This document shows, piece by piece, positions 1 through 64,000 of a stretch of 64,000 bases of DNA. Source of the DNA: Leucoraja ocellata (taxonomy: Eukaryota). The position numbers and the translations under genes are program-made. The stretch lies in the NCBI GenBank assembly GCA_036785375.1, contig JAWMAR010000016.1:7378001-7442000 (forward strand). The letters run 5' to 3'. Numbering within the stretch: position 1 is the first letter of the stretch; each line of letters opens with the position of its first letter. The notes under the pieces were generated by a model. It saw nothing but the letters and a program-made list of their open reading frames with translations. It searched no databases and was not told where the DNA came from.

Positions 1-299
1 TCTGTAAAATTGCCCCTAATCTGTAGGGAGTGGGTGAGGAAAGTGGGATAACAGATCTTGTGTGAATGGGTAGGCAAAAATCCTGGAGAAACTCAGCGAG
101 TGAGGCAGCATCTATGGAGCGAAGGAAATAGGTGAAGTTTCGGGTCGAGACCCTTCTTCAGACTGATGTGGGGTGGGGGTGGGGGGGGGGGGGGCAGAGG
201 CTCAAATCCTTCGATGTGCGCAATGATATGCTGTACATGTTTTACAATACTGTGGTTGCAAGTGTCTTTTTTACGCTGTTGTCTGCTGGGGCAACAGCA

Positions 300-743
300 T
301 CAGTGCGCAAAACAACAGGAAGCTGGACAAGGTGGTGAAACGGGCTTGCTCAGTGCTGGAGGGGAGAGTGGACTCTGATGGATGTGCTTGAGAGGTGTAT
401 GAGGCGCAAGGTGCAGGCCATCCTTGACAACTCTGGGCATCCACTCCATGTAATTCTGGAGAGTCAAAAGTGCACTCGGAACAACAACCGGCTCCTCTCC
501 CTGCCCTGTAGAACGGAGCGGTTCAGGAGATCCTTCACCCCTGCAGCCATTAGATTTTATAATACGGGGGATGCTTTTTGGATTTTTAAAAAATGGTTCA
601 TTATTGGTCTTTTTAAGTATTTATTGCTCTCGGGTATTGTCCACATTGTATTTTATGTATTTTCTGTCGGCGTTCATTTTGAATGTGTGGGTTTGTTGGT
701 TGGGGGCTTCTGGACCTGAATTTCCCTGAAGGGATCAATAAAG

Positions 744-745
<2 letters not shown>
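300..745 (+). mobile_element. Rex1/Babar-type LINE 3' fragment
   Basis: ILDNSGHPLH...RLLSLPCRTERFRRSFTPAAIR, then a 3' tail with AATAAA and (TAT)n. Confidence 0.75.

Positions 746-782
<37 letters not shown>
746..782. repeat. (TAT)n microsatellite (LINE tail)
   Basis: Directly visible. Confidence 0.95.
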
Positions 783-1045
783 GGGCAGCGGATGCAATAG
801 ATGAGGTTGGAGGAGCTGCAGGTGAACCCGCACCTGGAAAGACCGCTTGGGTCCTTGAATGGAGTCAAGGGGGAGGTAAAGCAACAAGTGTAGCATTTCC
901 TGCAGTTGCAAGGGAAAGTGCCAGGAGAGGGGGTGGTTTGGGTGGGAAGGGACGAATTGACCAGAGAGTCATGGAGGGAGCGGTCTCTGTGGAAAGCCGA
1001 CAGGGGAGGAGATGGGAAGATGTGGCCAGTGGTGGGATCCTGCTG
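782..1045 (-). mobile_element. Penelope-like element fragment (Cys-rich linker and start of GIY-YIG endonuclease)
   Basis: ORF 674..1081 contains FPSPPLSAFHRDRSLHDSLV...PGTFPCNCRKCYTC...FTCSSSNLIYCIRC, typical of the PLE linker and first GIY-YIG strand; adjacent to a pLTR-like unit. Confidence 0.85.
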
Positions 1046-1214
1046 GTAGACAAAGATGGAGAAAATCATCGGGTGAGGCATAATCTATGGAGCGAAGGAA
1101 TAGGCGACGTTTTGGGTCGAGACCCTTCTTCAGACTGATGTTGGGGGGGGGGGGGGTGCGGGAAAAGGAAAGGAAGAGGCGGGGACAATAAGTTGTGGGA
1201 GAGCTGGGAATGGA

Positions 1215-2770
1215 ATGGGATTCACCATCGTGGAGTTGGCCGGCTTCGGAGCGTGGAGAGCTGTGGTGGCGCGCGGCTGCGACCCGACATCGGAGCTTCG
1301 GAGGCTCCAGCCACAGGCTCGGTGGACGGTGACATCGGGAGCTCGAGGGTCCCTGGTGAGAGACCGCTTTTTGGAGCTTCCGCAACGGCAACTTCTCCCG
1401 CCCGAATTGCGGGGTTGAAAACGACCCGGAGCGGGGCCTTGCATCGCCTGGCGAGGTTTTAACGGCCGCGAGGCTTGCCAGCACCTGCCGGGTCTCCAAC
1501 ATCAAGACCCGGAGCAAGGCCTTAAGTCATCCGGTGCGGCCTTAACGGCCACAGGACTTGCCATCGCCCGCCGGGGGCTTTAACATCGGGAGAAGAATGG
1601 AAAACGGGGGAGAGACAATGACTTTGCCTTCCATCACAGTGAGGAGGAGTATCACTGTGATGGATGTTTGTGTTAGATTCAGATTCAGATTCAGATTCAG
1701 ATTCAATTTTAATTGTCATTGTCAGTGTACAGTACAGAGACAACGAAATGCATTTAGCATCTCCCTTGAAGAGCGACATAGCAAACGATTTTGAATAAAA
1801 ATAAATAAATAATAAGTGTCCGGGGGGGGGGGGGGGTGATTGGCAGTCACCGAGGTACGTTGTTTAGTAGAGTGACAGCGGCCGGAAAGAAGCTGTTCCT
1901 CGACCTGCTGGTTCGGCAACGGAGAGACCTGTAGCGCCTCCCGGATGGTAGGAGGGTAAACAGTCCATGGTTGGGGTGAGAGCAGTCCATGGCGATGCTG
2001 AGCGCCCTCCGCAGACAGCGCTTGCTTTGGACAGACTCAATGGAGGGGAGCGTGGAACCGGTGATGCGTTGGGCAATTTTCACCACCCTCTGCAATGCCT
2101 TCCGGTCGGAGACAGAGCAGTTGCCATACCATACTGTGATGCAGTTGGTAAGGATGCTCTCGATGGTGCAGCGGTAGAAGTTCACCAGGATCTGAGGAGA
2201 CAGATGGACCTTCTTCAGTCTCCTCAGGAAGAAGAGACGCTGATGAGCCTTCTTGATCAGAGTAGAGGTATTGTGGGTCCAAGAGAGGTCATCGGAGATG
2301 TTGACTCCCAGGAACCTGAAGCTAGAAACACGTTCCACCTCCGTCCCGTTAATGTGGATGGGGGTGTGCGTGCCGCCTCTGGACTTCCTGAAGTCTACAA
2401 TGAGCTCCTTGGTCTTAAGGGCCAGGTTGTTGTCAGCGCACCATGCTGCTAAGTGCTGGACCTCCTCCCTGTAGGCCAGCTCATCGTTGTTGCTGATGAG
2501 GCCAATCACCGTTGTATCATCTGCATACTTGATGATGGTGTTAGTACCATGTACAGGTGTGCAGTCATAGGTGAAGAGGGAGTAGAGGAGGGGGCTCAGC
2601 ACACAGCCCTGAGGAACGCCGGTGTTCAGGGTGAGGGTTGAAGAGGTGTGCTTGTCTAACCTCACAGACTGGGGTCTGTTGGTTAATTGTTTGTCTTGGG
2701 TTTTTTTCTTGTTGTAAAACTGCAGAAACCAAATTGAACTTCAAATGACAATAAATGGTATTGTATTGTG
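1215..2770 (+). mobile_element. GC-rich non-autonomous retroelement interrupted by the Rex insertion
   Basis: CpG-rich body (1215-1670) ends in cttccatcacagtgaggaggag...ggatgttt and resumes at about 2685 with the tail atgacaataaatggtattgtattg. Confidence 0.55.
1675..2680 (-). mobile_element. Rex1/Babar LINE, 5'-truncated (RT C-terminal part, ORF 1847..2665), (GAATCT)n tail
   Basis: GVPQGCVLSPLLYSLFT...KYADDTTVIGLI...KAHQRLFFLRRLKK; nested inside the GC-rich element at 1215-2770. Confidence 0.92.
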
Positions 2771-3637
2771 TTCCTGTCGTGACTGGGATAACAGCAACAC
2801 AATTCACTCTGAGCACAAGGTCTGTGGTAGATTGAATCTGGAATTTGTTGTGAACTGACTAAAGAAGGGTCCCGACCTGAAGCGTCATTTATGCATTCCC
2901 TCCGCAGATGCTGCCTGACCCACTGAATTACTCCAGCACTTTTGAGTTTTGCTCAAGAATCCAGCACCTGCTGTTTCTTGTGTTTGTCACAAACTGTGGT
3001 ACCACTTGCAGTGTATGAGATGCATCACACGAGGGTGGTGTTTCCATGCAGTGTATCCAATTCTGTGACTAATTTGCTGTTGCACGGAGTGAATGGGCAA
3101 CATTTTGCTTCATTGCGGCTTTGATTTGCTCCTACTCTAATCAACCTGAGCAAGCTCCTGTCTAATACCATCAAAGTAGGCCATGCCCCAAGTCAGAATT
3201 TTAACTTGTGGGCCCACCATGCCTTTATCCATAACTATTTTAAAGCTGATAAACAGTGGTTACTGGTCCCAATGTCATGAGAGCAGATCAAGCTTGCCCT
3301 CCCCTTTGTAGGACCCTCTACATATACCCTGAGGAAACCTCCCTGAACACATTTGACAAATTCCACTCCGTCTAAGCACTTGGCACTATGACAAACCCAG
3401 TCTATATTGGGAAAGTTAAAATCCCCTACAGTGACAACCTTATTAGTCGTGCAGCTGCCTGCAATCTCCTGGCATATTAGTTCTTATAATTCCTGTTTAC
3501 TATTTAGGGGGGTCTGTAGTACACTCCAACAAGGTGAGCATCCCCCTTTTATAGTTCAGCTGCACCCATACAACCTTCAGTAATGTCATTTTGGACAACC
3601 GCCATGGCATTCTCCTTAAAGCAACATTCTCCTCCCC

Positions 3638-4028
3638 AAATAGACACAAAATGCTGGGGTAGCTCAGCAGGACAAGCAGCATCTCTGGAGAGAAGGAATG
3701 GGTGACGTTTTGGATTGAGACCCTTCTTCAGACCGAGAGTCAGGGGAGAAGGAATCGAGCTATGGAGGGTAAGGTGCGAAAACGACAGATCAAAGGGGAC
3801 AAGGTTGAAGGAAAATGTATTTACCACTTCATTCCCTTTGATATCTCGTTTTCACATCCTAGCCTTCCATATCTCTTGTTTTCCTCTCCCCTGAATCTCA
3901 GTCTGAAGAAAGGTCTCGACACGAAACGTCACCCATTCCCTCTATCCAATGCTGCCTGTCCCGCCGAATTACTCCAGCATTTTGTGTCTTTCTTCGGTGT
4001 AAACCAGCATCTGCAGTTCCTTCCTGCA
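3638..4028. mobile_element. Palindromic Penelope pLTR-derived element
   Basis: Left arm is the reverse complement of the right arm (GACACAAAATGCTGG... / ...CCAGCATTTTGTGTC); hammerhead-like motifs on both strands (3704-3731 -, 3903-3930 +). Confidence 0.75.
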
Positions 4029-6492
4029 CCTCTTCTCTTCACCTCTCTTACCCCCAGGTCTATCTCTCCTGTAGCACCTGTACCCTGAAAGATGAAGCTG
4101 CCAGTCCTGTCCCTTTCTTAGCCAAGTGTCCATAACATCCACAGTCGCACGTACCTATCCATGCCCTGAGTTCATCTGCTTTACCCATCAGGCTTCTTGC
4201 ATTAAAATAAATGCAATCAAATCTGACAATCCTATCTTGCTCCATGCCATGCTCCCGTCTATTCTATCCACTGGCCATTCTTTCATCACCTTCCAGCCTC
4301 TCACCTGCATTGAAATCGACCCCCATACCCCCTTCCTTCTACCAATCTAGTTAAAACCCAACCCTGTAGCAATGAAAGGTTCCCAGTACTGTCAATGTTG
4401 TAGTGCTGTGGAAAGGACATTTTCTTTGTCAAGTTATATTGGGGAAATATTGTTGCATCAGTCACTGCTCTTTCAGTAGATGATCAGTAGGAATCTCTAT
4501 CCTTGTTACTTGTTTTACTGATAGTAAGACAGTAAATCTTACTCTAGTGGTGAGTTTGGGATGTTGCTTTGAGGAATTAATAAGGTGATGACCTGTTGAT
4601 GTATATCAGATTCTGAGAGGTATAAATAGGGTGGATAGTTAAAATATATTTCTTATGGCTGGGCCATCTAAAACAAGAGGGCATAGGTTTAAAGTGAGTG
4701 GCAGGGGATTTAAAGGTGGTCTTGGGGGTAAAGGTTTTTTTTACACGGTGTTTGATATGCGGAACTCACTGCCAGAGCAGGTGGTGGAATCAGATACAGT
4801 CAATATGTTTAAGAGGCATTTAGACAGACACTTAAATAGATAAAGTATGGAAGGTGATGGTCCTAATACAGACAAATGGGATTAGTGTAGATTGGCAAAG
4901 AGGTTTGGCATGGATGTGGGAGGTCAAATTGGCGTGCGATACTAAATGATCGAATGACACAAAGATAGTAATCAAGTTCAAGGGGAAAAGAGATCATCTA
5001 CTTTGATGGGGATACGTGGGGAATGTTGGTGAGCTGGAAAAATCTCATGGAGTTACTCCATTCCCTCTGCACATATCATTCACAGAGGACAGTGAACAAA
5101 GCAGAACTGTCACATCCAAAATGAAAATACTGATACTACTATTACTGTAGTAGTAAGATCGAGACAAATTAGATGCTATTGAGTTTATTAAGGCCAGAAC
5201 CAGTGATGGAGATGCTTATGTGTTGTAGGATTATTTGATCTGGCACTTTCAGAGATGTTCACAGTCACTTATTTGATGTAGGTCGGCATAGGCAAGATGG
5301 GCTGAAAGGCCTCTTTCTCTGCTACATCACTCTATTTGCAGCCAGGCGCCAAAACAAATGCTTAATGACAGTTTAAAGACAGTGGCTGGAAGCAGTAGCT
5401 CTCTGACCCTCGTGGACTGGGTTTGTTTGGTTTGCAGGCCGGCAAGACAAGCTGCTTGGCATATTGGAGGGGGTGAGCAGAATAGCCACGGCATGGAAAC
5501 TCTTTTGAAGAATGTGAAAGCGTTTTGCTCTGGACACAAGCATGAGGTGCAGGCTGGGAGCAAGTCTTGTGTTGGCAATGGCAGCACAATCTCCTTTGCA
5601 GATGCTTCCTAGAGATGCTACAAGTGATTTTGGTCTCCAGAGATGGGACGTTTGCAAGTCACGTGGGTACAACAGTGGCGGACCTTGCTATGGTCACAGC
5701 AGACGCCATGCGGCCTGAACTCCTACTCAGAATGTCCCTCTGTTTTAGTTATCACCGAACAGGGCATATTGCACATGTGCGCAAGCCCCAAAAGAAGGTA
5801 ACTGCATAGGGTGGTCCCCACTTGACCGAGATACCGGCGAGAAAAGGTGAAGAAAAAGTATGGATGGTCTGCCTTTGAAAGACCATTCATGCCCTGAAAT
5901 TGGAAAGCAGTCCGGCAGAGGCAGTCTAAAGGAAGAATATACCATCTGAAGTAGGAAGTGTGGAAATGTTTCTTGAAATGCAGGGATTTGTAGTGATGAC
6001 TGGTGCCGTGTTTGATTGCAAGAGTTGTGTATTACTTGTTGCAATTTTGGACGGACTGATATTGATTCAGATATATTGAAGCCAAGATGCAGAAAAGGAA
6101 GGTGAGATCCATGGTGGTAAGTGACAGGCGCTGCAAACCACTCAGAAAAAACAGCAAACAGTTCAGTCCGAAGAAGGGTCTCAACCCGAAATGTCACCCA
6201 TTCCTTTTCATCAGAGATGCCATTGCCTGTCCCACTGAGTTACTCCAGCTTTTTGTGTCTTTCTTCAGTTTAAACCAGCATCTGCAGTTCCTTCCTACAC
6301 ATTCCTAAACTGTTCAGATCTTGGGTTCAACCCCAGTTTGGTGCCCCATACTCCCAGTTCCCTCTTCCTTTACTTTCTCCTAGTCCAGGCCTAAAGGTCC
6401 CCAGCATTGATTGATTTCTGTTTTCCACAGAGAATCTGGTCAATGTTTCCAGTTTATTTTTGCACTTGTCGTCAGATTTCCAGCCAGATCCA

Positions 6493-6797
6493 TTTAGTTT
6501 AGTTTCATTTATACTGCGCGGAAACAGGCCCTTCGGCCCAACGAGTCCGTGCCAAATTGCGATCCGCGCACATTAATACTATCCTACTCACATGAGGGAC
6601 AGTTTACAATGTTACCAAGTCAATTAGCCTACAAACCTATTTGTCTTTGGAGTGTGGGAGGAAACTGGAGCACTCGGAGAAAACCCATGCCGGGTCACAG
6701 GGAAAACGCACGAACTCCATACACACAGAACTCATAGTCAGGATGGAACCCCGGTCTCTGACGCTGTAAGGCAGCAACTCTACTGCTGCGCCACCCT
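6493..6797 (-). mobile_element. HE1-type tRNA-derived V-SINE
   Basis: Pol III box A/B-like head, V-domain core, CR1-like tail with (CTAAA)n. Confidence 0.8.
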
Positions 6798-7514
6798 GAT
6801 ATGGTGCTCCTGTGGCAAATGTGGCTTTCCCTGTAGCTTACACCCAGTGAGAATCCTGCTGCTTCATTCTCAGCTGTCGCGTGAAAATTCTTAGACACAG
6901 AGCAACTGTAGGGCAATAAAAGCATAATATATGCCGGTGTCTAGCAACCAGCTGAAAGGAAATGTGGAAGTGACAGTGGAAATGGGTATTTATAGGAGGG
7001 GAGATTGATTGTAAATAGTTAACATAGTGCATCCCTGCTGTTCTCCATATCGATGTAAAAAGATAATCCATTCGATTCTACTGATCCCTGAGCCAAACAG
7101 TGTTGAGTATGGACAACTTGTAGGATCTGATACCCGGCAACAGGGTGATTCACCACACTCAGACTTTGCAGAAGGTCAGAAGAAGGGTGTGTGGAATGAA
7201 AGCAGGGAACATCTTGTCTGCAGCCATAAGCAAATGCCACAGTATTGATGCAGGTATCCCAAAAGTGCAGAGAACTGGCAGTGCTGAAAGTTAAAAGTCG
7301 TTTGTAAACGTAACCAAGATGAATAGTCATGCAGTGGATGTGGGAAATTGTTAGATTTAGTCCAATTCCATACAATAAATAAACACATTTTATTTGCATC
7401 TGTCAATTGTTTCAGCAGAAATAAGAGAATAAGGTGTCATTAGGAGTCAAGGCAAGCTGATTTGATTGTCATTCGCACAAGTACAGTGAGATGCAGGTTC
7501 ATGAAAACCTTAAT

Positions 7515-7705
7515 AAAAAGGAATTGCAGATGCTGGTTTATACCAAAGATAGACAGAAGACGATGGAGTAACTCAGCGGGTCAGGCAGCATCTCTGGAGA
7601 GAATGCATGGTTGACATTTCAGGTTGGGACCCTTCTTCAGACCATCTATCCATTTTCTCCAGAGATGCTGCCTGTCCCGCTGAATTACTCCACCATTTTG
7701 TGTCT
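7515..7705. mobile_element. Palindromic pLTR-derived element
   Basis: Same family; inverted arms around a degenerate hammerhead motif. Confidence 0.65.
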
Positions 7706-9796
7706 AACAATGACAATCTTGCTTGTAGCAGCATCGCAGGCACAGAGTCTCAGAGAGCACACAAAAACATAAATGATACTTACATTTATAAATAAGGCAC
7801 TGTGCAGTTTGGGGGGACTGGTTGCCAAAGTCCAGAACTGTCTTGTAGCACAATGTGGCCAATCTGTAGATTAATAAGTTACTTCAGTTACTCATTTGTC
7901 CATTGGTGGGTTACATGCGTATACCTACCTATAGGAAGTCCATTTACTTGCTCAAAGAGTTTCGTACTTGATTGTTGGAACCAATTGCAATGCCCAGCTG
8001 GCAGGGATTGAACTTGAGATGGCTTGTCCAGGTTGTTCATGGAAATGTTAGGCTAGCAGGGATGAGCTAAACATTACACCAGCAATACTGCCCTAATTGG
8101 TGAGTCCCCAGTTATCGGCCACTGTAGTTTAGTTTATTGTCACGTGTATCGAGGTACAGTGAAATTGTTGCGTGCTATCCAGTCAGCAGAAAGACAATAC
8201 ACAATTACAATCGATCCAATTACAGTGTACAGATACATGATTGGGGAATACCTTTCAGTGCAATGTAAAGCCAGCAAAGTCCGATCCAGGAAAGTCTGAG
8301 GTTCACGAAAGAGCTAGATAGTAGCTCAGCACTGCTCACTGGTTGTGGTAGGATGATTCAGTTGCCTGATAACAGCTGGGAAGAAACTGTCCCTGAATCT
8401 GGAGGTGTGCGTTTCCACACTTCTCTACCTGTTACCTAATGGGGGAGGGGAGAACAGTCTATAGATGATAGATAATAGACCGCTTCCAGCATCTCAGCAG
8501 CCGTCTCTCAGTGAAGGCAGACCCTGATGATGAAAGGATGACCAAGGACGGTAGGGCTGTGTGGGAGGCCTGGCTAGTCCGCTGCACAACCGAGAAACCT
8601 GGCTGAAGAGGGAAGCCGCCGAGCCCGGCCCCTGAGCACCAGAGAACCGGAGAGGAGGCTGGAGGGAGTCGGCCATGACAAAGGGCTGGTGAAAGGAACA
8701 GGGCTCTTACCTTCCTCACCCTCAAGGTTGGCTGCAAGCGGCGCCCCTGGGGCTCGAAGGCTGAATGGTGGCCTGGCGAGGAGAGGGCCGATGGCTCGCT
8801 GGGTGATCTGGATGGAGATGACGGCTGCAACAAGACAATGTCAGCTGTAGCTTGGGCTTTGAAAATTGCACCAAACCTGGCGAGTCTTGTATATGGTCTC
8901 AGTCAGTCAGCTATTTCTATACAAGTGGTTTTGATCTGGGATTGTGCTTATGGTATAGTAATAATTTATTAACTGTATGCAAAAAAATTCACTGTACCTT
9001 GCTACATGTGATAATAAAGTAGCATTGAACCATTGAAATCTACCACCACTTTCAAAGAGCAGTGTGTGTGTATGTGTCTCAGTGTGTGTATGTGTGTGCG
9101 CATGCATAGTTAATTTATAGGTGGTAGACAAAAATGCTGCGGGTGCAGCAGCATCTATGGAGAGAAGGAAATAGGCAACGTTTTAGGCTGAAACCTTTTT
9201 TCAGGTTGTATGCAATTCATAGTTGATTTAGTTAATTGAGAAAAATGTATTTGAAGATCGAGACCACATCTGAAATGAAGGTTTTCTACTGGGCTGCCGT
9301 GATCCCTGCCCTGCCCCATGCTTCTGAGACCTGGAATATACACAGCAGGCATCTCAAAACACACATGCTCTGTTATGAATGAATGAATAAGTTTATTGGC
9401 CAACTATTCACATACAAGGAATTTGCCTTGGTGCTCTGCCCGCAAGTGACAAAATGACATGCAGTGACAGTTACGAATGAATTAGCAGGGAATGGGATGG
9501 ATAACAGTTATGGGAAGGAATTAGCAGGGAAACAGTGAAAAAGATTCAAGATTGTACACAAAGCTTCCTTGAGAATACCTGAGAATCCCTGACCCAGAGT
9601 GGAAAAGAAACATTAGGGATGACGTTGAGATCTTGAGGCCATTCATTGGGAGCACATGAATGTCCTGTGTTAGCACGAGCCCCACAAACTACCCAGTCAC
9701 TATTTCCCATAGCCACCTCCTGCCCCATCTGGGGAAGAGTCTCTGGCTCTTACATTGACCTCGAAACCTGCAGAACCAGAATGGAAGCAAACCAAA

Positions 9797-10097
9797 GACT
9801 TTGACTTGAGATGCAGTGTGGAAACAGGCCCTTCGGCCCACCGAGTCTGCGCTGACCAACGATCACTCGTAATAATTTTTGCCATACACACCAGGGACAA
9901 TTTATAATTTACAGAAGCCAATTAACCTACAAATCTGTACGCCTTTGGAGTGTGGGAGGAAACCGGAGCACCCGGAGAAAACCCACATGGTCACGAGAAG
10001 AACGTACACACTCCATACAGACGGTACCCATAGCCAGGATCGAACCTGGGTATCTGGTGCTGTGAGGCACCAACTCTACTGCTGTGCCACCGTGCTA
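9797..10097 (-). mobile_element. HE1-type V-SINE
   Basis: Same architecture as 6493-6797. Confidence 0.8.
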
Positions 10098-10777
10098 CCC
10101 TTCTTGATTCTACTGGACTGCCTGACATAATGTTCGTTTGCATATCAGTTCAGTTTACATTTCCAAATCTGCTGATTTTAACCACAGCTAATTTGTATGT
10201 TCGTACAGATGCTCATGGATCAGCTCTAGGTCTCAAGGGTGAAAGAGCAGAGCCTGACTCATTATTACTGAAGGTTGCACTCTTTCACCTCTGGCTTGTT
10301 GCACCTTATTCAGGGCAACTCCTCCCTTTTTTCCAGGCTTTTATGAGCAACCACTTCACAAAAAACTTTACTGGATCCAAAGTTGGATCACTGTTTTTGT
10401 TTCCTTTCCTAATTCAGGAGACCAACAGGACATTATGATAAACTAGATGCTTGATCAGCACAGAGCCAGTGTTAAACCTGGGCTCTTGTATTATTAGATA
10501 GATACAGCCCAATGGTCATTACATTGCTCTGGATGGAATCCTCAATTAGACTTGCCAAATTGAACTCGTATTTCAGTGATGAAGTAGGTCGGAGATGATT
10601 CTCGATAGAGTTTCACTAGCAACGAGCGTTTGCAGTCCCAGCTTGTCACCAACGGCTATAGACAGGGTTTCTAAAATTGGAATTGGATCATAGACCATAC
10701 ACTCATACACCATGGAAACAGACACTTCAGCCCAACTCTTCCATGGCAACCAAGATACGCCATTTCAGCTAGTCGTA

Positions 10778-11081
10778 TGGCACTGTCCCACTGTATGAGT
10801 TCATTCAAGAGCTCCCGAGTTTGCCCTGATTCGAACTCGGAGATTTACGGTAATGGCCACTCGTAGGTACTTGGGGCTCTCATGGACATTATTCAAAATC
10901 TTCACGAGTCTTCGCGAGCTTACCGCGTTTCCCGAGTACCTGCCGTTAGCGTTACGAGCCACTGAGAAACGTCCCGAGCTCTGACGTACCCACTACGTAC
11001 ATTCTACGTGCTTCCACGAGTTTGATTTTTTTTTAAACTCGGGAGAGCACTTGAATGAACTCGTACAGTGGGACAGGGCCA
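10778..11081. mobile_element. PIF/Harbinger-type MITE
   Basis: TIRs TGGCACTGTCCCACTGTATGAGTTCATTCAAG and its near reverse complement; flanks GTA/TTA. Confidence 0.75.
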
Positions 11082-13020
11082 TTATTCGCCTGCATTTGTC
11101 CCATATCCCACTAAACCGATCCTATCAATGTACCTGTCCAAGTGTCTTTTAAATGCTGTTATTTTAGTTGATTTATAATCATCTCAATGATAAAATAGAA
11201 AATAAAATAGTTGGATCTGCTATATGTATCAATATATCACTGGCCAATGTTGAAGGCTTACTGATAGTATATGTACGCAGAGTAATAAAATGAGAATTAC
11301 GATCTGGGCAAAAGGTTTGTTTGCACAACTCCAAAAAGTTTATTGAATGGATAAACTACCGGAATAGTCCATAAATCACGGCATCACCAGCAAGGTATGT
11401 TCTTTCAGCGATTTATCTCCTATCAGGATCACCTAACTTAGCTTACTGCATCTCAATGGGCCCCATTGTTCAACAATGGAGGATAGAGTTTCTCCATTGG
11501 ACTATAGCAGACTATCTTTGATCAGACTTTACTGGACTTTATTTTGCACTAAATGTTAATCCCTTTATCGTGTATTTGGATGACTCGATTGTAATCACAC
11601 ATTATCTTTCCACTGACTGGTTAACATGCAACAAAGGCTTTTCACTGTACCTCAGTATGTGACAATATCTAAACTAAACTAAACTAAAGATTGCCACTGT
11701 TCTAGACCTACCTGTCCAGGGCCTTCTGATCCCATGGGGGCACTATTCCTCCCTGTCCCCTCCTCATCATTGTTGATCGCATTCACTCAGTAGCAACACT
11801 CCCCAGTAACCTGCAGAGTGTTGCTTGCATCATGGCCTACGTCTTTACGGTCTTCCCCATGGAGATCCCTCCTGCTGGAGATCATTTCCGCAGAACCTGC
11901 AACATGTCTATTGGGAATGGCAGCCGGAATTGACAATGTTGATCTGCAAACCTTGCTCTTGTAGCATCTGTTCTTCTCACTGCTCATACTAACAGCACCC
12001 GAGTGAGTCACAGAGCATGGATTGGTGCCAAGGGCGTGATATAGTACTGGGTGTACTGATTTAAAGCTGGGATGAATAAATTACCTGTCAACACCTGTCT
12101 TCATTTATCAGTTGGAGTTTGCATGCAGTCGGTGAATTAAAAATGCAATGAGCAAGTAGCAAGAGGGTTTGTGTTTTGCAGTAACTAAGGGGCAAAACCG
12201 AGAGGGAGAAGAGCAAAACTAGAGATGGCATCTCCAGACAGTGATACAAAGACTTCTAGAATATTTCAGAGGCTACATTACAGTTATGTTACTCGACTAG
12301 CAACCAGAGTTGTGGACCATTCGTACAGGGTCATGAGCTCATGGCAGCTGGGAAAATAAAGTGAAGTAATTAAGTAGATCTGGATTATTTTTCTTAAGCA
12401 ACGCCCGACTCAACAATATATGTACGGCATCCATTTTACTGAACTGAATAATAATTTCACTGTACCTTGCTAGATGTGATAATGAAGAACCATTACACCA
12501 TTGATTAACCATGATTGTGTCATTTTATCTGAAAGATCACTTTGCTTCATGAATATCCTGGGAAGGAAATCTACCATTCTTGTCTGGTATGGCTCGTAGG
12601 GGCCCATCACATATGACTGACATTTAATTGTTCAGATCAGGGGCAGTAATAAATAATAAATGTTGGTGTTGCTACAAGTGTCCACATCATGCGAATGAAT
12701 AAATAAAGAACATTGCTCAATGTGGCAGTGATCCAGCATGGTCATATTCAGGGTCAACCCACAGTCCTGACTATTCCCATGTACGGCACAATGGATCCTT
12801 CTGGCCAGAGAGAGGGGAAATTAAACTGTGAACCATGGAAGCAAGGAGCCAGGGAATCAATTTGTGACGATCAAGTAGTTCCTGCAGGTACATGAGAAAT
12901 GTAGTTTAGTTTAGTTTAGGGATACAGCGCGGAAACAGGCCCCTCGCCCACTGAATCTGCGCAGCCCAGCGATCCCCGTACACTAGCATTCCCCCACACA
13001 AGCTACATAACCTACAAGCC

Positions 13021-13238
13021 TGTAGGAATGAACTGCAGATGCCTGATTAAACCAAAGATAGACACAAAAAGCTGGAGTATCTAAGCGGGTCAGACAGCAT
13101 CTCTGGAGAAAAGGAATAGGTGACTTTTCGGGTGGAGACCCTCTCAGTCTGAAGATGGGTCTCGGCCTGAAACGTCACTTATTTATTTTCTCCAGAGATG
13201 CTGCCTGACATGCTGAGTTACTCCAGCTTTTTGTGTCA
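13021..13238. mobile_element. Palindromic pLTR-derived element inserted in an HE1 SINE
   Basis: Inverted arms; hammerhead motif at 13149-13176; SINE sequence resumes on both sides. Confidence 0.7.
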
Positions 13239-13437
13239 ACCTACAAACCTGTACGTATTTGGAGTGGGAGGAACTGGAGCACCCGGGGAAGACCAACGCC
13301 ATCCCATTTGTACGTCCGATACAACCCTACATCACACGTCATTCACAACATAACCACACCACATTAAGAGCATTGCTGAAGAAAGTAGACACAATTAATA
13401 GCAATGACCATGACTGGAACCTCTTGAGACAACTAAT

Positions 13438-13730
13438 TTTTAGTTTAATTTAGTTTAGAGATGCAACATTGAAACAGGCCCTTAGGCCCACCCAGTCCGC
13501 ACCAACCATCGATCAGCCCTTCACATCGGTTCTATGTAATCATATGTTCTCATCCACGAAGGGCAATTCACAGGCAATTAACCTGCAAGTCTTTGCAGGA
13601 AACTGGAGCACCTGGTAGAAATCCATGGGGTCTCAGGGAGAGCATGCAAACTCCACATAGATAACACCTGAGGTCAGGATTAAACCCGGGCGTCTGGCAC
13701 TATGAGACTGTGCCAGAGTGCCACTTTGTC
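13438..13730 (-). mobile_element. HE1-type V-SINE (diverged)
   Basis: Core and tail motifs recognisable. Confidence 0.7.
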
Positions 13731-14043
13731 ATTGAGAGAGATGCGAGACTGAAGCAGGAAGCCTCAGTAATCATCATTGCCGAAGGCTTTATCAATTTTT
13801 TGATAGCTGTAAATTGCCCTTAGTATGTAGGCGAGCGTTAGAATTGAGAGAAAGTAAGACACAACTTTTGCATGTGGCTCCCTTTTCAAATGGATTTCTT
13901 TCTCCGTGAGTTAAATGAAAATAGATGTGTTGGGGAGAAAAGATAAGGTGAGGGTTAGGGAAGGCCATGTGTGATTGATGGGACTACTGGTGATGACTGA
14001 GCTGCAGTTTATTTTGGGCTGGTAGTCCTCTCCTCCCTTGCTC

Positions 14044-14070
14044 CCTTATTTGGCGCCTGAGGTATTTTAA
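14044..14070 (+). promoter_or_regulatory. APOBEC2 proximal promoter: CArG box CCTTATTTGG (14044-14053) and TATA-like TATTTTAA (14063-14070)
   Basis: Exact CC(A/T)6GG match about 100 bp upstream of the ATG. APOBEC2 is known to be expressed in striated muscle. Confidence 0.6.
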
Positions 14071-14145
14071 TGCGGCGGGGATTCCTCCCTCACTCAGTAC
14101 CGAGCTGCCATCAGTCTGTGCACAACACACTGACCTTGTCAAGCA

Positions 14146-14258
14146 ATGGCCGAGAAGAAGGCTGAAGAAGCGACCTCGCAGATTAACAATGAGGAAACAG
14201 CAGAGGGACAAGAAAATGTTGAAGAAACTGACCTGGGGCCTTTTGTAATAATCATTGG
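14146..14258 (+). CDS. APOBEC2: APOBEC2 coding exon 1 (MAEKKAEEATSQINNEETAEGQENVEETDLGPFVIII-G, phase 2)
   Basis: ATG in good context (agcaATGg). Acidic N-terminus ends L-G-P-F-V-I-I-I-G, like vertebrate APOBEC2 L-P-P-F-E-I-V-T-G. Donor GG|gtaagt at 14258/14259; GG plus the first A of exon 2 gives Gly in frame. Confidence 0.9.
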
Positions 14259-14365
14259 GTAAGTGTTAAACTCTTTACACTTGGTGCACTGCACCCTAAC
14301 CTTGAGATTCTAATGCTGACTAACTACATGTTTGTGAAAAGCGTTAAAAGCTGTAAAACCTAATT

Positions 14366-14716
14366 TGTAGGAAGGAACTGCAGATGCTGGTTTACACCGA
14401 AGATAGACACAAAATGCTGGAGCAACTCAGCGGGACAGGCAGCATCTCTGGATAAAAGGAATGGGTGATGCTTTGGGTCAAGACCCATCTTCAGGCTGAG
14501 AATTAGGGGTCAGGGAAATGAGAGATATGGAAGGTAAAGTGTGAAAATGAGACACCAAAGGAGACAAAGGGGAAAAGACTCTACATTTTCCTTGATCTTC
14601 GTCCCCCTTTGATCTCTCAGTCTGAAGAAGGGTCTCGACCCGAAACGTCACTCATACCTTCTATCCAGAGATGTTGCCTGTCCCGCTGAGTTACTCCAGC
14701 ATTTTGTCTCTATCTC
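14366..14716. mobile_element. Palindromic pLTR-derived element in APOBEC2 intron 1
   Basis: Inverted arms with a degenerate - strand and an intact + strand hammerhead. Confidence 0.75.
14622..14649 (+). ncRNA. Minimal hammerhead ribozyme motif (intact core) in a Penelope pLTR-like repeat
   Basis: CTGAAGA, A, stem II GGGT-CTCG-ACCC, GAAAC, GTC cleavage triplet. Palindromic ACGT stem III; 3-bp stem I (agt 14619-14621 with act 14650-14652). Confidence 0.75.
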
Positions 14717-15034
14717 CCGTAAAACCTAAGCTGCGCTGCGCAGTTTAAGATTCTTGCAAAGGTAATCCACCGCTATCACATTGCCAACTCGACTATTATC
14801 CTTCTTTCCTATCTCAATATCAACTGCACCTATACCCTCACGATCAGCCTCATGGGTTGGATTGCGCCACTCGCTTCTTCCCTCAGCGACTGCAGTACTG
14901 GTGTCTACATTGCGTCGGCATGTTGGGAAAGAGGAAAACTTAGATACAAATCAGACCAAAAACAGCTATAGGTTGAATGACCAATGCTACAGTATTGATA
15001 AAGGGATGATGGAAATAGGTGATATTTAGCCAGG

Positions 15035-15640
15035 ATGTCACAGTGGTGCAGTTGGAAGAGCTACTGCCTCACAGCTGGTCGAGACTGGGCTCGATCCTGA
15101 CCTTGTGTGGAGTTTACATCTTCTCCCTGCATGGGATTTCTTCAGGTGCTCCAGTTTCCTCCTGCATCCTAAAGATGTACGGATTTGTAGGTTGATAGGT
15201 TTCTGTAACTTTCTCCTAGTGTGAAGGGAGTGGGATAGCACGGAAATAGTATGAGCAGGTGATTGATGGACAGCGTGGACCCAGTGGGCTGTTTCCGTGC
15301 TGCATCTTATGATTCAATCAATTATCACGGTCACAGCTTCACCCAGGAGGATAAATGAGCCGATGGTCCATTGCATCCGTGCTGACATCAACACCCATTT
15401 ACAGTAATCCTATGTTATTCTTCCCACATTCCAATCAATTCCGCCCGCGCTACACACAATCTATAGAGGCAAATCAGTCGACTAACCTGCACGTTTTAGG
15501 AAGGTGGGAGGAAACTAGACCATCTTCTGGTACACTGCAGGGAGCATACAGTATGTTAACTCCACATAGGCAGCATCAGAGGTCAGGATTGAACCCGGGT
15601 TTCATGGAGTTGTGAGTGAGCTGTGTTACCAGCTGTGTTG
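15035..15640. mobile_element. Two opposed HE1-type V-SINEs (about 15035-15310 +, 15360-15640 -)
   Basis: Head, core and tail motifs in opposite orientations. Confidence 0.7.
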
Positions 15641-16469
15641 CTTAGCCATTCCTATATTCTATAATAGATGGAAAAAAAATATGATCTAAGATCATGAAGC
15701 TACAGGGAAAGAAAAAAATAATTCAGATTGCATGTGATACATGTATGAAATCTGAACCATTACAAGCCCAGCTTTATTTAGGTAATATACGTGAGTGAAT
15801 TTCGATCAGTCGAATTTGGCTTCATTTCATAATGGGTAGTAACTGCATTAAAACAAACACCATCTATTTGTTCTCTAATAGCACCAATCTTGAAGTGTCT
15901 TCGTATGTCTGTATGATGGACCTTCTGTTATTATTTATTGTCTAAGTATGGCATAGGTCAGTTTAGTGAGCACGCACAGCTCGCCTGCCAAAAGCTCTTA
16001 TAAGGACACGCTGCCTCAGAATTCATCAGTCTGTGATGGGCATGTCCTGTGATGTTCTGACACATGTTGCCATTTGGAGAAACTCACAGCAGGAGCATTT
16101 ATTTAGGAAAAATGGCCTCACAGAGTATATCAGAGTATGTAGTGTTACATGTGTTGAATGTACACAGCCACCAGTGACCTAAATATATACACACATATAT
16201 ATTGTATACGTCTCCAATGATTAATTTTATCTTAAGTATTCTGAAAGATGTCATCACTGCTATGAAAGGGCTATCTTTCTGTAATGCAATACATGTTTGA
16301 GCAGGTATAAATATATATATATATACTGAGGGAAATTTAGCTCACAGCCTTTTTGGACAATTGCCATAATGTTAGATTACAGCAATACAGGTTTCAGGCT
16401 TTCACTCACTTGCACATCCTGAGCAATATTGTTCATTGTGTGTGTTGGAGAGTTCATATGAATGTGTGT

Positions 16470-16513
<44 letters not shown>

Positions 16514-16563
16514 AAGAGAGGGAGGGGGAGGGGGAGATGGAGGGAGAGAGAAAGAGAGAGACT
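16470..16563. repeat. (GA)n / purine-rich microsatellite
   Basis: Directly visible. Confidence 0.95.
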
Positions 16564-16574
16564 GAGTATGTATT

Positions 16575-16865
16575 GGATTGAGTGTCAGTTCTACAGCTGG
16601 TGGAGCTGCTGCCTGACGGCATCAAACACCCTGGTTCAATCCTGACCTTGGTTGCTCTGTGTGAAGTTGCACATTCTCCGTGACTGCGCGGGTTTCCTGA
16701 GTGTGATCTGGTTTCCCCACATCCCAAAATGTGCAGATTGTAGGTTAATTGTCCTCTATAAAATTGTCCCTAGTGTGTAGGGAGTGGATGCCAAAATGAG
16801 ATAATATGGAACTAGTGTGTACGTTTGATCCATAGTCGGCATGGACTCGGTAGGCCAAAGGGCTT
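16575..16865 (+). mobile_element. HE1-type V-SINE
   Basis: ggttcaatcctgacc...gggtttcc...taggttaatt core. Confidence 0.7.
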
Positions 16866-17339
16866 AGAGTCATAGATTCATAGAGTGATACAATGTGGAA
16901 ACAGGCCTTTCAGCCCAACCTGCCCTCACCGGCCAACATGTCCCAGCTACATTAGTCCCACCTGCCCACATTTGGTCTATATCCCTCCAAACCTGCCCTA
17001 TCCATAAACCTGTTTCTTAAATGTTGGGATAGTCCCTGCCTCAACTACCTAGCTTTGTCTGAAAAAGTTATCCCTCAGGTTGCTATTAAATTTTTTCCAC
17101 TTCACCTTAAATCTATGTCCTCTGGCTTGTTTCCTGGCATGCTGCATCTTTCAACCAATCAATGTGTCAGTATGTTCAAATAAATATTGAATATTAAATT
17201 AATATTTGAATATTAAATAGGGACACAAGATGCTGGAAGTTTGAGCATAAAACAAAATTCTGGAGGAAAGGAGTGTCAGGAAGCATCTGTGGAGCGAATG
17301 AAAAGATGACGCTTTGGGTCAGGACACTCCTAGACTGGT

Positions 17340-18295
17340 TGAGTTATATATTAATGATTTAGAAGATGGGATTAAAAGTAACACTAGCAAATTTGCAGGT
17401 GACACAAAGCTGGGTGGCAATGTGAACTCCGAAGAGGATACAAGGAGGTTGCAGGGTGACTTGGACAGGTTGAGTGAGTGGGCAGATGCATGGCAGACGC
17501 AGTATAATGTAGATAAATGTGAGGTTATCCACTTTGGCAGCAAGAACAAGGTGGCAGATTATTATCTCAATGGTGTCAGATTAGGAAAAGGACAAGTGCA
17601 ACAAGACCTGGGTGTCCTTGTACCGGTCACTGAAAGTAAACATGCAGGTAAAGCAGGCAGTGAAGAAAGCTAATGGCATGTTGGCCTTCATAACGAGAGA
17701 ATTTTAATGTCGGAGTAAAGAGGTCCTTCTGCAGTTGTACAGGGCCCTGATGAGACCACATCTGGAGTATTGTGTGCAGTTTTGGGCTCTTAATTTGTGG
17801 AAGGACATTCTTGCTATTGAGGCAGTGCAGGTTCACAAGGTTAATTCCAGGAATGCGGGACTGTTATATGAGGAAAGATTGGAAAGACTGGACTCGTATT
17901 CACTTGAATTTAGAAGGATGAGAGGGAATCTTATAAAATTATAAAAGGACTGGACAAGCAAGATGCAGGATAAATGTTCCCAATGTTGGGAGAGTCCAGA
18001 ACCAGTGCCACAGTCTAAAAATAAAGGGGAGGCCATTTAAAACTGAGATGAGAAAGAACTTTTTCACCCAGAGAGTTGTGAATTTGTGGAATTCTCTGCC
18101 ACAGAAGGTGGTAGAGGCCAATTCGATGGATGAATTAAAAAGAGAGTTAGATAGAGCTCTTGGGGCCAGCGGAATCAAGGGATATGGGGAGAAGGCAGGC
18201 ACGGGTTATTGATTGTGGATGATCAGCCATGATCACAATGAATGGCGGTGCTGGCTTGGACAAATGGCCTCCTCCTGCGCCTACTTTCTATGTTT
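17340..18295 (+). mobile_element. CR1 LINE 3' fragment
   Basis: YINDL...SKFAGDTKLGG...[11 protein letters not shown] and a CR1 3' UTR. Confidence 0.92.
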
Positions 18296-19449
18296 TCGAG
18301 GAAAACAAAACTGCATATGCTGGAAATTCTAATTAAAGGCCTTTTTAATCTCAGTTTCAGCATTGTTTTCCTACCTGTCTCCTCTTTATATTCATCTCCT
18401 ATTTATACTTAATGCAGACAAATCAACTAATGAGGCAGACCTTCAACACCCTGAGCCAGCCTGCAGCATCACCAGTTGTGCATTCAGTATCTCTTTGTTC
18501 ACGTCCTCGCACAGATATTCCCTCTGCTCTCTCCACCCCTCTCCTTCTCTGTGATTGAAAGCATTTCAACCCCTTCCATTGATGGAAGATGCCTTGGCCT
18601 GAACATTTAAGACGGTTTTCCCTCCACAAAGGATATCTGAACGCCATGGTCTTTTGGCGATTTCTCATTCTCCATTTTTCCTGCTAGTCATCAGGTTTAC
18701 TGTCTCCTCCTTCATCTACAGGAAGAGATACCAATGAATCTACCATCTATAGATATGCAAGGGTGCATCGATTCAGCTTCAGGAGTGGAGCGAGGATGTT
18801 TGTAAATTAAACTGGAAAGATATTTAAAAACAAGTATTTAATGAAACCATGAACATTTATTTCCCAAATTGTTTCTATGTGTTTATCATAAACTAGGATG
18901 TTTAATGAGTACTGTGGACATTTTGATTTTCCAACTAGTTCAGAAGACTGAATTATTAACATTAGTGAACTGATTTATGTCAAATGAGTTTTATAGTTAA
19001 TGAAATAAATAAATAAACATACAACACTATTCCATAAAAGTTTGTGAGCATTTTCTTTAATGATAATGAACCATTTTGTCCAGGGAGATTTTACAAAACG
19101 TCTTCAAATCAATTAAAAGTGACTTTCCCGGTTTGCACCTGAAAAAAATCTAGAGTGTGATTTTCATGCAGTTTGTAATGTTATTTAATCATTTAACTCT
19201 ATCATCCAACACTGGGCCCACTTCCACCATGAACAGTGAATTCCACAAAAATGGCAGACAAAGTATCCTTCACCAATTCCGTATAAATGAATTAAAGGCA
19301 AATGGAAACAACATAAGTACTGTATATGGAGTCATAAAGTAATAGTGTGGAAAGAAGCCCTTCAGCCCAACTTGCCCACACTGGCTAACATGTCCCAGCT
19401 ACACTAGTCCCACCTGCCTGTGTTTGGTCCATATCCCTCCAAACATTTT

Positions 19450-19645
19450 GTTTAAGAAGGAACTGCAGATGCTGGAAAATCGAAGGTACACAAAAATGCT
19501 GGAGAAACTCAGTGGGTGCAGCAGCATCTATGGAGCGAAGGAAATAGGCAACGTTTTGGGTCTGAAGAAGGGTTTCGGGCCTATTTCCTTCGCTCCATAG
19601 ATGCTGCTGCACCCGCTGAGTTTCTCCAGCATTTTTGTGTACCTT
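19450..19645. mobile_element. Palindromic pLTR-derived element (second subfamily)
   Basis: The same peptide-like string (QQHLWSEGNR) appears in ORFs on both strands, reflecting near-perfect inverted arms. Confidence 0.7.
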
Positions 19646-20479
19646 CCCTCCAAACCTTTTTTAGACTGAGATGTAGTCTGTGGTCATTCTTGGCAAATGT
19701 CAGTTTGGGTCCATTACTCATTTTTAATTTTATAAATTGAGGTTTTCAGGATTATGAGATGGTTGACAGGGTAGGTAAAGAAAAACCATACCTTCTGGGA
19801 ATTGGTCAGCTACTTGAGATCATAGATTCTAAAACCTTGGGAAAAGATCTTCTTGAGAACAGGATTTTACTTTTTAGCTGCTTCAGAGACCCTGAGAAAC
19901 ATGGTTGATCCTAATCTTAGGTGTTGTGTCAGGTTCACCTTGTGACAATGTTGGTTTCTCACAGGGGCTCCGCTTTCCCCAGCCCAGATCCCAAATACAT
20001 GGAGATTGGTGGGTTGATTGTCTCTATTATGTATGTGAGTGTCAGAACCCGAGGGAGTTTGTGGGAATGTAGAGATAATGCAAAGGGAATAGTGTAAGTA
20101 GTGCAAGTTGATGGTTGGCATGGATTTTGTGGGCTGAAGGGCCTGTTGTGCTGTTCCATTCTGTAATTCCTAGTATAAACATACGGGAAAGTATTTTAAA
20201 AGTGTGATAAAATGCTGTTCAGAATGAGAAGTTTACAGGCAAGGGGGAAGTGGGGATGTTGAACTAAATATTATTGTTTATCCAAAGGGCCAATACAGGC
20301 ACATTGGGTAAAATAGACTCCTCTGTGAGATTTTTGAGCTTAGTACTTCAGTGTTGTCTTTCAGTTTTGTTCAACGTAAATGCTACAAAATTCAGTGTAC
20401 CGGAAATTGGAGTGTGGTGCTGGTTATGTGTCCTCCTCAATTCAACACATGAACAAAAAGATATCATTGTAAATTGGTG

Positions 20480-21045
20480 ACAATAGGTGCAGGAGTAGGC
20501 CATTCGGTCCTTCGAGCCAGCACCGCCATTCCAATGTGATCATGGCTGATCCCCAATCAGTACCTCGTTCCTGCCTTCTCCCCATATCCCGACTGCGCTA
20601 TCTTCAAGAGCCCTATCTAGCTCTCTCTTGATAGCATCCAGAGAACCCGCCTCCACCACCCTCTGAGGCAGAGAATTCCACCGACTCACCACTCTCTGTG
20701 AAAAAAAGTGTTTCCTCGTCTCCGTTCTAAATGGCTTACTCCTTATTCTAAAACTGTGGTCCCTGGTTCTAGACTCCCCCAACATCGGGAACATGTTTCC
20801 TGCCTCTAGTGTGTCCAAACCCTTAACAATCTTATATGTTTCAATGAGATCCCCTCTCATCCTTCTAAACTCCAGAGTGTACAAGCCCAGCTGCCCCATT
20901 CTCTCAGCATATGACAGTCCTGCCATTCCGGGAATTAACCTTGTAAACCCACGCTGCACTCCCTCAAAAGCAATAATGTCCTTCCTCAAATTAGGGGACC
21001 AAAACTGCACACAATACTCCAGGTGTGGTCTCACTAGGGCTCTGT
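20480..21045 (-). mobile_element. CR1 LINE 3' fragment
   Basis: ORF 20540..21076: [18 protein letters not shown]...FFSQRVV. Confidence 0.92.
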
Positions 21046-21228
21046 ACCATGTGATTTGTACCACTGCCATTTTCATTCATCTTGATGCACCAATGCAAGG
21101 AGGAACAAGGATAAGAGCAGTTGCATTTAATGAAATGTACATCGTTGCCCTAATTTCCCTTGGAATATCTATGACCTGCACCATCCATGGCCATTCTTGG
21201 AATAACAGGACTCCACCAGCCCTGATGC

Positions 21229-21500
21229 TGTTCTAGACCTGTGAGAACTCTCCATGCTTGCGGCACTGCTCCATGCATGTGATGTTTCTCCAGCTGCCTG
21301 CCACTTCTCCAGGCCTGTAACATTGCTCCTGGCATGTGGTGTTTCTCCACATGCATGGCACTTCCCCAGGCCCATGAGGTTGCTCAAGGCTTGTGAGGTT
21401 GCTCCAGATGCATGCCACTTCTCCAGGCTCATAAGCTTGCTGTGATGCTTCTCCAGGTCTGTGATATTGCAGACCCATGAGAATGCTCAAGGCACATCCC
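21229..21500. repeat. Degenerate 19-bp minisatellite with 57-bp higher-order period
   Basis: Successive units tgctccatgcatgtgatgt, ttctccagctgcctgccac, ttctccaggcctgtaacat, tgctcctggcatgtggtgt, ttctccacatgcatggcac... Confidence 0.8.
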
Positions 21501-23352
21501 AGGCCACTGCTGAAAACGACCTCAGGATCCTTCATAACAATTTAATTCCCGCATGGCCCACACCACCGTCCCACTGCCCACAGTTCCATAATGTACCCTA
21601 CCCTTTCGCAACCTCTCCACCAATACTCACCTGACCAAAACTCCTCCAATTCCAAATCTTCCCATCGATTGCCCACCACTGATCCTCCTGCTTACCTACC
21701 AACCTAAACCTTTCTTACTGATGGACATTGGCCACTACCGTTCCAAACCTTGATCCTCTCCCCATCTCCTACCTTGGGCCAGAGCTACCCTCAGATTTTC
21801 ATGTCCACTGAAGTGTGTGCAAAGACTGCCTTCTTGTGCCATTGTGCAAGGCTCATTCAAGAGTGCAATTGGGATGTCAGTGAGGGGTTGGGGAAGGGGG
21901 GATGAAAGGAGGTTAACAAAACGTTTGCTGGGCCACCATAACCCAACTAATGTGTCTTTGCAGGCGCCGGGCAATACCTTCGCAGACACCACTGAGCAAA
22001 TTGATCTTCTTCTGAACCTGTGTTATGTGCGGGGGAAAAGGCCGGGCAGATTTCCCCTTTAAATCTGCCCTTCTTCCCTGTGTAGGCCAGGTGGTGACGG
22101 GCGACATCAGTGCCTCCTCCTGTTGAGATAAGGGAAGTTAAAAATATATTTGAAATTCCATTTCTTTCAGCTGTGGCAATGAACACTGGAAAAACAGTCA
22201 CAGGCTTCACTGGGGAAACATGTAGGGAGGGGCAGAGATCGGAAACAAGTACAACTGATTCTTGATCTGTCGGTGACACTAGAGTCATTGGGCTCATCTC
22301 ACTGATCTCATCTGAGCTGTTATATTATAACAAAGCCTTCAGAGTTGCCATTTGATCCTTTCATTCTTGCCACAGTACATAGTAGACAGTACATGTGTCA
22401 GAGGTTATGGGGAGAAGGCTGGAGAATGGGGTTAGGAGGGAGAGATAGATCAGCCATGAATGAATGGCGGAGTAGACTTGATGGGACGAATGACCTAATT
22501 CTACTCGTTTCACTTATGAGTACTCTGACCACACGTGACAGGAATATTTGATGTATCAAAAAAAAATTATAGGTAATTATTTATCTGTCCATCACAAAGT
22601 GTACCATTTATAAATTACATTAAAGCTCACTTGTTGTTTCTCATGTAGATACGCCAATCTCTTTCTCAGCCCCATCTCATAATTAGCATTGAGATAAATG
22701 CTAGTCAATGTGGGTTTGGTGATACTGGTTGTTTTCCAGGGCTATACTATTGCATGGAACATTTATCTTTGCTCATGTCAGAGACTCCCTTTCCTCACAG
22801 AAGATTTCTGAAGTTAAAATATATCAGCAAAGAGAAATTGTTGGATAAATTTATTGGAGGACTTTTGATCAAAGGCTTCCAAAGGGCTTGCTCCTGTGTT
22901 GATTGATGCTGTCGATGACTACAAAGTAAAAATGCCTTAGGCTTGTTAGCACTATATTGCAGGGTTTTTAAAATAATGAACTGCTGAGGAACCAGATTGA
23001 TGATTCTGGTGCCACATCAGCAGATTGATGGGTAGAAAATGTAACCTTTATTTAAAGGATGAAGGGGATTAGAGAATGATGAAACTGTTAGCCTTACACC
23101 TCTTAGTGGTAAAATGCTTGAATACGTCATTATGGTCATGTTCAAAGATCATTCCCAAGCTCTTAGTATGATGAGTCAGAATCCACAGGGTTTTGAGGGG
23201 GTGGGGAATCAGGTTTGAGAAATCTAATAAAAATTTTAGAAGATTTATCAGACAGGGTAGATAAGAAAAAAAATCTGGATTTTTGAAAGACATTTGATAA
23301 GGTACTGCACATTTGATAAGCTTGTAACATAAAATAGCTCAGAGAACAGTAA

Positions 23353-23803
23353 AGGGCCTGTCCCACGAGCATGCGACTGCATGTGGCAAGCGCGACCTAA
23401 CGTGGTCGCTTGCGGCTTGCGGCCTCGCGGGGCCGGTCCCACTTCGATCGCCGGAGCCGTATGGAGTTGTGCGGAGATGGTCCCGACATCGCCCGGGGCT
23501 CTGAAAAACTAACTGTCCAAAAATTCCGCGCGGCAACGGTCTGCCGGCCCGCAGCCGCATTGAGGCTGTACGCACCTCCTCGTACGGCCTCAATGCCGTA
23601 CTTCCTGCGGACTTCGCTCGAACTTCACGTCAACTCGTACGGGATCACTCGACCTCCGCGCGGCCTCCGCTTCTGGTTTGGTCGCGCTCGCCGCATGCTC
23701 GTGGGACAGGCCCTGTACGGGGATCACTCGATGTTCGCGCGACCCCCGCTTCCGGTTTGGTGGCGCTTGCCGCATGCAGTCGCATGCTCGTGGGACAGGC
23801 ATT
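23353..23803. mobile_element. PIF/Harbinger-type MITE with duplicated right end
   Basis: AGGGCCTGTCCCACGAGCATGCG at left; matching right TIRs end at 23714 and again at about 23803. Confidence 0.8.
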
Positions 23804-23942
23804 TAGAAGATATTGGATTAATTAACTTATAGGAAAGAGGAGTCATTTTTTTATTGGCAAGCATTTAGCATTTAAATTGGTTGTTTGATTAAGACATCTT
23901 ATTTTGTTCATGCCAATAACATATGCACCTTCTAATTTCCAG

Positions 23943-24477
23943 ACAGCAGATGCCTTCTTCTTTCTTCATGTTCCAGTTTAAAAATGTAGAATATTCATCC
24001 GGGAGGAATAAAACATTTTTGTGCTATTCAGTGGAAGAAGAGGGTGCGGAGTGTCGGAAAACTGAAGGATATGTGGAGGATGAGCACACAACTATGCATG
24101 CTGAAGAGGCCTTCTTCACAGACGTCTTCAAGGAGTGTGATGGCAAGCTGAAGTATTCCATCATTTGGTACATGTCCTCCAGCCCCTGTGCGCCCTGTGC
24201 TTCCAAAATTGTAGCGTACCTGAAGAAGAGTCCCAACGTCTGTCTCACCATTTTCATTGCCCGCTTATTCATGTGGGAAGAGCCCGAGATCCAACAAGGC
24301 CTGAAGCTGCTGAAAGCCGCTGGTTGCCGATTGAGGATCATGAAGGCTCCCGAGTACAACTACTGCTGGAACACCTACGTCGAAAATGAGGGGGAATCGT
24401 TTGCACCGTGGGAAGACCTACCAACCAGTAGCTTGGCTTATGAAGGGATTCTTAATGACATTCTACAACATGCCTAG
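23943..24477 (+). CDS. APOBEC2: APOBEC2 coding exon 2 (cytidine deaminase-fold domain), stop TAG 24475-24477
   Basis: Acceptor tttccag| at 23942. Translation FQFKNVEYSSGRNKTFLCY...HAEEAFF...WYMSSSPCAPC...RLFMWEEPEIQ...PWED carries APOBEC2-diagnostic motifs and the Zn ligands. Spliced CDS is 113+535=648 nt (215 aa). Confidence 0.97.
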
Positions 24478-24545
24478 AAGGGTGAGGCATTTTGGCTTGT
24501 ACCCAAATAATAGGGGTTGCCACAGTCTGATGCTTTCTCCTCCAT

Positions 24546-24571
24546 CCCCCCCCCCCCCCCCCCCCCCCCCC
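24546..24571. repeat. Poly(C) tract just downstream of the APOBEC2 stop
   Basis: Directly visible run of about 26 C. Confidence 0.9.
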
Positions 24572-25429
24572 ACTCCCATGTATATTTGCCGTGAGCACTC
24601 TTGTTTGTTGTGATTGATTTATACAAGGAACGGCAAGAGCAATGTTGTCAATATTGGACATTTGGTTAACATTTTATTGATTTATGCCAATAAAATTAGG
24701 GGTGAGCAGGAATGAGCCTTGTGGTACCAATCCCCACGTTTTAAAGTGTTTCCAGAGAGTTTCTACGAGAGGAGACAGGCACTCCAACTCTGAACACCCT
24801 ACCTCTGTATACAGCTTGAGGGAATCTGTAATACTCTCTGGTACTGATGAATGCAAGCTGGTGCAAAGATTGCTATGCCAATGAAGGTGGTATTGGCTTT
24901 GTGGTCTGCCAGACTGTATCTCTACATTATTCTCTCAGTGAACAAACATAGGAAACAGAATAAATATCTTCCTTTGATTCATGGCAAGAATCAATAATTT
25001 TTTTTCATCAAATAACCAATGTTAAAATGCTTGCGTTAAAAACAGGTTTGACACCAGAGAGCCTGCAGTGTTTTTGTTAGATGGTTGGAATAGTGTGACG
25101 ATGTGTATGTCAAGTTTCACCAACCCTGCTCCCGATCATGGTTTGCATCAACAGACAGGCAGAACAGGACAATTTTCAGAACGGTACCATAAAGGGGATA
25201 AACATTACTAAATAATAACAACAGGAAAAGATAGGAAAGCTTACAGCTGAGAATCTCAAATTATTTTCAATGGTGTACAACCTGCAATTAAAGTAGGATT
25301 TGCAGGTGAGGGATGATTGGAGCAGAGTGGAACAAACTAAGCGCTATTTTAAGGTTATATTTGTATTTTCAGGTGCAATCATTTTATGCTGTGTGAAAAG
25401 GTTACCCCTCAGATTCCTATTAAACCTTA

Positions 25430-25960
25430 GAAACATAGAAACATAGAAATTAGGTGCAGGAGTAGGCCATTCGGCCCTTCGAGCCTGCACCGCCATTCAA
25501 TATGATCATGGCTGATCATCCAACTCAGTATCCCGTACCTGCCTTCTCTCCATACCCCCTGATCCCCTTAGCCACAAGGGCCACATCTAACTCCCTCTTA
25601 AATATAGCCAATGAAGTGGCCTCAACTACCCTCTGTGGCAGAGAGTTCCAGAGATTCACCACTCTCTGTGTGAAAAAAGTTCTTCTCATCTCGGTTTTAA
25701 AGGATTTCCCCTTTATCCTTAAGCTGTGACCCCTTGTCCTGGACTTCCCTAACATCGGGAACAATCTTCCTGCATCTAGCCTGTCCAACCCCTTAAGAAT
25801 TTTGTAAGTTTCTATAAGATCCCCTCTCAATCTTCTAAATTCTAGAGAGTATAAACCAAGTCTATCCAGTCTTTCTTCATAAGACAGTCCTGACATCCCA
25901 GGAATCAGTCTGGTGAACCGTCTCTGCACTCCCTCTATGGCAATAATGTCCTTCCTCAGA
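25430..25960 (-). mobile_element. Young CR1 3' fragment with (TTTCTATG)n tail
   Basis: ORF 25525..25929 is near-identical to the 3' part of ORF 34889..35989. Confidence 0.93.
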
Positions 25961-26746
25961 AGGACATTATTAAACCTTAAACCTATGATTAAGTTAATTA
26001 TGATTAAACCTCTAGTCCTCGGTTCCCCAATCTGGGCAAGAGATCTACCTGATCTATTCCTCTCATGATCTTATACATCTTTATTAGATCACCCCTCAAC
26101 CTCCTGCACTCCAAGGAATAGAGCCCCAGCTGACTCAACCTCTCCCTATAGCTCAGAACCTCTAGTCCTGGCAACATCCTCGTAAATCTAAGTTTTGTTT
26201 AGTTGCAAATCTTGGGACACGTAAAATAAAGTTAGAAAATACAAGAATTATTCAGGTCAGGCAGCATCCGTGGAACGAGAAACAGTTAGCCATTCAGAAT
26301 AAAGAATATTCTTTGATTTTAAATTGCTATTAAGATATGTGATGGGAATTGCAAGACTGAGGTGCTACAGCACCACTGGTGGGAGGGTGTAACTATGACA
26401 ACTTCATGCAGGCAGCAATGGAGTCATAGAATTTAAAATGGAGAGCAATGAAACTGAAAATGTTACAACACCAAGCTGGAGTATTTTTGAAGAGCATATG
26501 TACAGACCTAGGATTTTTAATTTATTTCACGGAGAGTTGCATATTTACATTGTGAAAACATAGTGGTACAATTACTGATTTGTCCTACTAGAAAATTAAA
26601 GTATTTTGAGTTGCATATGCCAGGGTGTAATATCGATGCATGCAGTTTTATCACAGGTGCAAGTGTGATGGATTAAAGGCATCATTTGCTAACATAATGA
26701 AGAACTTTAAACTGCATTGACTCAAGTGTGATTTTTTTTCTAACAG

Positions 26747-26912
26747 GCTGAAACTCCCCAGTGTGCATTTTTTCCAGGGGATATTATAATTTTATAACAT
26801 CAGAGATGCTCATAACAATATTGAGAGCAGCCTCCATGATCTCCAGCTCTGTGAGGGAGAAGCTGAATGCTTCTATGGGAGGGAACTGGGAGAAAACAGT
26901 CCCTCGGCTGAG
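26747..26912 (+). other. Candidate non-coding 3' exon of APOBEC2
   Basis: Strong acceptor ttttttttctaacag|G and donor GAG|gtaaat in unique sequence. A donor G|gtgagg lies 4 nt after the APOBEC2 stop. Confidence 0.35.
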
Positions 26913-27365
26913 GTAAATATCCAACATAAAAAGTTACGGAATATTACAAAGCAACCATATTTTGCAAGTATATTTTAAAAACCCATATCAAATAGTGGCT
27001 GTGAAAGCCTGGAAATAATCCCTACCCTAGGTGCAACAGTGTCACAATGGCTTCATCACTAACAAAAGGTGATGTGAAAATGGAACAAAATGGCATGGTG
27101 AATTTACACCTCGGGTATCTCTACACGCATAATGCTGTTCAAATGTCGAATGTAAAAAAATTATACCTTCTGATAACTGGATAGAGCAGCCATTTTATAT
27201 TATTACATCAGCCTAGCTAGTCATTGTCCTCATTACAACCCAAGTCTTTGGTGTTGTAAAACTCTCCCTCCATTTCAAATGCACTTTTAAAATTCCACAC
27301 TGCTGTGGAGGCCAAGTCAATGGATATTTTTTTAAGGAGGAGATTGACAGATTCTTGATTAGTAA

Positions 27366-27841
27366 AGGGGCCGTCTCACTTGGGCGACCTAATTGCCGAG
27401 TTTAGGAGTTTGAAAAAAAAATGTCATGTTGAAGACCTCCTTCGACTATGTTGAAGACTGGCTTCGACTAGCTACAACTAACTTCTGGAAAATTGGACAC
27501 CGAATAGTGGAGAGCGAAGGCGACCTTCGACTATGTTGAAGACTACCTTCGACTATCCTCAATTACTTACGACTAACATGACGACGTATTACGACAAATG
27601 CTACGAGTAAAAAAGCATCGATTTTTTCCATTGCAACATTTTTTTACTGGCGGGCATTTTTTAACATATTGAAAAAATCGCCGCGACCTAGCTGAGGCCT
27701 CGAGTATGCGGAGACCACTCTCGAGCATGAAGGAGATACGAAGACCTCCTACGACCTCGTGTTGACCATGCTGCGAGTATGAGTTGAGGGCAAACTCGCC
27801 TGAACTCGCGGATTAGGTCGCCCAAGTTTGACACAGGCCCT
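27366..27841. mobile_element. PIF/Harbinger-type MITE inserted in a CR1 3' end
   Basis: TAA duplication at 27363-27365 and 27842-27844; imperfect TIRs; internal cttcgacta repeats. Confidence 0.75.
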
Positions 27842-29484
27842 TAAGGATGTCAGGGGTTATGGGGCGAAGGCAGGAAAATGGGGCTGAAAGGGAAAGATAG
27901 ATCAGCCACAATTGATTGGCGGTTGAGACCTGATGGGCCAAATGGCCTTATTCTGTTCCTAGAATGTATGAACAGGTTTCCCTCAAATAATCAGTCTTTT
28001 AGATCTTTTTCCATTTTTACAATATGGAAATTCTGATATTTTTTTTAAATGATGTTTCACTTATTTAAATTTACATTGTCTACTTTTCTAGTTTGCTAAA
28101 AGCAACAATTTAAAACACAATTTAATGTTTGACATTATTCAAATACATCCTGTTTCTTATGTTGATAGGTAGAGAAGGTGACACTTCAAGGAAACTTGGA
28201 TTCCATGTAAATTGATCATAACTATGTCATGGAGATATGGAAACATTTGAAAAGACTAAATAGATTCCTGCCATCCCATATAGATGGGCTAGAGGATGGC
28301 GTGATCTTGAAGAAGTGCTGAATAGATTTACCATAGTAATACATTGATTTCAAATTTTAAATTGAAAGGGGATTTTACACAAAGATTACATTCCATTGAA
28401 TTTAAAAGATTCCAGAATGATTATACTCTGCAAGATCTTAAGGGAAACTGATAAGGATAAACTATTTTTGATGGTTCTAGGGATCTCTGACAAAGGACAT
28501 TGCTAAGAGTTAGAACATGGTTTTTCAGATTTACCGTGGGAGAGATTCAACGTACTGACAAATATGGACTTCTCAGTACATGTATTTTCACACATGTATC
28601 AATTACTAAATTCAAATCTTTGACAGATTTTTATGGGGTGGTATTAAGGAACATAAGTCAATGGTGGGTATATGAAGTTAGTTTGCAGGCGAGGTTAAAT
28701 AGAAAAGCTGCCTTGAGAGGAAAAGCACCCAATTCTGTTTCTCCCCTTCTGAATGAAAAGTTCATAGAATGTACTCACACTTTTGTGATATGCAGTAATT
28801 GGATTGAAATGTTCTATTCAGGACATTCAACTAGCAGGGGAAAGCTTTTAGTACTCGCTTGCAAACAAATGGTTAATATATAGAGGACAATTTGCAGCCC
28901 TGTTGAGAGAGATTTCTGTCCATACTGCAGTATCACAATCATATACGAGGGAACTCGATACGTAGCATCAGCTGTTCCTTTCAAGTTCAGTTTTCATTCC
29001 ATCAGATTGTCTCTGGCAACAGCAGCTATTTTTGTTTCATTTCAACTTTGGAAGATTTACGGTTTCATTGAACCAAGGTTATAATTGTTTGGTGGTTTGA
29101 AATCATGTTTCTTTCAAGAGCCATCTTAGCAAAATATTTTAAGCAGTTGTTTTTCGCAAATACAGAAAACATGCACAGATCAGACTTTGAAATCAAAGTG
29201 ACGTGAAGCGATACAACAATGCATATACCCCTCGTTATAATGAACCATAGTGGGGGTGGGGCGAGGAAATGGTAGCAGTTATTGGTGATTGTCCGCTATA
29301 ACCAAAGGGGGTAAATATGTACATTATTGGAAAAACGACCAATAAACACACTAATCAATCAATAAATAGGAAAGGCCACAAATTACATAACACTTTAAAC
29401 ATTGTAAATAAAAGTTTGCATACTGTAAGATTTGCTCCAACCATCTCGTGGTCGCTCTGTAAAACAACAAACTCAGTCAATGGA

Positions 29485-31095
29485 CAATAATCAATAGACA
29501 ATCGGTGCAGGAGTAGGCCATTCGTCCCTTCGAGCTAGCACCGCCATTCACTGTGATCATGGCTAATCATCCATAATTAGCACCCCAATTCCTGCCTTCT
29601 CCCCATTTCCCTTCACTCCTCTATCTTTAAGAGATCTATCTAACTCGCTCTTGAAAGCCTCCAGAGAATTGGCCTCCAATGCCTTCTGAGGCAGAGAATG
29701 ACAGATTCACAACTCTCTGTGTGAAAAAGTTTTCCCTCATCTCCGTTCTAATTGGCTTACCACTGATTCTTAAACTGTGGCCCCTGGTTATAGAAAATAG
29801 ACAATAGGTGCAGGGGTAGGCCATTCAGTCCTTCGAGCCAGCACCACCATTCAATGTGATCATGGCTGATCATCCCCAATCAGTACCCCGTTCCTGCCTT
29901 CTCCCATATCCCCTGACTCCGCTATCTTTATGAGCCCTATCTAGCTCTCTCTTGAAAGTATCCAGAGAACCGGCCTTCACCGCGCTCTGAGGCAGAGAAT
30001 TCCACAGACTCACAACTCTGTGTGAAAGTGTTTCCTCGTCTCCGTTCTAAATGGCTTACCCCTTATTCTTAAACAGTGGCTCCTGGTTCTGGACTCCCCC
30101 AACATCGGGAACATGTTTCCTGCCTCTAGAGTGTCTAAACCCTTAATAATCTTATATGTTTCAATAAAATTCCCTCTCATCCTTCCAAACTCCAGAGTAT
30201 ACAAGCCTAGGCGCTCCATTCTCTCAGCATATGATAGTCCCGCCATCCCGGGAATTAACCTTGTACACCTACGCTGCACTCCCTCAATAGCAATAATGTC
30301 CTTCCTCAAATTAGGGGATCAAAACTGCACACAATACTGCAGGTGTAGTCTCACTAGGGCCCTGTACAACTGCAGACAACCTCTTTGCTCCTATACTCAA
30401 CTCCTCTTGTTATGAAGGCCAACATGCCATTTGCTTTCTTCACTGCCTGCTGTACCTGCATGCTTACTTTCATGAACAAGGACCCCCCAGATCTCGCTGT
30501 ACGTCCCCTTTTCCCAACTTGACACCATTCAGATAATAATCTGCCTTCCTGGTTTTGCCACCAAAGTGGATAACCTCACATTTATACACATTAAACTGCA
30601 TCTGCCCACTCACCCAACCTGTCCAGCTCACCCTGGATCCTCGTAGCAGCCTCCTCACAGTTCATCCTGCCACCCAGCTTTGTGTCATCTGCAAAGTTGC
30701 TAATGTTACTTTGAATCCCTTCACCTAAATCATTATTGTATATTATAAATAACTGCGGTCCCAGCACCGAGCCTTGCGGTACCCCACTAGTCACTGTCTG
30801 CCATTCTGAAAGGGACCCGTTTATCCCTACTCTTTGTTTCCTGTCTGCCAACCAATTTTCTATCCATGTCAGTACCCTACCCCCATTACCACGTGCTCTA
30901 ATTGTTCCCACTAATCTCCTATGTGGGATCTTATCAAATGCTTTCTGAAAGTTCAGGTACACTACACCCACTGGCTCTCCCATGTCCATTTTCCTAGTTA
31001 CATCCTCAAAGAATTCCAGAAGATTAGTCAAGCATGATTTCCCCTTCGTAAATCCATGCTGACTAGGACCAATCCTGCTTCTGCTATCCTAATGT
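29485..31095 (-). mobile_element. Two tandem CR1 fragments inside a Tigger/pogo-like relic (about 29222-31203)
   Basis: RT motifs (NFQKAFDK, GVPQGSVLGP, NFADDTKL). Flanks carry CCTCGTTAT / ATAACGAGG terminal-repeat-like motifs. Confidence 0.85.
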
Positions 31096-32501
31096 GCCAA
31101 ATGTCCTTTGTTCCTGTACGAATGGATGCCTCAGTTCCAACAGATTTTGTCCACTGTAATAAAATATGTTTTAAATAGGTCTGTAATAACGAGGATTAAC
31201 TGTAGTCTAAAGCCTGCAGTTAGTTACTATTTCAAGATCACAGTTTGAAAAGTAATTTCATTTCATCGAAAACTTAGATTTAAGATAGTCTGCTTTATTT
31301 CCCCCCCTGTAAATGTTTTTCTTGCTCATCATTTTTATTAAAAAAAGGCAAAATACATAATAAAAATTGGTAGTAAAAAGTATTAAATGCAACAATTATT
31401 TTGTATGTAGACAAAAGTGCTGGAGAAACTCAGCAGGTGCGGCAGCATCTAAGTAGCGAAGGGAATAGGCAACGTTTCGAGCCAAAACCCTTCTTTAGAT
31501 GATAATTCTTCATAACCCTTATCATGATATTGCATGAAACAATTTCATAAAGTTGAGGCCAACAAATGATTTCACCTGTTGTTGGTGCGCTCAAAAAAAA
31601 TTTGTATTTTGTGCTCCAACCACATAAGGTTCCCCTCATAATAGGGAACTGGGAATAGCTCAAGCAAAGCCATGAACCTATGCTACGTACCAGTGTTTTC
31701 CCACATGAGGTTTCTCCGAGATCTTCGGTTTCCTCCCACACTCCAAGATGTACAGGTTTGTAGGTTAATTGACCTGGTATGTGTAAATTGTCCCTAGTGT
31801 TTGCTAATGGCATTAATGTGGAGGGGTCGCTGGTCAGTGCAGACTCGGTGGGCCGAAAGGCCTGTTTCTCTAAACTAAACAAGTCTTGATTTTCTTTGAA
31901 AAAATCAGCTGTGTCAGCTTTTGCAGGGTGAAGAGTCCAAGGAATGAAATACTGCACGCCGGGGCAATCCAGGCAGCACTGCAATGAGGATGGAAGCTGT
32001 TTCAATTATGCGGGAGGAAAGAGCTGTCTGCAATCGGCACCAATTTAATCCACGTATAACTATCTGGCCAAGAACATTTAGCAAATAAGTGTGTGATTCT
32101 GCACCTAGAAATTAATCTGCTCGCAAACAAACAAAGACTAATTTCACCCATCATGGATAACGTGCTAAGGCACTGCTGCTTGTCTGAGCCTGGATGTCAC
32201 ATGTTCAAACCTTATTTCAGAGACTTCAGCACTTCAAATTTTAGTGCAATCCCAAGAACATTTCTGCATTGTCAAAATTTAAACAACTCTATTTGTGCTC
32301 TCATGTGACCATAACTCAATGCAAGTTCAACGAACAGCACAGCAAGGGACTTGGAGTCCTGACGGATATTAATCACACTAATAATCACAATCAGAATTAG
32401 TCCACAGAACATAAGTCAAAAGCCCTGCTTGCTAAACTCTACCAACATTGTCTATTAACTGTTACATGTAAATAACTGCGTATTACTTCTCTTTATTATA
32501 G

Positions 32502-32900
32502 AATATTCAGTGCTTTCAAAGCCAAATACTTCAACTCCATTTGGCGCAGTGGGACCGGGGGAGAGAAACCAAACTCATATATTTTATTTCACTTGGACTG
32601 AACTGAGAGAGTTGCTTTCGCTTCTCATCGTGCATCACAAGTTTATTGAACATGTTCTGATCGTCTTCTACTTCAGTTCATAGATGGTAGCTAAAGTGAT
32701 ATGTTCCAATGAAGAGAAAGTTCTAAGCTACCCAATAATGAGCGGAACATTTCATAGTGTAGGTTTACAATAAGGTAATAAAAAGTTGTTTCAGACATAG
32801 AATGCCAATGTAGTGAATCTTATTGCGCTTATTTTAGTATCCAAAATACATCCTGCTACTTTGTGCCGTACAATAAAACATTGGCTGTATTTTTGTGCTG
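32502..32900 (+). terminator. Candidate APOBEC2 terminal exon with AATAAA at 32777-32782 and 32872-32877
   Basis: Pyrimidine-rich acceptor ttacttctctttattatag|; two poly(A) signals, the second followed by a GT/T-rich tract. Confidence 0.3.
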
Positions 32901-34944
32901 CTCATTTCTTTCATTTGAAGTGCAAATGTCTCTGCAGGCATCTCATCTCCAAAGACCAATCATAACTAAAATTTTAGAACCCTGATTTCAGGATTCCCAA
33001 TAGGATAGAAATGAAAATCCTATGATCTACAAAAAAGTGAATTTCACACCTGATCGATAACCAACCTGGTCAGATGATTAACTTTATACCGCCTGTACAA
33101 CATCCAAGGTGGACGCAAAAAGCTGGAACAGCTCAGTAGGTCAGGCTACATCTCTGGAGGAAAGGAAAAGGTAATATTTCAAGTCGAGATCCTTCTTCAG
33201 ACTGAGTCATGCAGAGGGAAACGAGAGATACGTAAAGTTACAGGGAACAAATGAATGAAAGGTATGCAAAAGGACAAATCAAAGCTAGCAACAATGTTCA
33301 AAGAAAGGTGGAGCCACATTGCTCCATCGTTGGCTGTGGAGGTGATAGCGAGTGATACAGTGAAATTAAGCAGGACAACAGTGAGTTATAGTATAACGCC
33401 TGTAATTATTATGTTAAAATTTTTTCAGATTATAACGTAATAATAAGGACAATAATATTGCAAGGATAACCAAGATTATGGGTAGTGATATTTGCTCTTT
33501 GTTACTCTGTTATGGACCTGTGAGGTTCACTATGCTGGTCCAGTTGCCTTGGAATAAATACGTTACAAATTAAAAATATTTGATTGATTTTGGGTGGCCT
33601 GTTGTGTATCCCAACAACCAGATGAAACAGAAGCAGCTGTTGTTAAGGAGGTTCACCAGGGCACACATCCATGACTGTCAAATAAGATTTCAATCAAGAA
33701 TTTTGTCATCGGAGCACATTAAGAGTGTTTCTTAACCTACAAAAAATAAAGATACAGTTGATTTGTTCTCTTGCAAAGAACAAAGGATGAGTGATCAAGC
33801 ATGTTAATATCAAAAACCCTGGTTGGCAGAGAATGATGTGTGGATGTAGAGGCAGGTGTCTTCCTCCGTCACCCTAGTGAGACAAAAGACAAACTGGGGA
33901 ACCTTGTATTCTGCTTGGGTAGCTTGCAATTCAATGGCATGAATATTCTCCTACACCCCCTTTCCCTTGCACACAAAAAAAATGCTTAAGAGGGACAGGC
34001 CCATAAGCATTCAAGTCTGGAAAGGAATAATATATATAGGCAGATACAAAAATAATTTGAGGTGTCAACAATATTTCCACACAAGTTTTGGTGGGAAGAC
34101 CGATATTCAGATGCACTATAACACCACATCAAATGTATCTGGACAAACAAGACCATATTAGATTGATAATCAAACAAGAGTTCTCTATATTCAGCGGCAA
34201 GACAAAATTGCAGCTTAATCATACCATACTTCATAAAACAAAAAACTACCAGTCCTTATAAATGTAAAATTCACACAATGAAAAATATTCTAAAACATCT
34301 AGAATTCTAGCTTGCTGTCATTTTCTAGACCAATTTGCTGATGCAATTTTCATTTGCTTCAAGGCCCATCATTTTGTCATTCAATGGCTCCTGCCATCAA
34401 ATGCTTCTTAGACTAGTTTCAGTCTCCTCCTAATGTGCTATATTGAAGAGAACGTGTTTCCACTCATTAAATTTAATTTTGATTGCAATTCTACTGTTTT
34501 ACCTTGCATATTCAAACTTTGATCTGTAGTCAGATTTTGGCAATGTATTTAGTGAGCATTGATGGTGTACTGAGTGACCTTACCTGTGGGGTTAGCAAGT
34601 TGTAATGGGCAGACAGCCGAACAAATGCTGAATCATTCCATGTCTATTAGTAGCAGTATCAGTTTACCAGACTAGCTGGCAACTCCTTCAAGCCAGCAGC
34701 ATGCTGTCAATATTTTAAATAGAACTGAAAAACATTGAGATGAAAGAGATAGTAGTTACATGGAAGCTGTATGGCTAACGGTCAAAGCAGACATTAGTGG
34801 TCAGGAAATGTTTTCAGACTCAGGGAAAATAGTGACGTTTCCTAATGGCCACTATTGGAACTACTGTTGTATTTAATACATTTTTAATTTGCAAACAGAC
34901 ATTAATTTCAAACTCTGCAGGCAAGACAAAACTCAAATGCAGTA

Positions 34945-36075
34945 CATTAAAGCACAAGGCATTGGGGGTTCAGTATTGATGTGGATAGAGAACTGGCTGG
35001 CAAACAGGAAGCAAAGAGTAGGAGTAAACGGGTCCTTTTCACAATGGCAGGCAGTGACTAGTGGGGTACCCCAAGGCTCAGTACTGGGACCCCAGCTATT
35101 TACAATATATATTAATGATCTGGATGAGGGAATTGAAGGCAATATCTCCAAGTTTGCGGATGACACTAAGTTGGGGGGCAGTGTTAGCTGTGAGGAGGAT
35201 GCTAGGAGACTGCAGGGTGACTTGGATAGGCTGGGTGAGTGGGCAAATGTTTGGCAGATGCAGTATAATGTGGATAAATGTGAGGTTATCCATTTTGGTG
35301 GCAAAAACAGGAAAGCAGACTATTATCTAAATGGTGGCCGATTGAGAAAGGGGGAGATGCAGCGAGACCTGGGTGTCATGGTACACCAGTCATTGAAGGT
35401 AGGCATGCAGGTGCAGCAGGCAGTAAAGAAAGCGAATGGTATGTTAGCTTTCATTGCAAAAGGATTTGAGTATAGGAGCAGAGAGGTTCTACTGCAGTTG
35501 TACAGGGTCTTGGTGAGACCACACCTGGAGTATTGCGTACAGTTTTGGTCTCCAAATCTGAGGAAGGACATTATTGCCATAGAGGGAGTGCAGAGACGGT
35601 TCACCAGACTGATTCCTGGGATGTCAGGACTGCCTTATGAAGAAAGACTGGATAGACTTGGTTTATACTCTCTAGAATTTAGAAGATTGAGAGGGGATCT
35701 TATAGAAACTTACAAAATTCTTAAGGGGTTGGACAGGCTAGATGCAGGAAGATTGTTCCCGATGTTAGGGAAGTCCAGGACAAGGGGTCACAGCTTAAGG
35801 ATAAAGGGGAAATCCTGTAAAACCGAGATGAGAACTTTTTTCACACAGAGAGTGGTGAATCTCTGGAACTCTCTGCCACAGAGGGTAGTTGAGGCCAGTT
35901 CATTGGCTATATTTAAGAGGGAGTTAGATGTGGCCCTTGTGGCTAAGGGGATCAGGGGGTATGGAGAGAAGGCAGGTACGGGATACTGAGTTGGATGATC
36001 AGCCATGATCATATTGAATGGCGGTGCAGGCTCGAAGGGCCGAAGGGCCTACTCCTGCACCTAATTTCTATGTTT
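34945..36075 (+). mobile_element. Young CR1 LINE, 5'-truncated, uninterrupted RT C-terminal frame
   Basis: ORF 34889..35989: [44 protein letters not shown]; CR1 3' UTR. Confidence 0.95.
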
Positions 36076-36639
36076 ACATTGAATATACTAAGATCTTCAG
36101 ACGGAAGTGATGGGCTTGGGAAGGGGAGGGATTAAGTTTCACAGCAATGTTTAGTAATTTATTTGTATATTGCCTCATCTATTTCAACAATACAAAACAA
36201 TTTTGAATGATAAGTAGGAACAGGGGTCTTAGACACAGATAAATAAGTCACTGAAGTTGGCAAGCAAAACATCAGGCTGTTGTAAAAATGGCAGAGTCCC
36301 TCCTTACTGAAAGTTACATGCTATATAAAAATATATTCAACTTATGAAATACTGGTGCTGGCAGATTCTTTAGACCAGTTCAGGAAAGTATAAAAGTTTT
36401 ATGAGGTGCGAGGGCTGTATTAAAGTGGAGAAAGAAAATTGAGCCATTTTTATTATCAAAGTATTAAAGTGAGATGGATAGAGCTTCAAATCATGTGGTT
36501 GTGAACGAGCCTGCGAGATGTTTCCAATTGCAAAAAGATTGATATTTAAGGTGCAGCTCTTATATATGTTTAAGTAAATTGATGAAAATAAATATAGGTA
36601 GATACCTTTATGCAGAATTTTGATTTTGTGCACCACATA

Positions 36640-38229
36640 CAGTGCCCTCCATAATGCTTGGGACAAAGACACATTATTTATTTATTTGCCTCTGTACTCC
36701 ACAATTTGATATTTATAACAGGAAAAAAAATCACATATGGTTAAAGTACACATTGTTAGATTTTAATAAAGGCCATTTTTATACAGTTTGGTTTCACCAT
36801 GTAGAAATTACAGCAGTGTGTATACATAGTCCTCCCCATTTCAGGGCACCATAATGTTTGGGACACAGCAATGTCATGTAAATGAAAGTAGTCATGTTTA
36901 GTATTTTGTTGCATATCCTTTGCATGCAATGACTGCTTGAAGTCTACGATTCATGGACATCACCAGTTGCTTGGTGTCTTCTCTGGTGATGCTCTGCCAG
37001 GCCTGTATTGCAGCCATCTTTAGCTGATCCTTGTTTTGGCGGCTAGTCCACTTCAGTTTTCTCTTCAGCATATAAAAGGCAAGCTCAATTGGGTTCAGAT
37101 CAGGTGATTTACTTGGCCACTCAAGAATTGGCCATTTTTTAGCTTTGAAAAACTCCTTTGTTGGGATCATTGTCTTGCTGTAGAATGAACCGCCGGCCAA
37201 TGAGTTTTGAGGCATTTGTTTGAACTTGAACAGAATTCATTATGCTACTACCATCAGCTGTTCTATCATCGATGTAGACAAGCGAGCCAGTGCCTTCAGC
37301 AGCCATACATGCCCAGGCCATAACACCCCCACTACCGTGTTTCACAGGTGAGGCGGTATGCTTTGGATCTTGGGCAATTCCTTCTCCTCCATACTTTGCC
37401 CTTGCCATCACTCTGATATAGGTTAATCTTCGTCTCATCTGTCCACAAGACCTTTTTCCAGAACTGTGGTTGCTCTTTTAAGTACTTCTTCGCAAACTGT
37501 AACCTGACCATCCTATTTTTGAAGCTAACCAGTGGTTTGCACCTTGCAATGTAGCCTCTATATATCTCTGCAAGAAGTCTTCTGAGGACAGTGGTCGTTG
37601 ACAAATCCACACCTGAAGAATGTTTCTGGATCAGTCGGACAGGTGTTTGGGGATTTTTCTTTATTATAGTTAGAATTCTTCTGTCATCAGCTGTGGAGGT
37701 CTTCCTTGGCCTGCCAGTCCCATTGCGATTAATAAGGTCACCAGTGCTCTCTTTCTTCTTAATGATGTTCCAAACAATTGAATTTGGTAAGCCTAAGGTT
37801 TGGCTCATGTCTCTAACAGTTTTATTCTTGTTTCTCAGTCTCATAATGGCGTATTTGACTTTCATTGGCACAACTTTGGTCCTCATGTTGATAAACAGCA
37901 ATAAACGTTTCCAGAGGTGATGGAAAGACTTGAGGAAAGACTAGGTGCTGAGAGCTTTCTTATACCTGCATTAAGGAGGCAATTACAAACACCTGTGAAG
38001 CCACGTGTCCCAAACATTATGGTGACCTGAAATGGGGGGACTATGTATAAACACAGCTGTAATTTCTACATGGTGAAACCAAAATGTATAAAAATGGCCT
38101 TTATTAAAATCTGACAATGTGCACTTTAACCACATGTGATTTTTTTCTATTTCAAATCTCAAAATTGTGTAGTACAGAGGCAAATAAAAAAATGATGGGT
38201 CTTTGTCACAAACATTATGGAGGCCACTG
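36640..38229 (-). mobile_element. Full-length Tc1-family DNA transposon (1590 bp), IR/DR-type termini, frameshifted transposase
   Basis: TA|CAGTGCCCTCCATAATG ... CATTATGGAGGCCACTG|TA; about 230-bp inverted repeats; motifs GRPRKT, VLWTDETK, QQDNDP and SPDLNPIE spread over ORFs 37332..37901, 37139..37438 and 36898..37215. Confidence 0.95.
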
Positions 38230-39095
38230 TAAAAGAGTCCACTCAGGTTTAATGAAGTGATCAGACTGCACTAGAATAGAGTATACCCTAGGTCTGGCAT
38301 TCAATGTAATTATGGTCAACATTTCACATCAGCACCATCTTGGCTGCATTCCAACTTACCTCTTGAAAACACAACGAACAGTATAACATTCACTGGGTAG
38401 AGAACAAATATTTACAACTCTGTGAAGAAATGTTTCTTATGTTGAGATTATGACCTCCAGCTCTCGCATTGAAAACTCTAAAAAGAGACAATGCTATAAT
38501 TCCCCTCACTTCAAACTCTTCACTCAAACTTTCCAAATTCTTTATTTAGTATTATGTACACGCATATTATTACATGCAGTTTGCAACAGAATCACACTCT
38601 TTGATGTGGTTCCATCACTGAATGCATACATCCATTTACATAGCATGTATTGCTAGGGATGGGTGGGGGGAGGGGTGGGGGAAGGATGGGGAGAGGAGAA
38701 AATACATCATATAATCACCAATTAACTAATAATAAAAACTGGAGCTTTGAGCTTGCAACTCATCTCCCCCAAGCAAAATGATTCATTAGAGTTTACAGAA
38801 TAAATTGACTATCAATCTGTGCTGTTCATCCATCCCACTGACATGACTGTGGAATACCGATTCCCGGATCCAAGGCCAGAGCATCTTGCACTTGCCCCAA
38901 TTCCAGCTCGTATCAATCCCTTGTTGCTTAATATGTAGATAGAAATACAACCGTCTATTTGTTAATGTACATTGAGAAAGCTGGCTCAGATACTCCTCCT
39001 TTACAAATGAAAGATAAACATAACTCTTCAGATACCTACCTTCATTCCATAATCCAACATTTCAGGACCTGTTAACACCAATGTCTACTTGGTAT

Positions 39096-39384
39096 TTATG
39101 GCACTTTTAAAAGATGATTGAATTGCGTTTGCAGGCCCTGAACGGCGGTGGGGGGTGGCTTTAGGGGGGAAAAACGGTGGCCCGTTCGCACCCTCCGCAC
39201 CCCCCCTTCGGACGGCCATGGTTTCTCATTAAAAGCACCCTTTGTCCTTTTACAGGTTTGCGGCAACCCTACAGCAGGATTCTCTAGAGAGTACACAGTG
39301 ATGACAATATTCGTGTCCTTAAAAACATCTTGAATTCTCGCAGCAACTGCGTTCCAATTCAGTTTGTCTAATCCACAACCAATC
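39096..39384 (-). CDS. OARD1: OARD1 last coding exon (IGCGLDKLNWNAVAARIQDVFKDTNIVITVYSL + 62-aa extension, stop TAA)
   Basis: Acceptor ttttctttaaag|G, phase 2, completes AG+G=Arg. GCGLD macrodomain motif present. The frame stays open to 39096 (matches ORF 39096..39296). Confidence 0.92.
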
Positions 39385-40268
39385 CTTTAAAGAAAAAAAA
39401 AAGCCACTTATGTTAGAAATATATCAGTCCATTCAGGGCCTTCAGTGAAAATAGGAGACAGAGACAGTAAATGCATGCTGAAATCTTCAGTAAACAATGC
39501 AGACTGCAGTAGAAAGTTAGTGGGTCAGGCAGCACAATCCAGAGTTCTTCCAGCATTCATTTGCTCAAGATTTCAGCATATGGCTCTCCTGCCCTTCAAC
39601 CATTTCTCACCCAGACTTGTTCTTGCCGACATGCTCCCTTCCTCAAATTGATCCAAACCATTGTCTATCCATTTTCCTCCACAATATTGCCAATTTCCTC
39701 CATGTTGCTACAACTGCCGAGTTCCTCCAGTAGTTTGTTTTTTACTTCAGTGATGCAGAATGCTTTGGCTTCAGATATAATTTGTGTACCATTCTAACTA
39801 TACATCTAAACTCCAAAGGATGACACAGATAATGCCTTTAGCCAATTAATCATTATCAAAGAAAGTAGATGCTGGCACCATCTGCAAAATTAATGTTCTA
39901 ACAATTTCACATTATCATGCAACCACACCCAGCATACATTCTTGTTCCCACCCACCCCCATCCCATTATAACCTTATAGATCCTTCCCAGGTTATGAACC
40001 CCTGACTTATATATATAGATTATACATACAGGCTATCAGGTCGGGAGCTTGGGGAAACCATGGGATGGATTTGCCTGCTGCTAAGGGGCTGCAGGCACCT
40101 TCCGTTGGTTGGGAATTCTGTATGCAGCAATATTCAAATGGTTGAGTTAAAAGCCCTCGACAGTTCTCAGCAAACGGAACCTTCTCATAATCTAGGGTGG
40201 ATCTGTAGTTTTTTTAAATTAAATACATTATTTTAAATAAACAAATTAAATAAATTAATTATTAATAC

Positions 40269-40381
40269 CTGGGCATTGAGATGCATGTGACTCCATTACT
40301 GATGCAGTGTTTCTTCATTGCCTCCAGACTGTTCTGTAAGCTTTCGTAAGTTGGCTTTTGAAAGGCTCTATTTTTAGTAAT
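40269..40381 (-). CDS. OARD1: OARD1 coding exon ([38 protein letters not shown]), 113 nt
   Basis: cag| acceptor and AG|gtatt donor. Closely matches TARG1 [38 protein letters not shown], including the catalytic Lys of ITK. Confidence 0.95.
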
Positions 40382-40619
40382 CTGCGCAAGAAAAGCCACT
40401 AACTATTAATCAATCAGACAATTTCATTAACTCTAATAGTAATGCTAATAGCAAGTGACATTAAAGAAAGCGGAGACACAAGAAACTGCAGATGCTGGAA
40501 TCTTGGCCGAAATCATTCTGGAGGAACTCAGTGGGTTAGGTATCATCTGTAGAGGAATGGCTGGACAATGTTGAGTCAGGACCCTTCATCAAACTTCAGG
40601 TCTGACAAGGGGTATTGAC

Positions 40620-41335
40620 CCATTGCAAAACCAGGGCAAGATCTTTAGAGTGAATAGTTGGGCCCTAGGGAGTAGGGAGCAGAAAAAGTCCCTGAACGTG
40701 GCATCACTGATAAAGATGGCTTTTGATACATTTGTCTTCATCAGTCAGCCTATTGAGTATAGAAGTTGGAACATTATGTTACAGTGTGCAAGGCATTGAG
40801 ACTGCATTTGTAGTACTGTGTTCAGTATTGACCCTGCTATAGGAAGGATGTCATGAAGCTGGCAAGAGTGAAGAGATGATCTATGAGGAAGTTGCCAGGA
40901 CTTGAGAGGCCTGAACTATAGGAAGAGGATGGGCAGGGCAGGACTTTATTCTTTGCAGTGCAGGAGGCGGAGGGGGTGATATTATAAAGGTGTATAAAGT
41001 TATGAGAGGAATAGATAGGGTCAATGGACATAATCTTTTATTTAGAGTAGGGGAAATCAAGAACCAGAAGTCATAGGTTGAAGCCAAGAGAGGAAAGATT
41101 GGAACCAGAGGGAGCATCTATTTTCACTGAGGGTGGTGGGTATATGGAACAAGCTACCAGAGGAGATAGTCAAGGCAGGTACTATAACAGCATTTAAGAG
41201 ACACCTGGACAGGTACATGGATAGGAAGGATATAGCGTGATATGGACTTTATGCTAGCAAATGGGACCAGATTAAATTGGGCATTTTGTTCAGCATGGAC
41301 TAATTAGACTAGAGAATGTGTTTCAGTGCTATATG
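40620..41335 (+). mobile_element. Older CR1 subfamily fragment
   Basis: Degenerate CR1 3' coding region and UTR. Confidence 0.7.
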
Positions 41336-41859
41336 ACCAAGATCAAAAGCCAAACTGATAACTTAATCACACGGTAGCAGTGAAGATATTTTTATAATGC
41401 TTCTTTTAAATTCTTGAAATTGCTCAAGGCTGAAGACTGAAATTAGATCTTGAAGTGCTGTCAGAGTAGCCTTGGTGAGTAACTGGAGTAGTGGAGGACT
41501 GGCCAAATTTTGTACCTTCCACCACAGTGATGAATGCTGTGGTGGATGTTTGTGTTCAATTTTTATTGTGTTTTGTGTTTTCTTTATCATTGTACCGCTG
41601 CTGGCGAATTCATTTCACTTGCACTTTATGTGCAATGTGACAAATAAAACTGCTAAACATAATGCAGCCAGTGCGCAGCAGTGATGGAGGGAATTAGTGT
41701 TTGCGGACAACAGACAGTAATCTTCAGTAGGAAGAAACTGCATTTGCAGGTTTAAACCAAAGATAGACACAAAAAGCTGGAGTAACTCAGCAGGACAGGC
41801 AGCGTCTCTGGAGAGAAGGAAACGGTGATGTTTCGGGTCGAGACCCTTCTTCAGACTGG

Positions 41860-42465
41860 ATTCTGCAGTGAAGAAAGCTAATGGCATGCTGGTCATGGCG
41901 AGATGATTTGAGTTTAGGAGCAAGGAGGTCCTACTGCAGTTGTACAGGGCCCTGGTGAGACCGCACCTGGAGTATTGTGTGCAATTTTGGTCTCCTTATT
42001 TGAGGAAGGACATTATTGCTATTGAGGGAGTGCAGGTTAACCTGGTGAAAGAATGGGTCGACTGGGCTTGTATTCACTAGAATTTAGAAGGATGAGAGGG
42101 GATCTTATAGAAACATGTAAAATTTTTAAAGGATTGGATAGGCTAGATGCAGGAACAATGCTCCCCGATGTTGGGGGAGTCCAGAAACAGGGGTCACAGT
42201 TTAAGAATAAGGGGTAGGCCATTTAGAACTGAGATGAGGAAAAATTTCTCCACCCAGAGAGTTGTGAATCTGTGGAATTCTCTGCCACAGAAGGAAGTGG
42301 AGGCCAATTCACTGGATGTTTTGAAGAGTGAGTTAGCTTTAGCTCTTAGGACTAAAGTAATCAAGGGATACGGGAAATAAAGCAGGAACGGGTAACTGAT
42401 TTTAGATGATCAGCTGGCTCGAAGGGCCGAATGGCCTACTGCTGCACTTATTTGCTATGTTTCTA
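41860..42465 (+). mobile_element. CR1 LINE 3' fragment
   Basis: Degenerate [11 protein letters not shown]...QRVVNLWNSLPQ and 3' tail. Confidence 0.88.
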
Positions 42466-43827
42466 CTCTTTTTGTGTCTATCTTTGTGTGGATCTTCAGT
42501 GCTGCTGGAGGGGCCCTCATCCAGGCAAGGAGGTTTTGGGGTAGCAGAGGCGAGTCATTCACAGGATATCTAGCCTTTGAACTCCTGTCGTAGAGACAGC
42601 ATTATGTGGCTGCTGTGTTGGATCTCTAGTCAAGGGCAATATCTTCAACATTGATGATGGAAGACTTGGCAATGACAATGCCTTTGAATGTCAAGGGGGC
42701 GTGACTACAGTGCAGTCAACATTTCCATTTCATCAGCATCTGAATGCCACCTTGATCACTCTGACAAGAATAGTTTCAACTTCTGAAGAATTAGAAATGC
42801 AATTGAACATTGGAGAATTAACATCCCTAAATTTGATCTAATAATGTCATGAAAGTCTGCGGGAGAAGGTTAAGCCTAGGACACTGGCCCTAAAAGAATT
42901 ACTGCAGCAATGTCAAAATCATAGAAAGATTGCAGACTGTAGCAGAAGATTATGTAGCTCATTTAGCCAGTGAGTGATTTAGCTAGCTAAATTTGGTCAC
43001 TGCAAGTGACGTTTACAGTCTTTTAGCTAAAAGCGTCACTTACAAAGCTCAAATTAGGATCTTTGGTATTCAATGCAATTTAGCCTCCATTAAAATGAAT
43101 CCACATTGCAAACTTTTCCAAAAGAATGTGGTTGCAACACAGTGTGTGGAGTTGCTGTCACACAATCCTGACCTCTGGTGCCATGTATGTGGAGCTGCAG
43201 CTTCTCACAGTAACCACTTGGGTTTTCCGCAGATGTGTCCTTTTCTTCTACATCACAAAGACATGCTGGATGACAGGTTAATTGGCCACTAAATGATGCC
43301 CAATGTACAAATGAGTGGCAGAATTCAGAAATTGACGGGAAATCAATCGCACAAAATATTAGTGGACGAAGATGAGTCTGCTCTGTGAGCCGGCATAGAC
43401 TAAATGGGCCAAATGGCTCATGGTGTAAGGGTATATAAAGAGAAAGGGAAACAATCTTTCCAAATGCAATCTGCGTGTTTTTGTCTACTTATAAAATAGC
43501 ATTTTTTTTTATTGGAGACAAGATATACAAGGGTACTCTAGCTTTAAAATAAAGATTTGATTTACATAACAATCTAAATCAGATCACAAAAAAACTGTTG
43601 AATCAAACATTGCTGTCAACCATTGAGCTTCATCATTTGAGTTTAGCCATGCATCGGTTTATGATGGGGTTACATTGTCCATGGGACTGTGTTAAACCAA
43701 AAGGATACCATGCAACATGAATTCTATAGTAGTGTACTGTATTTTGAAAAACCAAAGTTTAACCTTTATCTTGTGAATTTTAAAAAGCATTCAAATAATG
43801 AACAATAATACTCAAACTAAAAGTTAC

Positions 43828-43886
43828 CAGATAGTAAATGTATCGTTGGGGTCTTTTCAGTACTGCTACTTCCCCAGTTTTCTTTT
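43828..43886 (-). CDS. OARD1: OARD1 coding exon (K-KKTGEVAVLKRPQRYIYYL), 59 nt
   Basis: cttcacag| acceptor, CTG|gtaact donor; matches TARG1 KKSGEVAVLKRDGRYIYYL; phases 1 and 0 fit the neighbouring exons. Confidence 0.95.
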
Positions 43887-44404
43887 CTGTGAAGCAACAA
43901 AAACAATTATTGTATTTTTTTTCTTGGTCTGCTTACGAACACAAGAAACAGAAGCAGGATTAGGCTATTTGGCCCATTGTGCTTGCTCTGCATTCAAGAT
44001 CCTTTACTTCAGCACTGCTTTCCTGCACTATACTAAAACATCTACAATTCTTGAATAGTCTTTAAGACGCTCAGTAACTGAGCCTTCATGGTCCTCTTGA
44101 ATAGTGAATGCCAAACGATTAGCTATCCTCCGAGTGAAGAACTTCCTCATTTGAATGGCTGATCCCTTAGTGTGAGGTTCCTCAGATGCTGAGGAATATC
44201 ACGATTTACCTCATTGTTCTAAACTCAAGTCTAGGCTTGGTCATTTTATTCAACTCATCCAACTTTGGAAATAAAGATGGGCAAGTCAGAATAGATCCAT
44301 AATTGATTTGAGTACAGTCTGAACACCGATTTTCCGGCACCCTCGGTTCCAAAGCCTTCCTGGATTATCCTTTTTTCTGAATCAACAGGGGTCACATGAT
44401 AATG

Positions 44405-44790
44405 AGAGGAAGGAACTGCAGATGCTGGTTTACACCGAAGATAGACATAAAATGCTGGAGTAACTCAGCGGGACAGGCAGCATCTCTGGAGAGAAGGAAT
44501 GGGTTTTGAGTCAGACTGAGAGGCAGGCGAGAGGGAAACTAGAGATATGGAAGGGTACAAAGAGCAGGTAAGGTGTGAAAAGGACAGAACCAAGAATGAT
44601 CAAGGAAATATACAAAGGTTCAACATTGGCTGAGGAGAAGCCGACAACGAGGCAAACAGTAAAATTAATCAGGAGGACAATGAATCTGGTAGGATAACTA
44701 GGGTGGGAGAGGGACAGAGAGAGGGGGAAAGCAAGGGTTACAAAGTTATAGAGAAATCAATATTCATACTGTTGGATTGTCAGGTATGTA
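44405..44790 (-). mobile_element. Penelope 3' end with pLTR-like unit, inserted in a Tigger-like relic (about 44313-44852)
   Basis: Minus strand near 44750-44785 encodes degenerate ...SMNIDFS, the GIY-YIG C-terminus, followed by the family repeat. Confidence 0.6.
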
Positions 44791-45057
44791 CGAATTTTCC
44801 GGTTGCGAAACACTATCTCCCCCTGCTATTCTGATATTTCATTCCTGGGTCCCTTCTACTGTATATTTTACAGATTTTAATAACAAAATGTTCCTCTGGA
44901 GCTCGTGTCTCTTTTCTGGAAGAGTAATATTAACACAACTTATTTTAACTTAATGTCTTTGCTTATTTTTCTTGGGATGACAACACCCACAAACATGCAG
45001 CCATGGCCCACACTGAAATAACTTTACCAAATTTTCCTTCAGATACAAGAATTTGGT

Positions 45058-45260
45058 TTAAGAACTGCAGAAGCTGGAAAAATCGAGGGCAGACAAAAAT
45101 GCTGGAGAAACTCAGCGGATGAGGAGCGAAGGAATAGGTGATGTTTTGGGTCGAGACCCTTCTTCAGATTGAAGAAGGGCCTCGACCTGAAACGTCACCT
45201 ATTCCTTCGTACTATAGATGCTGCCTCACCCTCTGAGTTTCTCCAGCATTTTTGTCTACC
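45058..45260. mobile_element. Palindromic pLTR-derived element with back-to-back hammerhead motifs
   Basis: Motifs at 45140-45167 (-) and 45169-45196 (+) abut at the palindrome centre. Confidence 0.7.
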
Positions 45261-45341
45261 CAAGAATTTGGATTGACGTTTTAATGCCAAAACAACATGC
45301 ACATTCAAGCGGTGAAAAGTAATTATGCTTTAGTTTCTTAC

Positions 45342-45495
45342 TTTGGTCTAGCAGCGCCGGAACAGATCCAAACCGTTTCTTGAATAAAACAGCTATCCCC
45401 TTCCCCATGCGGCAGTCTGCACTGATGCAGTGCGCCAGCGATTCTTGTGCTGGACATTCAAACAGATCACCAGTCATGTAACAGATTTTAAAGCC
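45342..45495 (-). CDS. OARD1: OARD1 coding exon ([51 protein letters not shown]), 154 nt
   Basis: ctgtag| acceptor and A|gtaag donor; GDLF...[22 protein letters not shown] is the TARG1 macrodomain signature. Confidence 0.96.
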
Positions 45496-46718
45496 CTACA
45501 GTGGCAAAGAAACAGTTATGTATTGATAGCAATCTTTCCATCCTCAATCTTCTTCCTCCTTGTCCAGAAATCACTCAGTTCTCATTATTTTCACCTGCTT
45601 ACTTCAGGAAGCATGGTAGAGAACATGCCCCAATCAGCATCAATTGTCCAGAAGTTGAAATGGTTGAGAGCTTCAAATTCTTTGGTGTTAATATTATCAA
45701 TGATCTGTTGTGGACCAACCACATTGATGTGATGTGGGAGGAAGGAGGAAAGGAAAAGCAGCCAATATAATCAGAGACTTGTCCCACACTGTCATTCCTT
45801 CCCTCTGCCCCGTCTGGCATGGGTACTTGAAAGTGAGTGCCACCAGCAGGAACAGCTTCTTCCCCTTTGTTATCAGAAAAGTCCTTCCATAAGCTAGGGT
45901 TCTATGCATTTTACTCCTGCCCCATCGTAGACATTGGAGTGTTTATGGAAGAAATACTCTGCAATACCAAGCCCTAATGCAAATCTTGACCCAATTTGCA
46001 CATTGGTTAAAAAGGCCAATTCCCAATTGAAAGTAAACAATGAAAAGGCATTTCCAATCATCAAACGTAGAATCTCTCTAAATCTAAAAAGTTGTTTAAC
46101 ACGTGTTAAGATTCTTTATAGAAGCATTAACACATTTTGCACTGACCCGGCAATATCATGGTACAGACTAATAGAACTGTGCCTCACAGTTCCAGCAACC
46201 CAGGTTCAAATGTGTCGTCTTGTGCTTGTTCTATGATTGTGGTGATTTTCTCCAGGTACTCCAATTTCTTCCCACATCCTCAAATACGTGCTAGTTGATA
46301 GATTAATAAATTGGCCATGGTAAATTGTCCTGGCGTACATGTAGTGAGTGGTAAAATCTGGGAGAAATTGATGGTATTGGGGGTTTGATAGTTGGCAGAC
46401 TTAGTGAACAAAAGATTAATTTCAATGCTGTCTCTCTGACAAATGAGCACATGAAGACAGGTGCCAATAGCTTGATCAACAATGGGTTTTAAGGCTCCTC
46501 TTAAGAGGGAGATTTCAAGAAATGTTTAAAGCCTGAGCAACTGCTGAAGGGATGAATAGAATGGTGAAACAAATGTTGTTGCTCATCATATCATCCAAAC
46601 TTTATTGATCTGACACACCCATAGATCAATACTGTTTGTTTCCAGTAAAGAAAAACAAACTTCTGTAGGTATCTTACTCTTATGATCCAAATAGACAGCA
46701 CATATTCATTATACTCAC

Positions 46719-46768
46719 ATTGCCTCCTAGTGGTTTCTCCATACATTTCATCGTTTTGTGCATCCAAC
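46719..46768 (-). CDS. OARD1: Probable OARD1 exon 2 (G-WMHKTMKCMEKPLGGN), 50 nt
   Basis: tcttcaatag| acceptor and AAT|gtgagt donor. Phase 1 in, phase 0 out, which bridges the MAS exon to the 154-nt exon exactly. No homology support for the peptide itself. Confidence 0.65.
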
Positions 46769-48379
46769 CTATTGAAGATAACAAGAATGTAGTTGTCATT
46801 ACCAAATTGCTTCTTTCCCCATTTCTAGCTAATACTAATATACTGCTAGTGTTAGAAAGGCTGAAAAGTGCTGTTCTCCATCAAAGACAGCCTGACCTTA
46901 CTGCTCTCAATTCAGAACTTCTCTTCCTACAAATTCTCTTTCCTCCCCTGTTCAGAATATTAAGAAAATGCTCCATCCATGATCAAGGTTCTAATAACGC
47001 CATTGAAATTTTTATTCTGCAATCGTGTCAAATTTTACATGCTATATAATCCTGCAAAATTATTTGGCACATTTTACCATGTACTGTACTGCAATGTACT
47101 GAAGATGCCTTCCATTTATCCTTATCTGTTAAAGGAAAAATGTTTTAAGAAAAAAGGAGCGCCCCCTTCAAAACATTTACAATGCTCACTCCTGTGCAAA
47201 CAATTCTATACAAAAACTGATCACAAATCAATCTATTGACATAGTATCTTTTTAATAAGCATTTTTGATCAGGTAATTGTTAGTCAATTTTAGTCCAGTG
47301 AGATCTCTCAGATAGAGAAATGAGCTAGATTATCATTTTATCATTTTAATTAGTGGACAACATTTAGTAGGATAGCAGTCTTAGTTGTTTTGTTTGTGTC
47401 ATGTGAGGCTAAAGAGAAGATGAAAGACCAATGAGAAGTCTAAACTACATTATAGTATTTTGGCTAGGATAAGGAAAATAATACCAGCTGATATTATTAA
47501 ATGATAGAAAGAGCAAAAAGAGACCAAACACACACCAAACTTTTTTTTCTTGTTTATTACATTATTTATAGTGTACTATGTTTACATGTGTTGCAAATAA
47601 GAATTTCATTGTTCTATCTGGGACATGACAATAAAACACTCTTGACAGTGAAACAAAGTAATGTTAAACTTGGCAAACGGAATTGCTGTCAGGGGAATTT
47701 AAGAAAATCCAAAAATCTTCCTTAAGTATGGCAATGAAAATGAACAATTAATTTTAAACAGAATTTCAATTATGCAACAATTTATTAAATCCCACGCTAA
47801 ATCTCCCAGTTTATTCCTACACAATTCCAGTGGACTTTCCCCATACCCTGTAATTATACATTGGTAGGTCAGATTACAGAACTGGCTCCTGGAACATCGA
47901 CACCGATTTATTGAGTTAGATCAAGGGCGGAACCAAAGGGGCGGAACTGTGGCGCAGCGGCAGAATTTCTGCCCAACAACTCAAGAGACAATGAGTTCAA
48001 TTCTGACTTGATCTTTGGTTATAGGATCTTTGGTTTCGGTTAGAATTGCCCCCTCTAAGTTGTGTGTAGGATCGTGTCTGCTCTTGTAAGAAGAAATAAG
48101 GTTGATAGTTTTGATTGCCGGTTGACAGTTTGTGCGTACTATTTAAATAAAGGCACTTTTTTTTTAAATAAAGGAAAATGAAGCGTGCCCACCAAATGAC
48201 CAGAGCGGTTTTCCGGAGCAGACGAGCCGACTGCTGAGCAGAAACATTGCGAGGACGCGGTTGGGTTTAATGTCGGCGGATAATCAACGCCGTCGCGCTG
48301 TTCACAAGGGTGGGATGGATGGCGGACAACCCGCCCCGGTCGGCGTGGTCCATCTTCTGCCACATCTACTCTATGACAA

Positions 48380-48640
48380 GTGTAGGAAGGAACTGCACTG
48401 AGGTTCTGGTTTTCACCGAAGATAGACACAAAATGGTGGAGTAACGCAGCGGGACAGGCAGCATCTCTGGAGAGAAGGAACGGGTGATGTTTCAGGTCGA
48501 GACCCTTCTTCAGACATATCTCTCGTTTCCCTCTCCCCTGACACTCAGTCTGAAGAAGGGTTGCGACCCGAAACATCACCCATCCCTTCTGTCCAGAGAT
48601 GCTGCTGTCCCACTGAGTTACTCCACCATTTTGTATCTTC
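48380..48640. mobile_element. Palindromic pLTR-derived element in the OARD1 CpG region
   Basis: Motifs at 48486-48513 (-) and 48550-48577 (+). Confidence 0.7.
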
Positions 48641-48920
48641 ATCTTCTTGATCCGCGGTGACGGGGTCACTACTTCGTGGAGCCAGGGAACGGGCTCCATC
48701 CATCTTGCCCACAGTTATCGTGTGAGAGCTAACTTTGTTGTATTTTTTTAATTTCGTTCACTTAGTTTTTTTTTTGTTTTTTAAACGCGTCGATTATTCC
48801 CGACCGAAGATAAGACGCAAAACATGCTGGAGTAACTCAGCGGGACAGGCAGCATCTGTGGAGAGAAGGAATGGGTGATGGTTGGGGTGTAGAGTCTTGG
48901 TCAGAGTCGGTGCTTCTTAC

Positions 48921-48930
48921 CTGACGCCAT
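48921..48930 (-). CDS. OARD1: Probable OARD1 first coding exon (ATG GCG TCA G = M-A-S)
   Basis: agcaATGG Kozak context, strong donor CAG|gtaaga, located in a CpG-rich island; mammalian TARG1 also begins MAS. Confidence 0.65.
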
Positions 48931-49159
48931 TGCTCTGCTCTGCGGTGCCAGGGAGCCCGTCGGCCGTTGGTTCAGGCGCGCAAACCTTGGTTAAGTTAAC
49001 CCAGCCCTTCCTGTAGTCCGTCAGCGGTGGGCCGCCCCTCAGCCGCCCATGCTCTTTAATCAAACTAAACATAAGGGACGGCACATGCTGATTTACACTG
49101 AATATAGACACAAAATGCCGGAGTAACTCGGCGAAAAAGCAAACTCAATGTTAACATTC

Positions 49160-51135
49160 ATTTCGGTTAATTCCCGGGGTTGCGGGACTGACATATGATG
49201 AAAGAATGGGTCGACTGGGGTTGTATTCACAGGGGTTTAGAAGGATGAGAGGTGATCTTACAGACACATATAATATTCTTAAGGAATTGGACAGTCTAGA
49301 TGCAGGAAAAATGTTCCCGATGTTGGGTGAGTCCAGAACCAGAGGTTACAGTTTAAAGCCCCTGTCCCACTTTCACGAGTTAAAGGTTCAAAGGTTATTT
49401 TATTGGTCACATACACTATAGGTGTAGTGAAATGCTTCTTGCCAATAAGATAAGAATACATAAAGAGAGAATACAGACATAACAGTAATAAAGTGATTTA
49501 AACATAGAAACATCCCCCCACAATTATGAGGGAAGGCACGATGTCCAGTCCCCATCCCATGTCCACCCATAGTCGGGCCTATTGAGGCCTCCACAGTTGC
49601 CTTTATGGAGGCCCGATGTTCCAGGCCGTTCTCGCCGGGTGATGGTGCTCCGGCGTCGGGAGAATCCTCTCAGGAATCCAGGAACGGCCGCTTCCCTTAC
49701 CGGAGACCGCGGCTTCCGAAGCTTCCGAAGCCAACAAGGCCGCGCCGGATGGACCTCCACCACTGGCGATCTCGGCGAGAGATCCCAGGCTCTCGATGAA
49801 AAGTTCGGCGCCGCCGCCCACAGCTGTCCGCTGCATAGTCCCGCAGCTCCGCGATGTTTCATCGGCGGTCTTTAGCTCACTGGAGCTCCAGCGCAGCGAC
49901 CCGGGCAAGGCATCGCCCGCTCCGCAATAGCGATCCAAAGCTGTGCCGTCGCCGCCGAATCAAGGTACTGGGCGATCCCCTCAGGAAACGCCGCTCCAGG
50001 CCCGCTAGTAGGCCGCGAGGACGGATCGAAAGTGCAGCCCGGAGAAAAGCTGCCTCTCCGACCAGGTAGGGACCCTGAAAAATAGTTTCCCCCTCCCACC
50101 CCCCCCCAATAAAAAAGACTAGAGCTCCAAAAACAAAACACTAAAACTCACTAACGAATTCTCCCGAGTTTTCCCCTTGATTCAAACTCAGAGAATGTCT
50201 GTGGTGAGGCCGTAGGAGTCCTAGATATTCCATAGCTGTTTGTAATGCCAGCTGCAGGTACTCGGGGCATCAGGTAAATCAGGATGTGTTTTCAGCATGT
50301 TGAAAAATGTCCAAGAGTAAAAAAAATAGCCCTGAGTACCTACGGCTGGCATCTCTGAGTTTGAATTCGGGGACAATTCGGGAGAATTCATGAGTAACTT
50401 GGGAAAGTGGGACAGGCTTAAGTCACATTTAGGACTGAGATGAGCAAAAACTTTTACACCCAGAAAGTTGTGAATCTGGAATTCTCTTTCACAGAAGGCA
50501 GCGGAGGCCAATTCACCGGACGTTTTCAAGAGAGAGTTAGAACAAGCTCTTACAGCTAACAGAATCGAGAGATATTGTAAAAAAGCAGGAACGGGGTACT
50601 GATTTTGGATGATCGGCCATAATCATACTGATGCTGATGGAGGTGCTGGCTTGAAGGGCCGAATGGCCTACACCTGCACCTATTTTCTATGTTTCTATGT
50701 ATGTTTCAAGAGGACGTATACAAAAACAGGGATGTAATACTGAGGCTCGAAAAGGCGCTTGTAAGGCCGCATTTAAGAAGGGTGCGACCTCATTGAAACA
50801 TACAGAACAGTGAAAGGCTTGGATAGAGTGGATGTGGAGAGTATGTTTGCACTAGTGGGAAAGTCTAGGACTAGAGGTCGTAGCCTCGAAATTAAAGGAC
50901 ATTCTTTTAGGAAGGACGTGAGAAATTTCTTTAGTCAGAGGATGGTGAATCTGGAATTCTTTGCCACAGAAGGCTGTGGAGGCCAAGTCTGGAACTTTTT
51001 AAGGGAGAGATAGATAGATTCTTGATTAGTACAGGTGTCAGAGGTTATGTGGAGAAGGCAGGAGAAAGGGGTTAGGAGGGAGAGATAGATCAGCCATGAT
51101 TAAATTGTGGAGTAGACTTGATGGGCCAAATGGCT
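49160..51135 (+). mobile_element. CR1 fragments with nested MITE and GC-rich element
   Basis: CR1 at 49160-49356 resumes at about 50420; a second CR1 3' end at about 50705-51135. Confidence 0.8.
49357..50418. mobile_element. PIF/Harbinger-type MITE containing a nested insertion (about 49383-50155)
   Basis: TAA|AGCCCCTGTCCCACTTTC ... GAAAGTGGGACAGGCT|TAA. Confidence 0.75.
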
Positions 51136-51760
51136 ACTATAAACACCTTGAGTGACATTTTTAAAAACTGGAAATTTGCGATAAAAACCAAAGATGCAAG
51201 AAAGATCCAGGTCAGGTAGTATATGTGGAAGGAGAAACAGTTCATGTTCAACTCGCTGATTCCCCACCATGACCCCTTGAGCTTTCTTTTTATCATCATT
51301 TCCTGTTTCTTTTTCATTTAAAAATACCAAATTTAAAAGTGAAAATAGAATGCTGCAGTCATTAGATAGATGTTCACAAATCTGTCAGTTGACCTGTCAC
51401 TTTTCTTTGAATTAGAACAAAGGGCACTTCAGTTTAGAAGGTCATAGCTAAGAAATACTTGAGTCATTTAAAAAACAACTTCTCAAACAAAATCACTTCT
51501 TGCTACACACTTCAGTGAGTTGACAATTTTATATCTTTCCATTCCTTTCAAAATAGGCACGCATACAGATGCACAAATCAGTCTGGTATTACCTTTGCTT
51601 GCATACAAAACCTTTCACAAACAAGCCATTTGCCTTAAAAGGAAACAAAGTGCTGGAGTAACTCAGTGGGTCAAGCAGTATCCCTAGAGTACATTTTTCT
51701 CCCCAAAAATAAGCTTTATTCAGAATAATAAAAACATATCTACTATAGCCAGTGACTGGA

Positions 51761-52394
51761 TGTCAAGTATCCTGACAAGCTTTGTTACTAGCCAGGGAGA
51801 GAGATAGAGAGAAACTCTGGGACCAGGAGAACAAAGAAGCACTGTGAAAATGGTCTTGTGTTTGATATGTGGTCATGTAGTGTGGCCTTGAGAAGATAAG
51901 GTAACTGGGAACGCCATTTTGCAAAGGAGCTTTATGATGAGAATGAAAGTATGAACAGGCAACATAATTAAGAACGGAACGAAGATGTGTTTTGTTTGTG
52001 CAATACTTGGATGAGTGACAACTTGAAATGATTGACTTCGGACTTTTGACAGCCTTGGGTTAGAACAAAGGCTTCCTTTAGGTGATTGAAGGAAAAATTA
52101 CTATTAAAGAAGAGCCGTCCGAGACTTCGGGAACGACAACCGGAAGAACCATCGCAAGTAGGAGGGACATGAGTTTGAAACTTAGAGAAGACTCCCCCCT
52201 ACCAACAGAGTGAATCTAGCCAATTCATTCAGATGGGTAATGTACAAATCCACGTCATGGGTTTTGTGATTTAGTTAAGAAATGTTAATGAGCAGCTATT
52301 AGAAGTCAATGGATTGCACACATGCTTAAGTAAACTCAAATGTTAATAAACATTAAGTTGTTCTAAACATTGGTTTAGAGTCTTTTGTTCGACA
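51761..52394 (+). mobile_element. Possible solo LTR
   Basis: TGTCAA...TCGACA termini with AATAAA at 52345-52350; no convincing target-site duplication. Confidence 0.4.
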
Positions 52395-52959
52395 TGTCAG
52401 TTGATGCCCACTAGAGGTAACATGATCAACTCCTTGCTTCTTTTTTTCTAAATAAATATTGGAATTAAAGTGAAAACAATGATTAACTACCTGTTTGCAT
52501 TCCACGTGTATCTGCTGTATCTCCCCTTGAAGACATTGTCTCACATAGGTATATAGAGTCGAATATTATGTACGTAAAGCGTGTAGATTTTCCTGTAAGA
52601 TCATCTTGGGACTCATCTTGAATCGTTGCAATTATAACAAAGATTTGAATCTGAACCGTCTGCTTTTTTTTTTTTAGTTTTAATGCTAAACTATGTGTGG
52701 ACTTAGTGGGGGAAAACATTTGTGAATGTTATTCCAAAGCAATGTTGCGGTGCATATTGATTGTGCATGCTATGAGATTTTTGTGTACCATGTGCTAAAA
52801 CATTCAATGCATTGTATCTCCATTGTTAGTTTTATTAAATTGATATTTGGTGAAACGTTCTGTTTGTTACTTGCCTTATTAAAGAGGAATGTTCTTCCTA
52901 GCAATAGGAAAAACCTGGCAAAACCACAAAAGTGAACAAATATAAAATCCTCGAAACAT

Positions 52960-53500
52960 GCAGCACAGAAATGGAAGATGCTGGAGTAACTCAGCGGGTC
53001 AGGCAGCATCCCTGAGATGGATAGGTGATGTTTTGGGTTGGGCCCCTTCTTTAGACTGATTGAAGGGGTGGGGGGAAAGAAAACTAGAAGAGTGGAATGG
53101 CAGGATAATTCAGAGCTGATCAGAGGAGAACACAGGTGAGGGGGGTTCTTGAAAGGCAGATGGTTGGACGAAGGCCAGAAATGAACACACACAAAGTGTG
53201 AGACAAAAGGATGAGAGTTGCGAATTGTGTAGCTGAAGGGAAGAATGCTGAGGGGGAGGAAGAGAAAGATAGGTGTTAGATTATCCAGGGCTCAGAGGAG
53301 GGAGGGGGAAAGAAAGGGATAGCTTACAACCCAACGCACTAACGTTGAATTCTCCAATTTTTAATAAATTACAAAACACCCCTCCCCTTCCCCTTTCTCC
53401 CCATAAACCCCCTTTCTTCGCCCTCCCCTGAGCCCCAATTGATCTTTCTCTTTCCTTCACTTCCCGACTATCTCTTTCCTTCCCTTCCCAACTACAACGC
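52960..53500. mobile_element. Two opposed Penelope 3'-end fragments
   Basis: pLTR-like unit on -; + strand near 53320-53365 encodes SLQPN..NVEFSNF, the GIY-YIG C-terminus. Confidence 0.6.
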
Positions 53501-53737
53501 CCAGGAATGAAGGCGATTACAAAAAGTGGTGAACACTGCCCGGTTCATCACGGTAACTGACCTCCCCACCATCAAAGTGACCTATAGGAGGCGCTGGCTG
53601 CCTCAAAATGGCCACCAGCATCATCAAGCATTAACACCAGCCTGGCTATACTCATTTAACTCCTGCCATTGGGTCAAAGGAACAGGAGTCTGAAAACTCC
53701 ACCCAGGTTCAGGAACAGCTACTCCCCAACAATATAA

Positions 53738-54028
53738 GGACGGCATGGTGGTGCAGCAGCAGAGTTGGTGCCATAGCGTTTGCAGTGCCAGAGACCTGAG
53801 TTCGATCCCGTCTATGGATGCTGTCTACGGAGTTTGTATGTTCTACCCGTGACCGCATGGGTTTTCTACCACACTCCAAAGACGTTTAGGTTTATTGGTT
53901 AATTGGCTTGGTGTATGTGTAAATTTCCCTAGTGTGTGTCGGATAGTGGTAGTGTGCTGGGATCGCTGGTCGGCGGGGACTCGGTGGGCCGAAGGGCCTG
54001 CTTCCGTATCTCTAAACTAAACTAAACT
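53738..54028 (+). mobile_element. HE1-type V-SINE, full length
   Basis: GGCATGGTGGTGCAGCAG head, gttcgatccc box B, core, and ...GGGCCGAAGGGCCTG...(CTAAA)3 tail. Confidence 0.85.
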
Positions 54029-54515
54029 ATTGAACACCAGGAACTCTAAACGCGGAACTACAAACTGTCATGGTTGCGCTTTGGACGTTAGGCTATTTGT
54101 TTTGCACTTCATTGTTTTTTTTTAAATTTATTATACTTTATTTTGTTTATTTATTATGTTATCTGTTGAGTAATGTGTTCACAACCCCGTTGTGCTGTTT
54201 CAGGTAAGAATTTTATTGTTCTGTTCATAACATAGGACAATTAAACACTCTTGACTTAAGGTCACACCCTGGCCTTGTACACTACAATCCAGTGTGAGAA
54301 TAACTGCATCCAATCCCTACTTTTGCACTTCATTGTAGATAATCAGTGGTGAATCTCTTCTGCACTGTTTCTATTGTTACCTCATCCTTACTGTAGCGTG
54401 GTGACCAAAACTGTACACAATACTCAAAGTATATTCTATCTCCTGTTTTGTATAGTTGCAATATTATGTCCCAACTCTTATACTCAATACCTTGGCCTAG
54501 GTGTGAAAGATACAC

Positions 54516-54719
54516 CTTCTAGATGCGCTGGGATGCATCCTCAGTGATGTGACCTGGGGTCATCGGGTGTTTCGGGTCTCACAACATCAGACACCCTCGC
54601 CCACGCGACCCAGCTGGGGTTGATCAAGCCCCAACCTGCGCCCCAGCAGCAACCGCCCATAGATCAGCCCTCTTAATCCAAAGTCACCGAGTGGCTTTCT
54701 CTGCGGCTTCATTTGCGGA
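54516..54719 (-). mobile_element. Hero/R2-group non-LTR element 3' end
   Basis: Minus strand reads EAAEKATR*LWIKR, resembling the conserved AAE.ASRWLW.KR C-terminus of Hero-type ORFs, followed by a structured 3' UTR. Confidence 0.6.
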
Positions 54720-55194
54720 TTGAATAGGAAGGACAGCATACCAAAATGTCCTTTTCACTAGTTTATTCACTGAGTGGCAACTTTGGTTGGTAATAATGTC
54801 TGCTATTCTATATTGCTGACATCTCTATGTCTTGCTTCCAAAAAAAAGTAAAGCCTCCCCCAATTTGTGTTGTTTCCTTGAACCATTTACGTTTTGTTCC
54901 TCCAGTAGTATTGGCAAAATGAGGTTATAGAATTAACTTTCCTTTTGACCAAGTGATGCATAGATGTCTAAAGTACTAGTTTGGGGAATTTCTACAAAAC
55001 AAATCATTATCCCCAGAGGATGTTACGATGGTGGATGATGAGATAAGTCTTAGAAGACTTTGGACTCTTAGTGAAGATCAGTAACATAGAATTCTAGGTT
55101 AACAACTACAAAATGTTTTCCTCACAAGGATGGGATGGATTCAGATTTCTAGTTTTCTGCTGTTGGCTGATTGTTCTTGGAATCATGGCATTAC

Positions 55195-57415
55195 ACAGAT
55201 GATTCTGAACTTAAAGAAAGGTAACTTTGAAGGTATGAGACGTGAATTGGCCAAGATAGACTGGCAATTGATTCTTAAAGGGTTGACGGTGGATATGCAA
55301 TGGAAGGCATTTAAAGACTGCATGGATGAACTACAACAATTGTTCATCCCAGTTTGGAAAAATAATTAATCAGGGAAGGTAGTACATCCGTAGATAACAA
55401 GGGAAATCGGGGATAGTAGCAAAACAAAAGATGAAGCATACAAATTAGCCAGAAAAAGCAGCCTACCAGAGGACAGGGAGAAATTCAGCAGAGGAGGACA
55501 AAGGGCTTAATTAGGAAAGGGAAAATAGATTATGAAAGAAAACTGGCCTGGAACATAAAAACTGACTGCAAAAGTTTTTATAGATATGTGAAGAGAAAAA
55601 GATTAGTTAAAACAAATGTAGGTCCCTTGCAGTCAGAAACAGGTGAATTGATCGTGGGAAACAAGGACATGGCAGACCAATTGAATAACTACTTTGGTTC
55701 TGTCTTCACTAAGGAAGACATAAATAATCTGCCGGAAATAGAAGGGGACCGGGGGTCAAATGAGATGGAGGAACTGAGTGAAATCCAGGTTAGCCGGGAA
55801 GTGGTGTTAGGTAAATTGAATGGATTAAAGGCCGATAAATCCCCAGGGCCAGATAGGCTGCATCCCAGAGTACTTAAGGAAGTAGCCCCAGAAATAGTGG
55901 ATGCATTAGTGATAATTTTTCAAAACTCTTTAGATTCTGGAGTAGTTCTTGAGGATTGGAGGGTAGCTAATGTAACCCCACTTTTTAAAAAGGGAGGGAG
56001 AGAGAAAATGGGGAATTACAGACCAGTTAGTCTAACATCGGTAGTGGGGAAACTGCTAGTCAGTTATTAAAGATGGGATAGCAGCACATTTGGAAAGTGG
56101 TGAAATCATTGGACAAAATCAGCATGGATTTATGAAAGGTAAATCATGTCTGACGAATCTTATAGAATTTTTCGAGGATGTAACTAGTAGAGTGGATAAG
56201 GGAGAACCAGTGGATGTGTTATATCTGAACTTTCAGAAGGATTTCAACAAGGTCCCTCATAAGAGATTAGTATACAAACTTAAAGCACACGGTATTGGGG
56301 GTTCAGTATTGATGTGGTTAGAGAACTGGCTGGCAGACAGGAAGCAAAGAGTAGGAGTAAACCGGTCCTTTTCAGAATGGCAGGCAGTGACTAGTGGGGT
56401 ACAGCAAGGCTCAGTGCTGGGACCCCAGCTATTTACAATATATATTAATGATTTGGACGAGGGAATTGAATCCAACATCTCCAAATTTGCGAATGACACG
56501 AAGATGGGGGGCAGTGTTATCTGTGAGGAGGATGCTAGGAGGCTGCAAGGTTACTTGGATAGACTGGTGAGTGGGAAAATGCATGGCAGATGCAGTATAA
56601 TGTGGATAAATGTGAGGTTATCCACTTTGGTGGCACAAACAGGAAAGTAGACTATTATCTGAATGGTGGCCGATTAGGAAAAGGGGAGATCCAAAGAGAC
56701 CTGGGTGTCATGGTACACCAGTCATTGAAAGTATTCATACAGGTACAGCAGGCAGTGAAGAAAGCGAATGGTATGTTAGCATTCATAGCAAAAGGATTTG
56801 AGTATAGGAGCAGGGAGGTTCTACTGCAGTTGTACAGGGTCTTGGTGAGACCACACCTGAGTATTGTGTACAACTTTGGTCTCCTAATCTGAGGAAAGAC
56901 ATTCTTGCCATAGAGGGAGTACAGAGAAGGTTCACTAGACTGATTCCTGGGATATCAGAACTTTCATATGAGGAAAGACTGGATAGACTCGGCTTGTACT
57001 CGCTAGAATTTAGAAGATTGAGGGGGGATCTTATAGAAACTTACAAAAGTTACAAAATTCTTAAGGGGTTGCACAGGCTAGATGCAGGAAGATTGTTCCC
57101 GATGTTGGGGAAGTCCAGAACAAGGGGTCACAGTTTAAGGATAAGGGGGAAATCTTTTAGGACCGAGATGAGAAAAAAAAATTTCACACAAAGTGTGGTG
57201 AATTTCTGGAATTCTCTGCCACAGAAGGTAGTTGAGGCCAGCTCATTGGCTATATTTAAGAGGGAGTTAGATGTGGCCCTTGTGGTAAAGGTATTAGGGG
57301 GTATGGAGAGAAGGGAGGTACAGGATACTGAGTTGGATGATCATATAGAAAGGCGATGCAGGCTCGAAGGGCCGAATGGCCTACTCCTGCACCTATTTTT
57401 TATGTTTCTATGTTT
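55195..57415 (+). mobile_element. CR1 LINE, about 2.2 kb, frameshifted ORF2
   Basis: KSPGPDRLHPRVLKE, NYRPVSLTSVVGK, QHGFMKGKSCLTNL, YINDL, RPHL and a 3' tail. Confidence 0.95.
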
Positions 57416-57937
57416 CAATGATGGTTTGTACACAGGATTGTTTCGGGGCTGCTTAGATACATACTAATTTTAGAACAGAAAGAGGTATTGTAGAACAATC
57501 TAGTCCCATTCTCAGTAGCCTTGTAAATTAATTTCCACAAATGCCAAACCAATTTATTTTTTAAAAAAAGATTGACATTCCATTGGCTTTATTGCCTCCA
57601 GATCATGATCATTCTCTGCTTAAAAAAAAGTTTTCCTTGCTGAACAAAAATTTGTTCTATGCCTGCATTTTATCACCTTCGAGAGATCAATTACAGAAGT
57701 TTGCAAATAATTTTAATCAACAGGAACACAACTTAAAAATTGAGAACTTGGTTTTCCCCTCTGCCTTCCAATTTTGAACTTGGCAGATGGTGGAATCTGA
57801 AAGAATCTGAAACCATTTCAATGCTTTGTATTCACCGAAGGACTTAGATTGACAGGTATAAAGGGAGACTATTTAATTATCATTACAGACAATTCATTAG
57901 TGTTTGAAAACTGGAACTGTCAGAAAAATGAGCTTAC

Positions 57938-58082
57938 TTCAGATTTTGACAAATCTTCATATATAACAACTGCAGGCTGGGATTTTCCAATTTGAGAAAA
58001 CAGATATCGGAGCAAATTAAGGGAAGTTAATTGGTTTTTTAAAAATGGAAGTGAAGAGAATTTGCAGGGCATTCCAGGAGGC
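57938..58082 (-). other. Exon-like segment (PPGMPCKFSSLPFLKNQLTSLNLLRYLFSQIGKSQPAVVIYEDLSKSE), gene unassigned
   Basis: Acceptor tttgctctacattag|G and donor GAA|gtaagc; 145 nt with only one open frame; non-repeat sequence. Confidence 0.4.
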
Positions 58083-59214
58083 CTAATGTAGAGCAAATAT
58101 GAGTAGTGTAGACTGATGATGGACAAAGATTGCAGACAGAAACAAGGAGGTTAGGGTGTAAGATGGAACTAAACATAGAAAAGTAGAGCACATGGGGCAG
58201 GACCTTCGACCCACAATGTCTGTGCTGAACTTAATGACAAGATAAACTAATCTCACCTGCCTACACATGACCAATATTCCTCCAATTCCAGAATATCCAT
58301 GTGCCTGTCTAAAAGCCCCTTGTATCTGCCTTCACCACCATCCCTGGCAGTACGTACCAGGCACCCACCACTCTCTGTGTAAAAACACTTGCCCTGCACA
58401 TCTGCTTTAAACTACCTCTTTCTCCTTAAACATATGCCCTCAAGTCTTTGTCATTTTCACCCTGGGAAACAGGTTCCACTGTCTACCCTATCTTTGGTTC
58501 CGATAATTTTTACATCCAGGACTTTCATCAGGTTTCCTCCGGTGTACAAGAATCCAGATTTTCCTTTGGAATTTGCCTGGGGTGGAGTGAGCAGGATTGA
58601 AGGATTGAGGGAAAGTGTACGGGCTAAAGATGAGGGATGATGGGGTTGCAGCTGCATGGTGGGAGAGGACGAGAGAATCAAATTAGTAATGAAGAGGTAC
58701 TGTATCATTAATGTTTCTCATGCTTGTTGTTCAGTTCCACACTGCGCAGTGAATTAATTTCTGTGAATCAGTTCCACACTGCACAGTGAATCAGTCTGAA
58801 GAAGGGTTTTGGCCCGAAACGTTGCCTATTTCTTTCGCTCCACAGATGCTCCATCAGGGACTGGATTGTTTTTTTAGTGTTATTATGTGTGAAGTGTTTT
58901 AAATTTCATGTGCGAGGCTCCGCTATTCACTGGGAAACGTCTTTTCATTTTGCACTGTACTTGTTGCTTGCAAGATGACAATAAAGGTTGATTGATTGAT
59001 TGATTGATGCTGCTGCACCCGCTGAGTTTCTCCAGCACTTTTGTCTACCACAGTGAATTAATTATTTGCCCATTAGGGGGAGCTCTAATACTAATTGTGG
59101 CAGCCACCTCTCTCTTGGATACGCTCTGATCCCTTTAACTAGCTGACAGGCAGGATGGGAGATTGCAACCTTCACCCTGTTTCGACAAATGCAATCAACC
59201 TGGCGTGCACAATC

Positions 59215-60200
59215 AAATAATAATAATAATAATAATACATTTTATTTTTGGGCGCCTTTCAGAAATCTCAAGGACACCTTACAGAGATTAACAGGAATAG
59301 AAAACATATAATCAGAATAAAATAAATAATAAAGACATCACAGAAGCACAAATTAAAAACAGAATTCAGCCCAAAAACAAAAAATCAAAAACACAATGTG
59401 AAGAGAGAGCAGCGGCAGCTAAAGCGCGCCAGCATCCACTCTCCCTTCCGACAGCCATCTCGGACAAAGACTAACAGGATTACTTACAGACAAAAAAAAA
59501 TCATCCCCCCACAATGGATACCACTGTGGGGGAAGGCACAATGTCCAGTCCCCAACCCCAAGTTCACCCAAAGTTAGGCCTATTGAGGCCACCGCAATTG
59601 CCTCTACGGAGGCCCGATGTTCCTGGCCGTTCTCACCGGGTGGTCTTGCACCGGCGTCGGGAGAGTCCTCTCAGCGGCTGGGCCACCTGGAACGGTCACT
59701 TCCTAGCTGGAGTTCGCGACTTCCGAAGCCGACAAGGCCGCGCCGGGTTGGAGCTCCCAGGCTCCCGATGTTGAAGTCGGCGCCGCCCGCTCCGCTCCGC
59801 AAGACCCGCAGCCCGGAGGTGTTGAACTCGGCGGTCACAGCTCACCGGAGCTCCAGCGCGGCGATCCAGCGCGGCGACCCAGGCAAGGCATCGCCCGCTC
59901 CGCGACAGCGCTCCAGTGCTGTGCCGCCACCGAGGCCGAGGTGCTGGGCGCTCCCCGCCAGGAAACGGCGCTCCAAGCCCGCTGATAGGCCACGAGGATT
60001 AGTCGACGGGGCAGCCCGGAGAAAAAGCTGCCTCACCGACCAGGTAGGGACCTAGAAGTAAAATTGCCCCCTACCCCCCACATTAAAAAGTCCATTTCTC
60101 CAACGGACAAAACACAGGACTTACTAAAAACTTTTTAAAAAAGCGAATTAAATGGACGGCTGCTGGTCAGCAGCCACTCCCCAAGATGGCTCCTCCTCCT
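59215..60200 (-). mobile_element. GC-rich non-autonomous retroelement with L2-like tail
   Basis: Body homologous to 49510-50150; 3' end gtgtccttgag...gaaaggcgcc..aataaaatg(tat)n. Confidence 0.65.
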
Positions 60201-60414
60201 GATAAGATCAAATAGAACAAGTTGTCCTACAACTTTAGTCTGTGCACGCCATACACAAGAAGAAGAAGCTGACAAGCCAGGAGGGGCCAAATCCCCAGCA
60301 TCATTGGTGACAGCTCAGGCCAATTAGCTGATCTTGGTCAGCCACTTGTACCTTGTCAGCCTATGGCTAGAATGTCTGGGTTCTATAGGGAGTGCGAGGA
60401 AGAGAGACAAAAAG

Positions 60415-60788
60415 GGCTTATACTCACGGGAGTTTAGAAGAATTGGGGTGACCCCATTTAAACATACAGAATAGTGAAAGGCTTGAATAGAGTGGATGTG
60501 GAGAGGTTGTTTCCACTAGTGGGAGAGTCTAGGACTAGAGGCCATAGCCTCAGAATTAAAGGACATTCCTTTAGGAAGGAGATGAGGAGGAATTTCTTTC
60601 GTCAGAGGGTGATGAATCTGTGGAATTCTTTGCCACAGAAGGCTGTGGAAGCCAAGTCTGTGGATATTTTTAAGGCAGAGATAGATAGATTCGTGATTAG
60701 TACGGGAGTCAGAAGTTATGGAGAGAAGGCAGAAGAATGGGGTTAGGAAGGAGAGATAGATCAGCCATGATTGAATGGCAGAGTCGAC
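60415..60788 (+). mobile_element. CR1 3' fragment
   Basis: ORF 60474..60746: ESRTRGHSLRIKG...QRVMNLWNSLPQ. Confidence 0.88.
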
Positions 60789-60789
60789 T

Positions 60790-62115
60790 TAATTTTTTAA
60801 TTTTTTTTTTAAAATTTCAAAATAGACTTTATTCAATTGATCAATATATACAATTCATGAACCATTCGAACAAAAAAATTCATCCGACATTTTCGGAGAC
60901 TATACAAATTTTTTTCAGTACAATATTTTTACATTTGTCAAATTCCACCAAAACTGTCCCCCACCCATGCCACTCTGTGGCCCCTGTCCAAGTAATAAAT
61001 ATATACAATGTGTGCACAGCGCGAAAATTCCATCCGACATTTTTGTAGGCTATAGAGATTGTTCAATACAGTTTATGTCTTTTAAATTCCACAAAAATGT
61101 CCCCCACCCGTGCCACTCATGTGGCCCCCTGGCGTGGGATACCTTCCCCTAATTTAATTTGAGGGGCGTCTCCACCATACCGTGCCCCCCATGTCCAGCA
61201 GCAGAAGGATCCTAGACTGTGGCCCTCCCCCACCGAGCCTTGGCGTTGGCTGCACTAAGCTTCAGCGAGCCCCTTAGCACATACTCCTGCAGTCTGCAGT
61301 GGGCCAGTCGGCAACATTCCCTGACGGACATCTCGCTCTGCTGGGTGGTGAGCAACGCTCGGGCAGACCAAAGAGCGTCTTTCACCGAGTTGATGACCCT
61401 CCAGCAGCTCTCGATGTCAGCCTCTGAATATGTCCCTGGGAACAGTCCGTAAATCACAGAGTCCTCTGTGACGGAGCTGTTCGGGATAAATCGTTCCAGG
61501 GACCCTTTCATACTTCTCCAGACTCTTTTTGCAAATCCACACTCTGCAAAGAGGTGGGCAACCGTCTCCTCTCCATAGCAGCCGTCCCGAGGGCAGCGTG
61601 CGCTGGTAGTGAGTTTCCGGCGGTGCAGGAAGGATCTAACTGAGAGGGCTCCCCTCAACGCCAGCCAAGCCAGGTCTTGATGCTTGTTGGTCAGTTCTGG
61701 CGATGAGGCATTTTGCCAGACAAGCTGGGCAGTCTGCTCTGGGAACCACGCCACCGGATCCATCGAGTCCTTTCCCTGCAGTGCCTGCAGGACATTCCAT
61801 GCTGACCACTGCCTGATGGACTTGTGGTCAAAGGTGTTGGTCCGGAAGAACCTTTCCACAGATGACAGATGGGGCGGCAATGTCCAGCTGACTGGCACAT
61901 TGCGTGGCATCTGCGCCAGGCCCATCCTTCGCAACACTGGGGACAGGTAGAACCTCAGCAGGTAGTGACACTTAGTGCCCACGTGCCTTGGCTCTACACT
62001 CCGCCTGATGCAGCCACACACAAAGGTGGCCATCAGGATGAGGGCGACGTTGGGCACGCTTTTACCCCCGTTGTCTGCCGACTTGTACATTGTGACCCGT
62101 CGCACCCGGTCCATC
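60790..62115 (-). mobile_element. L1/Tx1-clade LINE 3' fragment with 3' UTR and A-rich tail
   Basis: ORF 61212..62117: GGKSVPNV..., CPRDGCYGEETVAHLFAEC (C-terminal zinc knuckle). Confidence 0.88.
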
Positions 62116-62937
62116 AAATAAGATCAAATAGAACAAGTTGTCCTACAACTTTAGGCTGTGCACGCAAGAAGCAGAAGAGACCCACTGAGTTACTCCAGCA
62201 TTTTGTGTCTATCTTTCCCCTATACGTGGTGTTGTTTTATATCTCAGCCTTTTCAAAACAATGCTTTCTGTGCTCTTATATATGGCAGTAATGATGCCAT
62301 TGGTTTCCCCTTATTCCATCAGGACTTTAATCCAAGGTGCAGGAATTACCATCTTGAATTCAGCTGCACCCCTTCAACGTGAAAACAGGTTTTCTCTGTT
62401 TCCCACTGAGGAATCTGACCATCTCTAGATTAATTTACTCGGAGTGAATTTACATAATATTTACTTATGTAGTTTTGGCATCGATGCGATCAAACCACAC
62501 CTTTTCCAGGAAACAATGTGACAAATATCTGATTGTTCCCGTGTATGACTGGTTCTGCAGATATATTTCTACAAAGCCCGACATTGATTGTAGCTCCACA
62601 GTCCCTGTGGCTGAGAAGTAGTTTGAACGTGAAGCTCAAGCAGATTCCATTTCCCTGTTTTAAAGTCATGCAGTGATAATAATGTCCTAATTACCCTAAA
62701 TAGTGCGCCTAATTTTGGGCTTGGTTCCCTGGCAAGTGATCATTTACCAATTATTGAATCGTGGCCTTGCACATGCCACATGCCACCTGCTTATCTGTTT
62801 AATGTGCTGTGGCATTCAGTCTTTGAATATTTTTATGGCTGAGGGAGAAGCTATTCTTGATGACTAAGGTGCCAAAAATTTGCCAGGAAAAGGAACGACC
62901 GTGGAACTCATCTTACAGCCAATTCAGCCATAACGTT

Positions 62938-63132
62938 ATTGAAGATAGACACAAAAAGCTGGAGTAACTCAGCGGGACAGGCAGCATTTCTGGAGAGAAG
63001 CATCTCTGAAGAAGGGTCTCGACCCGAAACGTCACCCATTCCTTCTCTCCAGAGATGCTGCCCGTCCCGCTGAGTTACTCCAGCTTTTTGTGTCTATCTT
63101 CGGTTTAAACAAGCATCTGCAGTTCCTTCCTA
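62938..63132. mobile_element. Palindromic pLTR-derived element
   Basis: Near-perfect inverted arms flanking an intact hammerhead core. Confidence 0.75.
63006..63033 (+). ncRNA. Minimal hammerhead ribozyme motif (intact core)
   Basis: Identical 28-mer CTGAAGAAGGGTCTCGACCCGAAACGTC at the centre of a fold-back repeat. Confidence 0.7.
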
Positions 63133-64000
63133 CAAATAACTTTATTGAATGCTGCAGCATTGTCAATGGGCCCGTTCTTGCTCCAAATGTATACGTTTTT
63201 ATACTTCTATGTCTTTGAAACCTCTCTATTTCTTTTCTTGATGAAGAACACTGACATCTTTCTGTACAAGTGAAAAATGTTCATGTTTCCTTTTTTGAAG
63301 AAGGTTTTTCAACCCATCTAGTTCATGCTAGCTACTAGAGCAATCCCATTCTCCTATTCTTTCCCTGCAACCTACTCTCTCCTCTGTGTGCTCATCATCT
63401 CCACCTGATTTAGTTACCACTTACCAAAACTATGGGTAAAAAGACACAAAGTGCTGGAGTAATTCAACAGGTTAAGCAGCATCTCCAGAGAACATGGAAA
63501 GGTGATGTTTTGGGTTGTTACCCTTCTTCAGACAGATTGTTGAGGGGTGGAGGGAGTAGAGGTGGGAAGAAAGCTGGAACAAGAGGAGGGGCAGGTCAAG
63601 GCCTGGAAGATAATGGTTGATGCAGGTGAGGGGTGTGTTTGATTGGTATTTGATTGGTCAAAAGCCAGAGATCAAAAGGCAGAACGTGTGATACAGAAGG
63701 ATGGGAAAAGTTGTGAAATGTGGTTGTATTAGGTAGTTTAGTTTAGTCTAGTTTATTTTTTTGTCATGTGTCATAGATGCGTTTATTATCATAGATGCGG
63801 TCAAAACTTTTGTCAGCGGAAAGACGACACATGAGTCCAATCAAGTCTTCCACAGTGTGGACACACGATAAAGGGAATGATGTTTAGTGCAAGATAAAGT
63901 CCGATTAAACATAGTCTGAGGCTTCCAAGGAGGTAGTAAAAGGTAATTTACAGTTTCCAGTTAATCTACACAACTGGATGTTTCTGGATATAAGATTAAA

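Follow-up and report, generated by a model that had tools for sequence, protein, structure and literature searches.

Minimal hammerhead ribozymes have been described in the pLTRs of metazoan Penelope elements (Cervera and De la Pena 2014, PMC4209133). They share with the repeat analysed here the core, an extra base between positions 9 and 10.1, the G10.1-C11.1 pair and the palindromic 15.2-16.2; they likewise lack a helix III in the monomer, are located in pLTRs and occur mostly as dispersed copies, attributed to truncated elements. Non-LTR retrozymes (Cervera and De la Pena 2020, PMC7229834) are also comparable, in having a type I hammerhead, kinship to pLTRs and ORF-less dispersed monomers, and such elements have been reported in one chondrichthyan (Li et al. 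2026, bioRxiv 10.64898/2026.07.22.740005). However, retrozymes form head-to-tail arrays of 150–450-bp units with canonical hammerheads, whereas the copies described below are solo or head-to-head, with a variable upstream extension into an ORF. No cartilaginous fish was found in the available parts of PMC4209133 and its two supplements, and literature searches did not turn up this family in any skate or shark (Repbase and Dfam may hold it).

The repeat and its copies

In the 64-kb stretch of DNA that was analysed (the window), 22 copies of the motif were found with at most seven mismatches from two window copies, against a mean of 0.01 and a maximum of 1 in 100 block-wise Markov shuffles of the window. 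An earlier note on this DNA had named 11 sets of coordinates for the motif, and all 11 bear it at the position and on the strand given there. The motif is not a 28-nt unit: it forms the head of a repeat of ~105 nt with an optional tail of ~35 nt, and a profile built from the window copies detected 37 pieces (3,483 bp) in the window. The window copies, together with one ORF fragment, are the following (inverted pairs and one 3' piece are listed without strand):

68..167, minus: pLTR copy, core 134-161, passenger in a hAT-like composite transposon fragment (window 1-1220)
722..1045, minus: broken piece comprising the RT-EN linker, with its CX4CxxC, and the start of GIY-YIG; the sole Penelope ORF fragment in the window
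1038..1139, minus: pLTR copy whose core, 1106-1133, has lost G12; joined to the linker
2854..2955, plus: old solo pLTR copy, decayed core
3627..4008: inverted pair, head-to-head, cores 3704-3731 minus and 3903-3930 plus with 3' UTR in between
6162..6279, plus: solo pLTR with tail, core 6168-6195
7532..7712: inverted pair, core 7613-7640 minus
9116..9208, minus: solo pLTR, decayed
13041..13251: inverted pair, intact core 13149-13176 plus
14385..14728: inverted pair with UTR, intact core 14622-14649 plus
19476..19652: inverted pair with internal deletions
31395..31499, minus: solo pLTR of the GUU subfamily, decayed core
33092..33206, minus: pLTR with ~180 nt of shared 3' UTR upstream
41746..41859, minus: solo pLTR with tail, adjoining a LINE fragment
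44424..44512, minus: pLTR in which the core is largely missing, with UTR upstream
45079..45272: fold-back pair joined at a TCAG/CTGA palindrome, cores 45140-45167 minus and 45169-45196 plus
48405..48645: inverted pair, cores 48486-48513 minus and 48550-48577 plus
52954..53061, minus: old pLTR with ~260 nt of older 3' UTR upstream
58789..58870, plus: GUU-subfamily copy, interrupted, intact core 58796-58823
59006-59053: further pLTR 3' piece beyond the preceding copy
62934..63114: inverted pair, intact core 63006-63033 plus
63434..63538, minus: old pLTR with ~185 nt of older 3' UTR upstream

Core, stem II and palindrome are all kept in 5 of the 22 window copies and in 28 of the 149 core-bearing copies in a genomic sample of 60 × 10 kb (600 kb). 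The pLTR alone accounts for ~4% of the sampled DNA and thus also offers a large supply of potential promoters and splice acceptors. Exact core-plus-stem matches number 88,829 genome-wide, in an assembly that contains duplicated loci, as against 4,000 in coelacanth and 9,000 in Xenopus in PMC4209133, where different methods were used. No relatives with DNA were confirmed among metagenome contigs.

The second subfamily that had been proposed (GGGT-TTYG-GCCC with GTT) exists, at 58796 (plus) and 31471 (minus), and it is the youngest family. Stem II pairing is kept between the subfamilies (U-A to U-G), but the change is one-sided rather than compensatory. Since the window holds a single Penelope ORF fragment, the GIY-YIG fragments said to lie next to some copies come down to one locus (1045-722, minus). 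Two of the copies in the window are carried as passengers by a hAT-like DNA transposon. The fixed junction of pLTR to linker, with 327 exact matches genome-wide, was considered as a 730-nt retrozyme unit and rejected because it lies in a 3–3.8-kb patchwork that has target duplications as well as terminal inverted repeats.

The autonomous element

The repeat sits at each junction of intact Penelope-like units of 3,946 bp, arranged in near-identical tandems with 5'-truncated units upstream, which bears out its identification as a Penelope pLTR, made up of hammerhead and leader. The unit encodes an ORF of 1,221 aa with RT and, in C-terminal position, GIY-YIG, in which DKG, YIDD, CX4CxxC and LIY..YIG are all present, and the repeat lies 114 nt downstream of the stop codon. 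Among the best 150 matches to an N-terminal piece of the ORF, many have open frames of 1,233 codons and several recur at the 3,946-bp period. Pfam matches on the unit (RVT_1, E 1.6e-6; GIY-YIG, E 0.013) are both below the curated cut-off; homologs bear PF00078 and some PF01541. The named homologs, from Chiloscyllium, Rhincodon, Mobula and Hypanus (65–73% identity), agree with the cartilaginous fish host suggested earlier. A PDB sequence search with the RT-EN part gave no matches, and a DNA match to the ORF start led to an unrelated repeat. The linker motif, CGRSRCNTC at aa 1088, fits CX2-5CxxC between RT and EN; by this motif, which occurs in Nematis as well (PMC8557442), the element would be of Neptune type. 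In 22 of 30 loci, themselves chosen by the linker, the repeat lies 600–650 nt downstream of the linker start. With its RT/GIY-YIG ORF, tandem pLTRs, inverted partner and one-sided tail of 30–40 bp, the element is an EN+ Penelope-like element.

Insertion ends and the origin of the short copies

Positions are numbered from the C of CUGA, and 79 arms of the young family, which has 6,925 anchors in the genome, were examined. Their 3' ends fall into two fixed clusters, +94/95 and +129-131, ~35 nt apart. Target duplications of 7–17 nt flank 24 of 36 young simple insertions, and all 14 inverted pairs combine one short and one tailed end, each with a 13–17-nt target duplication. The 5' ends pile up at -5..+4, an interval picked after inspection of the data, in which the truncation rate of simple insertions is 3.7% per nt versus 0.25% around the predicted cut site and 0.08% upstream. 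The predicted cut site is not where insertions end, nor where most of them begin, and 71 of the 79 young arms cross it. Five arms start at +29..+33, more than at +34..+66 (P = 0.016) and not more than at +5..+23 (P = 0.79); a minor cleaved fraction is possible on this basis. As for splicing at the pyrimidine-CAG before the core, copies starting there have no common upstream exon, and no such joint occurs among the 15 listed of 159 joints.

It is highly probable that autonomous Penelope-like retrotransposons gave rise to the repeats as 5'-truncated insertions, likely primed at two leader sites and often stopping just before the hammerhead. The RT/GIY-YIG protein would begin reverse transcription at either leader site, 67 or 102 nt past the predicted cut, and would often halt at the likely RNA 5' end, immediately before the hammerhead. 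If both strands of the target are nicked and both sites serve for priming, as was found in vitro for the anole element (PMC11167929), inverted pairs could result, the copied RNA presumably being uncut or re-joined at the hammerhead. Upstream extensions of the copies are continuous into the 3' UTR and endonuclease: among the 149 core-bearing copies, 16 are endonuclease-linked, 28 have shared UTR, 44 are inverted-adjacent and 61 solo. The 105 copies (70%) in which no direct upstream Penelope sequence was detected count against this explanation. There is about an even chance that the pile-up at -5..+4 marks transcription start on the invariant TCAGTC. The source lineages have kept the hammerhead, whose cleavage in tandem transcripts, as a dimer helped by protein, would be weak at best; the dispersed copies decay neutrally.

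Mobilisation by Penelope protein, as the earlier note had it, is supported; the independent non-autonomous, ribozyme-processed family that it proposed is not. Such a SINE- or retrozyme-like family, in which the Penelope protein would act in trans on short RNAs that the hammerhead cuts out or that solo copies transcribe, appears very improbable to us. The 61 solo copies among 149 favour it, as do the defined 5' end of the short class, the retention of both priming sites and of an initiator-like motif by solo copies, and the ability of rotifer pLTRs to act in trans (PMC3846280). However, the short copies match the autonomous element and have its polymorphism in common (T125A occurs in 12 of the 48 short arms and in 7 of the 31 long arms of the young family), no variant marks a short-only lineage, and the insertion ends do not coincide with the predicted cut site. 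Short head-to-tail hammerhead arrays were absent from the 600 kb sampled, in which four tandem arrays have a period of 80 or more and none of them covers a core-bearing copy (the window has no such array), and the sole fixed-junction family with multiple hammerheads is the cargo of a DNA transposon. The copies are thus largely simple truncations of autonomous elements, the very outcome named beforehand as contrary to independence. Old clusters are seldom endonuclease-linked, which also favours the independent family: 1 of 67 copies in older subfamilies versus 11 of 66 (Fisher P = 0.002), with endonuclease/ORF linkage in 0 of 21 copies in cluster 2 and 3–5 of 86 in cluster 3. Age and UTR length (~300 nt in older subfamilies, one cluster-6 copy reaching the endonuclease end by translation) are a possible reason for this rarity; older subfamilies may also have had an ORF-less source. 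Solo copies may be re-mobilised, since many short copies have a common defined 5' end.

The predicted minimal type I hammerhead core with palindromic ACGU is present, as had been claimed. CUGANGA, GAAA, UH, the extra base after A9, G10.1-C11.1 and the palindrome 15.2-16.2, the published features, are found in 8 of 9 subfamily consensuses; one old cluster has lost G12 through a CpG change, and G12, which lies in a CpG, is altered in 32% of 117 sampled copies. No Rfam match reached gathering score in the window. RNA reads, possibly from another species, run at continuous depth across the cut site with no pile-up of ends and no RNA start to be seen, which is uninformative because the libraries are fragmented and passenger copies dominate. 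Should the hammerhead work in vivo, tandem transcripts would be cut to 3,946-nt monomers, ligated to circles and copied round by the RT, the pile-up at -5..+4 then being a stall and not an RNA end. This bears on mechanism rather than on the identity of the repeat, and we consider it quite unlikely. The cutting and circle model is that of PMC4209133; array units are near-identical and have private variants in common (G1619A in 3 of 3 units at array C8, G3195A in 2 of 2 at L258), insertions are often longer than one unit, and core and stem II are kept across the nine consensuses while loop II varies. Yet template jumps or read-through of a uniform tandem would also yield such arrays, and the units of array C265 differ among themselves. 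Further points against are a helix I with two adjacent pairs (then a 2×2 loop and 2–3 pairs), a predicted dimer fold of -3 to -4.5 kcal/mol where the best co-fold of the active sequence reaches -25 to -38 (energies that leave out tertiary contacts), and the finding that cleavage is dispensable for insertion of the anole element in vitro (PMC11167929).

An unlikely alternative is that the motif no longer cleaves and is conserved because it overlaps the core promoter or a protein-binding site of the element. TCAGTC fits the Inr consensus TCAKTY (PMC1538597) and is invariant in 9 of 9 consensuses although the upstream UTR turns over, CGTYR at +28..+32 from the Inr A agrees with the DPE RGWYV at 4 of 5 positions, 38 of 70 downstream columns are invariant as well, and naked RNA is predicted to hide the hammerhead core. 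These promoter motifs are, however, short, derived from Drosophila and matched after the fact; all four helix I/II substitutions among the consensuses keep pairing as G-U, with loop II free and H17 only C or U, and in the anole a similar hammerhead does cleave when supplied with protein (PMC11167929). We tentatively suggest, albeit with less than even confidence, that the 33-base stretch running from TCAGT as far as the cut site may be hammerhead and core promoter (Inr, DPE-like +28..+32) at once. RT priming on the 5' leader of capped mRNA would yield a run-off cDNA of 100–135 nt, like retroviral strong-stop DNA, to be inserted unchanged, folded into inverted pairs or transferred by a jump to the 3' pLTR, giving partial tandems. 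If so, hundreds of thousands of solo copies would be ready promoter-plus-priming cassettes and a possible origin of SINEs and retrozymes.

Comparison with known Penelope-like elements

A vertebrate genome with many intact, near-identical units of putative Neptune type and thousands of very young insertions is of mainly practical value. These insertions log priming sites, target duplications and truncation points at single-base level, making two questions testable, namely the role of the pLTR hammerhead and how partial tandems form.

Helix II here has 4 bp, and helix I (2 bp, 2×2 loop, 2–3 bp) is nearer the 2-bp variant of D. virilis than the usual 4–5 bp (PMC4209133). With the EN+ Neptune and Nematis elements (Craig et al. 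2021, PMC8557442; Arkhipova et al. 2013, PMC3846280) the element shares a single ORF with RT and C-terminal GIY-YIG, a CX2-5CxxC linker, partial tandems, an inverted 5'-truncated partner, a one-sided tail of 30–40 bp and an Inr-like pLTR motif. It differs from them in the long proline-rich N-terminal part of its 1,221-aa ORF, in an ATG after the tail and not within the pLTR, and in the sharp pile-up of 5' ends at the edge of the hammerhead. The Anolis element Poseidon (PAc; Frangieh et al. 2024, PMC11167929) is known from biochemistry, the element here from sequence; unlike the latter, Poseidon has no zinc-finger linker and its ORF starts in stem II. Both have two internal priming sites that define the tail and extension of both target strands, and unprocessed RNA, the main template of PAc, is likewise proposed as template here. 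The kind of element is already known, and the family is ordinary in kind, though many of its copies stop just before the motif.

Copy number and surroundings of the repeat

Each position at which the earlier note reported the hammerhead motif does carry it. The window contains 22 motif copies at up to 7 mismatches (shuffled sequences give 0.01), and a profile search yielded 37 repeat pieces. The repeat unit is ~105 nt long, with an optional tail at its 3' end. The 3.44-Gb assembly contains one exact repeat 31-mer 15,546 times (none for the reversed control) and matches a degenerate pattern (core, stem II and NUH) 88,829 times. In a sample of 60 10-kb stretches, placed at round coordinates of large contigs, 303 repeat pieces account for 4.2% of bases; 149 include the core region, 28 of these with an intact hammerhead, and extrapolation from this sample gives ~850,000 core-bearing copies genome-wide. 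All genome-wide counts are inflated because the assembly has duplicated loci: the start of the window is present twice on contig C16 (C16:7378848 and C16:8076069), nearly identical and 0.7 Mb apart, and many other loci are paired. Both haplotypes were probably retained. Since up to 120,000 hammerheads are reported for axolotl (PMC7229834), the skate count is high, though not unique. The window also holds the following features, and a host APOBEC2 gene likely lies in it.

Other features of the window
23920-24477, +: exon-sized open frame with an APOBEC2 match (Pfam PF18772, E 1.6e-59)
36900-37940, -: broken Tc1/mariner transposase (PF01498)
17345-18295, 29790-31073, 34947-36075, 56108-57416; 1847-2740 (-) and 61212-62123 (-): LINE fragments of at least three families (RVT_1, zf-RVT matches)
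21267-21493: degenerate tandem repeat of 57 bp (3 x 19 bp); its minus strand has open frames

The linker junction of the copy at 1106-1133 occurs 327 times genome-wide. It was rejected as a lead, being part of a patchwork (at least 327 copies) of up to four pLTR pieces and an endonuclease part, enclosed by two nested terminal-inverted-repeat elements starting CAGGG. These are flanked by duplications of 5-6 nt (inner) and 8 nt (outer), and, from features typical of that group, we label them hAT-like. The patchwork is a non-autonomous DNA transposon with captured Penelope ends; window 1-1220 is a fragment of it, with further copies at loci L166-L185.

The Penelope-like element and its short copies

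The C-terminus of a GIY-YIG endonuclease (EN) was found upstream of many repeat copies. A genome search with the window's sole Penelope ORF fragment returned 57,406 candidates; at 22/30 fetched loci, picked by the linker, the repeat lay 600-650 nt past the linker start. Searching with an N-terminal ORF piece gave numerous near-identical copies whose frames span 1,233 codons, some spaced at a period of 3,946 bp. In order, the unit consists of TCAGT, hammerhead, leader, tail, ATG (+164), a 1,221-aa ORF, 114 nt of UTR and the next TCAGT; this active unit carries the second, GUU subfamily distinguished in the earlier note. The protein has DKG, YIDD, CX4CxxC linker and LIY..YIG motifs, and its named homologs come from sharks and rays (65-73% identity). 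Since a CX4CxxC-type linker is described for Neptune or Nematis (PMC8557442) and Li et al. (2026, bioRxiv 10.64898/2026.07.22.740005) report only Neptune and Poseidon in vertebrates, the element would be a Neptune by exclusion. Residues 160-500 of the ORF at locus L246 form a long, proline-rich stretch whose short repeats vary, reminiscent of the variable inserts in rotifer Penelope ORFs; copies differ in unit length (3,946 and 3,985 bp).

Short copies were analysed in 79 arms of the young GUU family. These were selected through an anchor sequence 3' of the cut site (6,925 genome-wide matches) at the initial 30 loci and in 40 more stretches, every one on contig C1 or C2. Relative to the C of CUGA, the 3' ends lie at +94-96 in 42 arms, at +125-137 in 30 and elsewhere in 7. 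Target duplications of 7-17 nt flank 24 of 36 simple insertions, which marks them as fresh insertions and not remnants of recombination. Each of the 14 head-to-head pairs combines a short with a tailed end and has a 13-17-nt duplication; this layout is described for Penelope-like elements (PMC8557442, PMC3846280), and PMC11167929 attributes it to priming at two internal sites. The T125A variant is common to short and long arms, variant comparison found no short-only lineage among the 79, and upstream extensions of every length occur in the wider sample. The short copies are truncations of the Penelope-like element. Counting against this, old subfamilies are rarely endonuclease-linked (1/67 vs 11/66), which may be explained by a longer UTR and 20% divergence.

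Among ~65 insertions, three pairs (L289/L294, L303/L326 and L301/L320) are structurally different young Penelope insertions at an identical or almost identical LINE-repeat position; these positions are possible target hot spots.

Hammerhead, 5' ends and leader

The motif fits the description of the minimal hammerhead (PMC4209133). Across nine pLTR clusters, built from downstream columns only, TCAGT, CUGAAGA, GGGU and ACGU are fixed and loop II is variable; substitutions in helices I and II affect one side and preserve pairing as G-U, and G12 is lost in one consensus, that of an old cluster. The conservation signal is modest, since 38/70 downstream columns are likewise fixed. Helix I is made of 2 adjacent pairs, helix III is unable to close in the monomer, and the dimer fold lies at least 20 kcal/mol above the best co-fold (tertiary terms excluded, no positive control). 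In head-to-head pairs the two motifs lie on opposite strands and are unable to dimerise in cis. G12 changed after insertion in 32% of copies and other CpG sites in 28%; dispersed copies are therefore not maintained for cleavage. The predicted cut site is crossed by 71/79 young arms, and at full-length loci 16/17 leader occurrences reach past it into the preceding unit, which implies a template that was either uncut or re-joined.

In simple insertions, the truncation rate per nt is 3.7% at -5..+4, compared with 0.25% near the cut site and 0.08% upstream (12 events in 321 nt at -5..+4 vs 7 in 2,525; p 1e-7, interval chosen post hoc). The site of this pile-up, TCAGTC, matches the Inr consensus, with 4/5 DPE letters at +28..+32 (consensus from PMC1538597), and an internal Inr/DPE promoter is reported in the Penelope pLTR (PMC2377424). 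We infer that transcription would begin at TCAGTC, cDNA of the 5' leader running off at this end of the RNA. Alternatively, reverse transcription could stall ahead of the C-rich tract; a second alternative, fold-back at the TCAG/CTGA palindrome, would account for inverted junctions alone. Among the arms, five begin at +29..+33 and none at +28. Poly(A) and single-cell reads have no end pile-up, these library types being uninformative on RNA start, and arrays with shared private variants are equally consistent with circles, template jumps and read-through.

At L246:6867, ~850 reads in each of RNA runs X23 and X24 have one common foreign sequence just before AG-TCTGAAG; either one highly expressed copy-bearing transcript or splicing of a host exon to the pre-hammerhead CAG acceptor would account for it. 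In the invariant leader structure (L246:6917-6985, +), AGAUGCUG and the tail sequence CAGCAUCU pair on either side of a hairpin, GCUGAG-NNN-CUCCAGC, whose loop varies; the structure is likely where the protein binds and priming occurs.

Comparison with known systems

Our search of papers on cartilaginous fish found none on this repeat family. The retrozyme reading of the earlier note failed the tandem test for non-LTR retrozymes (after PMC7229834) in the 600 kb sampled, and the 79 young arms showed no separate lineage such as its independent SINE-like family would have. The repeat belongs to the EN+ Penelope-like elements and works like them.
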